From positions 117,383-181,382 of the forward strand of contig CAZCVI010000002.1 of assembly GCA_964502145.1 (NCBI GenBank): a stretch of DNA of 64,000 bases, in the 5' to 3' direction. Shown here piece after piece: positions 1 through 64,000 of the stretch; positions within the stretch are counted from its first letter, which is position 1; each line of letters begins with the position of its first letter. The notes beneath the pieces are model-generated. The model had not been told where the DNA came from. It searched no databases and saw only the letters and a list, made by a program, of their open reading frames with translations. The DNA comes from an uncultured Clostridia bacterium. GTDB taxonomy: Bacteria > Acidobacteriota > Aminicenantia > UBA2199. The translations under genes and the position numbers were made by a program.

Positions 1-1
1 C

Positions 2-277
2 TTAAAACAACTGGAGAAGGCAGCAGCCGATAAAGACTTACTGCGCCAATTAGAGTTAGAGGAAATGGCCTATCGAGAATATGACAGTACAATCGGCATG
101 TTGGAGAGAAAGTTAGGCGAAAAAGAGCAAGCCTTAAACGAAAAAAATCAAGCCTTAAACGAAAAAGAGCAGGCTTTGAACGAAAAAGATCAGGAGCTCA
201 ACGAAAATAAACGTATGATTGAAGAGAAAAATCAATACATTGCAGAACTCTTAAAAAAGCTGGAAAAAGAAAAATAG
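2..277 (+). CDS. 3' end of a 5'-truncated Rpn/YhgA-like (PD-(D/E)XK, TIGR01784-type) nuclease/transposase-like paralog. The coiled-coil tail carries 3 extra ALNEKxQ heptads.
   Basis: The frame is open from the window edge. nt 1-277 are near-identical to nt 1111-1326 of the downstream gene, except for a 63-bp (3 x 21 bp) in-frame insertion. The stop codon is at 275-277. Confidence 0.5.
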   Translation, partial: LKQLEKAAADKDLLRQLELEEMAYREYDSTIGMLERKLGEKEQALNEKNQALNEKEQALNEKDQELNENKRMIEEKNQYIAELLKKLEKEK

Positions 278-387
278 TAAAAAGAGAAAGGCAGGAATGT
301 CTAATACTGGAAAAGATGCGTTTTGTTTATGCGCTTACGCCAGCTTGAAATTCAGGAATACCTGTCGCCAGGGGCACATTTTTTTCC

Positions 388-1326
388 ATGGATCATGGAA
401 AAAAGTGGATTGGTGTTGACAAGCAGCATCAATTGGATTATTATTTAGATAGGAATCAGGAGGTTCTTTACATGTTGATCGCTAACCCCATTTATGACAC
501 TGTTTTTAAATATCTGATGGACAATGCTGAAATTGCCAGAGGAATAATCGCCACCATCATCGGGGAGAACATCGTTCATTTGGATTTACAGGCCCAGGAA
601 AGCCATGTCCAAGTAGAGGGCAGGTTAACCTTTTATCATCTTGATTTTATCGCCAAGATCAAGCAAAAAAACGGGGAATATAAAACCGTGTTGATTGAAC
701 TCCAAAAATCCAGTAACCCCACTGATATTATCCGGTTCCGACGCTACCTGGGCGAGCAATATAGAAAAGAAGAGGATATCTTGGCTGAATCTGGGACCAT
801 TACGAAAGAACCTTTACCCATAATCACCATTTACATTTTAGGTTATTTCTTATCCAAGACTTTGCCCGGGGTAATCAAGGTAAACCGGGTATATAAAGAT
901 TTATTAGGTGGCCAGGAAATTTTTGAGCGGAATGAGTTTATCGAGTGTTTAACCCATGATTCTTATGTCATCCAGATTCCCAGGTTACACTTAGAGATGA
1001 AAAACCGGTTGGAATATATCCTGTCGATATTCAAACAGGAGAGATTTATAGCGGATGATCACCGTTTGAAAGATTATATCTATGAAATCGACGATGAATT
1101 GATGAAAATGATCTTAAAACAACTGGAGAAGGCAGCAGCCGATAAAGACTTACTGCGCCAATTAGAGCTAGAGGAAATGGCCTATCGAGAATATGACAGT
1201 ACAATCGGCATGTTGGAAAGAAAGTTAGGCGAAAAAGAGCAAGAGCTCAACGAAAATAAACGCACGATTGAAGAGAAAAATCAATACATTGCAGAACTCT
1301 TAAAAAAGCTGGAAAAAGAAAAATAA
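388..1326 (+). CDS. Rpn-family recombination-promoting nuclease / putative transposase (YhgA-like, PD-(D/E)XK) with a C-terminal coiled coil
   Basis: DTVFKYLMDNAEIARGII, VLIELQKSSNPTDIIRFRRY and PLPIITIYILG match, from recall, the E. coli RpnA/YhgA blocks DAVFKQFLMHPETARDFL / VLIEHQSSPDKHMAFRLMRY / LPLVVPILFYQG. The tail is K/E-rich heptads. Confidence 0.7.
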   Translation: MDHGKKWIGVDKQHQLDYYLDRNQEVLYMLIANPIYDTVFKYLMDNAEIARGIIATIIGENIVHLDLQAQESHVQVEGRLTFYHLDFIAKIKQKNGEYKTVLIELQKSSNPTDIIRFRRYLGEQYRKEEDILAESGTITKEPLPIITIYILGYFLSKTLPGVIKVNRVYKDLLGGQEIFERNEFIECLTHDSYVIQIPRLHLEMKNRLEYILSIFKQERFIADDHRLKDYIYEIDDELMKMILKQLEKAAADKDLLRQLELEEMAYREYDSTIGMLERKLGEKEQELNENKRTIEEKNQYIAELLKKLEKEK

Positions 1327-1384
1327 TAGAAAAGTTGGAAGAAATTCCTTACAACATTCTAATTATACCACTATTGAAAAAGTT

Positions 1385-1431
1385 CCGCAAAACTTCTGAT
1401 CTTGATGTCTCCTATCTCAGAAGTTTTGCGG
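1385..1431. terminator. Bidirectional terminator-like hairpin between convergent genes
   Basis: A perfect 15-bp inverted repeat, ccgcaaaacttctga (1385-1399) and tcagaagttttgcgg (1417-1431), with a 17-nt loop. It lies between the + gene ending at 1326 and the - gene ending at 1453. Confidence 0.5.
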
Positions 1432-1452
1432 ATAATTCAGGCACCAGGATTG

Positions 1453-4400
1453 TTACTTAAAAACATCCTGGCTATCAGAGGCTGTGATATGGATTTCTAC
1501 TATATTCTTATAAGATCCACCCGCCCTATCTTTCACCACGAACACCAAGCGATACCTCCCCAGGAACCCAGGCCCTGGCGACCAATAAAAAGTCCGCTTA
1601 TCATTCACCACCGTGGAACCAACAGGCAATGGCTTTAACCCAGTAGGGGAGAGCCGATACCCCTGGATTTCCACACTGTTTTCTGGAAAGAAAATTTCCA
1701 CATGCTCCAGTTCCTTAAGCGTGATCTTACGCACTCCCTTTTCATCTGCAACAAGGGTTAGTGGTTCTCCATGGGTATTAAAACCAGTCCTGTATGTTAA
1801 CGATTCCAATACATCATTGGTTAGAACGCTGGAAGCATCCATGGCTTGGCTTGCTACCCTGGAACTGCCACTATTAAAGATAGTCATGTAACGACTACCA
1901 ATACCGTCTGTATTCCCTGCATTGTCCGTCACGGTCCACTGGATGGAATGCACCCCATTGGTATAACCGGTAGTGTTCAAATAAAAATACCCGACGGCAC
2001 CACCACTGTTGTTGTAACCAGGAAATAGAGTGCTAATGTCCTCACGGTAAAGATTGTAGGTGGGAGAACCAAGATTCACACCATCCACCCATACATTGAT
2101 AGTAGAACCATTGCTAGGGATGGTGTTGGGCAAGGGTGTTAATGCCCAACCCCAATTCAAAAAAGCACGACCAGAAGCTAAACCTCCCTGAGTCGGTGTA
2201 TCAATGGCACCAAACGGTTTGACGGCGTGGGCATTGTCCACGGTAATGGTTTTGGTGCCCAAGATGACCTCGTTACCTTCCTCATCCACAGCCACAGCAT
2301 AAAGGGTAAACGACCCATTGCCACCATTGGGGAGAAAGTTGGTCAGTAACATGTAACCCCAACCCGCCAAATAATTCTTGGGGTAATCAGGGTAAGTTAA
2401 TTCCACATCGGGCCTCATTCCTTCCACAAAGATGGCTTGACCAATATAAACCGGAGTGTTTTCCTCGCCACTAACCGGGGCGCGTTTGATATAAACCGCA
2501 TCCACCCCCACATCATCCAAAACCCAACCGGTTACGGCGATACTGCTCCTCACTGTAGCTCCTTCGGTGGGTGTTTCAAAAATACCGAAAGGGGAAGAAC
2601 TCCCTGACAAATTATTCACAGTCACGGCTATAGTCTGGGGCGAGTTGGCGGCATGATCATCGGATACTGTAATGGTACCACTGTAAGTACCAATACTCAA
2701 TCCGGTAGGATTCACACTCACGGTGATGCTTCCATTACCCGTGCCTGAAATGGGGGTTACGCTTAACCAACTGCGATCTGACGATGCGCTCCAAGATAAT
2801 GTACCAGTACCACTGCTGCCAATAAAAACCTGCTGCGCGGGAGTTACAGTACTCCCATTCACGGCACTAAAAAGAAGGGCGGCACGATTTAATTGGATCG
2901 TAATCCCAGAAATAACATTGGTAATAGTAAACACGGCATCACTACTATCGGTTATACCGGTATCAGTAGTGCTGCTGATTCGGATCAGACAAAACGTGGA
3001 CGGGGTGGCAGAGGGAACGAGCCAATTAAAATTGCCAGTATTGGTGGTCGAACTGGCCACAGTGCTCCAACTACTGCCATTATTTGACGAAAACTCGATT
3101 TTTACATTGGCTATCGTGCCACTGGAAGTCCAGGTAATAGCATGGGTAGAACCCAGCAACCAGATTTGCCCGCCATTGGGAGAGGTCAGGGTTAAACTGG
3201 AGACCGCACCACCATTTTCAGCAGCAAAATAATACTGCCCAAACCGATTGGACCAACCATGAACTTTTACCTCGGTATCGGGGTACACATTTGAATTGTA
3301 AGACGTGGGCGAGCGCAGTGAAGAATCCTCTATATAGAGATTCCCCGGCGATATCAAGAAATACCGAATATAATCCTGGAACGCAGGACGCATATAATTT
3401 CTGTAGGAGACTTCCCCGGTTTCCGTATAACAAAAGCCAGCGGCGTTCAGGGTCATAAACACGTAGGTCGGTTCACCATTGGTTTGCACCAAGAGAGAAC
3501 GGTCAACCATATAAGGCAGTTGCCGTGCCCGGTATTGACCGAGCTCATTGGTATCACCACCAAAAGTGATACTCATCAACCAGGTGGTCATACGCCGGAT
3601 TAACCCCAATAGGGAAGTGGCATAGGTATTATCACGACCCTTGAATACTTCAGCGTAAGCTTTAATTGCAGGTTCTAAGAAATAACAATTCATCAGGGGC
3701 TGCGATAAGTTAGGGTCATCATTGGCATACACATACCCATGACCGCCAGCAGCAGTCTCCCTGTCAAACACGCCTTTTAACACATCTTTGAGAGCTTGCT
3801 GGATGGTTTTAGTGCCATAATCACTAGTATGGAACGTAGCATTGGGATTCATACGCCATTGGGTCACCAGATTATCCACGATCCAGCCCGCAATACGGAT
3901 TTCATCGGTATCAATATAGCCATTGATGTTAAAGGATTCATACACATATTGCCGCATCCCCTCCACCAATTCATCGTAAATATCCTTGCCCCGGGGTTCA
4001 CCAGTGAGCAACCAATAGAGGGCATAACCCTGGACCCAGGTATGACTGGGACGGCCAGGACCAAAACAGTTGTCAGGGGAATCATTGGATGGACGGGTCT
4101 CCCAGTTCTTCTGATAATTATAGGCGGTGCCATTGGCGTTGGTATGGTAGATATCAAAATCTATTTCATGTTTGACAAACACACGGGCAGCGTCCAAGAA
4201 GGCCATATGGCCAGTGCGCATGAAATGCAAGAACATGCCGTACCCCCAGTCATAACTGTTCCCAGAATACACACCACAACCACCCCCCCATTGCAGGTCG
4301 CCATAATTGTTCCAACTGTTGATATCCTGGTACAGAGAACCCCAAACAGTGATACCCGTAGTGCCCGATGGGCTGACAACATCGGCCTGGATCACTTTGG

Positions 4401-5424
4401 ACCGTTGTAATTTTTCATAGAGGTCAAAATCGGCTTGCAGGGAAGTTTCAAAACCAGTCTTCGGCAGAGTGACCTGCCCCCAGGCACGGGTAGCGGCATA
4501 ATAGGCGGGTGTGGCCACAGCCAATGGCCGGGGCGTGGTATAACCGTCGGCTAACACACCGGTTGCAGTGTAACGACTCTCCCGTTTGACGGGACTACCA
4601 CTTTGGGGCACATCCAGTTCAAAGGTTTTTTCCACACCCTGACCAAACACATAACTTCCACCCTGGTTTAATAAGGGAACCCCAAACGTGGCACCACTCA
4701 AGGTCACGGCTGGACCCTGGGGATTATAGTTCCAGCCAAAGGAATTGTTGTTGCGAAGGGTGAACTGGGCACGGATGGAGGAGTGGTTTTTAAAAAAGAA
4801 GAACCGGGCGCGAAAACCCACCAGGGCGTTACTCAACCGCGTGCTGCCATTGTAAAAATTCCCTTCCACCCTGACAATGGTTTTTAGCGGGCCGGACTCT
4901 TCCACGGTCCATAACCCGCTACCGGGAACAGCCAGATAGGTAGTACCACCAGCAGTGACAGAGAAATTTTTTCCCGCTACTACCAGTTCGCTTTTATTAA
5001 AGGTAAAGCTGGTGGTCCCAGTATTCACGGTCAGGTTGGAACTTTGGTTGTTAACAATAATCCCGGTCACTGTAGCGGGTGTAGCCCCAGTGCGCAGGGT
5101 AAGGGAAACCGTATCGGTAGCCGGCAGGTCGAGTTGAAAATCCAACAGCAACCAACGAATACTACCATCGGGCCAAACAGCCAATGTACGAAATTGGCAG
5201 GGAATCTCGGTGCTGCCTTGCATAAGTTTGACTGTCGTGGTGCCTGTTTGAAGCCCCTCGGCAAAGGGAATACCGGAAGTGATAGGTTCTGCCGTTTTAG
5301 CCACCGCTTCCCGGTTGGTAACGGTCAAAGCCACATCCAAGGCTGCCAAAAAAAACGTGCAAGAACAAAATATCAGACAAAATACAAAAACCGCCATTAT
5401 CCTCTGTTTGTTCACATTTCTCAT
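1453..5424 (-). CDS. Large secreted multidomain protein (signal peptide; Ig-like/BACON-type beta-sandwich repeats; possible polysaccharide-acting or adhesin-like protein)
   Basis: A 1361-aa ORF. I prefer the start at ATG 5424 (MRNVNKQRIMAVFVFCLIFCSC...). A GGAGG lies 9 nt upstream and a hydrophobic signal/TM segment follows. ITWTSSG...VKIEFSSNNGSSW and SLSWSASS...GSITVSVNPTG repeats are typical of Ig-like/BACON-like domains. The catalytic family was not identified. Confidence 0.55.
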   Translation of the reverse strand: MRNVNKQRIMAVFVFCLIFCSCTFFLAALDVALTVTNREAVAKTAEPITSGIPFAEGLQTGTTTVKLMQGSTEIPCQFRTLAVWPDGSIRWLLLDFQLDLPATDTVSLTLRTGATPATVTGIIVNNQSSNLTVNTGTTSFTFNKSELVVAGKNFSVTAGGTTYLAVPGSGLWTVEESGPLKTIVRVEGNFYNGSTRLSNALVGFRARFFFFKNHSSIRAQFTLRNNNSFGWNYNPQGPAVTLSGATFGVPLLNQGGSYVFGQGVEKTFELDVPQSGSPVKRESRYTATGVLADGYTTPRPLAVATPAYYAATRAWGQVTLPKTGFETSLQADFDLYEKLQRSKVIQADVVSPSGTTGITVWGSLYQDINSWNNYGDLQWGGGCGVYSGNSYDWGYGMFLHFMRTGHMAFLDAARVFVKHEIDFDIYHTNANGTAYNYQKNWETRPSNDSPDNCFGPGRPSHTWVQGYALYWLLTGEPRGKDIYDELVEGMRQYVYESFNINGYIDTDEIRIAGWIVDNLVTQWRMNPNATFHTSDYGTKTIQQALKDVLKGVFDRETAAGGHGYVYANDDPNLSQPLMNCYFLEPAIKAYAEVFKGRDNTYATSLLGLIRRMTTWLMSITFGGDTNELGQYRARQLPYMVDRSLLVQTNGEPTYVFMTLNAAGFCYTETGEVSYRNYMRPAFQDYIRYFLISPGNLYIEDSSLRSPTSYNSNVYPDTEVKVHGWSNRFGQYYFAAENGGAVSSLTLTSPNGGQIWLLGSTHAITWTSSGTIANVKIEFSSNNGSSWSTVASSTTNTGNFNWLVPSATPSTFCLIRISSTTDTGITDSSDAVFTITNVISGITIQLNRAALLFSAVNGSTVTPAQQVFIGSSGTGTLSWSASSDRSWLSVTPISGTGNGSITVSVNPTGLSIGTYSGTITVSDDHAANSPQTIAVTVNNLSGSSSPFGIFETPTEGATVRSSIAVTGWVLDDVGVDAVYIKRAPVSGEENTPVYIGQAIFVEGMRPDVELTYPDYPKNYLAGWGYMLLTNFLPNGGNGSFTLYAVAVDEEGNEVILGTKTITVDNAHAVKPFGAIDTPTQGGLASGRAFLNWGWALTPLPNTIPSNGSTINVWVDGVNLGSPTYNLYREDISTLFPGYNNSGGAVGYFYLNTTGYTNGVHSIQWTVTDNAGNTDGIGSRYMTIFNSGSSRVASQAMDASSVLTNDVLESLTYRTGFNTHGEPLTLVADEKGVRKITLKELEHVEIFFPENSVEIQGYRLSPTGLKPLPVGSTVVNDKRTFYWSPGPGFLGRYRLVFVVKDRAGGSYKNIVEIHITASDSQDVFK

Positions 5425-5831
5425 TTTAACGCCCTCCGTAACGGCGTGTTTAATTCTTACTGGCACGATGCTATTCAAATAACCATTCAAATAATATGAC
5501 CTATAAGAAATTTTAAACATCAAACAAGCGAAAGTCAACCATTAATAAAAAAAAAGTAGGAAGGAAAAATAGAGAACTGTAACGAGAACAGTTGATAATG
5601 TTTTGCCTCTCATAAAATTGGAGTTTTCAAAAGTTTCCTTAGCATTATAATATAACTTGGAAGAAACCGCTGAGCGAAAAATACCATATTCATCCCACGC
5701 AATTGGTGAGGAGGAAAAAGCAGTTATTCGAAGGTGCGTCCGAAATATTCAATCGTAGTAACACCGGGCGAATCTACTGTGAACACAAGGAGGCTGTCCC
5801 CTCCCATCCTCCTGTAACCGTAAACAGTGAT

Positions 5832-7337
5832 TTAATACCGCACCCCTTTTTGGTATAACATCGCTTCGTAAGCAGCCATCACTTCGGCCCACTGGTCAAT
5901 AGGTATTTGGTGGGTAAATGGATTTCTTATCTCGAATACACCGGCTTCTCCCTCTTCTTTGTTAACATGAAGCAAGCTGGAGTCTGTATTTTTTAAAATA
6001 GCTTCTGCTTGCGTCTCTTGAGTCTTACGATTTTTAATCAATATCTTCTCTCCCCTTAAAACCGCGAGTGTATCATTTAAGGCACTTATTTTCAGAAAAT
6101 TGGCATGGAAAATATTCGGACCTTGGGTTATCTTATCTTGAAGTTTTGCAATTCTAAAATCTAAATCGAGATTCTTAAGTTGTTCCATCCAACCCTCTGG
6201 TTTCCCATTTATAAGATGATCCATTTTTTCTAATAGACTATATGTTTCTAAGTCCTCTTTATCGCTGGGAATATTCCCTTCTGCCAATTTTGGATAGTCA
6301 GTGGCATCAAATGCTTCTTTTAAAGTTGCTGGGAACAGACCTGCCGTTTTAGGATCAACTGTTGAGTCTTTTAAAGCACTTGTCCACAATTCTTGAATAT
6401 TGGCACGTGGTAATGCGTCGAGTATGTTTTTATCTATTATATCTTTTGTGGGGCTAAAAAAATCTTCCTGAGATCTCAAATACTTAAAGTATGAAACTCT
6501 TGGCACATTCACCAACGCCCTTATGGTTGATTTTAAGATGGATGGAAGTTCGGCTCCTAACTTTTTACTCAATATTTCCACTATATTATTATATAATTGG
6601 ATAGAGAATTGTTTGGCGTTGTCCAGGCAGGTATTGACGGTTTTTTCCTGTACTATTAGAACATGGTCTTCAAATGTAAAGCTATTGATTAAATCGAAAA
6701 TATCGAGGAAGGTTGAAGATGTCGCCTTGGTGGGGGAGACGTTTATTTGAAATGCACCTTGAGAACCTTCTTGGACTTGAAGGATTGGCCCTTGTCTATT
6801 ATTTACTTCAGCCCATTTTGCTTCTAACGCCATTAAGGGCATATCTTTTAAAAGCGATTTCCCTCTGATTTTGGCGATTTTTACAAAATCGGCCAGATAG
6901 GCGACCTGAAATGTGAGGCTCAGGGGATTCTCGGGCGGATATTGATCATGGAGCCCTGTGGCCAGTTCAAAAGTAGCATATTTTTTATTTGGAGCTTCGA
7001 GATGAATTTCTGTCTCTATTCCAGGTACGATAGCCCCTACTTTTTCGCCCTGGGATACACTAGTGCCAACATCATAATCCAATGTAGCCCCAACTACTTC
7101 TATTTCCGCCCCAATTTTTCTTTGTATTGAATTCGTTTGCTTGTTGGATAGATTCCCTTCTGTTGCTTCGGTTTCGCCGTCCAAATTTCCGGATGGCGTC
7201 ATAACCGTTTCTTCACCAAAAATAGGGGGATGGTGATTTGTTTTTTTATTATTTGCACTCTTTATCTGCTGGGCAACGGCTTCAGCAGCCGCCATACTTT
7301 TATTCTCATTCTTTGTCTTCATTGCTGCGGCATACAT
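5832..7337 (-). CDS. Hypothetical protein (501 aa) with a low-complexity N-terminus and no recognisable domain
   Basis: A long ORF with coherent codon usage. I could recognise no motifs by eye. Confidence 0.5.
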   Translation of the reverse strand: MYAAAMKTKNENKSMAAAEAVAQQIKSANNKKTNHHPPIFGEETVMTPSGNLDGETEATEGNLSNKQTNSIQRKIGAEIEVVGATLDYDVGTSVSQGEKVGAIVPGIETEIHLEAPNKKYATFELATGLHDQYPPENPLSLTFQVAYLADFVKIAKIRGKSLLKDMPLMALEAKWAEVNNRQGPILQVQEGSQGAFQINVSPTKATSSTFLDIFDLINSFTFEDHVLIVQEKTVNTCLDNAKQFSIQLYNNIVEILSKKLGAELPSILKSTIRALVNVPRVSYFKYLRSQEDFFSPTKDIIDKNILDALPRANIQELWTSALKDSTVDPKTAGLFPATLKEAFDATDYPKLAEGNIPSDKEDLETYSLLEKMDHLINGKPEGWMEQLKNLDLDFRIAKLQDKITQGPNIFHANFLKISALNDTLAVLRGEKILIKNRKTQETQAEAILKNTDSSLLHVNKEEGEAGVFEIRNPFTHQIPIDQWAEVMAAYEAMLYQKGVRY

Positions 7338-7616
7338 ATTTCTTTCCTCATTATTTCATCCATATTAATTCTAACACAAGAAATATAAAGAAACAAGGAG
7401 AATTACAGCCCTGGATTCCCCGCCAAATTTCTGGAAAGCTTCGACTTACAGAACCTTCTGGACCAACTGGACTTCCCAAAACCTTATAATTTTGTATAGC
7501 TTGTCCAGTATAAAGTATCGAATAGGCTGTTCGAGGCGCATTGTCCCTGGTTTCTTTTTCATATCCCTTTGTAGACTCCTGGTCATCCCACCATCCGACG
7601 AATCACGGTTCAGAAA

Positions 7617-7668
7617 CTGTCTCCCCCATTTTTCCAAGTAGAAAAACTGTGCCCAGTGCTTTACTTCA
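7617..7668. repeat. Left copy of a 52-bp direct repeat flanking a TA module
   Basis: ctgtctcccccatttttccaagtagaaaaactgtgCccagtgctttacttc. The same sequence with one mismatch recurs at 8408-8459. Confidence 0.8.
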
Positions 7669-7711
7669 TTTTTGATTTGACATTTTGTCGTTTATAAGCT
7701 ACCATTATACT

Positions 7712-8056
7712 ATGGCCAACACACAGAGGATTTTGAAAGTTTATATGGATTCCCGCGGTAAAGAGCCTTTTATTGAGTGGTTGGAATCGATAAAGGACCG
7801 TAAAAACAGAAGTAGGATTATTACTAGATTGGATCGTTTGGAAGTCGGTAATCCCGGTGATTCCCGCCATTTGGGTAATGGGTTGTTTGAACTACGCTTG
7901 GACTTTGGCCCCGGCTTTCGGATTTATTATGGTGAAGATGACGCGGTGATCCTAATTTTGCTGGTGGGTGGCGATAAAGGGACGCAATCCGCAGATATCA
8001 AAAAAGCCCAATCTTATTGGAAGAGGTATCAGGAGGAAAAAAATGAGAAATTTTAG
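7712..8056 (+). CDS. Type II toxin, RelE/HigB-like addiction-module killer protein (TIGR02683-like)
   Basis: MANTQRILKVYMDSRGKEPFIEWLESIKDRKNRSRIITRLDRLEVGNPGDSRHLGNGLFELRLDFGPGFRIYYGEDD is the characteristic killer-protein pattern. Its stop overlaps the antitoxin start. The upstream ATG at 7685 is less likely. Confidence 0.75.
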   Translation: MANTQRILKVYMDSRGKEPFIEWLESIKDRKNRSRIITRLDRLEVGNPGDSRHLGNGLFELRLDFGPGFRIYYGEDDAVILILLVGGDKGTQSADIKKAQSYWKRYQEEKNEKF

Positions 8057-8369
8057 AGATTATCTAAAAGATAAATTGGTCGATCAAGCAGAAGCAGTTT
8101 CTTATCTAAATGTCGCCCTGGAAGAGTATGAAAAAGATCACGATGCCGATGCTTTTTTGCTGGCACTACGTACAGTTACCGAGGCAAATGGCGGTATCTC
8201 TGAATTGGCAAAAAAAACCAATCTAAACAGGCAACACCTGTATCGGTCATTATCAAACAAAGGAAATCCCAGACTGATTACACTGGAAACAGTTTTGCAT
8301 GGACTGGGACTCCGGTTGTCTATTGTCCCTCTTGGAAACAAAAGTCTGGAGACGGAGCACAGAGTATAA
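8043..8369 (+). CDS. HTH (XRE-like) antitoxin / addiction-module antidote protein (TIGR02684-like)
   Basis: MRNFRDYLKDKLVDQAEAVSYLNVALEE...ISELAKKTNLNRQHLYRSLSNKGNPRLITLETVLHGLGLRLSIVP is the typical antidote HTH. It is translationally coupled to the toxin, with ATG at 8043 inside the toxin 3' end. Confidence 0.7.
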   Translation: MRNFRDYLKDKLVDQAEAVSYLNVALEEYEKDHDADAFLLALRTVTEANGGISELAKKTNLNRQHLYRSLSNKGNPRLITLETVLHGLGLRLSIVPLGNKSLETEHRV

Positions 8370-8407
8370 ATTTCCTGGCTGTTTCTTCCATCAAGTAGGG
8401 GCTTGAG

Positions 8408-8459
8408 CTGTCTCCCCCATTTTTCCAAGTAGAAAAACTGTGGCCAGTGCTTTACTTCT
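8408..8459. repeat. Right copy of the 52-bp direct repeat
   Basis: ctgtctcccccatttttccaagtagaaaaactgtgGccagtgctttacttc. It is followed at 8449-8498 by a perfect 15-bp inverted repeat (tttacttctttactt / aagtaaagaagtaaa). Confidence 0.8.
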
Positions 8460-8652
8460 TTACTTTATATTTGTTCAATTGCAAGAAGTAAAGAAGTAAA
8501 ACACCGTCCCCTTTTTTGGCCAAGGAATCAATAAATGGCAAATTAAAAGTGCTTCAGCGGGAACCGTATCACCTTTTTTGATCACGTTTTGGCCTTACCA
8601 ATGACATAAATTTTCATACCACCTTTCCTTTATCAAAACAGTCACGTTCACA

Positions 8653-8997
8653 CTATAATGAGAGTACTTTCTTTATGCCCTGTTCGACTTTTTTAAGATA
8701 TTTGGTACCAATTTTCCCGACGAATTCTGTCAATACCTCTTTATCAATGGTAATCAATTGGGAAACGTTTATGACTGAATCCTTTGTTAACGCGGACTCT
8801 TCTTTCTTTAAAAAAACGTTCCCAGGAGCTTCGGCCAATCTAAGATTGCTGGTTATAACCACCACCACAACTGTATTGATTTTACTCCTGTTAAAGGTAT
8901 CGGCCTGCATGACCAGCACAGGTCGTCTGTACCCGGGACCTGAACCTGAGGGTAAATCCAAATCAGCCCACCAAATGGACCCCCGCTCAATTACCAT
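8653..8997 (-). CDS. mazF: MazF/PemK-family type II toxin (endoribonuclease)
   Basis: RGSIWWADLDLPSGSGPGYRRPVLVMQADTFN...VVVVVITSN is the MazF/Kid/PemK signature. Confidence 0.75.
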   Translation of the reverse strand: MVIERGSIWWADLDLPSGSGPGYRRPVLVMQADTFNRSKINTVVVVVITSNLRLAEAPGNVFLKKEESALTKDSVINVSQLITIDKEVLTEFVGKIGTKYLKKVEQGIKKVLSL

Positions 8998-9233
8998 TCT
9001 TCTTTTTGCACTATTTTCAACTGTGCCTGATAAAGCCCTTTATCCATTACCGAGGGATTCGTTTGATCTTCATACAATGCATTTAACTGCTGTGTTACAT
9101 TTTCCTCTTTTTTATCCTTCAGATACTCTTCTATTGCCCTCGCATAAAATTCACTGCGAGTTACCTTTAATTGGTGGGCGATTTTCTCGGCCAATGCAAA
9201 TATATTATCCGGTATGTATACTGCTGTTTTCAT
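8991..9233 (-). CDS. Ribbon-helix-helix antitoxin (MazE/CopG-like)
   Basis: An 80-aa protein, MKTAVYIPDNIFALAEKIAHQLKVTRSEFYARAIEEYL, is RHH-like. It overlaps the MazF start by 7 nt and sits upstream in the same operon. Confidence 0.65.
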   Translation of the reverse strand: MKTAVYIPDNIFALAEKIAHQLKVTRSEFYARAIEEYLKDKKEENVTQQLNALYEDQTNPSVMDKGLYQAQLKIVQKEEW

Positions 9234-9449
9234 GCTTAAAGTATAATCCCAATAGAGGCGAATGTCAAATAAAAAACTTCCCCACGTACCGATGGAAATT
9301 AAGAGGTTAGTTGCGCCAAACTAAGCCCAGGAATTTGGGACATGTCAGTGATTCTCATTATTCTCGTTATTCTTTTTCCTCCCATTCTTCGCATTTTGTC
9401 CTAGGGATTTCCAAACTTTTGGTGGTTGTTCCAGGTGAAACTACAAAAC

Positions 9450-9485
9450 TTGCAGATAAAAGTTGCGTATATTATAGTGCTGATT
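9450..9485 (+). promoter_or_regulatory. Candidate sigma70-like promoter for the flotillin gene
   Basis: TTGCAG-N17-TATAGT. A second possible extended -10, TAGTATAAT, lies near 9494-9502. A GGAGG RBS is present before ATG 9537. Confidence 0.35.
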
Positions 9486-9536
9486 CTAATGCCTAGTATA
9501 ATATATACTTTTAAAAACGAAATGGAGGTTATAAAT

Positions 9537-11594
9537 ATGGAACTATCTTTTATGATTGCAGGTGGTGTGGGAGTTTTTGTTTTTCTCCTGGTGATTGCAT
9601 CCTTCACTAATATTGGCCCGACCCAGGTGGGGTTAGTGATGAAACGGTTCTCTTTAAAAAAGCTTCCTGGAGATAACCCAATCGCGTTTAATGGGGAAGC
9701 GGGATATCAAGCCAAATTGCTAATGCCAGGGTTGCGTTGGAAGTTTATATTGTTATATCAAGTACGAAAATTCCCCTGGGTGCAAGTACCAGCGGGGGAA
9801 ATCGGCGTGATGATATCCCAGATCGGGGCTGCACTCCCTATCGGTGCCAAATCGGCGTTTTATAAAAACGAGTTCGGGAACTTCTCCGACTTAAAGAATT
9901 TTATCTCCCAAGGCGGCCAAAAAGGTGTGCAACGCCCCGTGCTACCTCCGGGAACATTAATTCCTTTTCATCCGGTGGCGTTCCTGGTAATTACCGCTAA
10001 ACAGGTGTATGGCGTACCAGTAGACCCAGAACTGGTCAGATTGGAAGCCAGAACGGGGCGCTTAATGCCCCAATCTTTTGGTCTTGAACCAGACCAATTA
10101 AAACTGGTGATGATCCAACCGGCACCGCATGGCGAAGGCAGTGAATTGATTGATATGGTGGGTATTGTCACTACCTTGGAAGGAGACCCATTGCCTTCTG
10201 GTGCCATTGCCAGCCGCTTGAATGATTTTTACGATATCCAGGAACTGGAAGACGCAGGCAAAGATGATTCCGCCTTAATCGAAGTCCTGCTGGGTAGTAA
10301 AAATGGCTTGCATAACAATTACCAGGATTATCAGGCTTTCTTGGAAAACGGCGGACGCATCGGATTGCAACATGACCCGTTGTTGTATGGTGCATACGCA
10401 TTGAATCCGTTCCTGGTTCGGGTGGAACGTATGCCCATGCTGGTGGTGAAACAGGGTGAAGTGGCTGTTATTAAAGGGTATGTGGGCTTGCCCACCAAGG
10501 ATACTTCGGGTGATAAGTTCAAGTATGGGTCCCTGGTACGACCTGGCCACCGCGGCATCTGGCAAGAACCGTTACGAACAGGTAAATTCGCTATCAATCC
10601 TCGCTGTTACCAACCCGTGATTGTATCCACGGCTATCCTAACATTGAATTGGGCAGAAGCAGTTTCGCGGGCCCATAACTTGGACCGGCAATTATGTCAA
10701 ATTGAAGCTAAAAGTAATGAAGGATTTGTCTTTAGAATTGATCTGCAAGTGCAGATACATGTGGCCGATACCCATACACCACGGGTGATTTCCATGGTAG
10801 GAACAATGGAAAATCTGGTCAACGAAGTATTGCAAGCAGCAGTAGGAAACCACTTCCGCGATAAATTACAAAGTATGCCCGCGGTTGATTTTATTAAGAA
10901 GAGACAGGAAGTTCAAGAACAAGCGCTTATCCATGTCCGGGATCATCTGGCTTTATATCAGGTGGAAACCCGTGGGGTTTATATTCAAGATGTGGTGTTA
11001 CCCAAAGAGTTGGTCAAGGTGTTAACAGAGCGAGAAATCGCCAATCAGAACATCGAAACCTTCAAAAAAGAAAAAGAAGCAGAAGATCAACGCATCGCCA
11101 AACAGCAGGCCATGGGTACGGCAGACATGCAGTTGGCATTAGCCAAGTCGCAGGTGGAAGTGGAAATCAACACCAACCGGGCCAAAGCCCGCAAAGCAGA
11201 AGCGGATGGTGAAGCCACATACATCGAGAAAACGGGTGCGGCGCATGGTGCCAAAATACGTGCGGTAGGGTTGGCTCGTGCCGAAGGTTACGAGGCACAG
11301 GTCAAAGCGTTGGGGCAAATTCCCACGGCATTAGTTAATGCGATTAATGCTCTGTCTGAAGGCAATATGAAGATCATACCCGATGTTTTAGTCACTGGCG
11401 GTTCAGGTTCTCTGGAAGGTTTGGCTGCGACCCTAATAAAAAAATTCACCCCTAAAGCAGAATATCCCGTGGAAGAGAAGCAAAAAAGCGAAGAAATAAT
11501 GGCCAGAACAGCCGATAGGGCTGAAGATAAAGCCATGGAAGATATCGCTTGGTCAGTAAGACCAGAATTCCCAGAGGAAGTACCCACCGTATAA
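9537..11594 (+). CDS. Flotillin-like SPFH/band-7 domain membrane protein
   Basis: Start at MELSFMIAGGVGVFVFLLVIASF, an N-terminal TM helix. The GGAGG RBS sits 7-11 nt upstream. An SPFH core is followed by a long Ala/Glu/Lys-rich coiled coil (KEKEAEDQRIAKQQAMGTADMQLALAKSQVEVEINTNRAKARKAEADGEA), typical of YqiK/flotillin. The ORF-track start at 9426 lacks an RBS. Confidence 0.65.
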   Translation: MELSFMIAGGVGVFVFLLVIASFTNIGPTQVGLVMKRFSLKKLPGDNPIAFNGEAGYQAKLLMPGLRWKFILLYQVRKFPWVQVPAGEIGVMISQIGAALPIGAKSAFYKNEFGNFSDLKNFISQGGQKGVQRPVLPPGTLIPFHPVAFLVITAKQVYGVPVDPELVRLEARTGRLMPQSFGLEPDQLKLVMIQPAPHGEGSELIDMVGIVTTLEGDPLPSGAIASRLNDFYDIQELEDAGKDDSALIEVLLGSKNGLHNNYQDYQAFLENGGRIGLQHDPLLYGAYALNPFLVRVERMPMLVVKQGEVAVIKGYVGLPTKDTSGDKFKYGSLVRPGHRGIWQEPLRTGKFAINPRCYQPVIVSTAILTLNWAEAVSRAHNLDRQLCQIEAKSNEGFVFRIDLQVQIHVADTHTPRVISMVGTMENLVNEVLQAAVGNHFRDKLQSMPAVDFIKKRQEVQEQALIHVRDHLALYQVETRGVYIQDVVLPKELVKVLTEREIANQNIETFKKEKEAEDQRIAKQQAMGTADMQLALAKSQVEVEINTNRAKARKAEADGEATYIEKTGAAHGAKIRAVGLARAEGYEAQVKALGQIPTALVNAINALSEGNMKIIPDVLVTGGSGSLEGLAATLIKKFTPKAEYPVEEKQKSEEIMARTADRAEDKAMEDIAWSVRPEFPEEVPTV

Positions 11595-11924
11595 GTAAAA
11601 ATGGTTCAGAGTAAAGGGGCGGTCTTTTGATAAGGTCGCCCCTGTACCTGCACAGATTCCCCGCAGTTGGAGTCTGTTCCGTTTGCGTCATTTTTTCTTA
11701 CCGCCTAAGATTCACCATCGTATATCTATCGGCATACCTTTTTTTAAGAATCTAATCGTGGATTTAGGAAAAAAGTCAATGCCGTCGCGTGAAAAACAGA
11801 AGAAATTAACCCGTTGAAATAACAGGTGGAAATACATGTAATTCAGGTTTGTTTATTGGCATGATCTAAGGCAAAACAAGAAAACAATGCCTGAAAATCT
11901 AGAATAAATATTCATAAAATTTGC

Positions 11925-11960
11925 TTGACTGTTTTTTTTTGCTATGCTACTATTATTTTT
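11925..11960 (+). promoter_or_regulatory. Candidate promoter of the RiPP-like operon
   Basis: TTGACT-N18 (containing T10)-TACTAT in the AT-rich intergenic region, about 120 bp upstream of the first ORF. Confidence 0.3.
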
Positions 11961-12004
11961 AACCTCTTAAACAAAAACCTAGGTAAAATAAATTGGGTGA
12001 AATA

Positions 12005-12082
12005 ATGCAAGTTAAAAAAAGAGTTGTCAGGCAATGGGAAAACTTTTTCCAGACGACAATTTTCTCGGGTATGTGTAAATGA
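12005..12082 (+). CDS. 25-aa small ORF (MQVKKRVVRQWENFFQTTIFSGMCK) overlapping the rSAM start (ATGA). Possible small precursor/leader-like peptide or an upstream coupling ORF.
   Basis: A GGTGA lies 6 nt upstream of the ATG. Its stop TGA overlaps the ATG of the 12079 gene. Cys is at the C-terminus. Confidence 0.25.
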   Translation: MQVKKRVVRQWENFFQTTIFSGMCK

Positions 12083-13923
12083 TCGAAGCCAACGAAGTCA
12101 AAAAGCACCTCCTTTCCGTTTTAAAAGGTGAGTCGCTCCTGCTGATTGTTCCACCTTTTGTTAATACGCGGACTCCCATCATGGGTCCTCATATCCTGCA
12201 AACCATTGCCCAACAGCAGGGTTATGCAGTAGATATTCTATATGTGAATCTTCTGCTGGCCTCACTCATTGGTACCCAGTTGGTCGAAAGCATCAGCTAC
12301 GGTCAACCTTTTCGTTTATTAGGCGAGCGTTTATTTGCCCGTAGCGCCTATGGATTACCACCATTGGGAAAATTTCCAGAACTCTGTTTGGACGCGGTGA
12401 AATCGGTGTTCGGCGATAAAGAAGAATATCCCATGGAAGCCTTTGAATACAAGTATTATGAGACAACCGATTTCCAAGCCGATACGTACCACCACCTGGA
12501 AAATATCTGCTATGATCTGGTAACAGAGATATCAGAAACCATTGCGGGTATGAATTATCAGATGGTGGGTTGTTCGAGTAACTGGGAACAAAACAATTGC
12601 TCCATCGCCTTGATCAATGCGATCAAAAAACGTCGACCCGACATTATTACCTTGATGGGCGGCTCCAACTGCGAGGGGGAAATGGCAGAAGGAATTGCTT
12701 CACTCAGCCACTCTATTGATTATATCTTTTCCGGGGAGAGCGATCTTACCTTCCCTGACTTCTTAAAAAAACATAAAGCTGGCCAATTACCCTCGAACCG
12801 GATTATCGTGGGCGAACCGGTTACTGACCTGGATAATATCCCGCTCCCCTGTTATGATAGTTATTTCCAACAATCGCGTTGTTTTTTCGGCGCTCAGCCC
12901 AGCGGAGAAAATATCCTGGCCTATGAAACCAGCCGCGGTTGCTGGTGGGGACAATGTACCTTTTGCGGGCAAAATGGCAAACGGAGCCGTTTTCGCCCCA
13001 AAGCTGCCAAGAAAGTCGCTGCTGAATTGGGTGAAATGAATCGCCAGTACCCGGATAAACGCATTCTGCTCATAGATAAAGTGATGCCCATCTCTATCTA
13101 CAACGAACTGCTCCCCTTGTTAGAGCAAAACGGAGTGACAGCACCCATGAGCTGTGAACACCGGCCAGACCTATCCTTTCAAGAACTGCTGGACTTAAAA
13201 AAAGCCAATGTGAATATCATCAAGTTCGGTATTGAAACGCTGTCCAGCGGATTATTAAAACTAATGAATAAAGGCGTGATTGCCGCGCAGAATATTTCTC
13301 TACTTCGCCATGCTGCGGCCTGCGGCGTGCTAATCGATTGGAATATGCTGTGGGGGTTCCCCAATGACAGGTTAGAACACTACCAGGAGATATTGGAACT
13401 GCTGCCTTTACTCCATCATCTCTGTCCCCCTGCGGTATTTCGTCACCTTAGTTTGGATCGCTTTTCTCCTTATTTCGAGAAGCCCCAGAAATATAATATC
13501 CGTAACCTCCGTCCCTGGGCGGTGAACGATATGGTTTACCCGGAGTGGGCAGATATGGAGAAACTAGCTTACCGCTTCATCGGCGATTATCCCAGTGACT
13601 CTCACGACCACCCAGAAATAATCGGCGCCATCTCCCGAGAAGTGGAAAACTGGCAAGCTTCCAGAAAAGATGCCAAGTTGCATCTGAAGGCTGTCGGTTA
13701 TCATTATATTCTCCAAGATACCCGGAAAATAAAAGCGGGCTGCAAACCCCAATTACTGGATGAAGAACAAGCCAGGGCCGTGATGACACCATCCGCCTAC
13801 AAGACTTCAAGCGGACAAGAATGGGCGGTGACTGAAAAACTGGGGGTAGTGGTGGATGGTTTGTACGTTCCCCTGGTGACCGCTTCCCCAGAATTATTAT
13901 TACACTTTATGGAGGAATCATGA
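12079..13923 (+). CDS. B12-binding-domain / radical SAM protein (class-B-like) with a non-canonical CX4CX2C cluster motif
   Basis: The N-terminal LLLIVPPFVNTRTPIMGPHILQTIAQQQGYAVDILYVNL ... IITLMGGSNCEGEMAEGIASL...IFSGESD reads as a B12-binding fold (GGxxxxxGE(G)E). The core SRGCWWGQCTFCGQNG is followed by TIM-barrel-like elements. Confidence 0.5.
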   Translation: MIEANEVKKHLLSVLKGESLLLIVPPFVNTRTPIMGPHILQTIAQQQGYAVDILYVNLLLASLIGTQLVESISYGQPFRLLGERLFARSAYGLPPLGKFPELCLDAVKSVFGDKEEYPMEAFEYKYYETTDFQADTYHHLENICYDLVTEISETIAGMNYQMVGCSSNWEQNNCSIALINAIKKRRPDIITLMGGSNCEGEMAEGIASLSHSIDYIFSGESDLTFPDFLKKHKAGQLPSNRIIVGEPVTDLDNIPLPCYDSYFQQSRCFFGAQPSGENILAYETSRGCWWGQCTFCGQNGKRSRFRPKAAKKVAAELGEMNRQYPDKRILLIDKVMPISIYNELLPLLEQNGVTAPMSCEHRPDLSFQELLDLKKANVNIIKFGIETLSSGLLKLMNKGVIAAQNISLLRHAAACGVLIDWNMLWGFPNDRLEHYQEILELLPLLHHLCPPAVFRHLSLDRFSPYFEKPQKYNIRNLRPWAVNDMVYPEWADMEKLAYRFIGDYPSDSHDHPEIIGAISREVENWQASRKDAKLHLKAVGYHYILQDTRKIKAGCKPQLLDEEQARAVMTPSAYKTSSGQEWAVTEKLGVVVDGLYVPLVTASPELLLHFMEES

Positions 13924-13950
13924 CTCCTCTAAAGAGCTGAAAAAACTACC

Positions 13951-16215
13951 ATGTTAGAAAATCCTATACTGAAACCCTGTTACGGTGCCGAATGTATCGA
14001 CACCGATCACGTCTTGTTAATATCGGAAAAAGACAATGTCTTATTAACCGGGAAACTTTACAACCTGGTACTGTCTGAAATTTGTGGCAGCACGCTTTCG
14101 TTGGCTGAAGTGGTGGACCGATTGCGTGGAAAACTTTCTGAAATGGAAATCTATTTAGCGCTGGAATCTCTGGAAAAGAAAGGGTACATCACTGAAGCTG
14201 CACCAGCACTACCACCAGAAACCTCTGCTTATTGGAGCAGCCAGGGGATGGAGATCAATCGGTTTCTCACGGTTTTGCAGGAAAAGACCATTACCCTTAC
14301 ATCTGTTGGTTCCCTTGCAACCGAATTATTTAGTCAGGCATTCGCTTTAACTGGCCTTAAATGCAGTGAAACCGGGGCGTTGCATGTTTATATTACCGAT
14401 GATTACCAGCGCCATCAGTTTGCCACCATCAATCAGGACGCTCTAAAAACCGGGCAGCCCTGGATGCTGGTTAAACCGGTGGGTGTGGAACTGTGGGTGG
14501 GGCCGATTTTCCTGCCAGGACAAACGGGTTGTTGGGAATGCTTGAAACAGCGCTTGGATATGAACCGTCCTGTAGATGCGTTTTACAAGACCCAGAAAAA
14601 CACCCGTCATCACCTATCTCTTCCCGCTGCTTTTTCCCCGCTTTCCTGGCAAATTGCCGCCAATATGACCGCGCTGGAGATAACCAAATGGCTTTATGCC
14701 GGGCATAATGAGCGGTTGGACGGCAAACTTATTTCTTTTGATACAGCGACCATGAACACCCAATCCCATGTACTGGTCAAACGCCCCCAATGCTCCTCCT
14801 GCGGCGAACCCGGTTATTTACGCGCAGAATCCCTTCCCATTATTCCGGTGCGACGATCGTCTTGCAGTGTGACCGCATTGGGTGGCTACCGCGAAGTAGA
14901 CCCCGAAGCTACTATTGAAAAATACCAGCATCACGTTAGCCCTATTACCGGAGTGATGCCGAAACTGGAACCGTATTACCATGTCAAAGGCACACCATTA
15001 TATAACTACTCTTCGGGTCGCAATATTGCACTGCGCAGTAAATCGTTATTCTGGTTGAACCAGCATCTCCGTAGCGGCAATGGCGGCAAAGGAAAAAATT
15101 GGACCCAGGCCAAAGTCGGGGCATTGTGCGAGGCGGTGGAACGGTATTGTTTCACCTATCACGGTGACGAACCCCATATCACCACCAGTTTAAAGAATTT
15201 AGATGGCAAGGGCATCCATCCCAATACCTGCATGAATTTTAGTGACACCCAATACCAGAATAGGGTAGAGAGTAACCGGAACTGCGGTAAATTTTATTCC
15301 ATGGTGCCTATTCCCTTTGATTCTGCCCGCGAAATGGATTGGACCGCCGTGTATTCGTTGACCCACCAGATGTTCAAGTATCTGCCCTCCTGTTTTTGTT
15401 ATGCCCAATATCCGGCTGAAGATGAATTAAATCTTTTTTCCTATCCAGACAGTAATGGGTGTGCCGCTGGGAATTCCATTGAAGAAGCCATATTACAGGG
15501 TTTTCTCGAACTCGTTGAACGAGATGCTGTGGCATTATGGTGGTACAATATGCCCCGCCGAACCGCCGTGGACCTCTCTAGTTTTAACGAACCTTATTTT
15601 TTACAATTAATAGACTATTATCAGTCATTACAACGAAGTCTTTATGTATTGGATTTAACCTCTGATTTAAACATTCCCACCTTTGGCGCTGTGTCTCATC
15701 AGCTAGATGGTGGCACACAGGATATTATTTTCGGCTTTGGTTCCCACGTGGACGCCCGGATCGCATTGGAAAGAGCACTGGTAGAATTAAACCAACTTTT
15801 ACCCATCGTTGATGGTCCCGAAGTTGATAGAGCCAAAGGGAAATATTTGACCCAGGATAATAACTTTCTCCATTGGTTAAAAACCGCGACCATGGAAAAT
15901 CAACCCTATTTAGCGCCCCAGCAAGACATCGCTCCCAAAACCGCAACGGATTACCCCCAGTTATGTGAACCCACCATCTATGATAGTCTGATGTTCTGTG
16001 TAAATACAGCAGCTCAACACGGCTTGGAAACATTGGTACTTGATTTGACCCGCCCCGACATCGGGCTTAGCGTCGTCAAGATCGTTGTGCCTGGTTTAAG
16101 GCATTTCTGGCAACGTTTGGCACCTGGACGATTGTATGATGTCCCCGTTCAGATTGGCTGGCTGGCTACCCCCCTCCATGAAGCCCAGTTAAATCCCATG
16201 CCTTTATTTATATAA
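13951..16215 (+). CDS. Fused E1-like (ThiF/MoeB-like) + YcaO cyclodehydratase (RiPP azoline/amidine-forming enzyme, PatD/TruD-like)
   Basis: The N-terminal half has CxxC...CxxC (GCWECLKQR ... PQCSSCGEPG), a typical E1-like Zn tetrathiolate. The YcaO signature is GNGGKGKNWTQAKVGALCEAVERYC (ExxER). Size (754 aa) and the two-domain order match cyanobactin/TOMM heterocyclases. Confidence 0.7.
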   Translation: MLENPILKPCYGAECIDTDHVLLISEKDNVLLTGKLYNLVLSEICGSTLSLAEVVDRLRGKLSEMEIYLALESLEKKGYITEAAPALPPETSAYWSSQGMEINRFLTVLQEKTITLTSVGSLATELFSQAFALTGLKCSETGALHVYITDDYQRHQFATINQDALKTGQPWMLVKPVGVELWVGPIFLPGQTGCWECLKQRLDMNRPVDAFYKTQKNTRHHLSLPAAFSPLSWQIAANMTALEITKWLYAGHNERLDGKLISFDTATMNTQSHVLVKRPQCSSCGEPGYLRAESLPIIPVRRSSCSVTALGGYREVDPEATIEKYQHHVSPITGVMPKLEPYYHVKGTPLYNYSSGRNIALRSKSLFWLNQHLRSGNGGKGKNWTQAKVGALCEAVERYCFTYHGDEPHITTSLKNLDGKGIHPNTCMNFSDTQYQNRVESNRNCGKFYSMVPIPFDSAREMDWTAVYSLTHQMFKYLPSCFCYAQYPAEDELNLFSYPDSNGCAAGNSIEEAILQGFLELVERDAVALWWYNMPRRTAVDLSSFNEPYFLQLIDYYQSLQRSLYVLDLTSDLNIPTFGAVSHQLDGGTQDIIFGFGSHVDARIALERALVELNQLLPIVDGPEVDRAKGKYLTQDNNFLHWLKTATMENQPYLAPQQDIAPKTATDYPQLCEPTIYDSLMFCVNTAAQHGLETLVLDLTRPDIGLSVVKIVVPGLRHFWQRLAPGRLYDVPVQIGWLATPLHEAQLNPMPLFI

Positions 16216-16322
16216 ATAAGGATCGTAGATCATGTTGTGTACTATTTTCAACGTATTATCCAATAACTTTGGCGTAACACATAAGAAAAATAAAATATAA
16301 ACCAAACAAAGGAGATTTAGCC

Positions 16323-16820
16323 ATGAAAGAGAAAAATTTTACGATTACCGAAAACACGAAACCGCAGGATGTAAAAAAAATCAGGGACATTTATACCAAT
16401 TACCTGAGAGTCATGCTCAAGTGTGCTGAAGACCAAGCTTATTTTGTAGAATTTCAGAAGAACACCCGTGATATCCTGGTCAATGAAGTAGGGATGACCA
16501 TCCCGGAAGGAGTCCCAATTGTTCTTGATGACAATGTAAGATGGGCATCACTGGTCTTAAATGCAAAAGGTGCCGATGGTAGCAATTATGTGGTAAAAGA
16601 AATGGAACTGGGTATCAAAGCCTATGAAACTTGGGCTGATGGAGAACTTGAAGCGTCTATTACCCAACTTACCCATGAAGCCTGCGTTGAAGTTGATATT
16701 AAAGCCGAATTCAAGAATTTTACACCAGCAATTCGTATCCCATTTATTGATGTAACCAAGGATTTACTGGGTGAAATTAGCTTTAATAAGAAGACTGAAA
16801 TCGTTTTAACTTGTTGCTAG
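16323..16820 (+). CDS. NHLP-type (nitrile-hydratase-leader-like) RiPP precursor, 165 aa, C-terminus ...EIVLTCC
   Basis: An AGGAGA RBS is present. ...YFVEFQKNTRDILVNEVGMTIPEGVPIVLDDNVRWASLVLN matches the NHLP consensus (...F...L..NP...L.eE.G..lPeGV.v.V.EEn.....LVLP). A Cys-Cys terminal dipeptide is present. Confidence 0.6.
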   Translation: MKEKNFTITENTKPQDVKKIRDIYTNYLRVMLKCAEDQAYFVEFQKNTRDILVNEVGMTIPEGVPIVLDDNVRWASLVLNAKGADGSNYVVKEMELGIKAYETWADGELEASITQLTHEACVEVDIKAEFKNFTPAIRIPFIDVTKDLLGEISFNKKTEIVLTCC

Positions 16821-16834
16821 CCGTTGTTGATTTA

Positions 16835-16870
16835 GTGGGCTTCCCGGTTTTTTTTTATCAGGAAGCCCAC
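16835..16870 (+). terminator. Terminator-like hairpin after the precursor gene
   Basis: gtgggcttcc ... ggaagcccac is a perfect 10-bp stem. The T9 tract is inside the loop rather than after the stem. Confidence 0.45.
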
Positions 16871-16970
16871 TGCGGACTCTGTAAAAAGAAGACTTTTATT
16901 AAACGTGGCTCTTGTTTGGGCATTGACTGATCTTAATTAATAATTTATACTTTAGTATACTTTTTATATT

Positions 16971-17020
16971 ATACTTATTTTCGTGTACTTATTTTCGTGT
17001 ACTTATTTTGTTGTATTTAT
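16971..17020. repeat. Degenerate 13-14-bp tandem repeat (tacttattttcgtg x ~4) upstream of the kinase gene
   Basis: tacttattttcgtg tacttattttcgtg tacttattttgttg tatttattagtg, read directly from the sequence. Confidence 0.6.
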
Positions 17021-17060
17021 TAGTGTATTTTTCTGTAGAAGAACTTTTACGAGGTGAAAT

Positions 17061-20000
17061 ATGAAAATTGCAGATTATTTTGTACTGGAGACGCTGTCAC
17101 ACGGACCAAGAGTTACCGTTTATAAAGCAAAAAAAGAAAACAATACTACCTCTGTTGTCTTAAAGGTCACCGAAAAAAAAACAGCCGAGAAACTTGATAT
17201 TGTTCGCTCCCTGGAACATGAATACCAATACATCAAGCAGGTGGATTCCGACTTTGTGATCAAAGGGATTCACTGGCAAGAGGAAAAAGAGGTTGCTTTT
17301 ATCGTATTGGAAGATATTGATGCTCAATCACTTAAACACTTCATCAAGGAGAAACAGCTCTCTATCCCACAGTTTTTGGACCTCGCCAAAAAGATTGTCG
17401 ATGGACTGGCAGCCATACACAGACAAAACATCATTCATAAAGATATCAATCCATCCAATATCATATGGAATCCAGAAACCGGTGGCCTAAAGATAATCGA
17501 TTTTAATATCGCCTCTAAATTCGATTTAAAATTGTCCTACCTGGGCAACCCGGAAAAACTTAAAGGCACCCTCGCTTATATCTCCCCGGAACAAACCGGT
17601 CGCATGAATCGGCGGGTGGACCAACGAACCGATCTCTATTCCCTGGGTGTCACTTTTTATGAAATGCTGACAGGCAAACTGCCCTTCGACTCAAACCAAC
17701 CCATGGAAATCGTTTATGCCCACTTGGCCAAAGAACCCCAATCCCCGCACCTACTAAATGAAGCTATCCCGGAAATTATTTCCCGGATCATCCACAAATT
17801 AATGGCCAAAAACCCAGAAGATCGCTATCAATCCGCTGAAGGCTTAAAATATGATCTGGAAAAATGTGCTCTATCACACCCGCAAACCTTTGCCCTGGGC
17901 GAAAATGATTACTCTGGCAAACTCCAAATCCCGGAAAAACTTTATGGACGTGAAGAAGAATTAGAACAACTTTTAGCAGTGTACCATCGTGTCAGTCAAG
18001 GCAACAAAGAAATGATCCTGGTGTCCGGATTCTCCGGTTCTGGGAAAACCACTTTGGTGAATGAAATTCATAAATCTATTGCCAAGGACCGGGGCTATTA
18101 TATCAGTGGAAAATTTGATCAGCTTCAACGCACGATTCCCTATTTTGCTTTTATCCAGGCACTTAACCAGTTCTGCCAGTTACTGCTGACTGAAAAACAG
18201 GAAGTGTTGAACCTATGGAAAGTAACTATCTTAAATGCCGTTGGCAAACTGGGGAGAATTCTGACCGATATTATCCCCCAATTGGAAGCTGTGATCGGGA
18301 ACCAACCGGAAGTTCCCGAAGTCAACGGTGACGATGCCAAAAAACGGTTTAATTATGTGTTTTTATGTTTTTTAAATGCCGTGGCCACTGTGGAGCATCC
18401 CCTGGTCATGTTTATCGATGATCTACAGTGGGCCGATCTGGCCTCCTTGAGCTTGCTGCAATTGATCATGGAAGACCGGAAAAGTTGCTATATATTCTTG
18501 ATAGGCGCTTACCGGGATAATGAAGTATCCCTCTCCCATCCCTTGATAACCACTCTGGCGGAATTAAAAAAACAAGCTATCCCCATCCATACTATTCCCG
18601 TTAAAAATCTCTCCCGGCAAAATGTGTCGGCGTTGCTAGTGGATACGTTTAAGACCCCAAGGAACAAAAACCAGGAGGAATTGGACGCATTGACCACTTT
18701 GATCTATCAAAAAACACAGGGTAATGCTTTTTTTACCCTTCAATTTATTGAAAACCTTTTTAAGGAAAACCTATTGTCGTTTGATTTTAAGAAATCCAGG
18801 TGGATATGGGATATCAAAAATATCGAAAAACAGAACATTACCGACAACGTGGTGGCATTACTGGTCAAAAAAATTAAAACATTGCCGGAAAAGACCCAGG
18901 AAGTTTTAAAACTGGCCGCCGCTATTGGCAATACCTTTGAATCGCCAACCTTGTCCGTTATTTCCGGGGCAACGGAAGCAGCCCATCGCCAAGCTTTGGA
19001 ACCCTCGTTGGCGGAACATCTGGTCTATCCCATAGATATAGGTATTTACAAATTTGTTCATGACCGTATTCACCAGGCTATCTACTCCATGGTACCCGAT
19101 GAAGACAAAAAACATTTGCATCTCAAAATCGGCAGATTACTGCTGGAAACATTTGACCTCCAGGATACATCAACACTTTCAAAAGAGACGGATCAGCGAA
19201 TTTTTGATACTGTTAACCATTTGAATATCGGAATTGACCTGATCATTGATGAACGGGAAAGAATTCATTTGGCCACACTGAACCTTAAAGCCGCTAAACA
19301 TGCCCGGGTAGCTGCCGCTTTTTCTATCGGTGTCGTGTATGTACGGACTGCCATACGTTTATTACCAGACAATAGCTGGCAGCAGCATTACGATCTGACT
19401 CTGTCCGTGTACAACGAGGCTGTGCTCGCCTCCTACTTATTCTTAAACCTAGCGGAGATGGAAAAATATGTTGAAATCATATTGTCCTCCACGCAAAATA
19501 TTTTACATCGCTCGGTGGCGTATGAATACCGCCTTTTGAGTTTAATCGGACAGAATAAATCCCAACAGGCCGTTGAAGCAATCTTAACCATTTTTAACCT
19601 TCTGGGAGTGACTATTCCCCCCGAACCCAGTGGTCCAGAAACAATGGCCATATTTGGAGAAGTTCAAACCATGTTAACCAGTATGAATCAGGAGACGATT
19701 GCCAATCTTCCCCTGATGACAGACGAAGCGAAATTGCAAGTGTTACGCCTTTTTTATATGGCTGGCCTTTCCTTTATGCATGGCCGTCCAACGGCATGGC
19801 CCTATGTGATCAGTAAAATGATCCATCTTATACTCACTTATGGCTTGACAGCGGAAACTCCCTATGTGATATCTCTTTATGGTGTGATCAAGGTTGTTAT
19901 GGGTGATTTTCCCAGTGCCTACCAATTGGGAGAAATGGCAGGGGAATTATTGGCCCGGGGTATCGGTAATCAAGCCATCCAGGTCAGAACCATCGGCATT

Positions 20001-22337
20001 ATCTGTTTTTATCTGCGGGGGTATAGAACCCATTTTAAAAAAATAGCCAAGGAGATGATGGATACCTACTCCCTGTGCATGGAAGTGGGTGATTTTGAAT
20101 ATGCGGGATATTCATTGGGCAATTACCTCTGGTGCCTCAATCGTACAGATACCCCGTTGGAAGAGGCATATCAGAAAGCATTGAATTGCCGGGAAACAGT
20201 CCTACAATTAAAACAACCCCTTCCGATACCACCCATATTCATTGAAATTACCATTTGCGAGAATTATCTCGGCAAAGCGGTTGATCCGGCTGTTTTGGCT
20301 ATCAACTATGATGAACTTTTTAAAAACCTACCGATTGGTTCTACTGGAATATTTAGTTGTGGGGCCAATATAAAACAAGCGATATTATTCTTCTTTTTTG
20401 AGCGGTACGATAACGTTTTGGAGTTAATGGTTTCAACTGAAAACCAATATAATGCCTTGAATATGCCGCTTACCTATTTTAGAAGCGATATCCACTTTTA
20501 TTTTACCCTGATCTATATTGAACTTTATACACGCAGTGAATCGGAAAGTGAAAAAGAAATCTGTATTACTAAGATAAACGAGAATAGAACTATTATGAAA
20601 CAGTTGGCTGAATTCGGCCCGGTAAATTTTCTGCATAAGTATTACTTGTTGGAAGCTGAATATGGCAGGGTTACCGGTAACAATAATCAAGCGCCAGAGT
20701 TCTATGACAAAGCCATAGAAACGGCTTATGAAAACGAATATATCAACGAGGCGGCCCTAGCCAACGAACTGGCCGCAAAATATTATATCCGGGAAAACCG
20801 CCGCAAATTCGCCACCTTCTACTTCATGGAAGCACGAAACTGTTATGTCCGGTGGGGCGCACTGGCAAAAGTCAAGCATTTGGATGACAACTATCCCAAA
20901 TACTTGAGTCTTGGACTCCCCGATTCTTCCTTGAGCCGCTCCTCCCTCTCCAGTACTTCAACCGGAACCGCTGGCGATTTCCTGGATGTCAAGAGTATCA
21001 TCAAAGCGTCGCAAACCCTGTCTGGTGAAGTTCAGTTAAAAAGCTTGTTGGAAAAATTAATGCAGATATTGATTGAGAATGCCGGGGCCCAAAAAAGTAT
21101 CTTGATCGAAAATAATGGCGGACGCTTGCTCATTCAAGCAGAAGGTAATACCAATGGTGTATCCGGTATTTTGCATGAGCTGCCAGTGGACGAGTCGGAT
21201 AAAATACCATTGTCCATCATCCATTATGTGGCCCACAGTAAACGGCAATTGGTTTTTGATAACCTATCTACAGACCCCAATTATACGACCGACGAATATA
21301 TCCAAAAAAATCAGCCCAAATCCGTGGTGTGTTTTCCCATCTTAAGTAAGGGGGAAGTTTCTGCCATTGTTTATTTGGAAAACAATCTGGTGGAAGGTGT
21401 ATTTACTCCAGCCCGGTTGGAAGTGCTCAATATGCTTTCGTCGCAAATCGCCATTTCAGTGGAAAATACCCATCTGTATGAGACGCTTGAAGAAAAAGTA
21501 AGGCAGCGTACTATTGCATTGCAAAAAGCACATCAAGAACTGGAGAAGAATCATAAAGAACTGGCGGAAAGTCATAGGAAAATCAATGACAGCGTGAACT
21601 ATGCCAGCAAGATACAAGAGGCGGTTTTACCCGGCGAGGAAATCCTCAACACCCTTCTTCCCCAACACTTTGTCTTCTATCGGCCCTGCTCGGTGGTCAG
21701 CGGTGATTTTTATTGGATCAAACCGGTGGGACAAAAAATAGTGGTGGCTACTGCCGACTGTACTGGCCACGGGATTCCCGGTGCCTTGCTAAGTATGCTG
21801 GGCATGACCTTTCTGAGCGAAATCGTGCCCCACCTGGCCGAACAAAACCAACTGAGCGCGGCCAATGTACTGGACCAATTACGCCAAAAAGTCAAAATCT
21901 CCTTGAAACAAGAAGGAAAGGTTCGTCAACAAAGAGATGGGATGGATATTGCGCTGTGCATCATCGATCCTGCGGATAAGCAATTGCAATATGCCGGTGC
22001 TTATAATCCGTTTTACTTGATCAAGGATAATCATCTTCTGGAAACAAAAGCAGACACCATGCCCATTGGTTTTTCCACCAAAGAACGCCCCTTTACCAAT
22101 CATGATGTCAGGTTTGAAAACGGGAGTATGGTTTACCTTTTCTCCGATGGGTACGCCGATCAAAACGGTGAGGATGGCGAGGTGAATTTTAGCAGGGTGA
22201 AATTTAAGAAATTGTTGACGGAAATCAGCAGGGAACCGGTAGCCAAACAAAAAGAAGTGTTAATCCAACGCTTCGAGCAATGGCGGGGTGACCTGCCACA
22301 ACGTGACGATGTCCTGGTCCTGGGAATAAGACTATAA
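17061..22337 (+). CDS. Multidomain signalling protein: N-terminal Ser/Thr-kinase-like domain (degenerate motifs), P-loop (STAND/AAA-like) NTPase, helical/TPR-like region, GAF domain, C-terminal PP2C/SpoIIE phosphatase
   Basis: Kinase-like: VVLKV, HKDINPSNI (vs HRDLKPEN), IIDFNIASKF (DFN vs DFG) and YISPEQ. P-loop: VSGFSGSGKTTLVNE. PP2C: FYRPCSVVSGDFYWI...ATADCTGHGIPGALLSML...DGMDIALCII...LFSDGYADQ. The RBS is GAGGTG. Confidence 0.65.
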   Translation: MKIADYFVLETLSHGPRVTVYKAKKENNTTSVVLKVTEKKTAEKLDIVRSLEHEYQYIKQVDSDFVIKGIHWQEEKEVAFIVLEDIDAQSLKHFIKEKQLSIPQFLDLAKKIVDGLAAIHRQNIIHKDINPSNIIWNPETGGLKIIDFNIASKFDLKLSYLGNPEKLKGTLAYISPEQTGRMNRRVDQRTDLYSLGVTFYEMLTGKLPFDSNQPMEIVYAHLAKEPQSPHLLNEAIPEIISRIIHKLMAKNPEDRYQSAEGLKYDLEKCALSHPQTFALGENDYSGKLQIPEKLYGREEELEQLLAVYHRVSQGNKEMILVSGFSGSGKTTLVNEIHKSIAKDRGYYISGKFDQLQRTIPYFAFIQALNQFCQLLLTEKQEVLNLWKVTILNAVGKLGRILTDIIPQLEAVIGNQPEVPEVNGDDAKKRFNYVFLCFLNAVATVEHPLVMFIDDLQWADLASLSLLQLIMEDRKSCYIFLIGAYRDNEVSLSHPLITTLAELKKQAIPIHTIPVKNLSRQNVSALLVDTFKTPRNKNQEELDALTTLIYQKTQGNAFFTLQFIENLFKENLLSFDFKKSRWIWDIKNIEKQNITDNVVALLVKKIKTLPEKTQEVLKLAAAIGNTFESPTLSVISGATEAAHRQALEPSLAEHLVYPIDIGIYKFVHDRIHQAIYSMVPDEDKKHLHLKIGRLLLETFDLQDTSTLSKETDQRIFDTVNHLNIGIDLIIDERERIHLATLNLKAAKHARVAAAFSIGVVYVRTAIRLLPDNSWQQHYDLTLSVYNEAVLASYLFLNLAEMEKYVEIILSSTQNILHRSVAYEYRLLSLIGQNKSQQAVEAILTIFNLLGVTIPPEPSGPETMAIFGEVQTMLTSMNQETIANLPLMTDEAKLQVLRLFYMAGLSFMHGRPTAWPYVISKMIHLILTYGLTAETPYVISLYGVIKVVMGDFPSAYQLGEMAGELLARGIGNQAIQVRTIGIICFYLRGYRTHFKKIAKEMMDTYSLCMEVGDFEYAGYSLGNYLWCLNRTDTPLEEAYQKALNCRETVLQLKQPLPIPPIFIEITICENYLGKAVDPAVLAINYDELFKNLPIGSTGIFSCGANIKQAILFFFFERYDNVLELMVSTENQYNALNMPLTYFRSDIHFYFTLIYIELYTRSESESEKEICITKINENRTIMKQLAEFGPVNFLHKYYLLEAEYGRVTGNNNQAPEFYDKAIETAYENEYINEAALANELAAKYYIRENRRKFATFYFMEARNCYVRWGALAKVKHLDDNYPKYLSLGLPDSSLSRSSLSSTSTGTAGDFLDVKSIIKASQTLSGEVQLKSLLEKLMQILIENAGAQKSILIENNGGRLLIQAEGNTNGVSGILHELPVDESDKIPLSIIHYVAHSKRQLVFDNLSTDPNYTTDEYIQKNQPKSVVCFPILSKGEVSAIVYLENNLVEGVFTPARLEVLNMLSSQIAISVENTHLYETLEEKVRQRTIALQKAHQELEKNHKELAESHRKINDSVNYASKIQEAVLPGEEILNTLLPQHFVFYRPCSVVSGDFYWIKPVGQKIVVATADCTGHGIPGALLSMLGMTFLSEIVPHLAEQNQLSAANVLDQLRQKVKISLKQEGKVRQQRDGMDIALCIIDPADKQLQYAGAYNPFYLIKDNHLLETKADTMPIGFSTKERPFTNHDVRFENGSMVYLFSDGYADQNGEDGEVNFSRVKFKKLLTEISREPVAKQKEVLIQRFEQWRGDLPQRDDVLVLGIRL

Positions 22338-22350
22338 AATGGCCATAAAA

Positions 22351-22375
22351 AGGAGGCACATAGCCTCCTTTTTAT
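22351..22375. terminator. Bidirectional rho-independent terminator
   Basis: aggaggc-acata-gcctcct followed by TTTTT. On the other strand it is preceded by AAAA. It sits between convergent genes. Confidence 0.75.
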
Positions 22376-22381
22376 GTTTGA

Positions 22382-22633
22382 TTATTTAATTTTTTTCCTT
22401 TCCGCATTGTTTTTTAATGCATTGGCAATAATCCATTCTTGCTTTTGTTGATTGGCATCTTCAATGGTTCGGTACTTAAAAACTCCGTGAGGAAAATTCG
22501 GAGGACAAAGACGATTGGCTAAATCCCAGAGTTTAACTACCTGTTTATAGTATTCTTCGTCGGGGTCAAAGCACCAGAGGGCTCTTTCAGCCTCTTGAAA
22601 ATCTTTAAACTTTTGAATTGCCATTTGGGTCAT
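22382..22633 (-). CDS. Small hypothetical protein (83 aa), co-operonic with a nucleotidyltransferase
   Basis: Overlaps the upstream gene end by 29 nt. No recognised motif. Confidence 0.4.
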   Translation of the reverse strand: MTQMAIQKFKDFQEAERALWCFDPDEEYYKQVVKLWDLANRLCPPNFPHGVFKYRTIEDANQQKQEWIIANALKNNAERKKIK

Positions 22634-23099
22634 CCCCCTTTTGTCTCATAAGCTCATATAAAAAGAAGGCATCCCTTTTATCTTCAGATCGAAGAGTATC
22701 TTTTTTTAGTTTGAAAAGAGTCTGCGCTGTGGCCACATTTATTGGAATTTCATCAAAAGTCATAATCTCATATTCCAGATCATCATATGTCGCAAACTCT
22801 CCTAATCTGGCCATAATATCTATATAAAACCCATCTGGAGCGCCATATCGAATTACTGAATACTGATTTAATTCCTCAAAGGTAATATCAAAGATACATT
22901 CATCTTGAAAAACGTCATCTAGTGCTTTTTGAAGCTTCTTGATATTTTCGGAATTCATTTTTACAAATATATCAATATCCTGAGTAAGACGAGGTAAACC
23001 ATGGAGAATAACTGCAAATCCTCCGATTAGGATGTAGTCCACCTTTTCTTTACCTAGAGCTTTAAGTACTTTCAAAAATTTCTCGAATAATTCTGTCAT
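22605..23099 (-). CDS. Nucleotidyltransferase-fold protein (minimal NTase, GG...DIDI motif)
   Basis: VDYILIGGFAVILHGLPRLTQDIDIFV shows the NTase hG[GS]...DxD pattern. Confidence 0.5.
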   Translation of the reverse strand: MTELFEKFLKVLKALGKEKVDYILIGGFAVILHGLPRLTQDIDIFVKMNSENIKKLQKALDDVFQDECIFDITFEELNQYSVIRYGAPDGFYIDIMARLGEFATYDDLEYEIMTFDEIPINVATAQTLFKLKKDTLRSEDKRDAFFLYELMRQKGDDPNGNSKV

Positions 23100-23204
23100 C
23101 TTTATTATCCTTATAGAAGATTTATAACAGATAAGAAATGAAAAATCAATCCCCAGCTTCCCAAGGTTGACCGCTGGTGGTAAAAAAATTATTTTTAATC
23201 CATT

Positions 23205-25769
23205 TTAATCCACGGTAATTGACTTGCTGACGTTTTTGGGGACGTCGGGGTGGACGCCGTGGTTTTCCACGTGGCATTTGTTGAGGTATTTCATCTTGGT
23301 CACGGACATTTTCATGGCCAATAATTGTAATACCAGTGCAGCCACAAAAACGAAAATCTGGCGGTCGCCGGTTTTGGGTAGTTCGATATATTGGGAGTAG
23401 TATTTTTCAAAACCCGAGGGTTTGCCTGCCACTGCTTTTCTTAGTTCGTCGTCGTCCTCGGCAATCAGGATGATGTCGGCGCCACGTATTTTATGGGTGT
23501 GAATCTGGGTGATCGTGATGCGTTTGTCCCGTTCATCTGGCGGGCATAAAAAGATCAACGGGTAAGTGGAGAAATAGGATTCCACAGAAATGGTATTGCG
23601 ATAATCTTCCAGTATTTCGCGGAGGCGTAATTTATCGTTGCCGTTAGCGTGGGCCAGGGAGTCCAGCGGTACCTGGTCATCCAAACGCTGCAATTTGAAA
23701 CTCTTGGCGATATTGAGAAATTCATAGATGGCTGGTCGGCTGGAAGGGTCCATTTCCAAATATTGCATGATTTTTTCAAAGGATTCCAACATATCGGTAT
23801 GCAGGTGTTCCATATCGCGGAGCGAGAAAATAGTATTTTTACCCAGGATCGTATTGGGCCCATGTTTGAATTCTGCCGCGTCATATCCTTCCGTGTGGTT
23901 GAGTACTACTTCCCTGATCTTTAGTGCCCCCTCTTTGGAAAGCCCTTCCATGGAGGTGCCCAGAATATGCAGGGAGGGTCTTAAGAATATCTTTAATGCC
24001 AGAGTGCTGATTTCATGGTCGGTGTGGGCCAGAGTAAAGTCCATATAATACTTGATTTTGGCCATTTTTTTGCAAACCGTGGCCTCATTTTCTTTAATAC
24101 TGGCGGCCAAGATATAAAACAGGGCGATCTGGCTGATAAAAGATTTGGTAGCAGCCACGGCGATTTCTGGACCGCACATGACGGGCAGGTAAAAATCCGA
24201 TTTCTCTTGTGGCAGGGTGGAATTCTCATTGTTGACAATGGAGAAAAGCAAAATTTTTTTATCGTACATTTTGCGGATATCATTGAAGATGTCTACGAGG
24301 TCCTTGGTTTCACCGGATTGACTGACGCCAATTACCATATCTTTCTCGGACAGTGATTGGAGGTAAAGTGAACGGAACATGCCGGGTATGGCAGGAATAA
24401 TGGGAATACTGGCCATGGTGTTAAAAAAATACCCGCCTACCAGCGCGGCGTGGGCAGAAGTGCCGGAAGCAACAACAAAAATTCGGCTACCGTTGGTAGC
24501 AATCTTTTTAAAGAAGTCGATCACCTGGTTTTTGAAACGAATGATCATCCGTTTCTTTTTCCAGATGAGCATCAGGTCCAGAATAAACAGTTCGGGGAAG
24601 TAACTTTCATTGATGCCCAGTATCTCGTTTAATAGGGCCGCTTCTTCTGAAGTAAAACCATGGGATTGAAAGCGTTTGCGGATATGGTGGTTGTTTTTGA
24701 AGATGTCAGCGGACACGGTTTTGAACGTTTCGCTGGCCAGGATGGTTTCGAATTCTGTTTTCAGGCGGGGCAGATCGAAAATGTCGTAGAGTTTCAGCAG
24801 AGTGTAGAGCAGTTCGCGACAACTGTCCAATTTATTTTCGAAGACCTCGAAAAAGGGTTTTTCTTCTTCATCGTTAAAGTAGTATTTGACCAATTGATCG
24901 ATATTCTGGGAGGCGGTGAAAATTTCTTGTTCCATGAAGTAGTGGTATTTGGGGGCGAGGGCGATATCGGAGATATTGAGGCGGCTACGGGTGAGGGCCG
25001 GGGTAAATTCCTGGTTGTCGGTCAGCCCGAAGACGCGGTAGGAGGTGCTGGTGAAGTACATGCCCTGACCTTCGGTCAGAGGGATGAGGAACCGGGTTTT
25101 AGCGAGTATAGAGGTAAGGTCAGAACTGACCACGATAAATTCACCTCCGGCATCCTGGCCTTTGCCCGCGTAGAGCGAGGAACCCGATTTAATGGCAAAT
25201 ATGCCGGTAATATCCGGGGCGGTAATGCAAGCGGCATAGGAACCATCGGCCATTTCGCCAGCTTTACGGATGGCTTGCATGAATAGGTTGACGCGTTCTT
25301 TTTCGCTGGTGTTTTTGCCAGGAGAATCGGCGATTAAGCGGGCATAGAAGTGTTCTATCAGGTGTACGAGCATTTCGCCGTCGTTATCTGACACGACTTG
25401 GTGTCCGGTTTCGAGTAAGAACTCTTTGAGGGAATCGGTATTGGAGAGGTTGCCGTTATGGCCGCCCACGAGGTGGGTTTTGCAATTAACGTCGTGGGGT
25501 TGGGCGTTTTCGTCGGTGACGGAGCCGTAGGTAGCCCAGCGTACTTGGCCGATGAAGCGAATACCGGACATTTTGTCCATTTCCAGGTCGATGGTGACGC
25601 GGGAGGGGGCGCCGACTTTTTTCTTTAATTGGATGGTGCCGTCTTTTTTAATGAATGCACCGCCGGTGGAATCATAGCCCCGGTACTCTAATTTTTTCAA
25701 TAAAAAAACACCCTCATTGCCGAGGTTTTCATTGTGTTTACCATATATAATCGAAACTATTCCGCACAT
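23205..25769 (-). CDS. GlmS-like glutamine-fructose-6-phosphate amidotransferase paralog (class II Ntn glutaminase + 2 SIS domains) with a ~240-aa internal extension
   Basis: The N-terminal MCGIV Cys1 is the Ntn nucleophile. SIS motifs are VVASGTSAHAALV and GVSQSGETKDLVD. The 854 aa compare with about 610 for canonical GlmS. Confidence 0.55.
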   Translation of the reverse strand: MCGIVSIIYGKHNENLGNEGVFLLKKLEYRGYDSTGGAFIKKDGTIQLKKKVGAPSRVTIDLEMDKMSGIRFIGQVRWATYGSVTDENAQPHDVNCKTHLVGGHNGNLSNTDSLKEFLLETGHQVVSDNDGEMLVHLIEHFYARLIADSPGKNTSEKERVNLFMQAIRKAGEMADGSYAACITAPDITGIFAIKSGSSLYAGKGQDAGGEFIVVSSDLTSILAKTRFLIPLTEGQGMYFTSTSYRVFGLTDNQEFTPALTRSRLNISDIALAPKYHYFMEQEIFTASQNIDQLVKYYFNDEEEKPFFEVFENKLDSCRELLYTLLKLYDIFDLPRLKTEFETILASETFKTVSADIFKNNHHIRKRFQSHGFTSEEAALLNEILGINESYFPELFILDLMLIWKKKRMIIRFKNQVIDFFKKIATNGSRIFVVASGTSAHAALVGGYFFNTMASIPIIPAIPGMFRSLYLQSLSEKDMVIGVSQSGETKDLVDIFNDIRKMYDKKILLFSIVNNENSTLPQEKSDFYLPVMCGPEIAVAATKSFISQIALFYILAASIKENEATVCKKMAKIKYYMDFTLAHTDHEISTLALKIFLRPSLHILGTSMEGLSKEGALKIREVVLNHTEGYDAAEFKHGPNTILGKNTIFSLRDMEHLHTDMLESFEKIMQYLEMDPSSRPAIYEFLNIAKSFKLQRLDDQVPLDSLAHANGNDKLRLREILEDYRNTISVESYFSTYPLIFLCPPDERDKRITITQIHTHKIRGADIILIAEDDDELRKAVAGKPSGFEKYYSQYIELPKTGDRQIFVFVAALVLQLLAMKMSVTKMKYLNKCHVENHGVHPDVPKNVSKSITVD

Positions 25770-25866
25770 GTGAATCTCCTTTTTTACTGTGAAAGTATTA
25801 TTGTACCAGTAAATGATGTTATTGAAAAGAGTTATTCTTAAAAGAGTACTTACTGGATATACGGTA

Positions 25867-26997
25867 CTATCTGGGTAAATTTAGCGTGAATGACATTTCT
25901 GCCAGTTCTTCGCCATTGATGATGATGGAAATCTTATGCTGGCCGGGGTAGTGTTTGCGGGTGGAGTAGTCTTGGAAGGAGTGTTTGCGTTTGAAGGGGT
26001 GAGTGCCGGGTAGGTAGGTGTTTTCGGTGATTTTGAAGACTTTTTTGGATAATTTGCCATTGGCTTTCATAAAATAGAGGCCGTATTCAAGGCGGACGTT
26101 ACTTTCTGTTTTTTCTGTTAGGATTAGATCGAAGGAGAAGGTGAGGGGTTCGCCGATGGCGAGGATTTCTTGATCCAGTTTGAGGTTTTCCACGTTCATT
26201 TGGGTGGTAGTGCCGAAGCCGAAGAATTTCATGGCTCGTTTATTGCCCGCTTTCATCATGGAGCGACAGGCGTGTTTGATGATGGCGTCGGTGTTTTTAT
26301 TATGGCCGTACCATTTTTCACTGATATCTAAGAGCAGTTCGGGGTTATCTTTGGAGATATCGTTGAGGTTATTGGCGACACTGCGACGTACATCTTCGGA
26401 GGGGTCATTTTTTAATTTTTCCAAGATGGGTAGGATTGGGGCGGGATCTTTCTTGAATTTGGGTAAAGCCATCGCCCAGGGGAGCCGTGGTCGGCAGCCT
26501 TCGCTGGCGAGGCGGCGCACACGGGGATTCTCATTGGTGGCAAAAGCCAACATGTAACCCAGTGCTTTCTTGGGGTCGCGATCTAAAAATGGGCGGACGG
26601 CAAATTCGGAAGAGGAATAACCGGTGAATACTTCAAGCGCTTGAAAAGACAGGTCCCACTCTTCTTCCATGCCGTACAGTTCCACAAAATCGGGTAATGA
26701 CATGGCTTCAAAGCCTTTTACATAAGGTGCGGCTTCTTTTAGAATTGCGACTGCTTGCATGTAGGATGGGGGGAGGGTGTGGTGTAAGCATTGGGTGGTG
26801 TGGCGCATTTTTGCTTTTAATTCCAACGCTTCCCAGCCGGGATAGTGGATCAGTTCAAGAAACCGCTCCTTATCAAATGGGGGGTAGAACCGTTTCATAA
26901 TATCTGCCATTGCATTCATAGAATCTTGGGTGAAAAAGATTTTCTTTAATTGTTCAGCCATATTTAAAAACTCCTTTTTTTTAATCTGTATCATCAT
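25867..26997 (-). CDS. DNA alkylation repair protein (AlkD/AlkC-like HEAT-repeat family)
   Basis: NENPRVRRLASEGCRPRLPW and ...DPSEDVRRSVANNL are the characteristic HEAT-repeat alkylation-repair motifs. Confidence 0.55.
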   Translation of the reverse strand: MMIQIKKKEFLNMAEQLKKIFFTQDSMNAMADIMKRFYPPFDKERFLELIHYPGWEALELKAKMRHTTQCLHHTLPPSYMQAVAILKEAAPYVKGFEAMSLPDFVELYGMEEEWDLSFQALEVFTGYSSSEFAVRPFLDRDPKKALGYMLAFATNENPRVRRLASEGCRPRLPWAMALPKFKKDPAPILPILEKLKNDPSEDVRRSVANNLNDISKDNPELLLDISEKWYGHNKNTDAIIKHACRSMMKAGNKRAMKFFGFGTTTQMNVENLKLDQEILAIGEPLTFSFDLILTEKTESNVRLEYGLYFMKANGKLSKKVFKITENTYLPGTHPFKRKHSFQDYSTRKHYPGQHKISIIINGEELAEMSFTLNLPR

Positions 26998-27011
26998 TTT
27001 AATCTGTGTAA

Positions 27012-27665
27012 TCAGTGGACTTTTTTTTCAATCTTTTTTGTATGTTTTCCTTGGCATGAGGATTTAAGCAGACAATGGCGGCAATCCGGTGTTTGGGGTT
27101 TGCAGATTTTATGGGTGAAATCGAGGATGGCAAAGAGGAACGTACCGGGTTCTTTGGTGTTGAAGAGTTCTTTGGCCAAGTGGATGATTTGTTTTTTACG
27201 GGGGATGTCGCCGGTTAGGTTTAGGCCGTGGTAACGATTAATGAAGCGGGCGATGTTGCTGTCTATGGCGTGTTCGGGTTTGTTGAAGCAGATGGACAGA
27301 ATAGCGCCGGCAGTGTAGTGGCCAATACCGGGGATTTTTAATAAATCGCGGCGGATGTCGGGGAATTCACCGTCGAATTGTTCCACCACATATTGGGCGG
27401 CTTCGATGAGCTGGGTACTGCGGCAGTGGAGACCGAGATGTTCGGTAACGCTTTTGATTTCGGTTTCGTTAGCATAGGCGAGGGCTTCGACCACGGGGTA
27501 TTTTTGGATGAAGGCTTGGTAAATAGTAGCGGCTTGTTCAGCACGGGTGCGGCGTAACAGGAATTCGGCAATCATGATGAAATAGGGGTTACTATAATTC
27601 CGCCAGGGGAACTCTCTTCTGTGTTTGGCAAACCAGTTGAATATTTTACGATGCATGTTAATCAT
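27012..27665 (-). CDS. HhH-GPD base-excision DNA glycosylase (endonuclease III / MutY-like) with a C-terminal 4Fe-4S cluster loop
   Basis: FPWR near the N-terminus, an HhH with a GIG motif (LLKIPGIGHYTAGAI), and CKPQTPDCRHCLLKSSC (Cx6Cx2Cx5C). Confidence 0.65.
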   Translation of the reverse strand: MINMHRKIFNWFAKHRREFPWRNYSNPYFIMIAEFLLRRTRAEQAATIYQAFIQKYPVVEALAYANETEIKSVTEHLGLHCRSTQLIEAAQYVVEQFDGEFPDIRRDLLKIPGIGHYTAGAILSICFNKPEHAIDSNIARFINRYHGLNLTGDIPRKKQIIHLAKELFNTKEPGTFLFAILDFTHKICKPQTPDCRHCLLKSSCQGKHTKKIEKKVH

Positions 27666-27813
27666 AGAAATAGGGTTCGCTGCTGCTTTTTTGGGTTATC
27701 ATGCGAGTATTTTAAAGGAAAGCAGCCAAAAAAGCAAGGGAATTAATAATTCTGGATTTACCTTCTATTTGTTTTCCTCTTGACTTTACGGGGAATTATC
27801 TTTATAGTTTCTT

Positions 27814-29202
27814 TTGATAAATAATTTTAATGAAGGATATGACATGCCTGAAACAAATAATGAACCAAGATTCACGTGCGATTGGATTTTTAATATACTG
27901 GTGGTCTTAAGCGACGGGAAAGTGGTGTGCGGGTGCGCGGACCCTTATGGTCAGAGACCTCTGGGCCATTTACAGGAAAAGGGAATCTACGAGATTTGGA
28001 ATTCTGAGCCAGTGAAACAAATCCGCCGGGATTTGAACGCGGGACATGCCGATTTCTGCGGTCCCTGCGGTTTGAAACGGTTCCTCAAAGAAAACGAAAC
28101 GCTACCACAAGCACCGGAACACCTGGACGTATTACCCCGACTATTTTTGGAACCGACGGTGTTATGCAACCTGAACTGCTTCAAAGCGGTGTGCAGCAAA
28201 GAAGCGGATATCTTAAAATCGCGCACACGGACTATTTTTCCGGTTGAAGAATTTAAAAGTCTTTTAGATCAAGTGTGGGAGAAACTGATCCGCTTGGATT
28301 TTTTTAACTACGGCGACCCTTTTGTTCATCCACAAGCGGCGGAAATGATGGCTTATATTAAAGAAAAATACAGGCATATCTATCTGTATGTGAGTACGAA
28401 CGGATTGATGCTGGATGAAGAGAAAATAAAAATTCTGGCGGCTTCGGGGGTGGATGAGATTACATTTTCGGTGGATGGGGTAGATCAGGAATCGTATGGT
28501 CACTACCGACAGGGCGGGGATTTTAATAAAGTGCTGGGGCTGATGGCCAAAATGGTAGCGGAGCGAAATAAAATAGGTCGCGAAGTGCCTTTTATTAACT
28601 GGCGTTATATTCTGTTTAATTGGAACGATTCCGTTGCGCAGATGAAACGGGCGAAAAAACTGGCGGCCAAAATCGGCGTCGATCGTTTTACCTGGGAAAT
28701 CACGGATCACCCAGTAGAAGGGAAATCGGAAAAATACCAGATCGGCACGGAGGCATGGAAAAAGATATATTATGAAATCTGGGATACGAGCCAAATTGGC
28801 AACGTGGTGAAAAAGAATCGTTTCATGGCAAAAATAAAGGTCTTGTCTGGACGGGTGGATATGGCGGTTGGGGGTGACGCTGTGAATGTCCGGGTGCAAG
28901 TGAAAAACAAGGGGGGCGCACTGTGGCGGAAAGTAACGTGGTCGGGTCGTAGACTGGTTCGCCTGGGCGCACAATGGTATGACAGGGATAAAAAACTGCT
29001 GGACCTGAATTATGCACGGGTGTTTTTAAATAAAGACTTGGGTTATCGGAAAAAAGATATCTTAACGATCACGTTACCGCCATTATCGCAACCTGGGGAG
29101 TATTTTCTGAAGTTTGATATGGTTTCGGAGGGCAATGATTGGTTTGAAAACGGGGGCTCGCCAGTGGTGTGGGTGCCGTTTAGGGTTTATGCGGGGGGGT
29201 AA
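27814..29202 (+). CDS. Radical SAM-like protein with an N-terminal SPASM/twitch-like Cys motif and an atypical Cx3Cx4C core motif
   Basis: The N-terminus LSDGKVVCGCADPYGQRPLGHLQEKGIYEIWNS...FCGPCG resembles the end of a SPASM domain. It is followed by LEPTVLCNLNCFKAVC and DFFNYGDPFVHP / YVSTNG elements. Confidence 0.45.
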   Translation: MINNFNEGYDMPETNNEPRFTCDWIFNILVVLSDGKVVCGCADPYGQRPLGHLQEKGIYEIWNSEPVKQIRRDLNAGHADFCGPCGLKRFLKENETLPQAPEHLDVLPRLFLEPTVLCNLNCFKAVCSKEADILKSRTRTIFPVEEFKSLLDQVWEKLIRLDFFNYGDPFVHPQAAEMMAYIKEKYRHIYLYVSTNGLMLDEEKIKILAASGVDEITFSVDGVDQESYGHYRQGGDFNKVLGLMAKMVAERNKIGREVPFINWRYILFNWNDSVAQMKRAKKLAAKIGVDRFTWEITDHPVEGKSEKYQIGTEAWKKIYYEIWDTSQIGNVVKKNRFMAKIKVLSGRVDMAVGGDAVNVRVQVKNKGGALWRKVTWSGRRLVRLGAQWYDRDKKLLDLNYARVFLNKDLGYRKKDILTITLPPLSQPGEYFLKFDMVSEGNDWFENGGSPVVWVPFRVYAGG

Positions 29203-29256
29203 TGGGAGGAATGGGAAGTATGGGAATTATGGGAGTTATGGGAAGAATGGGATATT
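29203..29256. repeat. 9-bp tandem repeat array (aatgggaRK x 6). Its reverse complement is the same repeat family found in-frame in the NRPS A domains.
   Basis: aatgggagg aatgggaag tatgggaat tatgggagt tatgggaag aatgggata. The reverse complement contains the 26-nt string actcccataattcccatacttcccat, identical to nt 54118-54143. Confidence 0.8.
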
Positions 29257-29356
29257 TAGAACTATTTCTGAAAACACTGAATTTTATTAAAATAAGCTTG
29301 TAAGATTTTTAAATATTTTATATGATATCAGGGTAAATAATGAATTGGAGGTTGTT

Positions 29357-30148
29357 ATGGATTTAAAAATTAAAGGAAAAGTGGCGGTAGTCACGGCTTG
29401 CAGTAAGGGGTTGGGTTTTGCTGTGGCTGAAGCTCTGGCTGCAGAAGGGGTGAACCTGGCGATTTGTTCGCGGAATAAAGAAAAAATCGCGGAAGTGGCC
29501 GATTACCTGCGTGCGATGTATGAAGTAGACGTGCTGCACGATGTCTGCGATGTGACGGATAATGAGGGTATTGTGGCTTTTAAAGAGAAGGTGATCGAGC
29601 GTTTTAAAACCTGCGATATTCTGTTTACGAATGCGGGCGGCCCGAAACCAGGGAAAATTGAGGATTTTACAGGCGCGGATTTTAAAAAAGCCATTGATTT
29701 GAATCTGATGAGCACGATTAATTTGATATATGCTTTTTTGCCTTATATGAAACAACAAAAGTGGGGCCGGATCTTGGCTTTGACTTCTATCTCGGTGAAA
29801 CAACCAATTCCAACGCTGGTGCTTTCCAATGTATCGCGGGCTGGGGTGGTGGCGTTTATCAAGAGTTTGGCCCGGGAAGTGGCACCCCTTAATATCACGG
29901 CCAATACAATCGCCCCGGGGTACTTGATGACGGAACGGGTGAAAGACCTCCTGGAAGTGAAAGCAAAAAACGAGGGGATTACCTACGAACAAGCCAGAAC
30001 GGGAACAATTGAACTGATCCCGGTACATAAAATCGGGGCACCCCAGGACCTGGGGGCATTATGCGCCTTCCTGGCCTCGGAACATGCTTCCTATATCACG
30101 GGGGGAACACATCTGATTGACGGGGGAATGTATGGTGGTTTGATGTGA
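29357..30148 (+). CDS. Short-chain dehydrogenase/reductase (SDR, 3-oxoacyl-ACP-reductase-like)
   Basis: A GGAGG RBS, then MDLKIKGKVAVVTACSKGLGFAVAEALAAEGVNLAICSRN (a TGxxxGxG-like motif) ... NAGG, and a catalytic YxxxK-type region. Confidence 0.7.
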   Translation: MDLKIKGKVAVVTACSKGLGFAVAEALAAEGVNLAICSRNKEKIAEVADYLRAMYEVDVLHDVCDVTDNEGIVAFKEKVIERFKTCDILFTNAGGPKPGKIEDFTGADFKKAIDLNLMSTINLIYAFLPYMKQQKWGRILALTSISVKQPIPTLVLSNVSRAGVVAFIKSLAREVAPLNITANTIAPGYLMTERVKDLLEVKAKNEGITYEQARTGTIELIPVHKIGAPQDLGALCAFLASEHASYITGGTHLIDGGMYGGLM

Positions 30149-30152
30149 CAAC

Positions 30153-30224
30153 AGCGGGCAACGGGGCTCGAACCCGTAGCATCCAGCTTGGGAAGCTGAT
30201 ACTCTACCATTGAGTTATGCCCGC
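30153..30224 (-). tRNA. tRNA-Gly (anticodon CCC)
   Basis: The reverse complement reads GCGGGCA-TA-ACTC-AATGGTA-GAGT-A-TCAGC-TTCCCAA-GCTGA-TGCTA-CGGGT-TCGAGCC-CCGTT-GCCCGCT. It shows a cloverleaf with a GGTTCGAGCC T-arm. CCA is not encoded. Confidence 0.8.
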
Positions 30225-30561
30225 ACTGTTGAAAAATAGTATTTTATAAAAAAAATCATTGAAATGCAATAGGTTCGCGCATTTTTTTTGCATTTTATTT
30301 TTTTAGAAAGGGTCTGCAAGAATAGATAGTGAAGGGAAGTGATTGTAGGGATGGTTCAAAATGGGTGTATAAAAAAAAGGCAGGCTGACGAATGAACCAT
30401 CGACTCATGTATTTCAAACGTCAGTCTGCATTTAACGGACTTTTATGTCGGTGTTACACTAACACCATGTTTTCATACCATATATTATATATAAAAATGG
30501 CGAATTTTCAATTTATTTTTTTTAATATATAATGTAAGAAAACTGTGAAGTACTTGAATAC

Positions 30562-31173
30562 TTAGATGACACCTGCCTTTTTGAGGTATGCGATGACGGT
30601 TTCCACTTCTTGGTCAATGGTGTGGGTATCGGCGTCAAGTATGATCTCGGCGCGTAATGGTTCTTCGTAAGGGGCGGAAATACCGGTAAACTCTTTGATC
30701 TCGCCATTCTTGGCTTTTTTATACAGTCCTTTGGGGTCTCGTTGTTCGCAGGTATCTATGGACGCTTTGACATAAATTTCGATAAAGCGACCAGCCCCGA
30801 GGAGTTCTCTGCCAAAATCGCGGTCTTTGCGATAAGGGGAAATAAAGGCGGTGGTGGTAATGACGCCCGCATCGGCGAACAGGTTACCTACTTCTGCAAT
30901 ACGACGGATATTCTCTTCGCGATCAGCGGGGGAAAAACCGAGGTTCTTGTTGAGACCGTGACGGATATTGTCGCCATCCAGTACATAGGTTAATTTACCG
31001 ATTTGATGCAGCCGGGCAGTCACCTCGTTGGCAATAGTGGATTTGCCACTGGCGGAAAGTCCGGTAAACCATAATAATACGCCTTTTTGTTTGAGAAGGG
31101 CTTCACGCTCTTCACGACTTACTTTGTGCTCGTGCCAAGTGATGTGGGTGGCTTTCTGAAAATTGCTATTCAT
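30562..31173 (-). CDS. cysC: Adenylylsulfate (APS) kinase
   Basis: [23 protein letters not shown]-loop, followed by conserved ...[17 protein letters not shown]... Confidence 0.85.
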
Positions 31174-31299
31174 TGCTGTACTTATCCTCCAAAGGGTGAT
31201 GTTGTGTTTTCTTTTTTGTTTTCTTTTTATTATTATTTTATTTTAAACAATAAAAGGTAACGATAGCAAATTATTGGCATAAATGCAAGGAATTTGTGC

Positions 31300-31345
31300 G
31301 GAAAAAAATGTGGACGATATGGACAGTATGGACGATATGGACGAT
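31300..31345. repeat. 9-bp tandem repeat array (tatggacRa x ~5), related to the repeat family at 29203
   Basis: tggacgata tggacagta tggacgata tggacgatg. A further related array (gtccaYatc) lies at 37786-37815. Confidence 0.6.
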
Positions 31346-31358
31346 GGGGATGGTGAAT

Positions 31359-32006
31359 TTATTCTAGAGAGGGGGATTTGACTTTGAGAGAGAGGGTGTT
31401 TTTCTGGTCGATCATCATTAATTCGAGGTTTAGAACTTTGGCAATATAATGGAAGGTTTTGGGGGTGAAGAAGGAGATGTGGGTGGCATCGCGGCGATAC
31501 CACCACTGGAAGAATTGTGCAGCCACGGGAGTTTGCAGGGGATGGAATAGGGTCATAATGGCCAATATGCCACCGGGATTGAGCAATTCTTTTAATAAGG
31601 TGAGTGTCTCAAAGGGATTTTTGAGATGTTCCAGTACCTCGGTACAGGTGATGAGATCATAGGTGTGCCCAAAATATATTTTTTCCGGGGCAAAGTAGGG
31701 GTCATAGACGTGTACGTCGTATCCTCTTTTTTTTAAGAGTGAGGCCAACACAGGGCCAGGACCGCTACCGAAATCAAGGGCGGTTTGGATGTGGGGGTGG
31801 AAAGGGTGAATGCTTTTTGCTATGAACTGTTCTAACATGGACACGTATCCACATTCTTCGACAGTATTTATATGTTGGAGATATCTTTGCCGTTCTTGTT
31901 CGGGAGGAAGTATTTTTGACTCTGCAATGGCAATAAAATAGCACTTGGGGCAGAAATAGTAATAAAGGATAGGGCACAACGGCCCGGCACAAATTTTACA
32001 GCCCAT
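31359..32006 (-). CDS. Class I SAM-dependent methyltransferase with an N-terminal Cys-rich (zinc-ribbon-like) segment
   Basis: MGCKICAGPLCP...FCPKC, then a motif-I-like LDFGSGPGPVLASLLKKRGYDVHVYD and a post-I/II GGILAIM. Confidence 0.55.
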   Translation of the reverse strand: MGCKICAGPLCPILYYYFCPKCYFIAIAESKILPPEQERQRYLQHINTVEECGYVSMLEQFIAKSIHPFHPHIQTALDFGSGPGPVLASLLKKRGYDVHVYDPYFAPEKIYFGHTYDLITCTEVLEHLKNPFETLTLLKELLNPGGILAIMTLFHPLQTPVAAQFFQWWYRRDATHISFFTPKTFHYIAKVLNLELMMIDQKNTLSLKVKSPSLE

Positions 32007-32019
32007 CAGGGGGAATTTA

Positions 32020-32490
32020 TTACTCCTTTATAAAGGGTGGAAGTTCTTTATAACTCTTCTGGGTCAGAAAGAGACTGCTGTCATAGTAATATTTATCCGC
32101 TTCTTTAACGAGAATGATGACAAAAATTTCACCACCGACTTTTTTCACCATGCCAGCCATTCCGTCTTTACCTTCAAAGGTAGTCATCAGGCGGAACTCA
32201 GTGACGTCAATGATGTCCTTGGCATTGGCCTTGTATTTGGTAAAAATGCGATCCATATCGGCTGGGTTCTGGGAGATTATGGCTTGGTATTCACTCCGTT
32301 TTTCTTCGGGCATTAGCGCGATGATGGTGGTATAGTCACTGGTTTGGAGTGCTAAAAGGATTGCCTTGGTCACGGCATTGGGATCGGCTTGATCCACTTC
32401 GGCAGCCTGTAAAAGAGAATAAAAACCGTAAAATCCCAACGCCAAGAAGCATACAATATAAATACATCGGCTGGTTGCTTTAAGCATCAA
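32020..32490 (-). CDS. Small secreted/lipoprotein-like hypothetical protein
   Basis: A 156-aa protein with an N-terminal hydrophobic signal (CIYIVCFLALGFYGFYSLLQAAEV). Confidence 0.45.
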   Translation of the reverse strand: MMLKATSRCIYIVCFLALGFYGFYSLLQAAEVDQADPNAVTKAILLALQTSDYTTIIALMPEEKRSEYQAIISQNPADMDRIFTKYKANAKDIIDVTEFRLMTTFEGKDGMAGMVKKVGGEIFVIILVKEADKYYYDSSLFLTQKSYKELPPFIKE

Positions 32491-32685
32491 ATCCTCCTAA
32501 AAGCTTTTATTCTTCATCTTCCACTGTTCTTGGCTTTCTCCTGCGATACTAACCGATTTTATAATATTATATCATACCAGCTTATTAAAAAAAAAACAAG
32601 TAGAAAAACAGCCTAAATTCACTGCCGTGTTAAAAAAAATTATGGTTTCGAGATTATGGCAGTGAATTTAGGCAGTAGAAAGTAT

Positions 32686-34866
32686 TTATTTGATATTCAT
32701 TTCGGTTATGAGGTGTCCGGCGCCAGCGAATTTATCGAGGAACCAGAGAATATACCGAATATCAACGCCGATGGAACGACTGTATTTTTCATCCCAGCCA
32801 AAATCGTTGATCGTGGCTTCATACACGCGGTCGAAATTAAGGCCGATCAATTGACCCCAGGCATTTAAAACGGGGCTTCCCGAATTGCCGCCGGTGGTGT
32901 CCATATTAAAAAGGATGTTAACGGGAACATCTTTTAATCCGGGATGCATAAACATACCGTATTCTTTGTTTTTGGAGAGGTTCAGCAATCGTTCGGGGGC
33001 GATATAGGGGGGCAGGCCGGTATTTTTTTCTACTACGCCGCTTAGAGTGGTAAATGGTTTGTAATACACGGCATCGGCGGGAGAATAGCCGCGAATATGA
33101 CCATAAGTTAATCGTAACGTGCTGTTGGCATCAGGAATAAAGTGGGTGCCTTTAAACTCTTTTTTGACATCGATCAATTGCGCGGATAATTCATCAAGTA
33201 TTCCTTTTTGTTGTTCCTCTTTATTTTTCTTATTTTGGAACGTCGGATAGAGCGCGGCAGCCAGTCGGAGGAAGGGATCATCGATTTGCTGTAATTCGAG
33301 GGTGCTCTTGGAGAATAAACCGATGAGGTAATCGTTTTCATAGAGCTTTGAAGTGCTGTAGGCTTTTTCTATGAAGGAATCGACAGCTTTTTCCACTTCC
33401 ACTTCAACACCTTCTTTTCTGGCCAGGATAAGTTCTTCCACGGCAGGCACGCGATAGGGGACGGGCATGGTAGCGGCTCTCATCAAGACCGCTTTTAAGA
33501 TGATTTTATCGGCTGCGGGCACATAGTTTCGTAAACCCAGGGTCATGAATTGTTTGGTGCGGTCGAAATTACGCTCCATATATTCGGATTCACGGTCGGT
33601 GTCTTTCTTTTTTAATTCGATAGAGGCTTCATATACGGTATACGCATTGGCTAACATGGCACTGCTACGATTGAAGAATTGCAGCAGGAGGTCATAATTG
33701 GCGTCCTTGCGTTTTTCGCTGTAAAGCTCTTTAAGCCGTTCCAAGACTGTGCCGTATTTTTGCTGGCGTTTGGGATCGGCATTGATAAAGGCCAACATCT
33801 CTTTTTCTTCTTGTTGTTTTTTTTCGGTCAGTTTCAGGGCTTTTAGTGCTTTTAACTGGCCTTTATAGGATTTCATGGTATTCCACAAGCCTTTCAGTTG
33901 CGGGGCCAATTTGATCTCTGTGTCACGGTCTTTTTTGCTCAGTTCTTCCAGCACGTGGATGTTCCAACTGAATAATTCGACGACGTATGGTTTGCGTATT
34001 TCTTCTTCGAAAGCGTAAAAATAGGAGGAGCGATGTCTGAAAGTCGAGCCGGGGTAGCCAAGAATAAACACGAAATCTTCTTCTTTGACTCCTTCTGGGG
34101 CCACTTGGAGGTATTTTTTAGGGTGGAAGGGGATATTTTTTTCCGAGTATTCAGCGGAGGAACCATCTGGGGCGACATAGGCTCTCATGAAGGTAAAATC
34201 GCCGGTATGTCTGGGCCACATCCAGTTATCGAGTTCGCCACCGTATTCACCGATACTACGGGGTGGGGCATACACGAGGCGGATGTCTTTTAAATAGGTA
34301 TAGATAAATAATATGTAGGTTTTACCCTGGAACATCTCGGCGACTTCGGCGCGGCGACCGGGTAATTTTTTCTCTGTGAGCACGACCATATCTTTGATTG
34401 TTTTTTCAATGGCTTTGGTACGTTCTGCATAGGTCATTTTTTTCTTGATGGCTTTTAAGATGTCTTGGGAGACATCCTGGTAGGATTCGATTAAACGAAC
34501 AGTGTATCCTTTGGCGGGTAATTCGGTGGCGCGTTCCATGGCGGTAAAACCGGTGAGCATATAATCTTTATCCTGGGTGGTGACGGATTGAATAGCGCGA
34601 AAGGCGCAATGGTAATTGGTTAGTATTAAACCCTCGGGTGACACAAAGGAGGCGGTACAGCCGCTTAAATTAATAATGCCATCAATCACGCTGACGCCAG
34701 CGGGATTGTACAGCTCCTTGGAATCGAGTTGAAAGCCAAGGACTTTGAGGTCCAGTTTACTTATTTCACTCAATGGGATCATGCCCTCTTCAGAATAAAG
34801 GGCGAGGGGTAACGAACAGCAAAGCAACAGGATTGCTGCGAATAGAATACATCTTTTTAATGTCAT
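32686..34866 (-). CDS. S46-family dipeptidyl-peptidase (DPP7/DPP11-like serine peptidase), secreted
   Basis: A signal peptide. GCTASFVSPEGLILTNYHCAF is the catalytic His region, and TTGGNSGSPVLNAWGQLIGLNFD is the catalytic Ser motif GxSGSP. Confidence 0.75.
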   Translation of the reverse strand: MTLKRCILFAAILLLCCSLPLALYSEEGMIPLSEISKLDLKVLGFQLDSKELYNPAGVSVIDGIINLSGCTASFVSPEGLILTNYHCAFRAIQSVTTQDKDYMLTGFTAMERATELPAKGYTVRLIESYQDVSQDILKAIKKKMTYAERTKAIEKTIKDMVVLTEKKLPGRRAEVAEMFQGKTYILFIYTYLKDIRLVYAPPRSIGEYGGELDNWMWPRHTGDFTFMRAYVAPDGSSAEYSEKNIPFHPKKYLQVAPEGVKEEDFVFILGYPGSTFRHRSSYFYAFEEEIRKPYVVELFSWNIHVLEELSKKDRDTEIKLAPQLKGLWNTMKSYKGQLKALKALKLTEKKQQEEKEMLAFINADPKRQQKYGTVLERLKELYSEKRKDANYDLLLQFFNRSSAMLANAYTVYEASIELKKKDTDRESEYMERNFDRTKQFMTLGLRNYVPAADKIILKAVLMRAATMPVPYRVPAVEELILARKEGVEVEVEKAVDSFIEKAYSTSKLYENDYLIGLFSKSTLELQQIDDPFLRLAAALYPTFQNKKNKEEQQKGILDELSAQLIDVKKEFKGTHFIPDANSTLRLTYGHIRGYSPADAVYYKPFTTLSGVVEKNTGLPPYIAPERLLNLSKNKEYGMFMHPGLKDVPVNILFNMDTTGGNSGSPVLNAWGQLIGLNFDRVYEATINDFGWDEKYSRSIGVDIRYILWFLDKFAGAGHLITEMNIK

Positions 34867-34935
34867 GGGAAATTCTCCTAATCTGTTTTGTTATTAAACG
34901 ACTAAATAAAAATTATTTTACCGGATTTGCTCGTA

Positions 34936-37266
34936 TTAGTCAATTGTTTGGTTATTGGGTTGGGCTTTTATTTCGAGGTAAAGACTCTGCAAAATATCCT
35001 TGATGATGCGGTAAAAAGAGAATGGAAAGACAAAGGTGCGGACATTATAGGCTTTGAATTCGGCGAATCCCTCGGATTTGTCTAAAAAGAGGTAGATGCG
35101 TTGGGGCAGGGTCAGGCCACGGAGAAGAAATTCGCGTAACATTTCGGGGTCGCAGAGCAGGATATCCATTTCTTTCATCTGGGGCTCGTTGTATACGACC
35201 ACTGTATCCAGTGTCGTTTCGGCTAGGGATTCGAGTAGTGCGGCGGTTAATTGCCGGTGGTGGAAATTTAATAGAATGCGTGGCGCGGTGGGCTCCAAAA
35301 ACTGGGAAAAGGGGATTTTATCCTGGTTTAACATTGCCTCGTTTCCGGGTACTTTCTTCTGGATAATAGGGGCCAGCATCTGGGCGATATGGGGGAACCG
35401 TGTGAAAAATCGCATCCAATCGCCCAGGTTGATGTGACTGCATGTAGTAAACGCATGGGCGAGATAGTCGTTGAGCAGTTCTTTTTTCATGACCAGTGTC
35501 ATGCGATGCTCGATGATGGCTCGTTCCAAGAGTTCAAAATCAAAGTCCTGGGATTGGATTAATCGTTTCAAGGCTGTGAACCCCTCTTCTATGCGCTTGA
35601 ATTCCAGGAACATATCATGGAAACTGGTTTTTATGCGTCGTAGTTCGCCTTTTTCCTGGGGGGTGAGGTTGGTTTCCCGTTTGGTTATAAAAAGGGACAA
35701 TGATTCGTTGATATTGTGGTAGGTGTCGATATCCAGGGTTTTTATGTATTTGAAGATGTTCAGAAACAGCAGGGTTAATTCGAGATTGTTGGCATTGATG
35801 ATCTTGGCAAACAATTTGGCAATGAACTCTTTGTCCTTAAAATTGAAGATCAGTTCCATGGGTATTATTTTTTCGATCAGTTGCAGGTATTTTTTGGTTT
35901 TGGAGACTGCCAGGTCTTCTACCACGATTTTTTCTAACAGGCGTTTGACTGTGGTTACTGGGAACAATTGGGATATGGTGTCAAAGTAGTCCTGGCCCAT
36001 AAAAAAGAATTCCCGTTCCCGTTCGGGGTCAAACAAGAGGTCTTTAACTTTAAACTCGTAATTCTCTTTTACTTTTGTCAGCAGTAGTTCTTTGAGGCGG
36101 TAGGTATCGGACAAAAAAATATTTTTGACCAATTCTACCAGATCGGGTACATCGTTATAGGGGAGGAAGCGCACAATGATGGCTTGGTCCTCGAAAGAAA
36201 GGGTAAAAAAGTGGTGGACAAAATAATCCAAGCCCTCTTTGAGGGAGAGGAGGGTACGGATGATTGATTCGTTAAGGGGTTCTTTTGCCCTGTAGAGGGT
36301 GAAAAGGAAGGGCGAGGCGACATCGTTTCCAGCCAGTTCTTCGATGATCGTGGGGCGTAGTTTTTCATCATCCGAATAGGTGGCTTCGATAAAGGAGATG
36401 ATTTCATCTTTTTTGCTTTTGCAGATCATGGCCAGTAGGAGTTGTCGCACGCGGATATCGCGGACATGGGCGAACTTTTCTTGTAAATTTCCAAGTTGTT
36501 CTTCCATGATAAATTGGTAGCGGGTGAGGTATTGTTTGAAATGATGGGTGAGCAGGTACAGTTCATCGCATTCTGGGGCGGTGATGCAGGGAATCTGGTG
36601 GAATCGGGTTTCGTAGAATCCTAAAATCTCGTTATCGTGGAAAATATCGCCGGTGATGCAGAGGATTTCAAAGGCGCCGTTTTGGATGAGTGGGTCCGGG
36701 CTGTTGAGGAATTTGGTGAACACGGTGACGTGTTCGGGGGTGAGGATACGTCGTAATATATCGAGGGCGATTTTAAAGGATTTGGGGTTCTTCTGGCCTT
36801 CCAGGAAACGGGGCATGAGGGCCAGGATGGGGTTATTTTCCTTGATGCGGCTGATTTCGGCGTTGATTGTGCTCAAGAGCATCGGATTATTTATCTTTTG
36901 CAGGGTTTGATTTAGAATGTTGAGGGCGGAGCGGTCGTTAAATTTTGAAACGGAGATGATCGCTTCTTGTTGGAGGCGGGAGTGTTGCACCGTGTCGATG
37001 ATTTTTTTCAAGGCAAACAGGAAGGATGGGCATCGCAGGTAACCGGCGACGCGGATAATTTCCATGCGTAAATCTGGGACCAGTGAGGAATCGTTTAACA
37101 GGCTGATCATTAATTCTTCGGCGGGCTTTTCGCCTTCTTTGACCAGGTTTTCAAGGGCCATGCGGAATTCCATTCCTTTGAATTGACTGGCATGGGTTAC
37201 AAGTGTTTTGATCTTTTCTAATATTGTATTTTTTTCGTCCATTGGTTTTATTATAGCAAAAATCAA
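34936..37266 (-). CDS. Large alpha-helical (HEAT/ARM-like) hypothetical protein, divergent from the NRPS gene
   Basis: A 776-aa ORF. No catalytic motif recognised. Confidence 0.45.
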   Translation of the reverse strand: MIFAIIKPMDEKNTILEKIKTLVTHASQFKGMEFRMALENLVKEGEKPAEELMISLLNDSSLVPDLRMEIIRVAGYLRCPSFLFALKKIIDTVQHSRLQQEAIISVSKFNDRSALNILNQTLQKINNPMLLSTINAEISRIKENNPILALMPRFLEGQKNPKSFKIALDILRRILTPEHVTVFTKFLNSPDPLIQNGAFEILCITGDIFHDNEILGFYETRFHQIPCITAPECDELYLLTHHFKQYLTRYQFIMEEQLGNLQEKFAHVRDIRVRQLLLAMICKSKKDEIISFIEATYSDDEKLRPTIIEELAGNDVASPFLFTLYRAKEPLNESIIRTLLSLKEGLDYFVHHFFTLSFEDQAIIVRFLPYNDVPDLVELVKNIFLSDTYRLKELLLTKVKENYEFKVKDLLFDPEREREFFFMGQDYFDTISQLFPVTTVKRLLEKIVVEDLAVSKTKKYLQLIEKIIPMELIFNFKDKEFIAKLFAKIINANNLELTLLFLNIFKYIKTLDIDTYHNINESLSLFITKRETNLTPQEKGELRRIKTSFHDMFLEFKRIEEGFTALKRLIQSQDFDFELLERAIIEHRMTLVMKKELLNDYLAHAFTTCSHINLGDWMRFFTRFPHIAQMLAPIIQKKVPGNEAMLNQDKIPFSQFLEPTAPRILLNFHHRQLTAALLESLAETTLDTVVVYNEPQMKEMDILLCDPEMLREFLLRGLTLPQRIYLFLDKSEGFAEFKAYNVRTFVFPFSFYRIIKDILQSLYLEIKAQPNNQTID

Positions 37267-37372
37267 ATTGTTTTAGAATCATCTGGAAAAAATATAAATT
37301 CCTCTTAATTCGGAACTGTTCGGGTAAGATGATCGATGAGTACGATATTCATCGTGATTGCAGAAAACAAAG

Positions 37373-37700
37373 GGGGGGGGGCTTAAGTGGTGAAAATATG
37401 TTTCGTCCGTTGGGTTTTTGTAATTATTTATAGAACTGTCTATCTTTTTGTAGAATTATCTATCTTTTTGTAGAATTTTCCTGTTTTTCGTAGAATTTTT
37501 TGGTTTTAGAGACAAATTTCTAATTTCAGTTACAATTTTTTAATAATTTTTAAAAAATTGCGGTTACAGGGACAATTTTTTAAAAATTCCTTGAAAATTG
37601 TAGTGGTGCGGAGAAAATTGTAGCCATGGGGACTTTTTTTTAAATATTTTTGAAAACATGCACCTACAGGTCCAATTTTGTAGGCAGGGAGTTTGTAGGC
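37373..37700. promoter_or_regulatory. Divergent intergenic control region upstream of the NRPS gene: G9 homopolymer and iterated short direct repeats
   Basis: A G9 tract at 37373-37381. tctatctttttgtagaatt x2 (+1 degenerate) at 37434-37500. gaaaattgtag x2 at 37596-37625. tttgtaggcag x2 at 37677-37705. Confidence 0.4.
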
Positions 37701-38070
37701 AGTGTTTACATATTTGGATGGCTATTGTAGATGCGACATCTTGTCGCATTGATAAAGGCATAAAGCAAAATAGATACGGTCCACTTAGTCCATATCGTCC
37801 ACATCGTCCACAACGATTTCAACAATGTGGCGGTGGATTTAGGAAAATAGTGAGGTGTTTGAAAAAATATTACTATGTGGTATAATGCGTGTTGAATCAG
37901 ATTGCTATGATTCTGATATGAATCAGATTGAATTTCAAACACACACACATGTTGATAAGAAAAATGCGTGTCCCATAAGAGGCGGAAGCCTACCTAAATA
38001 TAGTGCCACTGTTTCCAGCACTATTTCAAAACCAATTTCCCAATAATTAAAGGTCTCTCCGGGTGATAAA

Positions 38071-41000
38071 ATGAGTCAATTAGAAAGAAAGAAAATTGCG
38101 GATATTCTGATGTTAACGCATTTGCAAGAAGGGATTCTATTTCACTATCTGCAAGAACCCAAAAGCGCGCAGTATTTTGAACAATTAAGCCTGGAAATCT
38201 CGGGGGAGATCAATCTGGAACTATTCAAAACCGCATGGCATACGGTCATCCAAACCAATGAGATGCTGCGCACTGTATTCCGCTGGGAAAAAATGGAGAA
38301 ACCAACCCAGATTATCTTAAAAGAACATACCTGCGACATCACTTTTTACGACCTGACAGATGAAGCGACAAACAGGCAAAAATCCCGGCTGCAAGAGATT
38401 AAAGACAAGGATAAACAAACACCCTTTGACTTGCAAGAAGTGCCCATGCGAATTATGTTGTGCAAGCTAGGGACACACGATTATGAAATGATCATCAGCA
38501 ACCACCATATCATCTATGATGGCTGGAGCAACGGGATCATTCTGAAGGAATTCTTCAGGGCATACTATGGGCTAAGCGCGGGAAAACCTGCGCTCCTCCC
38601 GGACAAACCCTCTTTCAAAGAATTTATCAAATGGCTTCAAAACGAGGATAAATACGAAAAGGATAAACAAAAAGCGTTTTGGCGCGATTATCTAGCAGGT
38701 TTAGACGGTCAGACGGAATTACCGCTAAAAAACATAAAAAATAGAAAAAACACTGGCTCCAAGCAGGTAGAACACTATTCACTGGTTCTTGAACCGGAGT
38801 TAAAAGAGAGGTTGGAGGCGTTTGCCAAAACCAAGCGGTTCACTTTGGCCGGGGTGTTCTACACTGTCTGGGGGTTATTGCTACACCAGTATTGCAACAG
38901 CCAGGATGTTCTGTTTGGCACAACTGTAGCCGGTCGTTCCGCACGGATAAAAGGCATAGAAGAGATGGTGGGGCTGTTTATCAATACGATTCCATTACGA
39001 ATCCAAACGACTCCTGGTGAAAAAATGGTGGCGGTGGTCAGCGGCGTGGATCACGCGTTACAGGCCCGTGAACTTTTTGAGAATACACCGTTGTTGGATA
39101 TCAGAAATTACAGTGGCTTGTCTGGTTATGTATCGCTGTTTGATACGTTGGTAGTGATTGAGAATTATCCATTGGATAGTCGTTTACTGCCCGAAGAAAG
39201 CGGGTTGTCAGTTCATGCTTTTACTATTGCTGAAATGACCCATTATGATTTAACCGTGGGCATTGTGCTTTTTAATGAGATAGCCGTCACGTTTTCCTAT
39301 AACCCGGAATTATTCGCCCAGGAAATGATTGCCCATTTGGCCGGGCATTTTTTGTCTCTGGTACAGATGATTATAGAAAACGGCGAACAGGACATTTGCG
39401 CCATAGAAATAATCTCCCCTGAAGAAAAGCACCGCGTATTATATGAATTTAATAATACCGCCGCAGAATACCCATCAAACAAAACGATTCCCCAATTATT
39501 CATGGAACAATCCGCCCGGACCCCAGACTACATCGCCCTTATCTGGGAAAAAAGCGGGGCGTGCCATATATCCTATGCCGAATTAAATGAACTATCCAAC
39601 CGTCTGGCCTATTGGTTGCAAACAGAAGGCATTAGGCCCGATACTATCGTGGCTATAATGGTAAATCGTTCCATTGAAATGATTGTGGGCCTCATGGGTA
39701 TTTTAAAAGCCGGTGCCGCCTATTTACCGATTAACCCGGAATACCCGGCTGAACGAATTCAATTTATGCTGCAAGACAGCACCGCAAAAATCGTGCTCAC
39801 CGAACCAATCATCCAAGCAACCACTTCCCATATTCCCATTCCTCCCATAATTCCCATAATTCCCATTCCTCCCATAACTCCCAGTAATTTAGCCTATGTA
39901 ATATACACTTCCGGCACCACCGGCAAACCCAAAGGCGTTTTAGTAGAACATCAAAATGCCGTTAATGTGGTGTGCTGGTTAGGGCGAAAATATCAATTAA
40001 ACCCCGATACCCATATTATCTTGATGTCCGATTATACCTTTGATGCCAGTATTGATCAAATCTTCGGTGCCTTGTTGCATGGTGCCTCTCTTTATATCGC
40101 CAGTAAAGAGTTCATGTTGGATATGGATGCTTTACGCCATTACATCAATAAAAATCGGATCAATTTTATTAATTTTGTGCCGCTAGTGCTCAATGAATTG
40201 CTGGGCTATCGGGAGAAATTGCCCAGCTTAAACACCGTGATTTCCGGTGCAGAGCGGTTGGACGATACTATCAAAGATAATATCCTGAAGCGCGGCTATC
40301 ATTTATATAATCATTATGGTCCCACAGAAACCACGGTGGAGACACTGGTCTTCACTTGTACAGACGCTCCAGTTTACCTGGGGAAACCCATAGCCAATAC
40401 AAAAATTTATATACTTGATCAATGGGAACATATCGTTCCAATCGGCGTACCTGGAGAATTGTATATTGCCGGGGCCGGATTGGCCAGGGGGTATTTGAAC
40501 CGGTCCGATTTAACGGCGGAGAAATTCGTGGCCACACCCCATGGTGTAGAGAATGACCCTGTATCTCGAACCTATCGAACCGGGGACCTGGGGTGTTGGC
40601 TGCCCGATGGAAATATTGCGTTTCTGGGACGCATTGATCAGCAGGTTAAGATCCGGGGGTTCCGTGTTGAACTGGGAGAAATCGAAGCACAATTGCGCAC
40701 TTTCCCGGAAATAAAGCAGGTCGTGGTGAGCGCAAAAGAAGATAACCGTGGTGATAAAACGCTTTGTGCCTATATTGTATCCCGGCAGCTTTCTACAGGC
40801 CCCACTGCCCCCCTTGACCCAGCCGTGCTAACCACCTATTTAGCCGGTATCTTACCCGATTACATGATTCCCGCCTATTATGTCCAGTTGGCAGAAATTC
40901 CCCTGTTGCCCAATGGCAAAGTGGACCGCAAGAACTTGCCTGAGCCTGTTTTTATTGCCACCCAAGCATACCAGGAACCACGGCATGAACTGGATCGCAG

Positions 41001-44000
41001 ATTGCAAACGATATGGACGAGCGTTTTATTTGGAAACGTGCTTTCAGAAGATTCATCCGCACCACCACCTAAACCCATCGGGATTGATGATAATTTCTTT
41101 CATATGGGCGGACACTCCCTGAAGATCATGAATATGGCAGCTAAAATTCACAAGGAGTTGAACCTGGAAATACCAGTGCAAGAACTATTCACCCATCCCA
41201 CTATCCGGGTTTTGGCCAATTATATAAACACGCGGGAACACACTAAAAATATCACTAAAAATAACTTTGCAGAGATCGCCGCTATTGAAGTAAAAGAATA
41301 CTATCCACTCTCTTCGGCCCAGAAAAGAGTTTATATTTTATACCTCATGGAAACCGATAGCATCAATTACAACATGCACGAGGTATTCCGCCTGGAAGGG
41401 GAACTGGACGTGGGCCGCTTGGAAAAAAGCTTTACCCAATTGATTCGCAGACACGAAAGCTTAAGAACTTCCTTTTTCTTACTCCATGATGAACCGGTCC
41501 AGAAGATTGTGGCCGCCAGTGATGTACCATTCGCCAGCGAATTTTTTGATCCAAACGAAAAAGACACCCTGGTCGAACCTGCCCTAAACGACACCGCGTT
41601 AATGGAAAATACCACTGTTTATGACATCAACCAGCGTTTTTTAAGACCCTTTGATTTGACTCAAGCGCCCCTGTTCCGCGTCGGGCTTATTAAAATCGCC
41701 AAGAACAGCCATATCTTGATGGCAGGAATGCACCATATTATTTCCGATGGCATATCAATTGACCTATTTATCACTGATTTTGTCGCCCTCTACCGTGGCC
41801 AGAACTTACCCCCCTTGCCCATTCAATACAAAGAGTATGCCCACTGGCAGCACCAGAAAAAAGCGCAGGGCGCCTTTAATAGCCAACGCTCCTACTGGTT
41901 GCATGAATTTGCCGGTGAGCTTCCCGTATTAACCATGCCCTATGATTTCCCCAGGCCAGCCGTGCAGAGTTTTGCCGGCGACAAATATTATTTTAACCTC
42001 CCCGCATACGAAACCAAAACGTTAATAAAACGGTGCCAGGAAGAAGCGGTGACTCTTTTTATGATGCTCAGCGCTATCTATTATGTGATGCTGTGGAAAC
42101 TGAGCGGTGCCGAAGAGATCGTGGTGGGAAGCCCCACGGCTGGACGCAGACACGCTGATCTGGAATCCATTTTAGGAATGTTTGTCAACACCCTGGCAGT
42201 AAAAACCAGCCCTGCCAAGGAAACACGCTTCAAACCCTTTTTGGCACAAGTCAAACAAAAGAACCTGGCAGCTTTTGAAAACCAGGAGTACCAATTTGAT
42301 GATCTGGTGGAGGAACTATTACCCGCACGGGATTTAGGTCGCAACCCGTTATTCGACATGATGTTCATCTTGCAAAATATGACCGGCACAACTAACACGG
42401 CGATAAATATTCCGGGCTTAAAAATAACCCGCCTTCCTTTTGAAACGCATATCGCGCCTTTTGATTTTTACCTCATGGCTGAAGAACGACAGGAGTCTAT
42501 CTATTTTACCGTGGGTTATTGCACCAAATTGTTTACGCTGGAAACCGTGCGTCGGTTCATGGGGTATTACCGAGAAATTCTGGCCACAGTGGTCACCCAA
42601 CCCGAGGTGGAACTGGCACGTATAGACATATTATCCCCGGCAGAGAAACGCCAATTAGTGCAGGAATTTAATAATACCCAACGACCGTACCCACAGGGTC
42701 AAACCATTCCGCAATGGTTTGCAGAGCAGGCCGCACGAACCCCAGAAGCCATTGCCGTGGTAGGGGAGGGGGTCATCACCTATCGGGAATTAAATCAACG
42801 GGCCAATCAATTGGCCCACCTGTTGCGACAAAAAGGAGTGGCCCCAGATACCATTGTTGCCCTCTTTATGTTTCGTTCTATCCAGATGGTTGTTGGTATC
42901 CTCGGCATATTAAAAGCGGGCGGCGCTTATTTGCCGATCAACCCCGTGTATCCTGGGCAACGTGTGTTGTCTATCCTGGAAGATAGCGGTGGCAATTATT
43001 TTATAAGCGATGAAAAAACATCCCGCCCTCTTTCTTTTACCGGTTTACAGCGTTTGGATGTGCCCGAAGTGACGCCCCTGGTTACAGCCAAACGACCCCA
43101 GATCACAAATTTTGATAGCTTGCCCCATCCCGATCGTACATTGATTGATTACAGCAAATATCATCGTTATATTGGTATTGCACCCGCCAAATACACCGTC
43201 AGTATCCAGGCCACTCGCGGCTGCCCGTATCAATGTGCCTACTGCCATAAAATATGGCCCAAAACACATGTCATGCGGCGGGCTGAAGATATATTCGCCG
43301 AGATTAGCGCCTGCTATCAGGCGGGGGTGAAACGATTTGTATTTATCGACGATGTCTTCAACCTCAATAAAAAGAACAGCGGCCAATTATTTCAAACCCT
43401 GATCGACCACCACTATGATGTGCAGCTCTTTTTTCCCAACGGGTTACGCGGCGATATCCTGACCCCCGATTTTATTGACCTCATGATTGAAGCAGGCACT
43501 GTTAATATTGATCTGGCCCTGGAAACGGCCTCGCCCCGCTTGCAGAAACTGATCAATAAACAATTGAACCTGGAAAAATTCGCGGCCAACGTCCATTATA
43601 TCACCCAGAAACATCCCCATGTCGTGTTGGAGATGGAGATGATGATTGGCTTTCCCACGGAAACGGAAGCGGAAGCTTTACAAACCCTGGAATTATTGCA
43701 GAGTTTTAAATGGGTCCATTTCCCCAACCTGAATATCCTCAAAATTTATCCCAATACTGACATGGCCCAACTGGCAATTGAAAACGGGGTCAGTCGTAAA
43801 TTGATTCATTCCTCCACCACCCTTGCATTCCATGAGTTGCCAGAAACACTCCCTTTTTCAAAAGATTTTGTCCGGGAGTATCAGGCACGCTTTACCAACC
43901 AGTATTTTCTTTCCCAGGAACGGTTGCGCCATGTATTAAAACAGCAGGTCAAGAGCTTCACCGCCGATGAGCTCGTGCAAAAGTACGACAGTTATTTACC

Positions 44001-47000
44001 CGTGGAGATCAAGTCTTTTGCCGATATTCTCAAGTGTGCTGACATCTCCAGCGCTGCATTGGGGCCCATTGAATTTATTCCCGAAGCCCGCTTTGCCGCT
44101 CCCGATTTTAACCAGCGGATCAAGGCTTTTTTCCCCTCCCGCCCCAGCTCGGAAAATGCTTTTCGTCTCTTGTTTCTTGACCTGTCGCAATCCTTTCGCG
44201 CCGATATGGGCCATACCCTTTACGATGTCGGAGCCGAACCCTTGGGGTTGATGTATCTCGCCTCCTATCTCCAAGAACAACTCGGCCCACACGTTCGGGT
44301 CAAAGTGTTGAAGTCGCGCATTGATTTTGATAGTTATGCCCAATTGCAAGAACAGATCACGTTGTTCCAGCCCCATTTAATTGGTCTGCGCACCCTATCC
44401 TTGTACAAGGATTTTTTTCATCGCACTGTTTCCCTGTTGCGGCAATGGGGCATTACCGCGCCTATTATTGCTGGTGGACCCTATGCCACCAGCGATTACA
44501 AACAAATGCTCCAGGACCCACACATCCATCTCGCCGTGCTGGGAGAAGGAGAAGCCACTACCCTCCATCTGGTTAAAGAGATGATGACCAAAAACAATAC
44601 CTGGCCCGCCGACGACGTATTGGAAACCATTCCCGGTCTCGCCTTTATTCGCCAATCAGAGCGAATGTTAACCACCGCCCCCCAGCGGCAGGTGCTCTTG
44701 TTGGACCAGATTTCTGGTCCATTGGCCCACTTTCCCACCACCAATCCCCAGAACGTCAATCACCCCGGTGATTTGCTATATTTGATCTCCACTTCCGGGT
44801 CTACCGGGAAACCCAAGAGCGTGATGGTCGAGCATCGCACCCTGGTTAATTTGCTGCATTTTCAATTCCATCATACAGCCATCCATTTTTCCCGTGTCTT
44901 GCAATTTGCCGCCATCGGGTTTGATGTCTCCGTGCAAGAGATTTTTTCTGCCTTACTCGCCGGTGGCACTTTATATCTTCCTGACGAAGATATGAAAAGC
45001 GATGTGCCCCGGTTGTTCCAGTTTATCCAGCAGAACCAGATCGAAATTCTGTTTCTGCCTCCTGCATTTTTGAATTTTGTTTTTTCTGACCCCGACTATA
45101 TCCCATTATTTCCCGACTGTGTGCGCCATATTATAGCTGCTGGCGAACAATTGATCGTGAACGAGGCGTTACGATTGTTCCTGAAGCAGCGGCACGTGTA
45201 TCTCCATAATCATTATGGCCCCTCTGAGACCCATGTTGTCACCACCTTGACCATGGATCCCACCCAGGAAATCCCCCATTTCCCCGGTATTGGCAGCCCC
45301 GTATCCAACACCGGCATTTATATCTTGGATAGCCAAAGCAATCTTTTGCCCCTGGGTGTTAGCGGCGAATTAAACATTGGCGGTATCCAGGTCGGGCGTG
45401 GTTATTTGGGTAATGTGGCGTTGACTGCCGAGAAGTTTGTGCCGAATCCCTTTGTCCCCGGTGATCGCTTGTATCGCACCGGTGATATGGCCCGATGGTG
45501 GTCAAATGGGAGTATTCAGTTCTTGGGACGCTTGGATTTCCAGATCAAAATCAGGGGTTTTCGTATTGAACCCGGTGAAATCGAGGGACAATTAAAAAAA
45601 CACCCGGATATTAAAGAAACAATTGTCCTGGCTCTGGCAGATAATAAGGGCGAGCTCTATCTGGTGGCTTATGTAGTGTTACAGCCGCAGACTACCATGC
45701 CCCTCTTACGGGAATTTTTATTGAACCGATTGCCGGATTATATGGTTCCCGCCCATTTTATCCCTCTGGCACGAATTCCCTTGAACGCCAGCGGGAAAGT
45801 CGACCGTCATGCGTTACCACCACCGGAAAATACACCGGGAAACGGGCATGTAGCACCACGGGACCCCATGGAAAAAAAATTGGCCGCTATCTGGTGTACC
45901 GTGTTGGGGAAAGATGTTGCCCAAGATACAGTCAGTATTGATGATAATTTTTTTCAAATGGGTGGGCACTCCTTAAAAGCCACCGCCCTCACCTCCAGGC
46001 TAGCCAAAGAGTTTCATGTTAAAGTGCCCCTCGTGGAGATTTTTAAAGAGCCCACCATCCGGGGCCTTTCCGGTTATATTGCCCATTCTATGGTGGAGCA
46101 ATACGCTGGCATAACTCCTGTAGAAGAGCAGGAATACTACCCCTTATCGTCAGCGCAGAAACGATTGCACTTTTTACAACAAATGGATAAAGCGGGAACC
46201 ACCTATCATCTGACTAGTAACTGGCTGTTGGAAGGTGTTGTCGCTAAAAACCACCTGGAACAATCGCTGCTAAAACTGCTACAACGCCATGAGAGTTTAC
46301 GCACTTCCTTTGATATCATAGCCGAAGAACCCGTGCAAATCATCCACCCGAAATTAGCATTTGTTATTGAAGATGAACATGCTACCATGGATTCTTTCCT
46401 GCGTCCATTTGCATTATCACATGCCCCGTTGCTGCGCGTCGGATTGGTAAAAATAGCAGCCGAAAAGTTTCTCTTACTCGTGGATATGCATCATATTATT
46501 TCCGATGGGTTGTCCATGGATATTCTGAGCCGTGAATTCACCGCTCTTTTGGCAGGCGTAGAACTCCCCCCATTACGTCTCCAATACAAGGATTATGCCG
46601 CGTGGCAGAGTTCTGAAAAAGAGAGCCCCCACTTCCGTCAACAAGAATTATTTTGGCAGCAAGAGTTTAGCGGCGCCATACCCGTGCTCGATTTGCCCGT
46701 TGATTATAGCAGACCACCCGTTCAAAGTTTCGCCGGGGCATCACTTCCTTTTGCCCTATCTCGTGATAGCGTTGTTTCCTTGCAAGCCATAGCAGTAGAA
46801 GCCAGTGCCACAATGTACATGGTGCTGCTCACATGTTATACTATCTTTTTAGCTAAAATGAGCAACCAGGAAGATATTGTCATTGGCACACCCATTGCCG
46901 GTCGCAGGCATGCAGACCTGGAGAAAATTATCGGGATGTTTGTCAACACATTGGTGTTGCGGAACTATCCGGTAGCGGAGAAAAAATTCAGCGATTTCCT

Positions 47001-50000
47001 GGCTGAGGTCAAAGAGAGAACATTAAAAGCATTTGAAAACCAGGAGTACCCGTATGAAGATTTGGTAGACAAAGTCACGATCACCCGTGACGTCTGTCGC
47101 AATCCCTTATTTGATACCATGTTTGTATTGCAAAATGCCACCCCACCACCCGTGGACATTCCCGGCTTAAAAATAGCGCCCGTGCCGCAGGAAAACAAAA
47201 CCGCCAAATTTGATCTGACTCTAACAGCAGTGGAAACCCCGGAAAAAATAGAATTGAACTTCGAGTACTGTACTAAATTATTTAAAAAGGAATCCATCCA
47301 CCGGTTTATCACCTATTTTACCAATATCATCGACTCCGTTCTGGCAGACCCCTTCATTGTCTTGGGTCAGATTCCCCTGCTCTCCCCAGCACAACGAGAG
47401 CAACTGCTGGTGGAGATCAACGCACCCGCCATCCGCTATCCTAATTTCAAGACCATTCAGGGTTTATTCGCCGAGCAGGTCAAAAAAACGCCGGATCGGC
47501 CAGCACTAACCGGTATCAGGTATGATCAAGCAGAAACTCACCTGACTTACCGGCAATTGGACCAGCTTTCCCGACAGTTGGCCCACCAGTTAACGGGTAG
47601 GGGATTGGGTCCTAACAAGCGAGCAGCCATAATGGTAGGCCGAAACGTGGAAATGATTATTGCCATTCTTGGAATTATTCAGGCCGGGGCCGCGTATGTT
47701 CCCTTGGACCCCCAGGCCCCTGTCGAACGATTGCACTATGTATTGGCTGATTGTGGCGCAGAATTATTATTAACCTTCCGCCCATTGGCTGCACGATTGG
47801 CTCCCGCCATAGATACACTTTACCTGGAAGAGTTTACCACCCTCCCTGCCACCCCTCCCGATGCCGTTCTCTCCGGTCATCCTGATGATCTCGCCTATAT
47901 TATATATACATCCGGCTCAACCGGTAGGCCCAAAGGTGTTCCTATTTGCCACCGCAATGTATCGCCCTTATTGTTTTGGGGGTATCGGTACTTAGGGATT
48001 TGTCGTCTAGATCGTGTTATCCAGAGTCCCTCCTATTATTTCGACTGGTCTGTCTGGGAGATATTTATTACCCTTACCAGCGGGGCCCATTTGGTAATGA
48101 TTAGCGAGGAGCTTGTACTTGATCCCCCGGCGTTGGTGGAATTTATCCGGCAGCACGCCATTACCACCCTGCACATCACCCCCACCCAGTTAAGTTATCT
48201 CGTGAATAGCAGACGCCCTATGCTCTCGTTGCACCATCTCTGTATTGGCGCCGAGAAATTAACCTATGATCTTGTAGCCCGTGCTCTTCCCCTGCTTGCA
48301 ACCGATTGCCGGATTTACAATATGTACGGTCCCACCGAAGCCACCATCATTTCCGCTGTGGCCGAGATTGACCGTGAGCAAATTCCGTTCTATCTCAAAC
48401 TGCCCAGTATCCCTATTGGTCACACCATCGCCAATACCACCCTGTTCGTATTGGATCATTCTATGAACCCCTGTCCCATCCATGTTGTTGGTGAACTGTA
48501 CATTGCCGGGGATGCCTTGGCCCGTGGTTATCTCAATGATCCAGAAAAGACCGTAGCCAGTTTCGTCACCAATCCCTTTGCCGAGATTTGCGGTCCCTAC
48601 CTCTACAAAACCGGTGATCGCGTTCGTCGCCTGGAGGATGGCAGCATTCTCTTTTTAGGTCGCGCCGATGATCAGGTAAAAATACGCGGCTATCGCATCG
48701 AGTTGGGGGAAATTGAGAACTGGCTGCTACACTATCCACACGTCAAAGATGCTCTCGTGCTGGTCAAAGCGGATCATCTACAGGAGAAATATTTATGTGC
48801 CTATGTGGCGTGTCCCATTGAATTGGATACCGCCGAATTAAGGGATTTCCTCGCCGCCAGACTTCCCGCCTATATGATCCCCGCCCATTTTATCACGCTT
48901 GAACATATGCCCCTCAACCCCAATGGCAAAGTCGATAAAAAACGCCTGCCCCTCCCTGAAATGCAAACAAGCCCACAAGTCGTCGCCCCCAAAAACGATC
49001 TGGAAAAAACCATCCTCTCTATCTGGCAAGACGTACTTGGACTCGACCACGTAGGCACCACGGATAATTATTTTGAACGGGGTGGCAATTCCATGAATAT
49101 CGTTAAAGTCAGTCACCGTTTAAAAAGTGTATTGAACCGCGATATCCCCGTGATGGACCTGTTCCGTTACCCCACCATCAAAACCCTGGCCGCTTACCTC
49201 AACCAGAGCCCCGGCCATGTCCCTTTCACCCCGTCGGAGATAGGGGAGTCCCTCCTACTTAATCAACCCGAAATACCCCGACATGAGAGTGTTTCTACCA
49301 CTCCCGCGATTGCCGTGATTGGTATGGCCGGAAGGTTGCCCGGTGCGAACACTATTTCCGCATTCTGGAACAATCTCAAGCATGGTGTCGAATCCATTGC
49401 TTTTTTCTCCCCCGCAGAATTCGCAGACAACGGGGGTGATCCCCGGTCCGTGAACCTGCCCAATTATGTTAAAACCCGCTGTGACTTGCAAGATATCCAG
49501 TATTTTGACAGTTCATTTTTTGGGTACACCCCCGTGGAAGCCGAAATAATAGACCCCCAGATGCGCCTATTTCATGAATGTGTCTGGGAAGCTTTTGAAG
49601 ATGCCGGTTATGAGTCCGGTTCTTATGCCGGTCGTATCGGGCTTTATTCCGGTGGGGAATCCAGTTCTTTCTGGGAAACATTAACCTCTTTATCCCAGAT
49701 TGGTCAGTTGATGAATCCCTTGATTCTGGGCAATTTAAATAATAAAGATTACCTCAGTTCCCGTATTGCCTATAAATTTAATTTACGCGGGCCATCCGTC
49801 ACCATGAACACCGCTTGTTCCACCTCACTTGTCGCCATTCATTTTGCTGTTCAGGGTTTGCTCAACCGCGAGTGTGAGATCGCCCTGGCCGGTGGCGTGC
49901 GGGTCATGCTGCCCGGAAAAACCGGCTATCTCTATCAAGAGGGTATGATTCAATCCCCAGATGGTCATTGCCGTGCCTTTGATGCCAGGGCCAATGGCAC

Positions 50001-53000
50001 CGTGGGTGGCGATGGCGTCGGTGTTGTAGTCTTAAAAACTCTGGCACGGGCCCAGGTGGATGGCGATCATATTTATGCTGTCATCAAAGGTTCTGCCATT
50101 AATAATGATGGTATTGGCAAAGTAGGTTACCATGCCCCCAGCATCAATGGTCAGGCTGCCGCCATTCGCGCCGCGTGTGCCAATGCTGCCATTGATCCCG
50201 GTAGTATCGGTTATATTGAAACCCATGGGACCGGCACCCAGTTGGGGGACACCGTGGAGATAGAGGCATTAAAACTCGTTTTTAACGCCCTCGTCTTGCC
50301 CCAGCATAAAAATACCTGCGCTATCGGGTCAGTCAAAACCAATTTTGGTCACCTGGGCAGTGCCGCCGGGGTGGCTGGATTCATTAAGACCGTATTGACC
50401 TTAAAACACCGCCTCATTCCACCCAGCTTGCACTTTGAACGCCCCAACCCGAAGATTGATTTTGAAAACAGCCCCTTTTACGTCAACACCCAATTAACCC
50501 CGTGGCCCTCCACCCTTCTTCCCGCGCGGGCCAGTGTCAGTTCCTTTGGCATAGGCGGCACCAACGCCCATATTATTTTGGAAGCCGTGGCCCCTACCAG
50601 CCCCGCATTCCCCGCCAGCGCCCGTCCCGATCAATTGCTATTATTATCCGCCCGCACCCCCGCTGCCCTGCACACCATGTCCGTCAATCTGCTGGAGTAT
50701 TTAAAAGAAAACCCGGTGCTTTCCCTGGCCGATGTGGCCTACACCTTGCAAGTGGGCAGAAAGCGTATGGCAATCAGGAGAAAGCTGGTATGTTCCACTT
50801 CCGCCCAGGTGATTGACCAGCTTGCTGCTTCCGGGCCCGCCCATGTCGGCGCTTACACCGCCTTGGTCGCCGATGAAGATAGGAAAGTTATATTTATGTT
50901 CCCTGGTCTTGGTGCGCAGCACGTTAATATGGGGCGCGGGCTTTATCACACCGAACCCATCTTCCGCGATGTGATGGACCGTTGTTTTGCTATATTAAAA
51001 GACCTGTACCCCGTGGACATAAAAGAAATTCTGTACCCTGCCGGGGAAATCTCGCCGGCATCAAACAGCCAATTCCACTCCTTTGAAGTCGAGCAACTCG
51101 TGTTGTTTGTGTTTGAATATGCCTTGGCCAGACTCATTTTGTCGTGGGGCATTCAGCCCCATGCCATGATCGGTTACAGTTTTGGCGAGTATGTGGCCGC
51201 CTGTTTAGCCGGGGTGTTTCGCTTGCAGGATATCTTAAAGTTGCTGGTCGTCCGTGGGCGGCTCATTTCCCAGCTTCCCGCCGGTGCCATGTTAAGTGTT
51301 CCCCTGCCAGTGGAAGCCGTGCAGCCTTTTCTTCCCGCCGAATTATCCATCGCCATAGACAACCGTTCCTCCTGCGTAGTTTCCGGGCCCGCCCAGGCCG
51401 TGGCTTCCTTTGCTCAGCAGATGAAAGCCAAGAAGCTCTTGTGTCCGCCCTTTGAATCCCCCTTTGCCGCGCATTCGTCGCAGTTGGACCCCATATTGGC
51501 GGAGTTTCACAAGGAAGTCGCTACAATTTCCCTCCAGACCCCGCAAATACCCTATATTTCAACCTGTACTGGCACATGGATCACTGTTGCCGACGCGCAG
51601 TCCCCAGAGTATTGGGTCAAACAACTCAGGTCCACCGTTTATTTTGTCCGCGGTATTCATCAGATTATAGAAGGGGTCTCCCCGGTATTTCTAGAAATGG
51701 GCCCCGGACGCGACATGAGTGCCCTGGTGAACCGTGAGATCACCGCTAAAACCGGCATACAGACCATGAACCTCCTCCGTCATCGCGGTTCCTTAAAAGA
51801 GCGCACCGATGAAGATTACTTGCTGGATAAAATCGGTCGCTTATGGTTGTATGGCGTGAATATAGACTGGCAAGCCTATCATTCCGGCCAGAGACGAAGT
51901 CGTCTCTCATTGCCTACCTATCCCTTTGAGAAAAAGCGGGCCTGGAAAATTATGGAAAATTATCACGCCGGTCAATATTCCTATCTACCCGGCGCCCCCG
52001 GTGCGCCAGAGAGTTCGCACCCGGCCCAAGGAACACCTCTGGCAGAAACACCGGGTGATCATTGGACACAAGAGCCCCCCCATCTCGAATGGAATGCTAG
52101 GCCGCAACTTTCCACCTCATATGTCGCTCCCCGCGATGAGGTGCAACAAGTCCTGCTTGATATCTGGCAGCATTTTTTTGGTATTCAAGAGATCGGTATC
52201 ACCGATGATTTTTTTGAATTGGGTGGCGATTCATTAAAAGCCACCACCCTGTTATCCACCCTGCACAAGGAAGCCAATATACTCGTCCCCCTCACTTATT
52301 TCTTCGATAATCCTACCATTGAAAAAATCGCCGCTTATGCCATAACCAGTGAAAATGACGCAGACCCAGGCGAAAAAGAGTTCCATGCCATCCAACTTTT
52401 GGAACAGAAAGAGTATTACCCCCTCTCTTCCGCGCAAAAGCGCATGACCTTTTTTCAGCAGTTGGACCAGACCAGTATCGGATACAACCTGGTGCTGGCA
52501 AACACCATCCAGGGCAATCTGGATACCCTAAAACTGGCCGCCATATTCACCAAACTAAGCGCACGGCACGAGATTTTGCGTACCTCTATTGAAGAGATAC
52601 AGGGTGAAACCGTCCAAAGAATTCATCCACATATTGCTGCCACACTGATCACCGGTCATGGAGAGTCCCCCGAAGTATTTATCGCCCAGTTCATCCGTCC
52701 CTTTGATTTAGCCCGTGCCCCCCTCATGCGGGTCGGGTTGTTGTCTATGGCCGAGCAGCAGTATTTATTAATCGTCGACATGCATCATATCATCTCTGAT
52801 GGCACGTCATTGGCCGTATTGATCGGAGAGTTTTTGGCTCTGTATCAGGAAAAAGAGTTGCCTGTTCTGTTGTTGCAGTATAAAGATTACGCTGTCTGGC
52901 AGAACCAGGAAATGGCCGGTGGGTTGTTTGTTTCGCAGCGGGATTACTGGATAAAGACATTTGCCGGTGAAGTTCCCGTGCTTGAATTGCCTTATGATTG

Positions 53001-56000
53001 TATCAGGCCGTTGGATCGCACCTATGCTGGCGATCTGTTGGCCTTTGAAATTGATCGTGCAGAGACTTCGGCGTTAAATCATTTCGCCAGTCAGCAGGGG
53101 GTCACATTGTACATGGTGTTGCTCTGCTTAACCACTATCCTTTTAGCCAAGTTAAGTGGTCAGGAAACCGTGGTCGTAGGAACTCCCATTGCCGGTCGTA
53201 CCCATGCGGACCTGGGCCGGATTATCGGCATGTTTGTCAATACCCTGGCCATGAAGAATGAACCCAATGGCCAAAAAACTATCCAGGAATTTTTAAAGGA
53301 AGTCAAAGAAAACACCTTGAGTGCTTTTGCCAACCAGAACTACCAGTATGAAGAACTGGTCGAGCACCTGCCCATAGATCGCAGTCTAGGCCATAACCCC
53401 TTGTTTGACACCCTGTTGGTCTTGCAAAACATGGCTCTGCCCAATATCAATATTCCCGAATTGACCTTAACACCCTATCCGTATCATACCGGTTTGGTAA
53501 ATTTTGATTTGACTTTCCTGTGTGTTGAAACCCCAGCTACCCTCTCGTTCACCCTTGAATACAGTACAGAACTCTTTAAAAAAGAAACCGCCCAACGCTT
53601 TATCGGTTTTTTCAAAAAGATATTAACCACCGTATTGGCGCACCCCGAAGGAAAAATATCCCAGATCGAGATAATATCCCAGCCAGAAAAAACCCAGATT
53701 TTATATGATTTCAACAACACCACCGTTACATACCCGGCCAACCAAACCCTTCCCCAATTATTTTCCGACCAAGCCGCACGAACCCCAGACCATATCGCCA
53801 TTATTGGTCCCACCCTGGCTCTAACCCACTGCCAATTAACCTACTCCCAATTAAACGAAGCATCCAATCGCCTCGCCCATTGGTTACTTTCCACTGGCGT
53901 CCGTCCCAATACCATCGTCGCCATCATGATCGAACGTTCCATTGAATTGATCATCGGCATTATCGGCATATTAGAATCCGGTGCCGCCTATCTTCCCATC
54001 GATCCCCAATACCCCGAGGAGCGAAAACAATATATACTAGCAGACAGCAATACAACCCTCATCCTAACCCAACACTCCATCCAACAAGCCATTCCCATCA
54101 CTCCCATCACTCCCAACACTCCCATAATTCCCATACTTCCCATCACTCCCATAAATCTCGCCTATATCATCTACACTTCCGGTTCCACCGGCAGACCCAA
54201 GGGCGTCATGGTAGACCATCACAGCATCGCCAACACCTTGTATTACCGCTGCCAGGAATATCGTATCGTGCCCAGTGATCGTGTACTCCAATTGTTTTCC
54301 TTTGCTTTTGATGGATTTCTCACCTCTTGTTTTACCCCCCTGCTTTCTGGCGCATCTGTCGTGCAGTTAAGCCAGGAGGACATAAAAGATATCTTCCGTA
54401 TCAAAGAGATGATTGTCGCCCAACGAATCACCCACTTTATCGCTGTCCCGTCCCTGTACCGCTCTTTATTGGAAGTCGCCACTGCCCTTGAGTTATCCCA
54501 CCTAAAAATCGTAACCCTTGCCGGTGAGCAGGTGCCCCCCGACCTCGTGGTAAAAAGTAAGTCTTTAAACCCCTTGTTGGAATTGGTCAATGAGTACGGT
54601 CCCACCGAGAGCAGTGTCCTGACCTCCATACACAGAAACCTCGAACCCGGTGCCATTATTTCCATCGGTAAACCCATAGCCAATACCCGGATTTATATTC
54701 TTGATCAAGATGATCATGTTGCCCCCATCGGGTTACCCGGTCAACTCGTTATATCTGGTCTTGGTTTGGCCCGCGGGTATCTCAATAATCCCCAACTCAC
54801 CGCCGCTACATTTTTCTCTTTAGCCCATTCAGCCACCTTCGCCACCCTCTCACCAAAACTCTATAAGAGCGGTGATTTGGCCCGCTGGTTGCCAGATGGA
54901 AACATAGAGTTCCTCGGTCGCATTGATCAGCAGGTTAAAATCCGTGGCTTCCGTATTGAATTGGGCGAGATCGAAAACCAACTGCTTCGCCATCCCCAGA
55001 TCAAAGAGGCAGTAGTGGATGTTAGAACCGAAAACAGCGGCGATCACTATTTATGCGCTTATATTGTCACCCAGGGCGAATGGGACATCTCCCAGGCAAG
55101 AGAATATCTGGCCAAGACCTTACCCGATTACATGATTCCCGCGCATTTTGTCGCCTTGGAGAAAATCCCCTTGTCCCCCACTGGCAAGATTCTACGTTCA
55201 GCCTTACCCCAACCGCAATTAAAAAGCGCGGCCCAGTACGTGCCCCCCCGCAATGACATAGAACAACAATTGGTAGAGATATGGACCGAGATTTTGGGCA
55301 GTGATCCATTGTTTGCCTCTTTTTTACATCCCTCTATAGGCATTGATGATAACTTTTTCCATCTCGGTGGGCACTCCTTAAAAGCCATGACCATGGTCAC
55401 CAAGCTCCATAAAGCCCTAAATGTTAAAGTGCCCTTGGTGGAAGTCTTTAAAACCTTGACCATCAGGAAACTGGCCGCCTATATTTTAGGTTTAAAAAAA
55501 GAGTTATACACCGCCATCCAACCCGCTGAAACCAGAGAGTATTATGACTTATCCTCTGCCCAGCGCCGGTTTTATATCTTGCAGCAAATGGAGCTGGACA
55601 GTTTTGCCTACAACAATTTTTCCGTCATGGTTTTGGACGGATTATTTGATAAAGAGAAATTTGGCCACGCGTTAAACCAATTGATCGCCAGACATGACAG
55701 TTTAAGAACCTCTTTTGAATTAATCGGAGGTGAACCTTTCCAAAAGATACATCAACAAGTAGTCGCGGAAATCGCTTATTTTGATTTCACCCCTCCCGGA
55801 AAAAGTCAGCTCTTAGAATCCACCATCCAACATTTTAACCGTCCTTTTGATTTATCTCATGCCCCCTTGCTCAGGTTCGGCATTATTCTCGTGGAGCAGC
55901 AAAAATCCTTGTTGCTGTTAAGCCTCCACCATATCATCAGTGACGGCACATCCATCGGCACCTTTATGAACGAGTTAATTTATTTATACCTGGGCCGAGA

Positions 56001-56889
56001 ACTCCCACCCCTGCGATTGCAATATCACGATTTCTCCCAGTGGCAAAAAAACCTCCTGGTTTCCGGGGCATTAAAGACCCAGGAAGAATACTGGTTAAAA
56101 GTTTTTGCCGGGGAACTGCCCGTTCTTGAAATGCCCACCGATTACCCCAGACCAGCCGTGCAAAGTTTTGCCGGTCACAGTATCGATTTCTTTCTGGAGG
56201 AAGATGTCGCCCGGCAGTTGGAAACCCTGGTGAAAGAAACTGGCACCACGTTATATATTTTGTTATTGGCCCTGTACAGTATCTTGTTAAGCAAATTTAC
56301 CGGGCAGAAAGACATCATCATCGGCTCTCCTATTGCCGGGCGCAACCACGCTGATTTAGAAGGGCTGATCGGGTTATTCATTGAGACCATCGTGATCCGC
56401 TGTTTTCCCCTCGGAGATAAACCCTTTTTGGAATTCTTGGCAGAGGTGAAAAGCAATACCTTTAATGCCTATGAGAACCAGGGTTATCCCTTCGGGGAAT
56501 TATTAAAGCACGTGGGCACCCAGCAGTGGGATGGCAGTCGGAACCCCTTGTTTGATGCCATGTTAATTGTTCAGAATGTCACCCAGGATTTTAAAGTGAT
56601 GTTATTGGAAGATGTAAAGATCAGCCCTTATGTGGCCAGTGACCACCGGGTCTCTAAAATGGATATTACCCTGGAGGTCATCGAAGCCCCCGGCAGAATT
56701 CATTGTAACCTGGAATACTGTACCGCGCTATTCACACACGAGACCATGGCAGCCTTTATCGCTTCTTTTCAGAAAATCGTGGCCATTGTTTTAGAAAATA
56801 ATAACATAAGATTGCAAGACATCCAATTGTCCCATGAATTAAAAGGTGCCACCGCCTCTATTTACGATGACGCCGAAATAGAGTTTTAA
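38071..56889 (+). CDS. Hybrid NRPS-PKS megasynthetase (6272 aa): C-A-T-C-A(rSAM/B12-interrupted)-T-C-A-T-KS-AT-ACP-C-A-T-C
   Basis: A GGTGA RBS. Condensation domains have HHxxxDG at 38503, 41737, 46492, 52789 and 55927. A-domain motifs YTSGTTGKPKG are at 39903, 44783, 47908 and 54172, with PxGKxDR ends. T-domain motifs GGHSL/GGNSM are at 41104, 45961, 49081 and 55366. KS motifs are NTACSTSL (49807), HGTGT and NFGH. AT has GYSFGE (51171). ACP has GGDSL (52222). The protein ends in a C domain. Confidence 0.9.
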   Translation: MSQLERKKIADILMLTHLQEGILFHYLQEPKSAQYFEQLSLEISGEINLELFKTAWHTVIQTNEMLRTVFRWEKMEKPTQIILKEHTCDITFYDLTDEATNRQKSRLQEIKDKDKQTPFDLQEVPMRIMLCKLGTHDYEMIISNHHIIYDGWSNGIILKEFFRAYYGLSAGKPALLPDKPSFKEFIKWLQNEDKYEKDKQKAFWRDYLAGLDGQTELPLKNIKNRKNTGSKQVEHYSLVLEPELKERLEAFAKTKRFTLAGVFYTVWGLLLHQYCNSQDVLFGTTVAGRSARIKGIEEMVGLFINTIPLRIQTTPGEKMVAVVSGVDHALQARELFENTPLLDIRNYSGLSGYVSLFDTLVVIENYPLDSRLLPEESGLSVHAFTIAEMTHYDLTVGIVLFNEIAVTFSYNPELFAQEMIAHLAGHFLSLVQMIIENGEQDICAIEIISPEEKHRVLYEFNNTAAEYPSNKTIPQLFMEQSARTPDYIALIWEKSGACHISYAELNELSNRLAYWLQTEGIRPDTIVAIMVNRSIEMIVGLMGILKAGAAYLPINPEYPAERIQFMLQDSTAKIVLTEPIIQATTSHIPIPPIIPIIPIPPITPSNLAYVIYTSGTTGKPKGVLVEHQNAVNVVCWLGRKYQLNPDTHIILMSDYTFDASIDQIFGALLHGASLYIASKEFMLDMDALRHYINKNRINFINFVPLVLNELLGYREKLPSLNTVISGAERLDDTIKDNILKRGYHLYNHYGPTETTVETLVFTCTDAPVYLGKPIANTKIYILDQWEHIVPIGVPGELYIAGAGLARGYLNRSDLTAEKFVATPHGVENDPVSRTYRTGDLGCWLPDGNIAFLGRIDQQVKIRGFRVELGEIEAQLRTFPEIKQVVVSAKEDNRGDKTLCAYIVSRQLSTGPTAPLDPAVLTTYLAGILPDYMIPAYYVQLAEIPLLPNGKVDRKNLPEPVFIATQAYQEPRHELDRRLQTIWTSVLFGNVLSEDSSAPPPKPIGIDDNFFHMGGHSLKIMNMAAKIHKELNLEIPVQELFTHPTIRVLANYINTREHTKNITKNNFAEIAAIEVKEYYPLSSAQKRVYILYLMETDSINYNMHEVFRLEGELDVGRLEKSFTQLIRRHESLRTSFFLLHDEPVQKIVAASDVPFASEFFDPNEKDTLVEPALNDTALMENTTVYDINQRFLRPFDLTQAPLFRVGLIKIAKNSHILMAGMHHIISDGISIDLFITDFVALYRGQNLPPLPIQYKEYAHWQHQKKAQGAFNSQRSYWLHEFAGELPVLTMPYDFPRPAVQSFAGDKYYFNLPAYETKTLIKRCQEEAVTLFMMLSAIYYVMLWKLSGAEEIVVGSPTAGRRHADLESILGMFVNTLAVKTSPAKETRFKPFLAQVKQKNLAAFENQEYQFDDLVEELLPARDLGRNPLFDMMFILQNMTGTTNTAINIPGLKITRLPFETHIAPFDFYLMAEERQESIYFTVGYCTKLFTLETVRRFMGYYREILATVVTQPEVELARIDILSPAEKRQLVQEFNNTQRPYPQGQTIPQWFAEQAARTPEAIAVVGEGVITYRELNQRANQLAHLLRQKGVAPDTIVALFMFRSIQMVVGILGILKAGGAYLPINPVYPGQRVLSILEDSGGNYFISDEKTSRPLSFTGLQRLDVPEVTPLVTAKRPQITNFDSLPHPDRTLIDYSKYHRYIGIAPAKYTVSIQATRGCPYQCAYCHKIWPKTHVMRRAEDIFAEISACYQAGVKRFVFIDDVFNLNKKNSGQLFQTLIDHHYDVQLFFPNGLRGDILTPDFIDLMIEAGTVNIDLALETASPRLQKLINKQLNLEKFAANVHYITQKHPHVVLEMEMMIGFPTETEAEALQTLELLQSFKWVHFPNLNILKIYPNTDMAQLAIENGVSRKLIHSSTTLAFHELPETLPFSKDFVREYQARFTNQYFLSQERLRHVLKQQVKSFTADELVQKYDSYLPVEIKSFADILKCADISSAALGPIEFIPEARFAAPDFNQRIKAFFPSRPSSENAFRLLFLDLSQSFRADMGHTLYDVGAEPLGLMYLASYLQEQLGPHVRVKVLKSRIDFDSYAQLQEQITLFQPHLIGLRTLSLYKDFFHRTVSLLRQWGITAPIIAGGPYATSDYKQMLQDPHIHLAVLGEGEATTLHLVKEMMTKNNTWPADDVLETIPGLAFIRQSERMLTTAPQRQVLLLDQISGPLAHFPTTNPQNVNHPGDLLYLISTSGSTGKPKSVMVEHRTLVNLLHFQFHHTAIHFSRVLQFAAIGFDVSVQEIFSALLAGGTLYLPDEDMKSDVPRLFQFIQQNQIEILFLPPAFLNFVFSDPDYIPLFPDCVRHIIAAGEQLIVNEALRLFLKQRHVYLHNHYGPSETHVVTTLTMDPTQEIPHFPGIGSPVSNTGIYILDSQSNLLPLGVSGELNIGGIQVGRGYLGNVALTAEKFVPNPFVPGDRLYRTGDMARWWSNGSIQFLGRLDFQIKIRGFRIEPGEIEGQLKKHPDIKETIVLALADNKGELYLVAYVVLQPQTTMPLLREFLLNRLPDYMVPAHFIPLARIPLNASGKVDRHALPPPENTPGNGHVAPRDPMEKKLAAIWCTVLGKDVAQDTVSIDDNFFQMGGHSLKATALTSRLAKEFHVKVPLVEIFKEPTIRGLSGYIAHSMVEQYAGITPVEEQEYYPLSSAQKRLHFLQQMDKAGTTYHLTSNWLLEGVVAKNHLEQSLLKLLQRHESLRTSFDIIAEEPVQIIHPKLAFVIEDEHATMDSFLRPFALSHAPLLRVGLVKIAAEKFLLLVDMHHIISDGLSMDILSREFTALLAGVELPPLRLQYKDYAAWQSSEKESPHFRQQELFWQQEFSGAIPVLDLPVDYSRPPVQSFAGASLPFALSRDSVVSLQAIAVEASATMYMVLLTCYTIFLAKMSNQEDIVIGTPIAGRRHADLEKIIGMFVNTLVLRNYPVAEKKFSDFLAEVKERTLKAFENQEYPYEDLVDKVTITRDVCRNPLFDTMFVLQNATPPPVDIPGLKIAPVPQENKTAKFDLTLTAVETPEKIELNFEYCTKLFKKESIHRFITYFTNIIDSVLADPFIVLGQIPLLSPAQREQLLVEINAPAIRYPNFKTIQGLFAEQVKKTPDRPALTGIRYDQAETHLTYRQLDQLSRQLAHQLTGRGLGPNKRAAIMVGRNVEMIIAILGIIQAGAAYVPLDPQAPVERLHYVLADCGAELLLTFRPLAARLAPAIDTLYLEEFTTLPATPPDAVLSGHPDDLAYIIYTSGSTGRPKGVPICHRNVSPLLFWGYRYLGICRLDRVIQSPSYYFDWSVWEIFITLTSGAHLVMISEELVLDPPALVEFIRQHAITTLHITPTQLSYLVNSRRPMLSLHHLCIGAEKLTYDLVARALPLLATDCRIYNMYGPTEATIISAVAEIDREQIPFYLKLPSIPIGHTIANTTLFVLDHSMNPCPIHVVGELYIAGDALARGYLNDPEKTVASFVTNPFAEICGPYLYKTGDRVRRLEDGSILFLGRADDQVKIRGYRIELGEIENWLLHYPHVKDALVLVKADHLQEKYLCAYVACPIELDTAELRDFLAARLPAYMIPAHFITLEHMPLNPNGKVDKKRLPLPEMQTSPQVVAPKNDLEKTILSIWQDVLGLDHVGTTDNYFERGGNSMNIVKVSHRLKSVLNRDIPVMDLFRYPTIKTLAAYLNQSPGHVPFTPSEIGESLLLNQPEIPRHESVSTTPAIAVIGMAGRLPGANTISAFWNNLKHGVESIAFFSPAEFADNGGDPRSVNLPNYVKTRCDLQDIQYFDSSFFGYTPVEAEIIDPQMRLFHECVWEAFEDAGYESGSYAGRIGLYSGGESSSFWETLTSLSQIGQLMNPLILGNLNNKDYLSSRIAYKFNLRGPSVTMNTACSTSLVAIHFAVQGLLNRECEIALAGGVRVMLPGKTGYLYQEGMIQSPDGHCRAFDARANGTVGGDGVGVVVLKTLARAQVDGDHIYAVIKGSAINNDGIGKVGYHAPSINGQAAAIRAACANAAIDPGSIGYIETHGTGTQLGDTVEIEALKLVFNALVLPQHKNTCAIGSVKTNFGHLGSAAGVAGFIKTVLTLKHRLIPPSLHFERPNPKIDFENSPFYVNTQLTPWPSTLLPARASVSSFGIGGTNAHIILEAVAPTSPAFPASARPDQLLLLSARTPAALHTMSVNLLEYLKENPVLSLADVAYTLQVGRKRMAIRRKLVCSTSAQVIDQLAASGPAHVGAYTALVADEDRKVIFMFPGLGAQHVNMGRGLYHTEPIFRDVMDRCFAILKDLYPVDIKEILYPAGEISPASNSQFHSFEVEQLVLFVFEYALARLILSWGIQPHAMIGYSFGEYVAACLAGVFRLQDILKLLVVRGRLISQLPAGAMLSVPLPVEAVQPFLPAELSIAIDNRSSCVVSGPAQAVASFAQQMKAKKLLCPPFESPFAAHSSQLDPILAEFHKEVATISLQTPQIPYISTCTGTWITVADAQSPEYWVKQLRSTVYFVRGIHQIIEGVSPVFLEMGPGRDMSALVNREITAKTGIQTMNLLRHRGSLKERTDEDYLLDKIGRLWLYGVNIDWQAYHSGQRRSRLSLPTYPFEKKRAWKIMENYHAGQYSYLPGAPGAPESSHPAQGTPLAETPGDHWTQEPPHLEWNARPQLSTSYVAPRDEVQQVLLDIWQHFFGIQEIGITDDFFELGGDSLKATTLLSTLHKEANILVPLTYFFDNPTIEKIAAYAITSENDADPGEKEFHAIQLLEQKEYYPLSSAQKRMTFFQQLDQTSIGYNLVLANTIQGNLDTLKLAAIFTKLSARHEILRTSIEEIQGETVQRIHPHIAATLITGHGESPEVFIAQFIRPFDLARAPLMRVGLLSMAEQQYLLIVDMHHIISDGTSLAVLIGEFLALYQEKELPVLLLQYKDYAVWQNQEMAGGLFVSQRDYWIKTFAGEVPVLELPYDCIRPLDRTYAGDLLAFEIDRAETSALNHFASQQGVTLYMVLLCLTTILLAKLSGQETVVVGTPIAGRTHADLGRIIGMFVNTLAMKNEPNGQKTIQEFLKEVKENTLSAFANQNYQYEELVEHLPIDRSLGHNPLFDTLLVLQNMALPNINIPELTLTPYPYHTGLVNFDLTFLCVETPATLSFTLEYSTELFKKETAQRFIGFFKKILTTVLAHPEGKISQIEIISQPEKTQILYDFNNTTVTYPANQTLPQLFSDQAARTPDHIAIIGPTLALTHCQLTYSQLNEASNRLAHWLLSTGVRPNTIVAIMIERSIELIIGIIGILESGAAYLPIDPQYPEERKQYILADSNTTLILTQHSIQQAIPITPITPNTPIIPILPITPINLAYIIYTSGSTGRPKGVMVDHHSIANTLYYRCQEYRIVPSDRVLQLFSFAFDGFLTSCFTPLLSGASVVQLSQEDIKDIFRIKEMIVAQRITHFIAVPSLYRSLLEVATALELSHLKIVTLAGEQVPPDLVVKSKSLNPLLELVNEYGPTESSVLTSIHRNLEPGAIISIGKPIANTRIYILDQDDHVAPIGLPGQLVISGLGLARGYLNNPQLTAATFFSLAHSATFATLSPKLYKSGDLARWLPDGNIEFLGRIDQQVKIRGFRIELGEIENQLLRHPQIKEAVVDVRTENSGDHYLCAYIVTQGEWDISQAREYLAKTLPDYMIPAHFVALEKIPLSPTGKILRSALPQPQLKSAAQYVPPRNDIEQQLVEIWTEILGSDPLFASFLHPSIGIDDNFFHLGGHSLKAMTMVTKLHKALNVKVPLVEVFKTLTIRKLAAYILGLKKELYTAIQPAETREYYDLSSAQRRFYILQQMELDSFAYNNFSVMVLDGLFDKEKFGHALNQLIARHDSLRTSFELIGGEPFQKIHQQVVAEIAYFDFTPPGKSQLLESTIQHFNRPFDLSHAPLLRFGIILVEQQKSLLLLSLHHIISDGTSIGTFMNELIYLYLGRELPPLRLQYHDFSQWQKNLLVSGALKTQEEYWLKVFAGELPVLEMPTDYPRPAVQSFAGHSIDFFLEEDVARQLETLVKETGTTLYILLLALYSILLSKFTGQKDIIIGSPIAGRNHADLEGLIGLFIETIVIRCFPLGDKPFLEFLAEVKSNTFNAYENQGYPFGELLKHVGTQQWDGSRNPLFDAMLIVQNVTQDFKVMLLEDVKISPYVASDHRVSKMDITLEVIEAPGRIHCNLEYCTALFTHETMAAFIASFQKIVAIVLENNNIRLQDIQLSHELKGATASIYDDAEIEF
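43010..44760 (+). other. Insert within the module-2 A domain (between core motifs A2 and A3): radical SAM core followed by a cobalamin-binding-like domain
   Basis: A2 LKAGGAYLPIN at 42910-42945. Then TRGCPYQCAYCHK (CxxxCxxC, 43222-43245) with GVKRFVFIDD / NIDLALETAS rSAM-like elements. Then LLFLDLSQ...YLASYL...PHLIGLRTLS...APIIAGGPYATS...LAVLGEGE (44465-44552). Then A3 LISTSGSTGKPKS at 44783. Confidence 0.7.
49304..52340 (+). other. Embedded PKS module KS-AT-ACP within gene 1
   Basis: KS 49304-~50590, AT ~50880-51790 and ACP ~52150-52340. Confidence 0.85.
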
Positions 56890-56891
56890 CA

Positions 56892-59800
56892 ATGTCTAAA
56901 GGAAAAGAAACCATGAGAAAACAAACCAATGCCCCCTCCAAACTAGCTTTTGTTTTTCCCGGAATTGGTTCTTTATGGAAACAAATGGGCCTTCGCTTAT
57001 TACAAGAAGACGTTTTTCGCACGACGATCCAGGAATGCGATGAGGCCTTTCGTTTGAATCCCTCAGTCGCTTGGTCAATTGTAGAAGAGATCAACGCCCC
57101 GGTAGCGCTTTCAAGAATCGAAGATATCTGTATCGGTTATCCCTGCGGCTTGGCTATTGAGATAGCCTTAACCGCCTTATTAAAAAGCCGTGGTATCCTC
57201 CCCCATGCTGTAATCGGTCACAGTGGTGGCGAAATTCCCGCGGCTTATGCCGCAGGCATTCTGAATTTACCCGATGCCTTTCGCGCTATCTGGGGTCACT
57301 ATATGGAAATGAGCAAAAGAAACAACGCGGTCAACATGGCCTATATCGGCTTGCCCGTAACCAAAGTGGCGCAAACCATACAACTCCACCACGCCCAATC
57401 CCGCATATTCATCGCCGCTGTAAACAGTCCTAAATCCACCATCATCTCCGGTCACACAGACGCCATTAAACCCCTGCTGGAATCTCTCGCCAAAGAAAAA
57501 GTATTTTGCCGCATCTTGGACACCCTGGGCGCGTTTCATTCTCCGATCATGGAAGAGAATAGAACGGAAATTTATACCCGCTTAAAAGACATCCAAGCCA
57601 AAGAAGCCACCATCCCCTTTTACTCCTCCCTGTTAGGCAAATTGGGACACGATAATCTTGCGCTACCCTTGTACTGCACCAATCTGATGATACAACCCGT
57701 GTTGTTTGCCGATGGCATTCAAGCCCTGATTAAAGATGGCTATACCACCTTTTTAGAGATCAGCCCCCATCCCGTTCTTTCCAGAAATATCCAGGAAATA
57801 CTCGAAGCATGCAACCTAGAGAACGCACAGGTTCTGCCAACCTTAAAACGCGATGAGGACGACAAAAGAATGTTCGCAGAATGTCTCGACCATCTTGCCA
57901 CAGCCCACCCCGCATCACACACTTTCTTTTCGTCCCCGCCACCCACCATTGACCCCGCCCAAAAGAAAGCCTTTATCGTAACAACAATCACCCAATCCAT
58001 CCAGGACCTTTTAAAATGCCCCCCTGTTTCCCCTGTGGATGTCTACCTCGGTTTTTTTGATATGGGCTTTGATAGCATGAAAGCATTACAATTTAAAGAT
58101 ATATTATCCCAACGACTCGGTTTATCTCTCCCCGTGACCTTGATCTTTGATTATCCTGATATTCATTCCCTGAGCCACTATTTACTCTCCAGATTTACCC
58201 TATCAACCCCTGCCACAGAGGACAATAACCCGCTCCTTGAAACCAGTACAGAACCCATCGCCATCGTTGGCATGGCGTGTCGTTTTCCTGGTGGTGCCAA
58301 TACCCTCGATACCTTCTGGGACCTATTAAAAAACGGGCGGGATACCGTAAGCGATATCCCCGAGGAGCGTTGGAATGGTCAGATGTATTATTCTCCAGAG
58401 ATCACACCCGGAAAAACCAACACCCACCGGGGAAATTTTATTTCTGGTATTGATATCACCACCTTTGACGCCAATTTTTTCAAGATTTCACCCAAGGAAG
58501 CCAGAGCATTGGACCCCCAGCATCGGCTTCTTTTAGAAGTAACTGTTGAAGCTTTGGAAAATGCCGCCATTCCGCTGTTAAGTATCAGAGATAAACAAGT
58601 CGGCGTGTTTATCGGCATATGTTCCGATGATTATAAATTAGCCCACCTCCATGCCGCCGATTTAACCCACATGGATGCATACGCCGCCTCTGGTTCCATG
58701 CTTGGACCCGCCGCGGGCAGGATATCTTATTTCCTTGGGCTCAGAGGACCATCCCTGTCCGTTGATACCGCGTGCTCTTCTGCCCTGACCGCCCTTCATT
58801 ATGCAGTGTTATCGCTCCGCCACCGTGAATGTGAGACCGTCATCACCGGTGGCGTAAACTGTTTGTTATCCCCTAATATGTTCGTGTATTTGAGCCAGCT
58901 CAATACCTTGTCCCAAGATGGGACATGTAAAACCTTTGATGAAAAAGCCGATGGTTTTGGTAGGGGAGAAGGGTGTGGCGTTTTAGTATTAAAGCGCTTG
59001 TCCGATGCCCGGCGCGACAACGATAATATCTGGGCCATTATCCAGGGTTCCGCCGTGAACCACGATGGCGCCAGTGCCGGTTTCACCGCTCCCAATGGCG
59101 TCGCCCAGCAAGAAGTGATCCAAAAAGCCCTGTTAGATGCCCGTGTTTCCCCTGCCAGTGTCGATTATATTGAAACCCATGGAGCAGGCACGCCACTGGG
59201 CGACCCCATCGAAATACAAGCTATAGCGGAAGTATACGGTAAAAATCGGGCCCAAGATGTGCCCCTTCTCGTGGGCGCTGTAAAAACAAATATCGGACAC
59301 TTGGAAGCTGCCGCTGGCGTAGCTGGAATGATCAAAACCATCCTCTCCTTACATCACCACATCATCCCCCCTCACCTCCATGTCTCCCACCCCAACCCCC
59401 AGATCAACTGGGAACAGATCCCGGTAAAAATAAATACCGGTTTAACCCCCTGGTTCCCCCGTGAGCAACCCAGGCGTGCCGCCATCAGCGGTTTTGGCTT
59501 CAGCGGAACCAATGCCCACGTGATTATTCAAGAACCACCCCTTTGGGCAGATGAAACCAACACCACATCAGACCCATATCCCGTTCATATGTTGAATTTA
59601 TCCGCCAAAACCCCCCGTGCCTTAAACGAATTGGCCCGGTTATACACGGACTATCTTTCCAATCCATCTTTGCCTGATTTAGGCGATATATGTTATACTG
59701 CTGCCACCGGTCGTTCTCATTTTTCTTTTAGATATTCCGCCGTGGGCAAAGATGTTTCTGAAATCAAGCATAAGCTCGAATACTTCCTGGCCAATCAAAC

Positions 59801-62800
59801 CAATCATTCCACTGTCACCCAAGATAAAAACGAGCTGAATAAAAAAATCGCTTTCCTTTTCACCGGGCAGGGGTCGCAGTATGTTGGCATGGGCAAAGAG
59901 TTATACCATGCCGAACCCATATTTAAAGCCGCCTTAACCACCTGCGACCAACTCTTCCAAAAAGTACTGGACCTATCCATCATCGAATTATTGTATGCCC
60001 CCCTATCTACCGATGAGATCGTCGCCCAAGCCATTCATGCCCAACCCATTATTTTTGCCATCCAATATGCCCTGGTCAAACTCTGGCAATCCTGGGGCAT
60101 AGAACCCGCCCTGGTTATCGGACACAGCATCGGCGAATATGCCGCCGCGTGTACCGCTGGCGTTTTTAGCTTGGAAGATGCCGTCAAACTCGTGGCCATC
60201 CGGGGTCGATTAATGCAATCCGTCAGCCAATCCGGGCGCATGGCCGGTATTCTAACCTCCGAGGAAAACGCCCGCGCCTTTATCGCCCCCTATCAAAACG
60301 ACGTGTCCATCGCTGCTGTTAATGCCCCTGAAAATGTCACCATCTCCGGTAGCCTAGAATCCATAAACAACGTGTTGGCCCATGTTAAACAGGCAAAAAT
60401 TTTTATCGAACAACTTCCTATTTCCCATGCCTTTCATTCCGTGCTCATGGAACCCTATGTAGAGTCATTCAGTCGCGAAATCGCTGGAATTGTGTTCTCC
60501 CCCCCACAATTACCTTTCATTTCAACCGTTACCGGTTTACCCGCCCACCAAGAAATAACCCAGCCCCAGTATTGGGCGCAGCATTTTTGCCGTACCGTGC
60601 GCTATTATGACAGTATCACCTTGGCTCACACCCAGGGCGTCCAAATTTTTCTCGAAATCGGCGGCACTGCCACCCTAACAGGGCTCGCCGCCCAGTGTTT
60701 GCCCGCCACAAATGCCCTTTTTATTCCTTCCTTGCGAAAAGGAAAGTCTGCCTGCCAACAACTATTAACCAGTCTCTCCCAATTGTATACCCACGGCATA
60801 AATATCCAGTGGCAAAAATTTTATCACCCCTTTCAGTATAAAAAAGTAATCCTTCCCAACACCCCTTTTTTGCGTGAAAGGTTCTGGATGGATAACCTTC
60901 TTCCAGTCTTACCCACCCAGAAAAATGAATTAGTACAACCTATACCAGAGGAAATCGTGATCGAGGACACTAATAATATGGAAAATACAGCACACATTCT
61001 TATTGAAATAAAAGAGATGGTTCATACTATTTCCGGTTTGCGCCCCGAAGCGCTTGATGATGATTCCGAATTGTTTGCCATGGGACTCGATTCATTGATG
61101 ATGACCGAGTTACGGCGCAAAATAACCGGCCAGTATGGCATAGATATTTCTCTGAATGAATTTTTCATGGAATTAACCACCCTGCACAAAATAGCCCGAC
61201 ATCTCCAGCATAAGTTCCACCCCCTGGCAAAGAAAACGGCAGTCACCCCCCAGTTTATAGATACAATGACTATTCCAGCCCCGCAGGCAGGTGAAACCAT
61301 GCCTGTTTCCACCATGGAACGTATCCTGACGCAACAAATGGAGGCCATGAAAGAGCACTCTTTACGGATCTCCGATTTAGCGTTAAAACAATTGGAAGCC
61401 CTAAAGAATCTGCAGGTTCCCGTTCCTCCAGTTCCCCCCGTGGTCGCTCCTACTGTTGTAGCCGAACCTATCACCAAACCCCTTCACTTTTCCGCTACCG
61501 CCGATCTGCGCCAGCGCGGTTTGACCCTGCGGCAGCAGGAGCACTTGGATAGACTTATACAGCGTTATACCGCGCGCACCCATTCCTCCAAAGAACAGAC
61601 CCGCCACGACCGCGACGTCCTCGCCGATAGTAAAGGGACAGTCGGGTTTAATCTTGCCACCAAGGAAATGTTGTACCCCCTCATTGGCAAGTCTGCCAAA
61701 GGCTCCCGTATCTGGGATATTGATGGTAATGAATACGTCGACATCACCATGGGCTTTGGCGTCTATCTGTTTGGTCATCATCCCGAATTTCTCAAGAAAG
61801 CCTTCCGTGAACATCACGAAGATGCACCCGAATTAGGCCCCCGTTCCCCCTGGGTGGGCAAGGCCGCTGCTTTAATTGCGCAATTCACCCGTTTGGAACG
61901 TGTCGCTTTTGCCAATACCGGCACTGAAGCTGTCATGACCGCTATTCGTCTCGCCCGTGCCGCGACCGGACGCACCAAAATCGCCATGTTTTCCCGTTCT
62001 TACCACGGCCATTCCGATGGCACCCTGGCTGTCTCCACCATACGTAACGGTCAACTTTTTTCCGAACCCGTTTCACCCGGAATTCCCCATAGTGTTGTCC
62101 AGGAAACGATTGTTTTGGATTACCTCGAACCCCACGCCCTGGAGATTATCCGCCAACAGGGGCCCCAACTGGCTGCCGTGCTGGTTGAACCCGTGCAAAG
62201 CCGGTATCCCGATGTCAACCCCGCCCCATTTCTCCACGAATTAAGACGTATCACCCGGGAAACAGGTTGCCTGTTGATATTTGATGAAATGATTACCGGG
62301 TTCCGTATTCATCCTGGTGGCGCCCAGGCGTATTTTAATGTTGAGGCCGATATCTGTGTCTATGGAAAAATTATCGGTGGCGGTTTACCTATCGGTGTCA
62401 TTGCCGGGAAAGCCCACTATATGGATCACATCGACGGCGGTACCTGGGACTATGGCGATACCTCGTACCCTGCCGTGGAAAGAACCTTTTTCGGCGGCAC
62501 ATTCTGCCAGTACCACCAGGCCATGTTGGCCGCTACTACGGTTTTAGAATACCTCCAAGACCAGGGCCCCCAATTGCAACACCAATTGAATCTCAAAACA
62601 AAACAATTGGCCGATACACTCAATACTTATTTTGAAGAAAACAATATCACCATCCGTGTGCTTTATTTTGGTTCCATTTTCCGTTTCGAAATCCAGGGTG
62701 GTCTCGATTTATTTTACTTTCATATGTTGGAAAAAGGCGTGTACATCTGGGAGTGGCGTAATTGTTTCCTTTCTACCGCCCATACCCAGGAAGACCTGGA

Positions 62801-64000
62801 TCATATTTTTCGCGCCGTCAAAGAGACCGTGACCGAACTGGAACAAGGCGGTTTTTCCCTCCATAGCGGGCACTCCGCCACCTCCCAATCACATTCCGGG
62901 GACTACTATCCCATGTCCTCCGTGCAAAAACGATTGTTTGTGTTGAGTCAATCCCAGGAAGGGGACCGCGCCTACCATGTGCCTATTGCCGTGCAAATCG
63001 AGGGCCCAGTAAATATTGAAAAATTCCAGGCCATTTTCAAAGAGTTATTCCTGCGCCACGAGATATTTCGTACTGGCTTGGAAATAAAAGAGGAGCAGTG
63101 GGTGCAACATGTTTATCCAGTCGATGAAGTGGCATTTTCTATCCGTCATGTTAACATTAAAGAAACCGATATCAATACATTATTGGCAGAGCTGTTACGT
63201 CCCTTTGATCTATCCAAGCCCCCATTGTTACGTGCCACCATGGGTGAAATTTCTCCCACTCGCTTCGTATTCATTTTAAATTTCCATCACACCGTGATCG
63301 ATGGCGCTTCATTTACCCTCTTTATGCAAGACTTTTTCAATCTTTATAACCACCATCCGCTTCCCCCCGTCAAGATGCAGTATAAAGAATACACCCAGTG
63401 GGAACAACAGTACCTAAAGTCACCCGATTTTAAAGCCCAGGAGGAATATTGGTTGCACCAATTGGGCGGTGAACTCCCCCTGCTGGAATTACCCACCGAT
63501 TTTCCCAGGCCGCCCATTTTAGACTTTGAAGGCGATGTCTTCCGCTTTAAAATCCAGATTGATAAAGTCGACAGGGTGAAAGCACTGGCCAAAAAAACGG
63601 GTTCCAGTTTGAACATGCTGCTACTGGCTATATATAATGTACTCCTCTTTAAATTGACCCAGCAAGAAGACATGCTCGTGGGCATCCCCGCCAGTGTCAT
63701 CTGGAATGAGCAATTCGAGCGCACCGTCGGCATGTGTACCAATACCCTCGTCATCCGCAATTGTCCCGCCGGGAATAAACCCTTCACCCGCTTTTTAAAA
63801 GAAGTGAAAACCAATTGTTTACAAGCCTACTCCCACCAGGAATACCCCTATGAAGAATTGGTCAGTAAATTCCCAGGCAAACGAGATATTAGTCACAACC
63901 CGTTTGTGGATGTGATGTTTGTCTATGAAAACGGTAACAGTCGCTTATATGATCTGGCTGATCTGACCGTTACCCCCCGTGATATCAACGTGGGCGCCTC
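56892..64000 (+). CDS. PKS/NRPS hybrid protein, 3'-truncated by the window: AT-ACP-KS-AT-ACP-aminotransferase(PLP, class III)-C...
   Basis: An open frame to the window end. It is not in the ORF track because no stop falls in the window. The start is at 56892 (MSKGKET) or 56913 (MRKQT). AT motifs GHSGGE (57216) and GAFHS. ACP GFDSM (58063). KS DTACSSAL (58764), HGAGT and NIGH. AT GHSIGE (60121) and AFHS. ACP MGLDSL (61081). A GSA-aminotransferase-like domain has GKIIGGGLP (62364). The C domain has HHTVIDG (63285). Confidence 0.85.
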   Translation, partial: MSKGKETMRKQTNAPSKLAFVFPGIGSLWKQMGLRLLQEDVFRTTIQECDEAFRLNPSVAWSIVEEINAPVALSRIEDICIGYPCGLAIEIALTALLKSRGILPHAVIGHSGGEIPAAYAAGILNLPDAFRAIWGHYMEMSKRNNAVNMAYIGLPVTKVAQTIQLHHAQSRIFIAAVNSPKSTIISGHTDAIKPLLESLAKEKVFCRILDTLGAFHSPIMEENRTEIYTRLKDIQAKEATIPFYSSLLGKLGHDNLALPLYCTNLMIQPVLFADGIQALIKDGYTTFLEISPHPVLSRNIQEILEACNLENAQVLPTLKRDEDDKRMFAECLDHLATAHPASHTFFSSPPPTIDPAQKKAFIVTTITQSIQDLLKCPPVSPVDVYLGFFDMGFDSMKALQFKDILSQRLGLSLPVTLIFDYPDIHSLSHYLLSRFTLSTPATEDNNPLLETSTEPIAIVGMACRFPGGANTLDTFWDLLKNGRDTVSDIPEERWNGQMYYSPEITPGKTNTHRGNFISGIDITTFDANFFKISPKEARALDPQHRLLLEVTVEALENAAIPLLSIRDKQVGVFIGICSDDYKLAHLHAADLTHMDAYAASGSMLGPAAGRISYFLGLRGPSLSVDTACSSALTALHYAVLSLRHRECETVITGGVNCLLSPNMFVYLSQLNTLSQDGTCKTFDEKADGFGRGEGCGVLVLKRLSDARRDNDNIWAIIQGSAVNHDGASAGFTAPNGVAQQEVIQKALLDARVSPASVDYIETHGAGTPLGDPIEIQAIAEVYGKNRAQDVPLLVGAVKTNIGHLEAAAGVAGMIKTILSLHHHIIPPHLHVSHPNPQINWEQIPVKINTGLTPWFPREQPRRAAISGFGFSGTNAHVIIQEPPLWADETNTTSDPYPVHMLNLSAKTPRALNELARLYTDYLSNPSLPDLGDICYTAATGRSHFSFRYSAVGKDVSEIKHKLEYFLANQTNHSTVTQDKNELNKKIAFLFTGQGSQYVGMGKELYHAEPIFKAALTTCDQLFQKVLDLSIIELLYAPLSTDEIVAQAIHAQPIIFAIQYALVKLWQSWGIEPALVIGHSIGEYAAACTAGVFSLEDAVKLVAIRGRLMQSVSQSGRMAGILTSEENARAFIAPYQNDVSIAAVNAPENVTISGSLESINNVLAHVKQAKIFIEQLPISHAFHSVLMEPYVESFSREIAGIVFSPPQLPFISTVTGLPAHQEITQPQYWAQHFCRTVRYYDSITLAHTQGVQIFLEIGGTATLTGLAAQCLPATNALFIPSLRKGKSACQQLLTSLSQLYTHGINIQWQKFYHPFQYKKVILPNTPFLRERFWMDNLLPVLPTQKNELVQPIPEEIVIEDTNNMENTAHILIEIKEMVHTISGLRPEALDDDSELFAMGLDSLMMTELRRKITGQYGIDISLNEFFMELTTLHKIARHLQHKFHPLAKKTAVTPQFIDTMTIPAPQAGETMPVSTMERILTQQMEAMKEHSLRISDLALKQLEALKNLQVPVPPVPPVVAPTVVAEPITKPLHFSATADLRQRGLTLRQQEHLDRLIQRYTARTHSSKEQTRHDRDVLADSKGTVGFNLATKEMLYPLIGKSAKGSRIWDIDGNEYVDITMGFGVYLFGHHPEFLKKAFREHHEDAPELGPRSPWVGKAAALIAQFTRLERVAFANTGTEAVMTAIRLARAATGRTKIAMFSRSYHGHSDGTLAVSTIRNGQLFSEPVSPGIPHSVVQETIVLDYLEPHALEIIRQQGPQLAAVLVEPVQSRYPDVNPAPFLHELRRITRETGCLLIFDEMITGFRIHPGGAQAYFNVEADICVYGKIIGGGLPIGVIAGKAHYMDHIDGGTWDYGDTSYPAVERTFFGGTFCQYHQAMLAATTVLEYLQDQGPQLQHQLNLKTKQLADTLNTYFEENNITIRVLYFGSIFRFEIQGGLDLFYFHMLEKGVYIWEWRNCFLSTAHTQEDLDHIFRAVKETVTELEQGGFSLHSGHSATSQSHSGDYYPMSSVQKRLFVLSQSQEGDRAYHVPIAVQIEGPVNIEKFQAIFKELFLRHEIFRTGLEIKEEQWVQHVYPVDEVAFSIRHVNIKETDINTLLAELLRPFDLSKPPLLRATMGEISPTRFVFILNFHHTVIDGASFTLFMQDFFNLYNHHPLPPVKMQYKEYTQWEQQYLKSPDFKAQEEYWLHQLGGELPLLELPTDFPRPPILDFEGDVFRFKIQIDKVDRVKALAKKTGSSLNMLLLAIYNVLLFKLTQQEDMLVGIPASVIWNEQFERTVGMCTNTLVIRNCPAGNKPFTRFLKEVKTNCLQAYSHQEYPYEELVSKFPGKRDISHNPFVDVMFVYENGNSRLYDLADLTVTPRDINVGA
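61380..62840 (+). other. Aminotransferase (AMT) domain, class III PLP-dependent (glutamate-1-semialdehyde-aminomutase-like), as in MycA/ItuA/McyE beta-amination modules
   Basis: GFNLATKEMLYPLIGKSAKGSRIWDIDGNEYVDITMGFG...ANTGTEAVMTAIRLARAATGR...DEMITGFRIHPGGAQ...YGKIIGGGLPIGV. Confidence 0.7.

Follow-up and report, generated by a model that had tools for sequence, protein, structure and literature searches.

Within the 64-kb stretch of DNA from an uncultured Clostridia bacterium analysed here (the window), a 51-nt sequence present in two direct copies, which we term R, brackets a HigB/RelE-like toxin-antitoxin (TA) pair, and a contig of the ENA assembly ERZ27262924 closes the same segment into a 791-bp cycle with a single R. 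We propose, in a reading that we regard as evenly poised, that the locus is a minimal, recombinase-less cassette that was inserted Campbell-style and whose flanking repeats are still recombining. The features of the locus, in window coordinates, are:

7617-7667, plus strand: left copy of R (attL-like), 51 nt; repeat position 36 (7652) is a C, and there is no hairpin partner
7626-7649 (repeat positions 10-33), and 8417-8440 in the right copy: dyad in R, CCATTTTTC-CAAGTA-GAAAAACTG
7668-8337, plus strand: conserved TA core unit, comprising T-tract, promoter/operator, toxin, and antitoxin up to the family's usual stop
7677-7705, plus strand: sigma-70-like promoter, with TTGACA at 7677-7682, a 17-nt spacer, and TACCAT at 7700-7705
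7712-8056, plus strand: toxin, 114 aa, RelE/ParE superfamily, HigB-like (TIGR02683, upstrm_HI1419; Pfam Gp49, PF05973)
8043-8369, plus strand: antitoxin, 108 aa, HTH type (TIGR02684 / PF21716, dnstrm_HI1420)
8338-8407, plus strand: tail, 70 nt, found only in this cassette and matching nothing else
8408-8458, plus strand: right copy of R (attR-like), 51 nt, with G at repeat position 36 (8443)
8434-8517: long hairpin, with perfect 15-bp arms at 8451-8465 and 8486-8500
8653-9268, minus strand: convergent mazEF-like module, with a MazF/PemK toxin (8653-8997), an 80-aa antitoxin (8991-9233), and a promoter (9268-9240)

Both proteins belong to a large TA family in which they are unremarkable; what is unusual is their packaging. 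Each scores above the curated cut-offs of the HI1419/HI1420 family, in keeping with the HigB/RelE-like module reported in a first-pass annotation of this DNA: the toxin obtains 114.1 bits against a cut-off of 62.85 with TIGR02683 and 27.9 against 23.9 with Pfam Gp49, and the antitoxin 55.3 bits against 53.7 with TIGR02684 and 51.2 against 27 with PF21716. The toxin of the window preserves each of the 16 columns that are invariant in an alignment of 22 sequences; the profile of its family gives weak matches to solved HigB structures (6AF3 and 7NBU, E about 0.02), a direct sequence search of the toxin against solved structures returned no match, and no relatives of the toxin were found in viral contigs. 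The toxin gene precedes the antitoxin gene, with an overlap of 14 nt. The promoter, whose -35 hexamer TTGACA had been correctly recognised but placed at 7672 instead of 7677-7682, overlaps a strongly conserved, partly palindromic stretch (TGTCG-TTATAAGCTAC) that is the probable operator of the antitoxin. This order, overlap, and positioning of the promoter over an operator-like stretch are shared with the HigBA type II TA systems typified by HI1419/HI1420. The only oddity relative to that family is a 9-residue C-terminal extension of the antitoxin encoded by the cassette tail, a lineage-specific segment within which the final 10 codons of the gene fall.

The two copies of R (CTGTCTCCCCCATTTTTCCAAGTAGAAAAACTGTG[C/G]CCAGTGCTTTACTTC) are identical at 50 of their 51 positions, with the sole mismatch at position 36, and are 791 bp apart. 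Just past R, position 52 is mismatched (A/T) and positions 53-54 match; the repeat, earlier described as 52 bp with one mismatch, is indeed near-identical but measures 51 nt with one mismatch or 54 nt with two. Gapped alignment shows the likeness between the copies ending abruptly at both ends of R, with unrelated flanks and no gapped extension. The 35-nt exact part of R occurs twice in the window and not once in 100 dinucleotide-preserving shuffles of it, which confirms that the repeat pair is real, and the genes at 7712-8056 and 8043-8369 lie between the copies, such that the repeats do bracket the TA pair as had been claimed. The two minus-strand ORFs beginning with MEKWGRQ (7446-7637 and 8138-8428, the second antisense to the antitoxin gene) likewise arise from the repeat, as previously supposed, since the residues they share are only those that R encodes; neither has a Pfam match.

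R is also uncommon in the sequences searched. No third copy, even a diverged one, was recovered from the 64-kb window with blastn-short or nhmmer. A 24-mer from R had no match in 185,579 species genomes, and a 21-mer had none in IMG/VR and four in the JGI metagenomes, all of them chance matches with unrelated flanks that apparently lie within coding sequence; a blastn search of R against plasmids returned no match. R is therefore not a common repeat in the window or in any of these collections. The uncultured host itself is apparently not among the public collections searched for R. Internally, R contains a dyad with a 6-bp perfect stem around a 6-nt centre, its arms matching at seven of nine positions. 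Tyrosine-recombinase core sites generally consist of two inverted arms around a 6-nt centre, and the dyad might accordingly be viewed as a candidate crossover core, offered here purely as a lead. The folding of R alone and of the region around the tail-R-promoter junction described below is no better than that of shuffled sequence (z -0.6 to -2.1).

The TA core unit recurs in five other sequence contexts, namely contigs traced from the closest toxin homologues, at 73-90% nucleotide identity to the window (L008-L012, 85%; L013, 84.5%; L014, 90%; L023/L024, 73%; L025, 73.6%). In all five the homology starts at 7665-7669, no more than 3 nt from the end of the left R, and ends at 8333-8338, and the upstream flanks are unrelated to that of the window. 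The common unit opens with a T-tract located 9 nt ahead of the -35 hexamer, continues across TTGACA and TGTCG-TTATAAGCTAC-AT, and ends at the stop codon used by most relatives; this usual stop is lost in the antitoxin of the window, where the reading frame continues for 9 residues into the tail. The left R, which ends 9 nt upstream of the -35 hexamer at 7667, where the homology starts, would thus lie exactly at the recombination junction. These comparisons indicate that the TA unit is a discrete entity that has spread horizontally and whose left end abuts the left R to the nucleotide. By a rough estimate, an R placed at random in the 374-nt intergenic region would abut the unit by chance in 1-2% of cases. 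The boundary is also the promoter edge, and its sharpness could stem in part from selection rather than from a mechanistic end.

Neither R nor an R-like sequence is present upstream of the related cassettes in any of the five contexts, with the promoter/operator being conserved from 7668 onwards. Flanking direct repeats were not found at L013, L023/L024, or L025, and the left flank of L014 is too short to judge; with three of the five contexts devoid of them, bracketing repeats are evidently not general for this TA lineage. In L008, which is from a different genome and has a toxin 82% identical to that of the window, the cassette also sits between direct copies of a short repeat, an unrelated 29-mer. 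This 29-mer is present three times (at 9337, 9806, and 10762), with one of the two intervals being free of a TA pair, and may point either to accretion at a site of recombination or to a family of local repeats.

On its right side the cassette runs into a hairpin. The perfect 15-bp inverted repeat recorded there in the first-pass annotation exists, with arms at 8451-8465 and 8486-8500 rather than at 8449-8463 and 8484-8498, and extends to 32-nt arms of 81% complementarity (8434-8465 and 8486-8517). Its predicted folding as RNA amounts to -34.8 kcal/mol on the plus strand (z -3.7) and -39.3 kcal/mol on the minus strand (z -3.3), and as DNA it attains a z of -4.0; an A-tract and a T-tract flank it on opposite sides, and a search of Rfam yielded only sub-threshold miRNA-like matches. 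We infer that it is likely a bidirectional terminator between higBA on the plus strand and mazEF on the minus strand. The left arm of the hairpin contains the last 25 nt of the right R and the right arm lies outside R, which shows that the right R and its right flank belong together, in native chromosomal context. The left R has no such partner arm, and while G36 of the right R pairs in the extended stem, C36 of the left R would not.

The hairpin and the right R are located in the 3' region of mazEF. The closest mazEF relatives (77% nucleotide identity) have only the coding part in common with it, implying that the hairpin and R do not travel with mazEF. The alternative that they form part of a mobile mazEF unit was ruled out by this same comparison. 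Searches via the flanking genes recovered neither an empty site nor a locus closely related to that of the host. No relative of the 501-aa neighbour is present in the species genomes, its best homologues being 46-53% identical and the one examined non-syntenic, and the contigs with the exact MazF protein all either carry the cassette or break at R.

The closed form was encountered through a member of the toxin cluster (P0227) from ERZ27262924, encoded on a 932-nt MEGAHIT contig (k141_369090, here L026). This contig is a circular permutation of the locus: its positions 1-358 correspond to 8104-8461 of the window and 305-932 to 7617-8244. Its ends overlap exactly over 141 nt and close it into a 791-bp cycle, equal to the repeat spacing and 100% identical to window 7617-8407 circularised, that is, one R plus the cassette. 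In this cycle the 70-nt tail is joined directly to R, and the single R carries C36, the base of the left copy. The sister samples ERZ27262925 and ERZ27262927 contain the linear locus at 99.99-100% identity (L002 and L003). MEGAHIT writes a closed loop as a terminal overlap equal to its largest k. The junction of tail, R, and promoter is absent from the linear locus, as are 105 of the 141-mers of the cycle from the window. At k <= 36, every k-mer of the cycle is present in the linear locus, and the iterative scheme of MEGAHIT hands low-k contigs up to higher k; it is conceivable that a loop closed at low k was carried upward as an artefact. Such an artefact would need both flank branches to have been pruned or to be missing, the chance of which is roughly estimated at <0.2% under even coverage. 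Neither the exact MazF nor the exact 501-aa flank protein returned a contig from ERZ27262924, though the cassette was assembled there, which suggests that the cassette outnumbers its flanks in that sample.

We consider the tail-R-promoter junction, seen in one short contig, to be probably physically real; it could correspond to an excised circle, a tandem-amplification junction, or a wrongly closed shared-repeat loop. The presence of C36 in the cycle and of G36 on the hairpin side is what a crossover within the first 35 nt of R would be expected to leave, and the dyad lies inside this 35-nt segment, where a crossover giving rise to L026 would have to fall. A 791-bp circle of this kind has no replication function and alone would not explain over-representation, if the latter is real.

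Taken as a mobile unit, the cassette comprises 740 bp (promoter/operator, higB-like toxin, HTH antitoxin, and the 70-nt tail) plus one 51-nt R. In the reading that we propose, a circular molecule with R and cassette would have recombined with a chromosomal R situated downstream of mazEF, where it makes up the left shoulder of the terminator hairpin, and the insertion would have left an R on both sides, one attL-like and one attR-like, with C36 stemming from the element and G36 from the chromosome. The two copies would still recombine to release a closed 791-bp unit with a single R, be it an excised circle or a tandem junction, by a crossover somewhere before repeat position 36, for which the dyad CCATTTTTC-CAAGTA-GAAAAACTG is a possible place. 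The enzyme might be a site-specific recombinase acting in trans, or RecA operating on the 35 bp of perfect identity. The earlier idea of an acquired cassette with duplicated att-like sites is thereby partly supported, through the discrete unit abutting the left R, the rarity of R in the sequences searched, and the closed 791-bp contig. A bolder version, which we entertain only tentatively and with some doubt, is a non-integron cassette system in which self-contained TA minicircles of ~0.8 kb, each with promoter, toxin, antitoxin, and one 51-nt site, enter and leave chromosomal terminator hairpins; here an unlinked or host recombinase would act at the dyad, and the excised or amplified units would be numerous enough to yield a contig of their own.

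These observations can also be read in other ways. The locus might be a one-off insertion scar, in which a TA fragment was captured at a break by the hairpin and fill-in of staggered ends duplicated 51 nt, with the repeats being passive ever since. Palindromes are fragile, and the insert does adjoin a long hairpin; moreover, no recombinase gene was found in the ORFs scanned and no known site motif, and most of the related cassettes are without flanking repeats. We nevertheless judge this scenario rather unlikely, as we know of no precedent in bacteria for a 51-bp fill-in duplication. The cycle would then be an assembler artefact, or else a rare by-product of RecA or a tandem duplication with no role in mobility. 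In favour of this is the fact that up to k = 36 it needs no k-mers beyond the linear locus; against it stand the perfect closure at k=141 with 105 junction-specific 141-mers and the failure of the flank genes to be returned from ERZ27262924, for which chance drop-out is roughly estimated at <0.2%. Alternatively, R might belong to a lineage-specific family of REP/BIME-like intergenic repeats or terminator modules scattered over the genome, with the TA pair situated between two copies by chance or at a hot spot. The unrelated 29-mer of L008, present three times around a related cassette with one interval lacking a TA pair, offers a parallel, as does the inclusion of the right R in a terminator-like hairpin, and the copy count of R in the host genome covers about 66 kb. 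This explanation is unlikely in view of the mere two copies in 64 kb, 791 bp apart, and the lack of a true match in the 185,579 species genomes, the JGI metagenomes, and IMG/VR; furthermore, the left R, with no hairpin partner, would be an incomplete module, and there would be no explanation for why it abuts the TA unit exactly at its end.

The two copies might instead be cis elements that insulate or regulate the operon, either as looping sites or as upstream and downstream terminators, and that are kept identical by selection or gene conversion. The close spacing of the left R to the -35 hexamer (9 nt), the dyad within R, and a weak terminator-like site formed by the tail and the start of the right R (8398-8414), followed by a T-run, would fit such a function. 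It is decidedly improbable given that none of the five related contexts has an R-like upstream sequence despite the conserved promoter/operator, that R and the junction region fold like shuffled sequence (z -0.6 to -2.1), and that 51 nt of near-identity with sharp ends look duplicated rather than convergent. The related suggestion of the first-pass annotation, that the repeats are operator or terminator modules of a TA array, is not supported: the conserved promoter/operator is inside the unit, downstream of the left R, the terminator-like hairpin is present only at the right copy with the left one lacking a partner arm, and there is no TA array in the window.

Finally, the locus might belong to a known kind of element, that is, an integron cassette with an attC site, an Xer/dif module, or a MITE or other transposon that duplicated its target site. 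Chromosomal integrons commonly hold TA cassettes equipped with a promoter of their own, TA pairs are frequent passengers of dif modules, and a closed single-site form exists in one contig. Motif and structure tests have nonetheless largely refuted this alternative, which we hold to be very improbable. No pair of attC R'' (RYYYAAC) and R' (GTTRRRY) boxes was found in 7300-8700, and single-strand folding of the junction region does not surpass that of shuffled sequence (z -0.6 and -0.7). No dif-like 28-bp site (XerC arm, 6 nt, TTATGTTAAAT-like XerD arm) was detected in R with one mismatch allowed, the one match of this regex scan being unrelated and inside the toxin gene. The hallmarks of a MITE or DDE transposon are inverted repeats at its termini and a target-site duplication of just 2-15 bp; no terminal inverted repeats at the unit ends were found in the inverted-repeat list, and, to our knowledge, 51 bp is far longer than any known target-site duplication, such that the MITE-like passenger proposed earlier is not supported. 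A Pfam search of ORFs of at least 110 aa across 1-38 kb of the window yielded no integrase, transposase, or recombinase, and that part of the window likewise contains no IntI, attI, or cassette array. The rest of the window reads as NRPS/PKS from its repeat pattern.

TA modules spread horizontally, and the physical vehicle is rarely seen outside of integrons, transposons, and plasmids. What is unusual here is a TA unit of less than 1 kb that runs from promoter to terminator, with long att-like repeats, no recombinase of its own, and a putative closed form; searches of the literature turned up no account of a cassette of this kind. The limits of a moving TA unit can be read to the nucleotide, and with candidates for both the closed form and the recombination site available, the way in which bare TA pairs move from one chromosome to another can be put to a direct test. 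A single assembly contig provides the key evidence, and should the closed form be an artefact, the locus would still represent a clean TA insertion scar in a terminator, albeit of modest interest.

Among known processes, gene duplication-amplification by unequal crossing-over would likewise generate this tail-R-promoter junction and, in an assembly graph, an identical cycle, but it leaves the exact bracketing of a foreign unit unexplained, and there is no obvious selection for amplification of a TA pair. The Xer modules, namely IMEX and the pdif modules found on Acinetobacter plasmids, the latter frequently with TA pairs as cargo, resemble the present cassette in being small and recombinase-less, with short sites and host enzymes; they differ from it in that R has no dif-like 11-6-11 organisation, the sites here are direct and 51 nt long, and the locus is chromosomal and intergenic. 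With integron cassettes it shares a one-operon unit of less than 1 kb, a possible non-replicating single-site circle, dependence on a recombinase gene located elsewhere, and a TA pair that brings its own promoter, but R has neither the R''/L''-L'/R' boxes nor a folded strand, and IntI, attI, and a cassette array were not seen in the part of the window scanned. A CIME is an integrated element that retains attL and attR and has lost its integrase and transfer genes (PMC5704250). Like a CIME, the cassette has direct att-like flanking repeats, no recombinase of its own, and an apparent closed single-site form. In contrast to one, it is only 791 bp long and shows no sign of a decayed ICE/IME parent, the scanned part of the window yielded no cognate integrase, and its target is an intergenic terminator hairpin rather than the 3' end of a tRNA or protein gene. 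By analogy, then, the cassette would work most like a CIME or an integron cassette, although the searches for the defining sites and genes of integrons were negative.

An independent view of R, the 51-nt direct repeat on either side of the higBA toxin-antitoxin (TA) cassette, comes from a Logan contig matching the locus (SRR7760392, k=31), which ends at window position 8413, 5 nt into the right copy. A break at this point is expected at k=31 from a 35-nt exact repeat present in two copies, and its position independently supports the repeat structure of the locus. Direct repeats also bracket the related TA cassette of a different genome (L008), there as copies of a 29-mer, AGCGGAAGGGGACAGGCAGAAAAATTCCT, unrelated to R and found likewise in the contigs L009-L011:

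L008 9337-9365, first direct copy of the 29-mer
L008 9806-9834, second direct copy
L008 10762-10790, third direct copy

One interval between these copies, of 440 nt, lacks a TA pair, and the sequences flanking the copies show no conservation from one to the next. The copies could have accrued at a recombination site, or they could form a local family of repeats.

Two shorter motifs are common to the window and other contigs, namely an exact 14-mer, CGGTTCAGAAACTG, and the intergenic motif AAAGTTTTGGGAA(A/G)TCCAG:

Window 7606-7619, 14-mer, at the junction of the left flank and R
L023/L024, 14-mer, 17-31 nt after the antitoxin stop, in the 3' flank of a cassette with 73% identity
Window 7467-7485, intergenic motif
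L008 9576-9594, intergenic motif
L009 12810-12828, intergenic motif
L023 3327-3345, intergenic motif
L025 4669-4687, intergenic motif

The 14-mer match is of marginal significance: its score is 28, and shuffled sequences reach a maximum of 23-26. The copies of the intergenic motif differ by no more than 2-3 mismatches and lie between genes on unrelated contigs, usually with a gene in the same orientation 110-400 nt downstream; the chance expectation of this recurrence is estimated at ~0.002. The motif probably serves as a promoter, regulatory or small-RNA element specific to the lineage; as a lineage-specific element, it would imply that the contigs carrying it derive from related organisms.

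Beyond these elements, the window carries several other features:

1-1332, near-identical 100-147-nt segments spaced 1.05-1.11 kb, with 21-nt tandem TTAAACGAAAAAGAGCAAGCC-like units
12079-16820, a 165-aa ORF together with a radical-SAM protein and a fusion of a YcaO cyclodehydratase with a winged-helix domain
38071-56889, a giant ORF of 6272 aa

The first looks like a repetitive coding region continuing past the window start, and the second is a possible RiPP-type modification cluster. In the giant ORF and the sequence after it (38071-64000), internally repeated modules resemble the adenylation, carrier and ketosynthase motifs of NRPS/PKS.

The region around higBA is TA-rich; a possible TA or abortive-infection gene lies farther off, and a reverse-transcriptase gene lies beside a related cassette in another contig, L025:

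Window 8653-9268, minus strand, a second type II TA module (MazF/PemK toxin and 80-aa antitoxin), adjoining higBA and convergent with it
Window 22605-23099, minus strand, a 164-aa ORF matching the AbiEii/DUF6036 nucleotidyltransferase-toxin
L025 4794-5672, minus strand, a reverse-transcriptase (RVT_1) gene directly downstream of the related cassette

The MazF/PemK module has a near-consensus promoter (TTGACA, 17-nt spacer, TATACT), and a PIN-domain (VapC-like) pair lies ~9 kb further left, visible in another contig matching the locus (L001). The 164-aa ORF is a possible component of a type IV TA module or of an abortive-infection system. In L025, the RVT_1 gene is surrounded by NACHT, TIR and LRR genes, and the neighborhood of this cassette looks like a defence-island context.

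Follow-up and report, generated by a model that had tools for sequence, protein, structure and literature searches.

Does this locus encode a compact operon for an antibiotic-type peptide, as an earlier note on it had proposed, or something else? In the window (the whole stretch of 64,000 nucleotides that was analysed), the claimed open reading frames were all present, and the flagged genes were confirmed as genuine peptide-modifying enzymes. However, the operon did not end at the hairpin that was said to close it: the gene for a 1758-aa kinase lies downstream and is a conserved fourth member, and instead of a compact antibiotic operon, the locus as a whole appears to be a module for protein modification and signalling that has not been characterised. 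With about even confidence, we propose a module of four genes: two encode modifying enzymes, a B12-radical-SAM (rSAM) C-methyltransferase and a fused YcaO heterocyclase of the LynD type, the third their 165-aa substrate from the NHLP clan, and the fourth a giant protein with the domains kinase-STAND-GAF-PP2C. In this proposal the tail-modified protein would be retained and would work with the kinase. The features are as follows.

11925 to 11953, + strand: promoter-like TTGACT-17-TACTAT, TG-extended, ahead of the rSAM gene (9/12 match)
12005 to 12082, + strand: ORF of 25 aa, MQVKKRVVRQWENFFQTTIFSGMCK; its stop codon and the rSAM start codon overlap in ATGA
12079 to 13923, + strand: rSAM gene, B12-binding radical-SAM C-methyltransferase of the TIGR03975 family (614 aa, CWWGQCTFC)
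13951 to 16215, + strand: fusion gene, LynD/TruD/MusD-type cyclodehydratase made up of a winged helix (putative leader-binding), an E1-like and a YcaO part (754 aa)
16323 to 16820, + strand: gene of the likely substrate, with NHLP-like N-terminal helices, a beta-rich domain and the conserved C-terminal PF(I/F)D...EIVL-TCC (165 aa)
16809 to 16817, + strand: codons of Thr163-Cys164-Cys165, the predicted three-residue core and cyclodehydration target
16835 to 16870, + strand: stable hairpin just 3' of the precursor gene (-27 kcal/mol, z -4.3)
16923 to 16951, + strand: promoter-like site TTGACT-17-TATACT, upstream of the kinase gene (10/12, best in the scanned region)
17061 to 22337, + strand: kinase gene, Ser/Thr kinase + AAA_16 (STAND ATPase) + GAF + PP2C (SpoIIE/SiaA-like) (1758 aa)

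Modifying enzymes of the locus

The assignment of the 614-aa protein as a B12-rSAM enzyme was upheld by TIGR03975 (RiPP maturation radical SAM C-methyltransferase), which it matched far beyond chance with 437 bits against a cutoff of 282 (E 1e-130; the E-values quoted for the two enzyme matches were 1e-130 and 2e-91). The Radical_SAM domain scored 39 bits, while the B12-binding domain itself stayed sub-threshold (20.5 bits). The Fe-S motif is an atypical CX4CX2C, compared with CX7CX2C in eleven relatives, and relative to these the cluster-binding loop has a 3-residue deletion. Given this odd motif, the window's only rSAM enzyme could be impaired.

The 754-aa protein had been described as an E1-like and YcaO fusion with the motifs ALCEAVERY and CxxC...CxxC, and all three models agreed: PF02624 YcaO gave 307 bits (cutoff 25.7), TIGR03604 272 bits (cutoff 219) and TIGR03882, the fused cyclodehydratase, 158.7 bits (cutoff 36.9). 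The N-terminal winged helix matched PF21084 with 39 bits. Similarity to LynD, MusD and TruD was full-length (617-641 bits), with LynD (4v1t) covering residues 7-752 at 641 bits. ALCEAVERY and the CxxC...CxxC cysteines (C194, C197, C281, C284), and thus the catalytic Glu residues and the four Zn cysteines, were invariant in 39 homologues. The closest YcaO match in the genome collection reached only 54% identity. Because both this strong full-length similarity and the architecture match the cyanobactin heterocyclases, the enzyme is expected to form azolines with ATP.

We could not find a SagB/McbC-type FMN dehydrogenase among the genes called within about 10 kb on each side, in agreement with the earlier description, nor in the related loci. 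Azolines rather than azoles are expected, since that enzyme is absent, and they would remain unoxidised. As for the proposed choice between azoline, amidine and thioamide, the azoline is favoured; the other two are less likely because the heterocyclase is a full-length LynD/TruD/MusD-type fusion and TfuA is absent from the Pfam listing of the neighbouring genes. TfuA is linked to thioamide formation.

The 165-aa protein and its C-terminal tail

The 165-aa ORF is preceded by a strong ribosome-binding site (AAGGAG). A word-indexed search with the protein returned only itself and a family profile search only three proteins, one of them called 'hypothetical protein', so that an exhaustive HMMER search was required; this gave 44 representative homologues, aligned over most of their length, of a small and unannotated family of 156-250 aa. 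Aquimarina has tandem paralogues. The alignment is conserved right through to a three-residue tail in the motif E-[IV]-[IV]-[LM]-[ST]-x-x at the extreme C-terminus (EIVL-TCC in the window), and this Ser/Thr/Cys tail was the most conserved feature among very divergent relatives. Its first position hardly ever departs from Ser or Thr, and SCC, TCC, SSC and TSC are the most frequent tails. However, the terminal Cys varies, with SSA, TTA and TTT also occurring, and therefore a thiazoline cannot be a universal feature.

The 165-aa protein is the likely substrate of both enzymes. The heterocyclase would dock onto it through the N-terminal winged-helix domain and, using ATP, would cyclodehydrate the C-terminal Thr-Cys-Cys to a (methyl)oxazoline and thiazolines. 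The rSAM enzyme would methylate unactivated carbons, and the conserved aliphatic E-I-V-L beside the tail is the likely site.

The precursor had been assigned an NHLP leader, but against TIGR03793 it scored 18.7 bits (E 1.2e-3), below the cutoff of 50.9. Of the HMM checks that had been suggested, those for YcaO came out above cutoff and the NHLP one below it. Among 28 family members, 22 matched NHLP at E < 0.01, all of them sub-cutoff (best E 8.8e-8), and a PDB profile search found nitrile hydratase alpha (1v29, E 3e-4) and an NHLP chimera (8tb1, E 0.0095). These matches suggest a relationship that is distant and clan-level only, and to that extent the NHLP claim stands.

The similarity to 1v29 also allows another explanation: the 165-aa protein would be a subunit with an accessory or chaperone role, such as that of an NHase-alpha-like partner, and the two enzymes would act on the kinase or on some other protein, much as methyl-coenzyme M reductase is modified by YcaO and B12-rSAM enzymes. 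Its predicted folding would fit, as would the tail-less paralogues in some clusters (209 aa in L006; one ending ...HITIME in Burkholderia). However, no feature is better conserved among very divergent relatives than the Ser/Thr/Cys tail, and the heterocyclase retains the leader-binding winged helix typical of peptide-directed enzymes. An NHase alpha subunit would have a CxLCSC metal-binding motif, the NHase alpha fold and a beta-subunit partner. Identity as such a subunit was itself rejected: the metal motif is lacking, no solved fold matches, and the similarity is weak and local. We consider an accessory role very improbable.

AF2 predicted a confident fold for the 165-aa protein (pLDDT 90, pTM 0.81), for which no solved-structure match was found. 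In this model EIVLT lies in the last beta-strand; folding may bury the tail from the enzymes, and modification may have to come before folding. A folded protein with a conserved three-residue core is a misfit with a hypervariable antibiotic precursor. This bears on the conventional reading, a secreted RiPP natural product in line with the earlier note. Under it, a long-leader precursor would first receive azolines and C-methyl groups and then release a short bioactive peptide through a protease and exporter encoded elsewhere, and the kinase would only regulate expression. Both enzymes do come from RiPP families, the precursor has NHLP-clan kinship, NHLP leaders are described in PMC12537861 as long and structured, and a protease or exporter could indeed lie elsewhere in the genome. 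However, no protease, exporter or transporter was seen among the genes called around the window cluster, nor a protease or transporter in any of the ten loci listed; the 165-aa sequence has no GG, that is, no Gly-Gly cleavage motif; and the core is not hypervariable in a protein that is predicted to fold entirely. On this evidence, a secreted peptide appears rather unlikely to us. The modified 165-aa protein would instead remain in the cell and serve the adjacent kinase as ligand, partner or substrate. This proposal rests on the lack of an encoded protease or exporter, on a core of just three conserved residues and on the predicted fold of the remainder. We infer, as the best reading, that the tail of a retained protein receives azolines and C-methyl groups and that this protein works with the kinase.

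Transcription signals and the kinase gene

The 25-aa ORF exists as claimed, but its size is at chance density (163 ORFs of at least 20 aa in 11 kb), and no counterpart was found upstream of the first rSAM gene in L005, L006, L008, L010 or L012. It is probably not a gene, and as a second precursor it was rejected since the relatives lack it. Similarly, the promoter-like element before the rSAM gene is present (9/12), but it is weak evidence of a promoter, as such sites were not enriched (13 found versus 10.8 expected in shuffled sequence). No credible Rfam match to a riboswitch or other RNA element was found in the leader (11400-17200).

The hairpin after the precursor gene is real and strong; it is not, however, the terminator that it was taken for, since its run of Ts is part of the loop, it is not followed by a U-tail and a terminator scan does not call it. 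It is probably an attenuator or an mRNA-stabilising element and not an operon boundary. Comparable hairpins trail the precursor gene in most relatives examined: those in L005 and L012 beat nearly all shuffles, the one in L012 lying between the precursor and YcaO genes, and L091 and L092 have long stems at this position (without a shuffle control), whereas in L006 and L010 stems are present but the regions fold no better than shuffles. RiPP operons typically have a hairpin after the structural gene, and in this respect the locus fits a secreted peptide. With the hairpin and a promoter-like site lying between them, the precursor and kinase genes could be transcribed separately.

The kinase carries an HKDINPSN catalytic loop, and the form H(K/R)DINPSN is common to most GAF-type kinases co-directional with YcaO. 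Its C-terminus is SiaA-like (208 bits). A large kinase accompanied the rSAM, YcaO and precursor genes in all nine related loci examined. L005, L006/L007, L008, L010, L012 and L091-L094 have an rSAM gene (one to three copies), a YcaO gene, one or two tailed proteins and a large kinase, and the flanking genes listed for L008 and L091-L094 have nothing in common among these loci or with those in the window. More broadly, a same-strand kinase of at least 900 aa lay within 10 kb in 30 of the 48 genome loci with at least 6 kb on either side. The locus belongs to a cross-phylum sub-family, whose named members are from Desulfobacterota, Bacteroidota and MAGs labelled Omnitrophota and Kapabacteria and which also includes many metagenomic contigs. 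An upstream Band_7/SPFH gene (9426-11594) was rejected as a module member since it is not conserved in relatives. Among the window's other genes are a Peptidase S46 and a BACON-domain protein, which may point to the FCB group.

The kinase outputs differ among relatives: PP2C in the window, and a histidine kinase, response regulator, HTH or cyclase elsewhere. The kinase could be a mere cluster-situated regulator, and the HTH output in L008 is in line with regulated expression of a secreted peptide; however, most outputs (PP2C, HATPase, cyclase) are non-DNA-binding, which argues against it. A tentative further reading, possible rather than probable, is that RiPP enzymology serves intracellular signalling here, not a secreted product. 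A STAND-type Ser/Thr kinase, with an output domain (PP2C, histidine kinase, cyclase) that is swapped between lineages, would then have the folded NHLP-clan protein with its azoline-rich, C-methylated tail as its cognate input or substrate, and this tail could bind a metal or ligand at a site tethered to the protein, in a siderophore-like or NHase-like way. If the modified protein partners the kinase, RiPP-type backbone chemistry would here be acting on a protein in the service of signal transduction, and the conserved …EIVL-T/S-x-C would be a minimal substrate on which to study how a LynD-type heterocyclase and an rSAM methyltransferase work at the C-terminus of a protein. If the product is an ordinary secreted peptide, the locus would still be an undescribed TOMM sub-class, though a routine one.

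Toxin-antitoxin and AbiEii-like genes flank the window cluster. They could indicate an anti-phage or conflict system, in which infection would be sensed by the STAND kinase, with the modified protein as effector or trigger; STAND ATPases are common in defence, and the kinase domain matches the PD-T4-6 and MAD6 defence-kinase models. However, these matches are generic to the kinase domain, no PADLOC model matches the YcaO protein or the precursor, and the flanks of L091-L094 hold no defence genes. We give this explanation hardly any credence.

Comparison with described systems

No characterised cluster that matches the locus was found, as had been said. However, the earlier note overlooked the closest described system, the NHLP-Burk TOMM cluster with its large Ser/Thr kinase (Haft, Basu & Mitchell 2010, PMC2887384). 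YcaO/TOMM clusters with a giant Ser/Thr kinase have thus been noted since 2010 (PMC2887384), and NCBIfam names their families TIGR03795 ('BMA_0021/BMA_0022 family TOMM bacteriocin'), TIGR03903 ('TOMM system kinase/cyclase fusion protein') and TIGR03882 (fused cyclodehydratase). The Burkholderia clusters contain an FHA protein, a TIGR03903 kinase/cyclase, two NHLP-Burk proteins and YcaO. The window follows the same cluster grammar: a fused E1-like/YcaO cyclodehydratase, a long NHLP-clan precursor with a modifiable Cys or Cys-Cys at its C-terminal end (...YLFTCC in Burkholderia, ...EIVLTCC here), a giant kinase-plus-STAND protein, and neither transporter nor protease. Tandem precursors with the tail on only one member are found in NHLP-Burk clusters, where the paralogue of the ...YLFTCC protein ends ...HITIME, and likewise in L006. 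L012 bridges the two types, with a true TIGR03903 kinase (1051 bits) beside a window-type rSAM and precursor; L015 (973 bits) and Burkholderia L089 (1934 bits) also pass this model.

The two also differ. The window kinase scored only 136 bits against TIGR03903, below the cutoff of 705.75, and is arranged kinase-STAND-GAF-PP2C, compared with kinase-cyclase-STAND in NHLP-Burk. The window adds a B12-rSAM methyltransferase and lacks the FHA protein, and its YcaO shares about 31% identity with that of Burkholderia. Its precursor has an extra beta-rich domain; none of 28 members of its family matched TIGR03795 at E <= 0.01, and hhalign against the Burkholderia precursor gave 44% probability (E 2.3e-4), over the NHLP motif only. 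The sub-family thus adds B12-rSAM methylation, another kinase architecture, and a predicted-folded substrate with a conserved three-residue core and no match among solved folds. In the searchable literature we found no experimental characterisation of the product or kinase role of NHLP-Burk/TOMM kinase clusters, and searches on YcaO with NHLP, rSAM, kinase, amidohydrolase, TIGR03975 and NHLP-Burk returned only bioinformatic descriptions from 2010 and 2015. If the signalling reading is true, it would, for the first time, give a functional rationale to the 'TOMM system kinase' clusters described in 2010.

The suggested kinship with proteusins (polytheonamide, aeronamide and landornamide type) extends to the NHLP-clan N-terminus and the TIGR03975 rSAM, but the locus does not qualify as a proteusin cluster: NHLP is sub-cutoff, a Gly-Gly site is lacking, three residues stand in place of the long variable core, the precursor is predicted to be folded up to its C-terminus, and an rSAM epimerase, N-methyltransferase and exporter were not seen. 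PatD, LynD, TruD and MusD share the three-domain architecture of the fusion protein. Unlike the cyanobactin clusters, however, the window has no cassette-type precursor with recognition sequences, no macrocyclisation and no visible PatA/PatG subtilisin-like protease, as the listing of genes next to the cluster contains no peptidase domain.

In cyanobacterial relatives, an Amidohydro_2 enzyme lies between YcaO and the kinase in place of the rSAM. Such an enzyme could release a product, which would fit a further explanation, that the 165-aa protein is a scaffold for a small molecule or cofactor in the manner of PQQ, mycofactocin or pearlin: the tripeptide would be cleaved off as a methylated azoline-carboxylate, and the kinase would sense it, through its GAF or STAND part, as a diffusible signal or a metal chelator. 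A tiny conserved C-terminal core on a large conserved scaffold fits this, and GAF is a small-molecule-binding fold. However, the rSAM-type loci, including the window, have no hydrolase or protease, and kinases of the TIGR03903 type have no GAF match in the Pfam scan; we regard a cleaved product as improbable.

The bottromycin pathway combines YcaO enzymes with three B12-rSAM C-methyltransferases and an amidohydrolase. It differs in that its YcaOs are standalone, its precursor has a follower peptide, it has no kinase and its product is a secreted antibiotic. Both types nevertheless pair YcaO with one to three B12-rSAM C-methyltransferases and place a thiazoline, predicted in the window's case, at a Cys near the core end, and an amidohydrolase is also found in the cyanobacterial variants.

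The modifying enzymes and the candidate substrate

Genes of the cluster at 11925-16870 and the kinase gene following it (window positions)
12079-13923, + strand: rSAM enzyme, 614 aa, TIGR03975 "RiPP maturation radical SAM C-methyltransferase"
13951-16215, + strand: YcaO fusion, 754 aa, with winged helix (PF21084), E1-like (TIGR03882) and YcaO parts
16323-16820, + strand: 165-aa protein ending EIVLTCC, with a strong ribosome-binding site upstream
17061-22337: kinase with Pkinase, AAA_16, GAF and SpoIIE/SiaA-like PP2C domains

Both enzymes of the cluster lie at the coordinates claimed in the earlier note, and both family assignments held. In the NCBIfam profile search the rSAM matched TIGR03975 with 437 bits (E 1e-130, cutoff 282), with a Radical_SAM domain and a weakly scoring B12-binding domain found as well; homology supports its assignment as a cobalamin-dependent C-methyltransferase. 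Near residue 290 its Fe-S motif reads CWWGQ---CTFC (CX4CX2C), a three-residue deletion in the loop relative to eleven related rSAMs, all of which (11/11) carry CWWGxKxKCxFC (CX7CX2C). The deletion is not an assembly error, since independent assemblies encode the identical protein.

The YcaO fusion scored 307 bits against PF02624, 272 bits against TIGR03604 and 159 bits against TIGR03882, included the PF21084 winged helix, and aligned over its full length with LynD, MusD and TruD, cyanobactin and muscoride heterocyclases of solved structure (617-641 bits). Its catalytic glutamates and four zinc cysteines were invariant among 39 homologues. An ATP-dependent azoline-forming heterocyclase is thereby supported by homology, and thioamide or amidine chemistry appears less likely because the architecture is the fused one of LynD and no TfuA partner occurred in the Pfam listing of genes neighbouring the window cluster. 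YcaO homologues at 54-65% identity were encoded in Desulfobacter vibrioformis, in MAGs labelled as Kapabacteria or Omnitrophota and in many metagenomes.

Word-indexed searches with the 165-aa protein found no homologues; scanning 1.84 billion representatives exhaustively with HMMER returned 44, of 77-249 aa (mostly 156-250 aa). Their alignment showed a conserved, helical N-terminal part (I..I..NY..LM..CA.D...R..F..NP..YLN..VGM.IPE), a conserved beta-rich middle part and a C-terminus of the form PFFD...D.L.E.KF.D..E-[IV]-[IV]-[LM], after which the protein ends in a tail that is usually 2-4 residues long and seldom exceeds this. The first tail residue was almost always Ser/Thr; SCC, TCC, SSC and TSC were the commonest tails, and SSA, TTA and TTT were also seen. 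From this conservation, the tail would be the substrate of both enzymes. A role of the 165-aa protein as an accessory instead is quite improbable.

The earlier note had read the 165-aa protein as an NHLP-type precursor. The open reading frame, its EIVLTCC end and its likely role as substrate stood, but the match to the NHLP model (nitrile-hydratase-like leader peptide, TIGR03793) scored 18.7 bits (cutoff 50.9), and by the membership tests the cluster does not belong to the proteusins. Because 22 of 28 family members matched the NHLP model at E < 0.01, and because the best PDB matches of the family profile were nitrile hydratase alpha subunits and an NHLP chimera (E 3e-4 to 1e-2), the protein is, as judged by these profiles, an NHLP-clan relative outside the curated NHLP family.

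The four-gene module and its predicted product

The same four components were found together in nine related loci with a window-type rSAM (L005, L006/L007, L008, L010, L012 and L091-L094): one to three TIGR03975-like rSAMs, the YcaO fusion, one or two tailed proteins of the 165-aa family, and a large Ser/Thr kinase with an AAA_16 (STAND) ATPase. The kinase contained GAF and was about 1750-2030 aa long in eight of the nine, and in L012 it was a 1367-aa TIGR03903 kinase/cyclase-type protein. The flanking genes, listed for L008 and L091-L094, were unrelated among the loci and to those of the window. Thus the unit extends past 16870 to the kinase, and the overall interpretation of the earlier note stands for the enzymes and the likely substrate, but not for a compact operon or a proteusin. 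Of 80 genome loci that carry a related YcaO gene, 48 extend 6 kb or more to each side; in 30 of these 48 a kinase of at least 900 aa lies on the same strand within 10 kb. Among loci L005-L079, the GAF-type kinases co-directional with YcaO mostly had an unusual H(K/R)DINPSN catalytic loop, in which Asn replaces the usual Lys; HKDIKPxN was found in three co-directional kinases (L033, L056 and L057) and in neighbouring kinases on the opposite strand, and HRDLKPxN in the TIGR03903-type kinases.

The smaller elements of the proposed operon proved weaker. The 25-aa ORF (12005-12082) is of a kind expected by chance and is absent from relatives, the promoter-like site upstream is no more frequent than in shuffled sequence, and the supposed terminator after the 165-aa gene folds as a stable hairpin (-27 kcal/mol, z -4.3), whose T-run sits within the loop and which no U-tail follows. 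Strong hairpins also lie 3' of the precursor genes in L005, L012, L091 and L092, in L012 between the precursor and YcaO genes; for this reason the window hairpin is likely a feature of the precursor gene, stabilising or attenuating its transcript, and not an operon boundary. Stems were present in L006 and L010, where the regions fold no better than shuffled sequence. Such hairpins in RiPP operons can stabilise or attenuate transcripts.

Thr163, Cys164 and Cys165 would be converted to an oxazoline and thiazolines, which would stay azolines because no dehydrogenase is present: as the earlier note had said for the window, none occurs among the genes called around the cluster, either there or in the nine related loci. 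The methyl groups would go either onto the neighbouring E-I-V-L stretch, which is aliphatic and invariant, or onto a heterocycle. We infer both modifications of the tail from sequence conservation; in an AF2 model EIVLT lies within the final strand, where it may be less accessible to the enzymes. The genes called around these clusters likewise include no protease and no transporter. A conventional secreted RiPP would have to draw its protease and exporter from elsewhere in the genome, and we consider it unlikely; somewhat less likely again is a small molecule that is built on the protein as a scaffold, freed from its C-terminus and then sensed by the kinase. The gene content, the very small conserved core and the fold predicted for the protein argue instead that the modified tail would stay attached and the modified 165-aa protein intracellular.

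The kinase would have this modified protein as its input, partner or substrate, given the co-inheritance across phyla and a kinase-STAND part that stays constant while the output domains behind it are exchanged: HATPase, HisKA/response-regulator/HTH or cyclase in relatives versus PP2C in the window. The kinase may also be a mere regulator with its own promoter. The PP2C end of the window kinase resembles the biofilm phosphatase SiaA (208 bits), and SiaC-family (PF09345) genes flank the module in L094 (6118-6513 and 19783-20166), which together suggest output via a partner switch.

Toxin-antitoxin-type genes flank the window cluster, namely Gp49/HI1420-like and PemK-like genes upstream (about 7700-9300) and AbiEii/DUF6036 downstream (22605-23099), as a defence system might have it. 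However, related loci are without such flanking genes and PADLOC gave nothing specific, and a defence role is very improbable.

Distant relatives and the NHLP-Burk system

More distant YcaO relatives keep the cluster grammar with other tailoring enzymes. In L079, L037, L072, L067, L059 and L090 (cyanobacteria and a Parabeggiatoa MAG), an Amidohydro_2 enzyme of about 360 aa stands between YcaO and kinase in place of the rSAM, the cyanobacterial order being small NHLP-like protein, YcaO, Amidohydro_2 enzyme and giant kinase. The small proteins end in ...YIPLATTC, ...IPVSGS or ...KASCC. A DyP-type peroxidase-like protein is often nearby, upstream. In Aquimarina and related Bacteroidota, the cluster comprises an FHA protein, a kinase, a tandem run of two to four tailed proteins, YcaO and a protein of 435 aa with weak rSAM similarity.

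On a Burkholderia plasmid, the RefSeq annotation gives FHA, a "TOMM system kinase/cyclase fusion protein", two "BMA_0021/BMA_0022 family TOMM bacteriocin" genes, whose products end ...HITIME and ...SYLFTCC, and a YcaO fusion. This is the "NHLP-Burk" system, described with a large Ser/Thr kinase, C-terminal Cys or Cys-Cys, tandem pairs and no transporters (Haft, Basu and Mitchell, PMC2887384). It was still only a bioinformatic entry in a 2015 survey (PMC4603692), and no later characterisation was found in the literature searched. The closest described relative of our module is this NHLP-Burk/TOMM-kinase system, itself uncharacterised. The two share the cluster grammar, but the window module falls outside NHLP-Burk by both of its HMM-defined membership tests. 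With 973 and 1051 bits, the kinases of Aquimarina and AO1-C qualify as true members of TIGR03903, whereas the window kinase scores 136 bits (cutoff 706); L012 bridges both types, combining a TIGR03903 kinase with window-type rSAM and precursor. The tandem pairs of NHLP-Burk are echoed in some clusters, where a second precursor-like paralogue without a Ser/Thr/Cys tail adjoins the tailed one (L006:9034-9663, ending ...EKEGGEE; L089:8126-8470, the Burkholderia protein ending ...HITIME), which hints at a two-protein complex.

Other genes in the window

Further features (window positions)
1453-5538, - strand: PcRGLX/BACON protein, 1361 aa
27814-29202, + strand: rSAM-SPASM protein, 462 aa
32686-34866, - strand: Peptidase S46, 683 bits
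38071-56889, + strand: NRPS ORF, 6272 aa

The Peptidase S46 and PcRGLX/BACON genes hint that the source organism belongs to the FCB group. The first 3000 residues of the NRPS ORF contain Condensation, AMP-binding and PP-binding domains. Set in line with these are a Radical_SAM domain at aa 1713-1876 (57 bits) and a B12-binding domain at aa 2056-2166 (40 bits), a seemingly unusual placement of a B12-rSAM inside an NRPS module.

Follow-up and report, generated by a model that had tools for sequence, protein, structure and literature searches.

A small NHLP-like protein with a conserved Cys/Ser/Thr tail, encoded between a fused YcaO enzyme and a giant Ser/Thr kinase, as a candidate for C-terminal azoline modification

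On sequence grounds, the closest known system to the locus studied here is the kinase-associated NHLP-Burk TOMM system, in which precursors of the 'BMA_0021/BMA_0022 family' (TIGR03795) are found together with a fused cyclodehydratase (TIGR03882) and a 'TOMM system kinase/cyclase fusion protein' (TIGR03903). The NHLP-Burk precursors are related to NHLP, lack a GG site and carry a very short 'suffix' that ends in Cys or Cys-Cys (Haft, Basu & Mitchell 2010, PMC2887384). The C-termini of the Sorangium members read ...FTLFTC and ...ALAFTC. We found no experimental characterization of NHLP-Burk, TIGR03903, TIGR03795, BMA_0021 or kinase plus YcaO pairings in the literature searched, which included few subscription-journal papers. 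In the mycofactocin and PQQ pathways, the conserved C-terminal di- or tri-peptide of a ribosomal precursor is the only substrate and a radical SAM enzyme is among the modifiers; the precursors in question are short peptides, and their clusters include a peptidase. The leaders of canonical NHLP/proteusin precursors (e.g., MprE/MprC) are structured and related to nitrile hydratase α, and they are recognized by a fused YcaO enzyme via protein-protein contacts (PMC12455567).

We analyzed a 64,000-nucleotide stretch of contig CAZCVI010000002.1 (the window), which encodes a 165-aa putative precursor protein directly 3' of the genes for a radical SAM (rSAM) C-methyltransferase and a fused YcaO enzyme (Table 1). 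Like the NHLP-Burk precursors, this protein has no GG and a short end, TCC. The TIGR03795 model detected Sorangium L047 as a positive control (78 bits; cut-off 41) and placed Sorangium L062 just under the cut-off (39.3 bits), but gave no match at E ≤ 1 for the window precursor or 16 of its relatives. The window precursor aligns to the Sorangium members over the NHLP motif-1 region only (hhalign probability <5%), and it has an extra β-rich C-terminal half. Whereas NHLP-Burk precursors occur as tandem or fused pairs, the window holds a single unfused copy, and its module adds a B12-rSAM methyltransferase. Kinases beside the Bacteroidota relatives of the precursor, and those at the Limnohabitans and Chondromyces loci, pass TIGR03903 (916–1104 bits). 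In contrast, the window kinase gives a partial match of 136.3 bits (cut-off 705.75) with its best stretch in the AAA_16 region, and has GAF and SpoIIE domains where TIGR03903, which covers a kinase, a cyclase-homology and an AAA region over about 1350 aa, has its cyclase-homology part.

With canonical NHLP/proteusin clusters the window shares a C-methyltransferase of the TIGR03975 type and a structured precursor region related to nitrile hydratase α. However, the window protein has neither the ELSxEELxxVAGG motif nor a hypervariable core, its modifiable part would amount to about three residues, and, unlike in the window, there is no adjacent kinase at the canonical GG-type NHLP loci (L028, L031, L035, L037, L130, L133). 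The likeness to mycofactocin and PQQ would be a functional analogy only, as the enzymes are unrelated and the peptidase linked there has no linked counterpart here. Finally, the SiaA/SiaB/SiaC partner switch offers a possible analogy in that kinase and phosphatase activities are encoded beside a small conserved protein, although in the window these activities are fused with STAND and GAF domains, and the small protein is NHLP-like and paired with a YcaO.

Table 1. Positions of the module features within the window
Feature	Position	Strand	Basis
B12-binding radical SAM C-methyltransferase of 614 aa, with which the module begins	12079..13923	+	TIGR03975
Fused winged-helix (RRE-like) + E1/ThiF-like + YcaO cyclodehydratase, 754 aa	13951..16215	+	Pfam, NCBIfam
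Shine-Dalgarno AGGAG, 8 nt 5' of the precursor ATG	16310..16314	+	Read from sequence
Putative substrate protein gene (165 aa + stop)	16323..16820	+	ATG start, end ...KKTEIVLTCC then TAG; read from sequence
NHLP / nitrile-hydratase-α-like region (aa 23-100)	16389..16622	+	TIGR03793 over aa 29-82; family profile vs 1v29_A and 8tb1_A over profile positions 23-100
Pre-tail segment, conserved (aa 133-157, FTPAIRIPFIDVTKDLLGEISFNKK)	16719..16793	+	2.34 bits per position
C-terminal tail TEIVLTCC (aa 158-165), proposed modification site Thr163, Cys164, Cys165	16794..16817	+	Most conserved segment of the family
Stem-loop, 11-bp GC-rich stem, starting 14 nt past the precursor stop codon	16834..16871	+	RNA fold
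Signalling protein, 1758 aa: Ser/Thr kinase - AAA_16 (STAND-type) - helical region - GAF - PP2C (SpoIIE) phosphatase	17061..22337	+	Pfam

The initial annotation of this DNA had proposed an open reading frame for a protein of 165 aa ending in Thr-Cys-Cys. The frame was recovered exactly on the + strand, with the AGGAG element upstream, and it is a real gene. A word-indexed homolog search with the precursor returned only the precursor itself. A full HMMER search yielded 44 cluster representatives at E ≤ 1e-3, including 18 at E ≤ 1e-10. The family is uncurated, and the 165-aa protein has no Pfam match. Most members are 156–175 aa long, and the alignment spans from about residue 15 to the last residue, with conservation running end to end. 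The precursor HMM found a single copy in the window, and the module and its intergenic regions contain no other precursor-like ORF.

Conservation culminates at the extreme C-terminus. The tail carries 2.64 bits of information per position, compared to 2.34 for aa 133-157, 2.31 for the NHLP-like part and 1.63 for the middle of the protein. The family consensus of the last eight residues, E-[IV]-[IV]-[LM]-[ST]-[CST]-[C/A..], offers heterocyclisable residues: the last residue is Cys in 29 of the 44 representatives, position -2 is Cys, Ser or Thr in 37, and position -3 is Ser, Thr or Cys in 37. Since 15 of the 44 tails lack a terminal Cys and seven of these end in Ala, modification cannot be required at the final position. 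The Cys/Ser/Thr tail recurs both in the 44 representatives and in longer relatives, the Bacteroidota relatives have several tandem copies, and in the sister clade tandem copies carry varied Cys/Ser/Thr tails. In the 165-aa protein, Cys residues occupy positions 34, 121, 164 and 165, of which only the last two fall in the family-conserved tail, and the tail Ser/Thr is the only hydroxyl residue conserved across the family. The segment just before the tail follows the consensus LPFFDxxxDxLxExKFxD, with P140 invariant. This motif is also present in Bacteroidota relatives of 190–340 aa, and we consider it a candidate recognition element for the cyclodehydratase.

It had been noted initially that no obvious GG or GA precedes the last ~70 residues. 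GG is indeed absent from the entire protein, but a GA occurs at aa 83-84, and a GS at aa 86-87. Both fall within a loop where the alignment is gapped and not conserved, so they do not represent a conserved double-glycine-type site. The lack of a conserved GG/GA site makes the tail, rather than a 70-aa core, the likely substrate, and the conservation pattern, as judged from the alignment, is the reverse of the usual conserved leader and variable core. Of the two options given in the initial annotation, an unusually large core of ~70 residues and a substrate limited to the C-terminal tail, the comparative evidence thus favours the second, with the last eight residues being the most conserved and the Cys/Ser/Thr tail recurrent. 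The extra residues themselves are conserved and predicted to fold into one domain with the NHLP-like part, and the first option is not supported.

In the AlphaFold2 (AF2) model, the 165-aa protein forms one compact domain (pLDDT 92.7, pTM 0.82). Residues 23-100 make up three helices, followed by a conserved VGMxIPxxV segment and the first β-strands. The strand TEIVLT (aa 158-163) is part of the sheet and the two terminal Cys residues protrude at its end; burial of this strand may limit enzyme access unless modification precedes folding. Searches of solved-structure libraries gave no significant match for the predicted domain or its β-rich C-terminal half. An internal duplication like that of the fused NHLP-Burk pairs, with the C-terminal half repeating the NHLP part, was discarded, as no internal repeat was detected when the two halves were compared with each other by hhalign.

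The relationship to NHLP, which the initial annotation had stated as a type assignment, was partly upheld. The curated NHLP model TIGR03793 aligned to aa 29-82 with E = 0.0012 and 18.7 bits, not reaching its cut-off of 50.9, and a Desulfobacter homolog scored 15.6 bits, so for the single sequence the label 'NHLP-type' is weakly supported. The family profile, searched against PDB sequences, matched the nitrile hydratase α chain 1v29_A best, over profile positions 34-100 (E = 3e-4); the match to 8tb1_A, an NHLP leader structure, had E = 0.009, and 26 of the 27 matches listed were nitrile hydratase α, NHLP or thiocyanate hydrolase γ chains. This weak but consistent signal suggests homology to nitrile hydratase α in the motif-1 helical region.

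Both putative maturation enzymes were assigned by curated models. The product of the first gene matched TIGR03975, 'RiPP maturation radical SAM C-methyltransferase', with 437.1 bits (1e-130; cut-off 281.85), and Pfam detected a Radical_SAM domain and a weak B12-binding match. One trait of proteusin clusters, the C-methyltransferase, is thereby present, and another, the long variable core (about 40–50 aa in proteusins), is absent. In the second enzyme, Pfam identified YcaO (2.3e-91), a DUF4423_like winged helix at aa 7-82 (7.7e-10) and ThiF (1.3e-5), while the NCBIfam models TIGR03604 and TIGR03882 scored 271.6 bits (cut-off 219.25) and 158.7 bits (cut-off 36.9), respectively. Its acidic motifs GALCEAVER and LELVERD, which we take to be the ATP/Mg-binding motifs of YcaO, are invariant among 20 homologs. 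Because the E1-like and RRE domains are fused to a SagD-type YcaO and the gene table shows no TfuA Pfam match within ±10 kb of the precursor, azoline formation is the expected chemistry. On the same two grounds, we set aside the earlier analogy with stand-alone YcaO enzymes and thioamide formation. Pfam gene tables contain no nitroreductase-family gene (SagB-type dehydrogenase) within ±10 kb of the gene in the window or its relatives, and no gene of the module is annotated as an epimerase.

Related loci were gathered by a scan with the YcaO alignment, and their flanks were then searched with the precursor HMM. A large Ser/Thr-kinase–AAA_16 protein of 1,300–2,000 aa adjoins the precursor in 25 of the 26 independent loci with an HMM-detected tail-type precursor; the remaining locus is cut at a contig end. 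The arrangement of rSAM, YcaO, a 158–253-aa precursor and kinase recurs with unrelated flanks at L006, L085–L087 and L165–L169, the L167 locus having two precursor copies in tandem. Look-ups that started from the precursor found YcaO, rSAM or kinase fragments adjacent in four of the five contigs with DNA. When the neighbours at 31 loci were clustered, all 31 had the kinase, 30 had YcaO, 27 had the precursor and 12 had the B12-rSAM. All close relatives of the module have the B12-rSAM. Neighbours in the sister clade comprised a KamA-like rSAM at 22 loci and a protein with an FHA domain at 15. No protease, transporter/exporter, azoline dehydrogenase or receptor recurred among the 31 loci; a gene for a protease, exporter or dehydrogenase could lie elsewhere in the genome. 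An anti-phage defence system was also considered and rejected: PADLOC returned generic kinase-domain matches and one weak rSAM match, and nothing for the precursor or the YcaO.

The obligate pairing with this giant Ser/Thr-kinase/STAND protein, which the initial annotation did not remark on, is the most informative feature of the locus. In the window kinase, Pfam detected Pkinase (7.4e-42), AAA_16 (1.9e-39), GAF (5.1e-12) and SpoIIE (1.7e-22) domains, and the protein has kept the catalytic Lys, HxD, Asn and DFx Asp of the kinase. The module of Desulfobacter vibrioformis encodes a full-length homolog (1825 bits), and so do those at L166–L169. The catalytic motifs of the L168 kinase are degenerate (HSY, NF), so kinase activity is not universally required. 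In the clade of the window, the kinase-AAA_16 part is followed by GAF and then by a variable output (PP2C, histidine kinase or HTH), and across all loci the outputs include PP2C, HATPase_c, PAS-HisKA-HATPase, HisKA-HATPase-REC-HTH and AAA_35. The sister-clade protein is, going by the name of TIGR03903, a kinase/cyclase fusion. Keeping the sensor core and exchanging the outputs is a typical trait of signal-transduction proteins. Distances among the YcaO enzymes correlate with those among the kinases (r = 0.78, Mantel p ~5e-4), a correlation that lends weak support to co-inheritance only and that may arise from the two-clade structure alone.

From the gene, its family, the conserved tail, the predicted fold and the gene linkage, we infer a series of chemical and signalling steps, and the reading that we favour, with modest confidence, is that of a C-terminally azoline-modified and possibly methylated protein working with the kinase. 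The 165-aa product would be a small folded protein rather than a leader with a long core, its N-terminal half being distantly related to nitrile hydratase α/NHLP leaders and its β-rich C-terminal half packing onto it, such that the extreme C-terminus alone (...EIVL-Thr163-Cys164-Cys165) is offered as substrate. The fused RRE/E1-YcaO would bind the folded protein, probably via the LPFFD...KF segment and/or the NHLP-like surface. As expected from its enzyme family, it would use ATP to cyclodehydrate one to three tail residues to thiazoline or methyloxazoline. The rings would remain at the azoline oxidation state, since the module has no SagB-type dehydrogenase, and the B12-rSAM enzyme may place one or several C-methyl groups on the tail or close to it. 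Since the family conserves no site for cleavage and neither a protease nor an exporter is linked, the modified protein is probably the end product and would stay in the cell, where it may act with the Ser/Thr-kinase-STAND-GAF-PP2C protein as its ligand or activator, or as the partner in a phospho-switch. Owing to the constant company of the giant kinase, the protein looks more like part of a signalling device than like the precursor of a conventional antibiotic. A kinase that simply regulates a biosynthetic operon would explain the adjacency equally well.

A further-reaching proposal is that the YcaO-made azoline, with or without C-methylation, is a genuine post-translational modification (PTM) of a folded, uncleaved cytoplasmic protein, and that the modified tail serves as a ligand or partner-switch controlling a Ser/Thr kinase of the STAND type whose outputs (PP2C, histidine kinase, cyclase, HTH) are interchangeable. 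We put this forward tentatively, as a possible but doubtful extension.

The strongest competitor to an intact modified protein is a small-molecule factory in the manner of mycofactocin or PQQ, which, along with the thiazoline-carboxylate siderophores, would be its analogues. Here, the protein would be a scaffold or large leader. Once azolines and methyl groups are in place, a peptidase encoded elsewhere would clip off its last two to four residues, and the result would be a bis-azoline carboxylate, small and conserved. The product would be a signal, a cofactor or a metal chelator resembling pyochelin/yersiniabactin fragments, and the kinase would sense it or regulate its production. The near-invariance of the tail is easier to explain if the product is small and conserved than if it is a weapon that selection diversifies, and structured, protein-like NHLP leaders that serve purely for enzyme recognition are known (PMC12455567). 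However, a peptidase, exporter or receptor gene recurs in none of the 31 loci, tails with Ala, Pro or additional residues at the end would yield different products, and the Bacteroidota relatives vary greatly in length (190–400 aa) and occur in multiple tandem copies, which would be costly for a mere scaffold. We regard the small-molecule route as unlikely.

A classical proteusin/NHLP-type RiPP, with a ~70-aa core that is multiply C-methylated and heterocyclised, cleaved and exported as a bioactive peptide, would account for the TIGR03975 enzyme and the NHLP-like N-terminal region, both typical of proteusin clusters. The length of the precursor also resembles that of proteusin precursors, which are ~145 aa long. 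Nevertheless, the putative core is conserved and its predicted β-sheet is integral to the domain, a conserved GG/GA site is absent, conserved Cys/Ser/Thr residues are confined to the tail, no epimerase, protease or transporter is linked, and TIGR03793 is missed by a wide margin, so we consider such a product highly improbable. It is just as hard to credit that the protein is no substrate at all but an accessory or regulatory partner (a metal-binding nitrile-hydratase-α relative using its Cys-Cys thiolates, or a phospho-substrate of the kinase) with the YcaO and rSAM enzymes acting elsewhere. In favour of such a role, the protein is folded, conserved and protein-sized, its tail Ser/Thr is the sole conserved hydroxyl residue, and the PP2C part of the kinase, its C-terminal 285 aa, resembles the partner-switch phosphatase SiaA (208 bits, under the SiaA cut-off). 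Against it, no alternative precursor-like ORF is available, the protein appears homologous to bona fide TOMM leaders, the tandem copies of the sister clade with their varied tails are precursor-like, and a terminal pair of thiolates is missing from members whose last residue is Ala or Pro.

If the substrate is indeed the tail only, the locus would provide a minimal and clean model for the recognition of a folded protein by a fused YcaO, with a single 8-residue tryptic peptide, TEIVLTCC, as the readout. Two features speak against an antibiotic role: the near-universal pairing with a STAND Ser/Thr kinase that has swapped outputs, and the fact that neither a protease nor an exporter nor a dehydrogenase is linked. 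Taken together, these features suggest that the 'TOMM bacteriocin' branch (NHLP-Burk, TIGR03903) is a signalling or cofactor device. Should the modified tail act as an intracellular PTM signal, RiPP chemistry would have been recruited for signalling inside the cell and not for secreted natural products, and the annotations 'TOMM bacteriocin' and 'TOMM system kinase/cyclase', standing since 2010, would be re-interpreted. Cultured hosts exist, namely Desulfobacter vibrioformis DSM 8776, several Aquimarina species and Sorangium.

The stem-loop between the precursor and kinase genes has a predicted folding energy of -28.6 kcal/mol (z = -3.8 vs shuffles). It is not a canonical intrinsic terminator because its T-run sits in the loop, and it is possibly an attenuator or an mRNA stabiliser.

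The 165-aa reading frame, with its ATG start and its end in NKKTEIVLTCC before the stop codon, reads from the sequence as initially annotated, and the gene is real and conserved. Querying a word index of 5.8 billion proteins with the precursor returned nothing beyond the precursor itself; when 1.84 billion cluster representatives were scanned in full with HMMER, 44 relatives emerged at E ≤ 1e-3 (18 at E ≤ 1e-10), mostly of 156-175 aa, with an alignment running to the last residue. Conservation spans the entire length, from an N-terminal consensus (NYxxLMxxCAxDxxxRxxFxxNPxxxLxxxVGMxIPxxVxIxLD) to a C-terminal one (LPFFDxxxDxLxExKFxDxxEIILSCC), with E93 and P140 invariant. Information per position was 2.64 bits in the last eight residues, 2.34 in aa 133-157, 2.31 in the NHLP-like part and 1.63 in the middle, a pattern opposite to that usual in RiPPs, where the leader is conserved and the core varies. 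The final residue is Cys in 29 of the 44 representatives and Ala in 7, with 15 tails ending in a residue other than Cys; position -2 is Cys, Ser or Thr in 37, as is position -3.

The Pfam search of the precursor gave no match, and its sole NCBIfam match was the NHLP leader model (TIGR03793) at aa 29-82, with 18.7 bits, below the cut-off of 50.9. Compared with solved structures, the family profile matched the nitrile hydratase alpha chain 1v29_A (E=3e-4) and the NHLP leader 8tb1_A (E=0.009), and 26 of the 27 matches listed at E ≤ 10 were nitrile hydratase alpha, NHLP or thiocyanate hydrolase gamma chains. The agreement of these matches supports a distant, weak NHLP/nitrile hydratase alpha relationship for residues about 23-100. 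A second NHLP repeat in the C-terminal half was rejected, as hhalign found no match between the halves. The protein has no GG motif, as first noted for the part before the last ~70 aa; a GA, initially not obvious either, does exist at 83-84, and both it and the GS at 86-87 lie within a gapped, non-conserved loop of the family alignment. The fold is confidently predicted to be compact: AlphaFold2 with the family alignment modeled a single domain (pLDDT 92.7, pTM 0.82) in which an N-terminal strand is followed by three helices and nine beta-strands, with the penultimate segment TEIVLT (158-163) forming one of the sheet's strands and Cys164-Cys165 located at the free end.

Features of the window and of related loci (L numbers, from genomes and metagenomes)
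Feature	Position	Strand	Description
B12-radical-SAM enzyme	12079..13923	+	First of two same-strand genes immediately upstream of precursor; TIGR03975 passed
Winged-helix, E1/ThiF-like, YcaO fusion	13951..16215	+	754 aa; second upstream gene; TIGR03882 and TIGR03604 passed
AGGAG	8 nt upstream of precursor ATG	+	Read from sequence
Precursor	16323..16820	+	165 aa
Stem-loop	16834-16871	+	Strong; directly 3' of precursor stop; -28.6 kcal/mol, z = -3.8
Sigma-70-like site	16923-16951		10/12 match; ahead of kinase gene
Signalling protein (kinase)	17061..22337	+	Pkinase-AAA_16-helical region-GAF-SpoIIE/PP2C (Pfam)
AbiEii/DUF6036-like nucleotidyltransferase	22382..23099	-	164 aa; overlaps 83-aa upstream gene; directly after kinase gene
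Two toxin-antitoxin-like pairs	~7685..9310		Upstream of module; Gp49-like + HI1420-type antitoxin, PemK toxin + small partner (gene calls of identical contig L001)
SPFH/Band_7 protein	9426..11594	+	722 aa; directly upstream of module
462-aa ORF	27814..29202	+	SPASM match aa 22-85, Radical_SAM match aa 113-247
Peptidase_S46 (DPP7/11-type)	32686..34866	-	
BACON-domain protein	1453..5538	-	
Hybrid NRPS/PKS megasynthase	38071..56889	+	6272 aa; Condensation, AMP-binding, PP-binding, Acyl_transf_1
Radical_SAM domain in megasynthase	~43207..43698	+	aa 1713-1876
KamA-family radical SAM and FHA-domain protein (example)	L022:10239-11546; L022:545-1537		Also L010 and at least 20 other sister-clade loci
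Gene between YcaO and kinase	L098:5924-7165; L102:8798-9925; L108:4642-5787; L141:10043-11137		360-400 aa, conserved; metagenomic
Short NHLP-like proteins	L091:8190-8528; L092:7095-7439; L096:6402-6740 + 6910-7140; L101:7389-7802(-)		66-118 aa, GG-less; beside long kinase-GAF proteins
Candidate tail-type proteins	L029:9671-10489; L029:6405-7598		Flank YcaO
Degenerate kinase	L168:15648-20957		HSYMSPIN for HRD..N, NFIGA for DFG

The upstream B12-radical-SAM enzyme reached 437 bits, the cut-off being 282, in the model for 'RiPP maturation radical SAM C-methyltransferase'. Using a YcaO alignment, we searched GTDB genomes and JGI metagenomes for related loci, and screened their flanks with the precursor HMM and the window's proteins. 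Within the window's clade (54-65% YcaO identity), this module is found again between unrelated flanks: B12-rSAM, YcaO, a family member of 158-253 aa and a Ser/Thr-kinase-AAA_16-GAF protein of 1,760-2,030 aa. It is carried by L006 (Desulfobacter vibrioformis DSM 8776), L085-L087, L165 (Omnitrophota) and L166-L169, with differing gene order (precursor-kinase-rSAM-YcaO in L006, YcaO-rSAM-precursor-kinase in L168). The sister clade comprises Aquimarina and other Bacteroidota and a Limnohabitans MAG; its precursor homologs are longer, at 190-400 aa, frequently occur as 2-4 tandem copies, share a segment MP(Y/C)FxPxxDML and have tails including EIILTSC, EIILTTT, EIIMTCC, EFIATCT and PIIFSTCT.

When the ORFs of 31 loci were clustered, taking every one of 120 aa or more, the large kinase was present in 31, YcaO in 30, B12-rSAM in 12, and the precursor in 27, as one BLAST-linked cluster uniting the window's family with the long Bacteroidota forms. 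Two genes were confined to the sister clade: a radical SAM of the aminomutase-like KamA family, about 430 aa long, directly 3' of YcaO (22 loci), and an FHA-domain protein of about 320 aa preceding the kinase (15 loci). The precursor family is obligately linked to both a TOMM-type YcaO and a STAND kinase. The large kinase adjoins an HMM-detected tail-type precursor in 25 of 26 independent loci, the exception ending at a contig edge; in look-ups from the precursor side, YcaO, rSAM or kinase fragments adjoin in four of five contigs with DNA, including beside members with Ala or Pro as the last residue. No kinase adjoined the YcaO loci whose NHLP precursors are of the classical GG type and rich in Cys (L028, L031, L035, L037, L130, L133).

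NHLP-related precursors adjoining fused cyclodehydratases have been described as 'NHLP-Burk' (TIGR03795); they lack the GG motif, have a leader length of 108 and a suffix length of 11, and in tandem pairs one member has a terminal Cys or Cys-Cys (Haft, Basu & Mitchell 2010; PMC2887384). The window's module clearly belongs to this kind of system. Against the TIGR03795 cut-off of 41 bits, one Sorangium precursor (L047) passes with 78 and another (L062) falls just under with 39.3, the Sorangium tails being FTLFTC and ALAFTC, whereas the window's family has no match (E>1) and aligns weakly to the Sorangium proteins, in the NHLP motif-1 region only. The window's family also differs in its C-terminal half, and its module has a variant kinase and an added C-methyltransferase. 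We found no experimental work on either type in the searchable literature; the window's family is a new form of a system known from sequence yet uncharacterised.

The catalytic Lys, HxD, Asn and DFx Asp of the window's kinase are all intact. Sister-clade kinases pass TIGR03903 ('TOMM system kinase/cyclase fusion protein') with 916-1104 bits, whereas the window's fails with 136. Across module loci the kinase-AAA_16 core is constant, followed by GAF in the window's clade, and the C-terminal output varies: PP2C (window, L006, L098, L166, L169), HATPase_c (L167 and L168, with receiver and hybrid histidine-kinase genes next), PAS-HisKA-HATPase (L091), HisKA-HATPase-REC-AraC HTH (L165) or AAA_35 (L101). 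This constant sensor core, its shuffled outputs and the sister-clade FHA partner are the signature of a signal-transduction protein. In L168 the kinase domain lacks the catalytic motifs, and the protein is probably a pseudokinase in an otherwise intact module. YcaO-kinase distances correlate (r=0.78), which may reflect clade structure alone.

The tail is quite probably the YcaO substrate, as one of the initial readings had it, being the most conserved segment and bearing heterocyclisable residues. That the strand before the Cys pair is set in the predicted sheet is a caveat; recognition of a fully folded substrate is plausible, since NHLP leaders are rigid, protein-like domains that YcaOs recognise via protein-protein contacts (PMC12455567). 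The YcaO would turn Thr163, Cys164 and/or Cys165 into azolines, most likely a thiazoline, and the rSAM would add C-methyl groups at the tail or close to it. Among the 31 clustered loci there is no recurrent protease, transporter or SagB-type dehydrogenase, and the Pfam gene tables for the surroundings of the window's gene and of its close relatives list none; with no dehydrogenase linked, the rings would remain unoxidised. More tentatively, the modified protein may escape cleavage and work with the kinase as its signalling partner. The non-Cys tails, the degenerate site of L168 and the clade-structure confound limit the explanation as a whole. The main alternative, a mycofactocin/PQQ-like route in which an unlinked peptidase would excise the modified tail as a small conserved metabolite, appears less likely. 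An unusually large core, also considered initially, is disfavored by the conserved C-terminal half, part of one predicted compact domain. The analogy to thioamides and stand-alone YcaOs is not supported, given the fused architecture of this YcaO. Context, more than precursor length, carries the interest: a branch of the 'TOMM bacteriocins' resembles a module for protein modification or signalling.

In four metagenomic loci (L098, L102, L108, L141) without a detectable tail-type precursor, a related long kinase-GAF protein (PP2C Pfam-confirmed in L098 only) accompanies a gene that we take to be amidohydrolase-like. The short NHLP-like proteins, with tails IIIST, YLGCSC, VTVTCS, AQSGC and MQLCCI, look like a minimal version of the tail-only design. 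The L029 candidates, missed by the precursor HMM and NCBIfam, end in DHVILTCSCC (one) and HEICLSST (other).

Elsewhere in the window, the stem of the stem-loop is 11 bp and GC-rich, with its T-run in the loop, not after the stem. The SPFH/Band_7 gene is probably not part of the module, because it is conserved in identical contigs only, not in related loci. The AbiEii/DUF6036-like and 83-aa genes are probably another toxin-antitoxin-type pair. The Peptidase_S46 and BACON-domain genes hint at a host within or close to Bacteroidota. The unusual SPASM-before-Radical_SAM order of the 462-aa ORF may come from a start called in the wrong place or from a permuted architecture, and the in-line Radical_SAM domain of the megasynthase is unusual for an NRPS.

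Follow-up and report, generated by a model that had tools for sequence, protein, structure and literature searches.

Does a cassette that makes its own beta-amino acid always stand at the start of an assembly line, or can it also work in the middle of one? The question is raised by the last 26 kb of a window of 64,000 nucleotides (the whole stretch of DNA that was analysed), where two very large enzymes of a so far undescribed peptide-polyketide assembly line are indeed encoded. The host is uncultivated and probably Aminicenantes-like, and genes 1 and 2 form the 5' portion of its uncharacterised hybrid NRPS-PKS cluster. An S46 peptidase led to JGI contig Ga0207193_1000010 (metagenome 3300020048; also ENA ERZ27262927 k141_255583) as the source of the window, whose last base falls at about position 182,001 there. 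All domains that an initial annotation had recognised in the two genes, including KS, AT and aminotransferase (AMT), were confirmed by Pfam with E-values of 1e-10 to 0, far beyond chance, and the catalytic residues are present. The catalytic HHxxxDG is kept in six of six condensation (C) domains and the carrier serine in seven of seven carrier domains, as are the cysteines of both KS domains (gene 1 TACSTS, gene 2 DTACSS) and the AT serines.

Gene 1 (38071..56889, + strand, 6272 aa, defined by open reading frame and Pfam) encodes an NRPS-PKS hybrid with the Pfam order C-A-T / C-A(rSAM/B12 insert)-T / C-A-T / KS-AT-ACP / C-A-T / C. In public gene calls it starts 13 codons later, which gives 6259 aa, and an exhaustive protein search retrieved it as P0362 with 100% identity. 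The genes upstream of it lie on the opposite strand, and a promoter-like site (TTGAAA-16-TGnTATAAT, 37859..37886, + strand; 11 of 12 consensus matches, weak evidence) is located about 185 bp before gene 1.

Module 1 comprises a C domain (C1, aa 10-455, with the motif HHIIYDGWS at aa 145), an A domain (aa 478-950) and a T domain; A1-T1 (39502..41226, + strand) carries the code DADNIGHVEK, from which the substrate is not predictable. Module 2 consists of an LCL-type C domain (C2, aa 1075-1530; 41293..42660, + strand), an A domain in two pieces (aa 1550-1660 and 2226-2446) and a T domain (aa 2603-2670). It is followed by C3-A3-T3 (46129..49206, + strand; C aa 2687-3113, A aa 3133-3620, then T with its serine in GGNS), whose code DWWHCGMIIK leads to no substrate prediction. 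The PKS module (49306..52338, + strand; KS aa 3746-4123, AT aa 4274-4568, ACP aa 4693-4756) is without reductive domains and has a KS of the hybrid type (TACSTS, HGTGT) and a non-canonical AT (GYSFG, FAAH) in which the Arg is kept. C4-A4-T4 (52408..55467, + strand; C aa 4780-5211, then A, T aa 5733-5799) has the code DGTATAEVLK with a weak likeness to a Leu code, and a terminal C domain (C5, aa 5823-6255) ends the protein. The codes, the extraction of which had been proposed together with a classification of the C domains, were read in the GrsA frame, where the GrsA control gave DAWTIAAICK; literature searches with the four gene 1 codes returned nothing relevant.

Gene 2 (56892..64000, + strand) starts two bases past the stop of gene 1 and is open at the window end, with 2369 aa visible in the order AT_L-ACP_L-KS-AT-ACP2-AMT-C; its homologues of 3354-3549 aa go on as -A-T-C. 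Pfam located the domains at aa 20-340 (AT), 365-431 (ACP), 454-831 (KS), 988-1304 (AT), 1373-1438 (ACP) and 1597-1955 (Aminotran_3), with the C domain running from aa 2004 to the window end. In the loading-type AT-ACP (56949..58184, + strand), GHSGG is present and AT_L reads GHSGGE...IWGHYME, so that the position of the carboxylate-binding Arg (FabD R117) is His/Trp; both extender ATs keep the Arg. AT_L is a relative of the ATs of modular PKSs (163 bits with DEBS, 143 bits with the avermectin loading AT, 4rl1), and an N-terminal AT-ACP before the first KS, with an AT devoid of the carboxylate-binding Arg, is the arrangement of a PKS loading didomain. By sequence, gene 2 is shown to have an AT-ACP loader of its own without the malonyl-binding Arg. 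The KS (DTACSS) is a typical PKS one, in keeping with a simple acyl starter, and stands with a malonyl-type AT (GHSIG, HAFH, Arg) and ACP2 at 58251..61205 (+ strand).

The class III PLP aminotransferase of gene 2 (61680..62756, + strand) has its PLP lysine in YGKIIGGGLP and reached 170 bits against Aminotran_3; against the NCBIfam GSA-aminomutase-like model it scored 270 bits, which is under the model cut-off. It is followed by a C domain (HHTVIDG; 62901..64000, + strand) that runs into the window end and falls together with the C domains at the post-AMT position elsewhere. The KS-AT-ACP-AMT-C order of gene 2 matches a known type, and the beta-amino-acid-forming architecture proposed earlier was thereby borne out. 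The description of the product as lipopeptide-like found no support, since it is an AT-ACP without the carboxylate-binding Arg, and not a fatty-acyl ligase, that serves as loader; Pfam detected neither a fatty-acyl-AMP ligase nor an AMP-binding domain before the gene 2 KS, and no methyltransferase match in gene 2.

The second A domain of gene 1 is interrupted. Its match to the AMP-binding profile falls into two parts (positions 1-117 and 155-384), and a foreign domain lies between motif a2 (about aa 1612-1625) and motif a3 (TSGSTGKPK, aa 2241), with both A halves intact, as is characteristic of interrupted A domains. The N-terminal piece (motifs a1-a2, 42718..43050, + strand; Pfam profile 1-117) is followed by the insert (43051..44745, + strand), which Pfam resolves into a radical-SAM core, a helical linker and a B12-binding Rossmann domain, and by the C-terminal piece (a3-a10) with T2 (44746..46080, + strand). 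The code of A2, DVQFIAHVVK, is of the proline type, and the best single-domain PDB matches were the proline-activating TycB1 (451 bits) and a chain of Gramicidin S synthase 2 (8p5o, 328 bits), which we take to be the proline-activating GrsB1 A core. By sequence comparison, A2 is shown to be a proline-type domain with a permuted radical-SAM/B12 insert at a2-a3. Proline specificity was also considered as a rule for such inserts and rejected, since the three codable homologues comprised two Pro-like codes and one Thr code.

The insert of about 565 aa contains Radical_SAM at aa 1713-1876 (56.8-59.7 bits, cut-off 29.5; CPYQCAYC at aa 1718) and B12-binding at aa 2056-2166 (40-43 bits, cut-off 32.1), and no other domain was found in it by Pfam. 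It thus combines the CxxxCxxC radical-SAM core and the B12-binding Rossmann domain of class B enzymes in an order, radical SAM first and B12 last, that is the reverse of the usual one with an N-terminal B12 domain. Stand-alone homologues of about 550 aa (P0229, P0137) share this reversed order. In NCBIfam, the radical-SAM part corresponds to positions of about 160-400 of the class B models and the C-terminal part to the N-terminus of KedN5; every score, methylase models included, was far under the cut-off, and no curated family was reached. An AF2 model of the insert (pLDDT 90.3, pTM 0.89) gave AprD4, MgmA, TsrM, MiaB/RimO, CysS and TokK as best Foldseek matches. An exhaustive search at E<=1e-30 found 834 sequence-cluster representatives of the insert family, mostly in Acidobacteriota/Aminicenantes-like and other uncultivated lineages, and many of the members sit inside A domains rather than being free-standing. 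Among the best 120 homologues, 37 use the insertion site of A2. Nothing relevant came from literature searches on radical SAM inside NRPS A domains or on Aminicenantes NRPS. The family was found in no catalogue of interrupted A domains, and it is the most novel element of the cluster.

By analogy, the insert most likely C-methylates proline on T2. The assignment draws on family resemblance only, and AprD4, the top hit by structure, is no methylase. Most class B enzymes of natural-product pathways are C-methylases, and in bottromycin such an enzyme carries out a proline beta-methylation. In addition, DscE methylates the carbon of a nonribosomal peptide (PMC12858407). It is rather unlikely that the insert performs other radical chemistry on the T2 residue, such as epimerisation, dehydration, desaturation or cyclisation, or that it is an inactive relic. 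Such a role would be in line with the best match in both sequence and fold being AprD4, a diol dehydratase that has a B12-like domain yet binds no cobalamin, with the methylase models of NCBIfam all remaining far under their cut-offs, and with modules 2-4 being without E domains. A relic in particular is unlikely, because CxxxCxxC and many invariant residues are kept across 61 insert sequences and the family comprises 834 representatives.

Related loci bear on the order in which the two proteins act. The nearest gene 2 relatives are 52-58% identical, and none was found to be characterised. For AMT-C, the best match in 185,579 species genomes has 46% identity over the full query, with local segments of up to 60%, and cyanobacterial relatives have 41-44%; the locus is no close copy of a known cluster, in agreement with the initial annotation. 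A metagenome scan for the AT_L-ACP_L N-terminus gave only two irrelevant loci. A word-indexed protein search, which listed nothing above about 4150 aa and may lack very long proteins, did not return gene 1 or gene 2.

A C-terminated protein is encoded directly upstream of the AT-ACP...AMT protein in seven of seven related loci (the window, L081, L082, L085, L086, L098 and L099). Elsewhere, a loader (FAAL or AT) with the KS-AT-AMT cassette is the first gene in all 32 other genome loci, including four actinomycete AT_L loci, so the cassette follows another megasynthase in 7/7 related loci versus 0/32 loader-first cassettes. The seven loci are not independent because of their shared ancestry, and the proteins upstream of the AT_L protein are very different among them. 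In these clusters the proteins are split after a C domain, hence each terminal C domain serves the carrier of the next protein; as almost every protein there ends in C, the junction of C and AT_L is of limited information. The visible cluster starts open with a non-initiator domain, which is a DCL-type C domain in the window and a KS in L099, and the related DCL-first NRPS P0374 likewise opens its cluster (L097).

C1 (38098..39435, + strand) has an N-terminus like those of SrfA-C and TycB and was assigned to the DCL type by PDB search (TycB1 277 bits, SrfA-C 270, McyB 252, PvdL 241), whereas TycC6 (LCL) gave 96 bits and the starter-C structures 7c1h and 4jn3 only about 40 bits. It aligns with SrfA-C residue 1 to residue 1 and is about 22% identical to C2-C5. 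As C1 is DCL-type, an upstream chain would be accepted by it, which upholds the earlier reading of this domain as the acceptor of an upstream intermediate. The opposite classification, C1 as starter type and C2-C5 as DCL, was overturned by the PDB search. C5 (55537..56886, + strand) is a full-length LCL terminal C domain with a conserved tail, ...LSHELKGATASIYDDAEIEF; its best PDB match is TycC6 (2jgp, 377 bits), it is 39-43% identical to C2-C4, and its active site HHIISDG is intact.

A 60% orthologue of C5 in locus L098 directly precedes an AT_L protein and shares the motif IGLFIET. All seven pre-AT_L proteins, gene 1 included, carry a tail of the form ..SH(D/E)L..~15 aa..FEF. It recurs in AT_L proteins that end in C and need a downstream partner, and in 24 of 146 family representatives. 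In a neighbour-joining tree, the pre-AT_L C domains form no clade of their own and only the post-AMT C domains cluster; as a motif signature of the pre-AT_L C domains, IGL(F/L)IE occurred only in the window and L098. Motif scans of the window and of what is visible of related loci detected no E domain, but the family does include E-terminated proteins with COM-like tails (P0380). No TE motif was found in the visible parts of the window cluster and the related loci.

The 7/7 synteny together with the shared hand-over tail points to gene 2 as the partner of gene 1. In the favoured reading, to which we give somewhat less than an even chance, the last C domain of gene 1 acylates the beta-amine made on the second ACP of gene 2, and genes 1 and 2 are colinear. 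It is preferred on account of the DCL-type C1, the LCL-type C5 with its conserved tail, and the gene order in 7/7 versus 32/32 loci. Further observations in its favour are the gap of two bases between the genes and the ordinary elongation type of C5 with its intact active site. The proposal of the initial annotation, gene 2 as the initiation protein and the last C domain of gene 1 as donor to a T domain beyond the window, is consequently not the best-supported one.

According to the favoured reading, C1 would take an acyl or D-configured peptidyl donor, and gene 1 would add residue 1 and then proline, which the radical-SAM domain inside A2 would alter on T2, with C-methylation as the most likely change. 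Residue 3 would be added next, one malonate would give a gamma-amino-beta-keto unit, and residue 4 would follow. In parallel, gene 2 would load a small monocarboxylic acyl group, extend it with malonate and transaminate the beta-ketone to a beta-aminoacyl-S-ACP2. The terminal C domain of gene 1 might then dock via its acidic ...EIEF tail onto the short basic N-terminus of gene 2 and, once docked, acylate the ACP2 beta-amine with the gene 1 chain, after which the gene 2 C domain would hand the product to the next A-T beyond the window. AT-ACP-KS-AT-ACP-AMT would thus replace the A-T of an elongation module.

The favoured reading places the initiator elsewhere, because the first genes open with non-initiator domains. 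Of the non-colinear gene order claimed before, some probably remains, given that gene 1 is first in the operon and not initiator-like, whereas genes 1 and 2 themselves would be colinear. We know of no precedent for a C domain that acylates a beta-amine made in cis by an AMT. Against the favoured reading, the cassette starts the chain in mycosubtilin, iturin, puwainaphycin and microcystin, and the beta-amine stays free until ring closure in all characterised AMT systems (PMC4219810). It may also be noted that the pre-AT_L C domains lack a clade of their own, that the related loci share ancestry, and that the missing initiator is explained more cheaply by a simple rotation with gene 2 as starter.

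Such a rotated order, in which the AT-ACP of gene 2 starts the chain, the beta-amine stays free and gene 1 acts last, is possible rather than probable. The chain would run from gene 2 through downstream genes to a T-E-ended protein that docks on C1, and the terminal C domain of gene 1 would release the product, probably by macrolactamisation onto the beta-amine, a step that is carried out by a TE in iturins. Every characterised loader-bearing AMT cassette initiates (PMC4219810), as do those of the 32/32 genome loci. The alignment of the DCL-type C1 from residue 1 with SrfA-C, TycB and McyB, which have E-terminated partners, also agrees with rotation, as do the opening of clusters by gene 1 and the L099 KS-first protein, which are not initiators, and the lack of a TE motif in the visible parts of these clusters; a single assumption would cover both the upstream protein and the missing initiator. 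However, gene 1 carries a hand-over tail that is needless on a last protein, C5 is of the canonical LCL elongation type and not of a divergent terminal type, and rotation would be required in 7/7 loci despite their very different upstream proteins.

It is unlikely that C1, despite its DCL grouping, serves as a starter C domain and N-acylates residue 1 from an acyl-CoA or trans acyl-ACP, with gene 1 as the true first protein and the chain continuing into gene 2 as in the favoured reading: gene 1 is the first gene, with the promoter-like site before it and opposite-strand neighbours upstream, the DCL-first P0374 is likewise a first gene (L097), and C1 gave 241 bits with the C domain of PvdL, whose donor is a fatty-acyl-S-T, but the best matches of C1 are classical DCL domains behind E domains, the solved starter-C structures reached only about 40 bits, and the window shows neither an acyl ligase nor a free ACP.

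As orphan NRPS-PKS clusters are common, the cluster alone is unremarkable. Its interest might lie in two devices within one cluster, a mid-line, self-priming beta-amino-acid cassette that makes the line convergent, and a permuted radical-SAM/B12 domain within an A domain that performs C-H chemistry, probably proline C-methylation, on a carrier-bound residue and stands for a family that comprises hundreds of synthetases, uncharacterised and from uncultivated phyla; this combined view is put forward tentatively and as well short of an even chance. If confirmed, the radical-SAM/B12 domain would add the functionalisation of unactivated C-H bonds to the known on-line tailoring, in which inserts have so far been restricted to N-, O- or S-methylation, reduction and oxidation. 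With 834 representatives, the insert family is a defined target for enzymology and genome mining. If the mid-line position of AT-ACP...AMT is true, beta-amino acids could be made and placed at any position of a peptide and not just at the beginning, which would be useful for assembly-line engineering and for colinearity rules of the antiSMASH type.

Among known systems, the N-terminal DCL domains of SrfA-C, TycB and McyB resemble C1, which aligns with them from the first residues at 250-277 bits, but they are encoded directly behind E-terminated partners, whereas gene 1 opens its operon. MycA, ItuA and PuwC-E share with gene 2 the KS-(AT)-ACP, the class III PLP aminotransferase and the C domain, and their cassette converts a beta-ketoacyl into a beta-aminoacyl thioester that is fed to an NRPS (PMC4219810). 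In contrast to the fatty-acyl-AMP ligase of MycA and ItuA, the loader of gene 2 is an AT-ACP without the malonyl-binding Arg; moreover, gene 2 is not the first gene but lies behind a C-terminated megasynthase, and no TE was seen in the visible parts of the cluster. In McyE and NdaF, too, an AMT closes a PKS module and is joined to an NRPS C domain. McyE, which contains a C-methyltransferase domain, is supplied with a long polyketide by McyG/McyD, whereas gene 2 has its own starter AT-ACP and is without a methyltransferase domain, and it is therefore not of the McyE type.

The interrupted A domains (families 1-7 of Lundy et al. 2020; TioN, TioS, KtzH) contain a foreign catalytic insert as A2 does, and a2-a3 is a documented insertion site (PMC8341866, PMC11355689). 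By analogy, the A2 insert presumably works on the residue once it is loaded on T. The catalogues list class I SAM methyltransferases (260-390 aa) and KR/Ox domains as inserts, in contrast to the radical SAM with B12 of about 565 aa in A2; in the reviews of interrupted A domains that were checked (including PMC11355689), 'radical' is never used in the radical-SAM sense and cobalamin is never mentioned. The class B enzymes TokK, CysS, TsrM, Mmp10, AprD4, PoyC/BotRMT and DscE, of a family with links to peptide natural products, share the radical-SAM barrel and the B12 domain with the insert, which differs from them by its circular permutation, the radical-SAM part coming first and the B12 domain last.

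The initial annotation was right in what it observed and only partly in how it interpreted it; with the Pfam layout (scans of whole and split proteins) and the catalytic residues in place, its description of both megasynthases is correct. Gene 1 (38071–56889, + strand, an open reading frame of 6272 amino acids) comprises four NRPS modules, an internal PKS module and a terminal C domain, arranged by residue as C(10–455)-A-T, C(1075–1530)-A(interrupted)-T, C(2687–3113)-A-T, KS(3746–4123)-AT(4274–4568)-ACP(4693–4756), C(4780–5211)-A-T(5733–5799) and C(5823–6255). As had been noted, it opens with a C domain, with HHIIYDGWS at residue 145. Gene 2 begins at 56892 on the + strand, its open reading frame starting 2 bases past the stop of gene 1, and continues beyond the window end; it reads AT(20–340)-ACP(365–431)-KS(454–831)-AT(988–1304)-ACP(1373–1438)-Aminotran_3(1597–1955)-C(2004 onward), and Pfam matches back the earlier KS, AT and aminotransferase (AMT) calls. 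Across both genes, HHxxxDG is present in all six C domains and the carrier serine in all seven carrier domains, both KS domains keep the active-site Cys and His motifs, and the PLP lysine of the AMT domain lies within YGKIIGGGLP. The PKS module of gene 1 carries no reductive domains, and the active-site region of its AT is non-canonical (GYSFG, FAAH).

Specificity codes of the four A domains of gene 1 were read by alignment to a GrsA-PheA fragment, which as its own control returned DAWTIAAICK. The code of A2, DVQFIAHVVK, is what we take to be the proline code (Stachelhaus DVQLIAHVVK; TycB1/GrsB1), and the top single-domain PDB matches of A2 were TycB1 (451 bits) and a Gramicidin S synthase 2 chain (328 bits), presumably the proline-activating GrsB1 A core. 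For A1 (DADNIGHVEK), A3 (DWWHCGMIIK) and A4 (DGTATAEVLK), we know of no matching code. In gene 2, the loading AT has His/Trp at the FabD-R117 position and lacks the malonyl-carboxylate-binding Arg, and the extender AT keeps both this Arg and the HAFH motif; its chemistry is therefore read as priming with a monocarboxylic acyl group and extension with malonate. The term lipopeptide used initially is not supported, because no acyl-AMP ligase domain was found in gene 2 by Pfam.

The top relatives of gene 2 are metagenomic proteins of 3354–3549 amino acids with 52–58% identity and the layout AT-ACP-KS-AT-ACP-AMT-C-A-T-C. In GTDB (one genome per species), the top match to the AMT-C region reached 46% identity across the whole query and up to 60% in local segments. 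The stretch is not a piece of a microcystin- or iturin-family cluster. An S46 peptidase encoded nearby shows 100% identity to the database protein P0241 of JGI contig Ga0207193_1000010 (301,878 bp) and ENA k141_255583 (182,958 bp); by its coordinates, the window starts near position 118,002 of the JGI contig, which continues for about 120 kb past the window end. The closest named homologues of the peptidase come from Candidatus Aminicenantes metagenome-assembled genomes (58–66% identity), and the source is therefore probably an uncultivated bacterium of Aminicenantes/Acidobacteriota type. The cluster is an orphan, which is a common situation.

Condensation domains were typed by phmmer against solved structures. 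The first C domain of gene 1, C1, scored 277 bits against the opening DCL domain of TycB, 270 against SrfA-C and 252 against McyB, but 96 with the TycC6 LCL domain and about 40 with starter-C structures, and by sequence is grouped with the DCL domains that open these three proteins. The N-terminus of gene 1 can be aligned to SrfA-C from residue 1 (MSQLERKKIADILMLTHLQEGILFH in gene 1, MSQFSKDQVQDMYYLSPMQEGMLFH in SrfA-C), and both results back the proposal that C1 accepts an upstream chain. C2–C5 share 39–47% pairwise identity and about 22% each with C1. The terminal domain, C5, matched TycC6 with 377 bits and is therefore a full, ordinary LCL condensation domain rather than an epimerase.

For the order of action, we tentatively prefer that C5 of gene 1 acylates the beta-amine on the second ACP of gene 2, so that gene 1 feeds gene 2. 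In all seven loci of this family with a visible upstream side (the window, L081, L082, L085, L086, L098 and L099), the gene directly before that of the loading-AT protein is on the same strand and its product terminates in a full C domain, in contrast to 32 of 32 genome loci where a FAAL or AT loader precedes KS-AT-AMT and nothing NRPS- or PKS-like lies upstream. The closest relative of C5 (60% identity) is the C domain preceding the loading-AT gene in L098. All seven upstream proteins share a C-terminal tail, ..(L/I)SH(D/E)L..~15 aa..(D/E)F(E/D/G)F-COOH, acidic before its end, which in gene 1 follows the terminal C domain (56818–56886, + strand). The identical tail type closes C-ending loading-AT proteins that need a downstream partner and is carried by 24 of 146 family representatives; we found no published description of it, and it is probably a short docking motif. 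The N-termini of the loading-AT proteins are short and basic, and proteins of the cluster family are mostly split after C, the next one opening with either A or a half-C-like region and A. The initial annotation had gene 2 start the chain, which we regard as somewhat less probable. In every characterised system, the cassette serves as starter and ring closure occurs on the free beta-amine (PMC4219810). Gene 1 and, in L099, a KS-first protein open their clusters yet are no initiators, a related DCL-first NRPS also opens the L097 cluster, and a motif scan of the window and the visible parts of related loci saw TE or E motifs nowhere. Furthermore, the C domains before loading-AT proteins make no clade of their own, the seven loci have a common ancestry, and almost all of their proteins are C-terminated anyway. 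The tail and the seven-of-seven against none-of-32 contrast were weighed slightly higher, and gene 1 feeding gene 2 is therefore ranked first. A colinear variant of it with lipo-initiation is improbable; C1 also matched the C domain of PvdL (241 bits), the donor of which is fatty-acyl-S-T, and may therefore take an acyl donor. Of the non-colinear gene order proposed initially, some is left in most readings, because an upstream donor for C1 is not encoded before gene 1. The AT-primed beta-amino-acid cassette positioned behind a C-terminated synthetase is a new form of a known type of cassette.

In many proteins of related clusters, N-terminal regions of about 250 amino acids are weakly similar to the C-terminal half of a C domain only (25–28% identity) and are followed by A-T-C (L081 5557–9714, 20610–24848 and 25043–30559; L086 15081–19826; L097 24493–32658). 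The preceding proteins end in a full C domain, and the N-terminal regions may serve for docking, as a pseudo-C, at C/A split points. In L098 (1447–16756), the loading-AT protein stops right past AMT and the next open reading frame restarts with ACP-AMT-C-A-T-C, either a real duplication of ACP-AMT or a repeat-induced assembly error.

Other genes in the window include a RiPP-like set (12079–16820, + strand). One member is a B12/radical-SAM protein with a match to TIGR03975, 'RiPP maturation radical SAM C-methyltransferase' (437 bits); another is a fused SagC/SagD-type YcaO cyclodehydratase (TIGR03604, 271 bits; TIGR03882, 159 bits), and all three matches are above cut-off. Next comes a 165-amino-acid open reading frame that ends in EIVLTCC and weakly resembles an NHLP leader (18.7 bits, below cut-off). 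The set may form a proteusin/TOMM-type cluster of its own, apart from the NRPS. A radical SAM/SPASM protein (27814–29202, + strand), flanked by SDR and DNA glycosylase genes, has SPASM (residues 22–85) N-terminal to radical SAM (113–247), reversing the usual order; its top NCBIfam match, a tungsten-cofactor oxidoreductase maturase, is far below cut-off. A 1758-amino-acid signalling protein (17061–22337, + strand) combines Ser/Thr kinase, AAA_16 STAND-type ATPase, GAF and SpoIIE/PP2C phosphatase domains. Upstream of the cluster, a short AbiEii-type nucleotidyltransferase toxin homologue (22605–23099, − strand, 164 amino acids) and a weak YhgA-like transposase match (388–1326, + strand) may be relics of mobile or defence elements. 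On the strand opposite to gene 1 and 6–7 kb upstream of it, genes for an APS kinase and a class I methyltransferase (30562–32006, − strand) are candidates for product tailoring, e.g., sulfation via PAPS.

An insert of about 565 residues, comprising a radical-SAM core (CPYQCAYC) and then a B12-binding Rossmann domain, separates motifs a2 and a3 of A2. NCBIfam matches, all far below cut-off, align the first half of the insert with the central radical-SAM region of class B families (BchE, ApyD, PhpK, BzaD, AprD4) and its last part with the N-terminus of KedN5-type methylases; the insert is therefore read as a circularly permuted version of the class B layout. Its confident AlphaFold model (pLDDT 90.3, pTM 0.89, built from 61 sequences) is closest to AprD4, MgmA, TsrM, MiaB/RimO, CysS and TokK in the PDB, each fold covering only about half of it, as expected because the domain order is permuted. 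Free-standing homologues of about 550 amino acids have the same reversed order. They lie beside NRPS genes in L088 (three in tandem, 8221–13331) and L089 (9941–11638), 48–53% identical to the insert, and in L097 (22712–24436). Cultured Clostridium polysaccharolyticum is among the carriers, with one such protein next to NRPS genes; the family therefore has free and embedded forms. Searched exhaustively with HMMER, a set of 1.84 billion representatives yielded 834 with E<=1e-30; almost all of the top 150 are megasynthases of 1,000–7,900 amino acids, some with two copies. A-domain pieces flank the same insertion site, on one or both sides, in 37 of the 120 best word-index matches, and the host A-domain codes of three homologous inserts were proline-like (two) and threonine (one).

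In the catalogue of interrupted A domains, all inserts are class I methyltransferases (PMC8341866), and two 2024 reviews name M, KR and Ox inserts; radical SAM and cobalamin are mentioned in none of these sources, and a full-text literature search found no description of radical-SAM inserts in A domains. The radical-SAM/B12-interrupted A domain is a new form of a known type of domain and comes from a large undescribed family. By analogy with DscE and with the class B enzymes of bottromycin, which include a proline beta-methylase, the insert may act as an on-line C-methylase of prolyl-S-T2. C-methylation of discodermins is carried out by DscE (PMC12858407), a B12 radical-SAM enzyme and the closest functional analogue found in the literature; it is free-standing, whereas the insert is embedded in A2.
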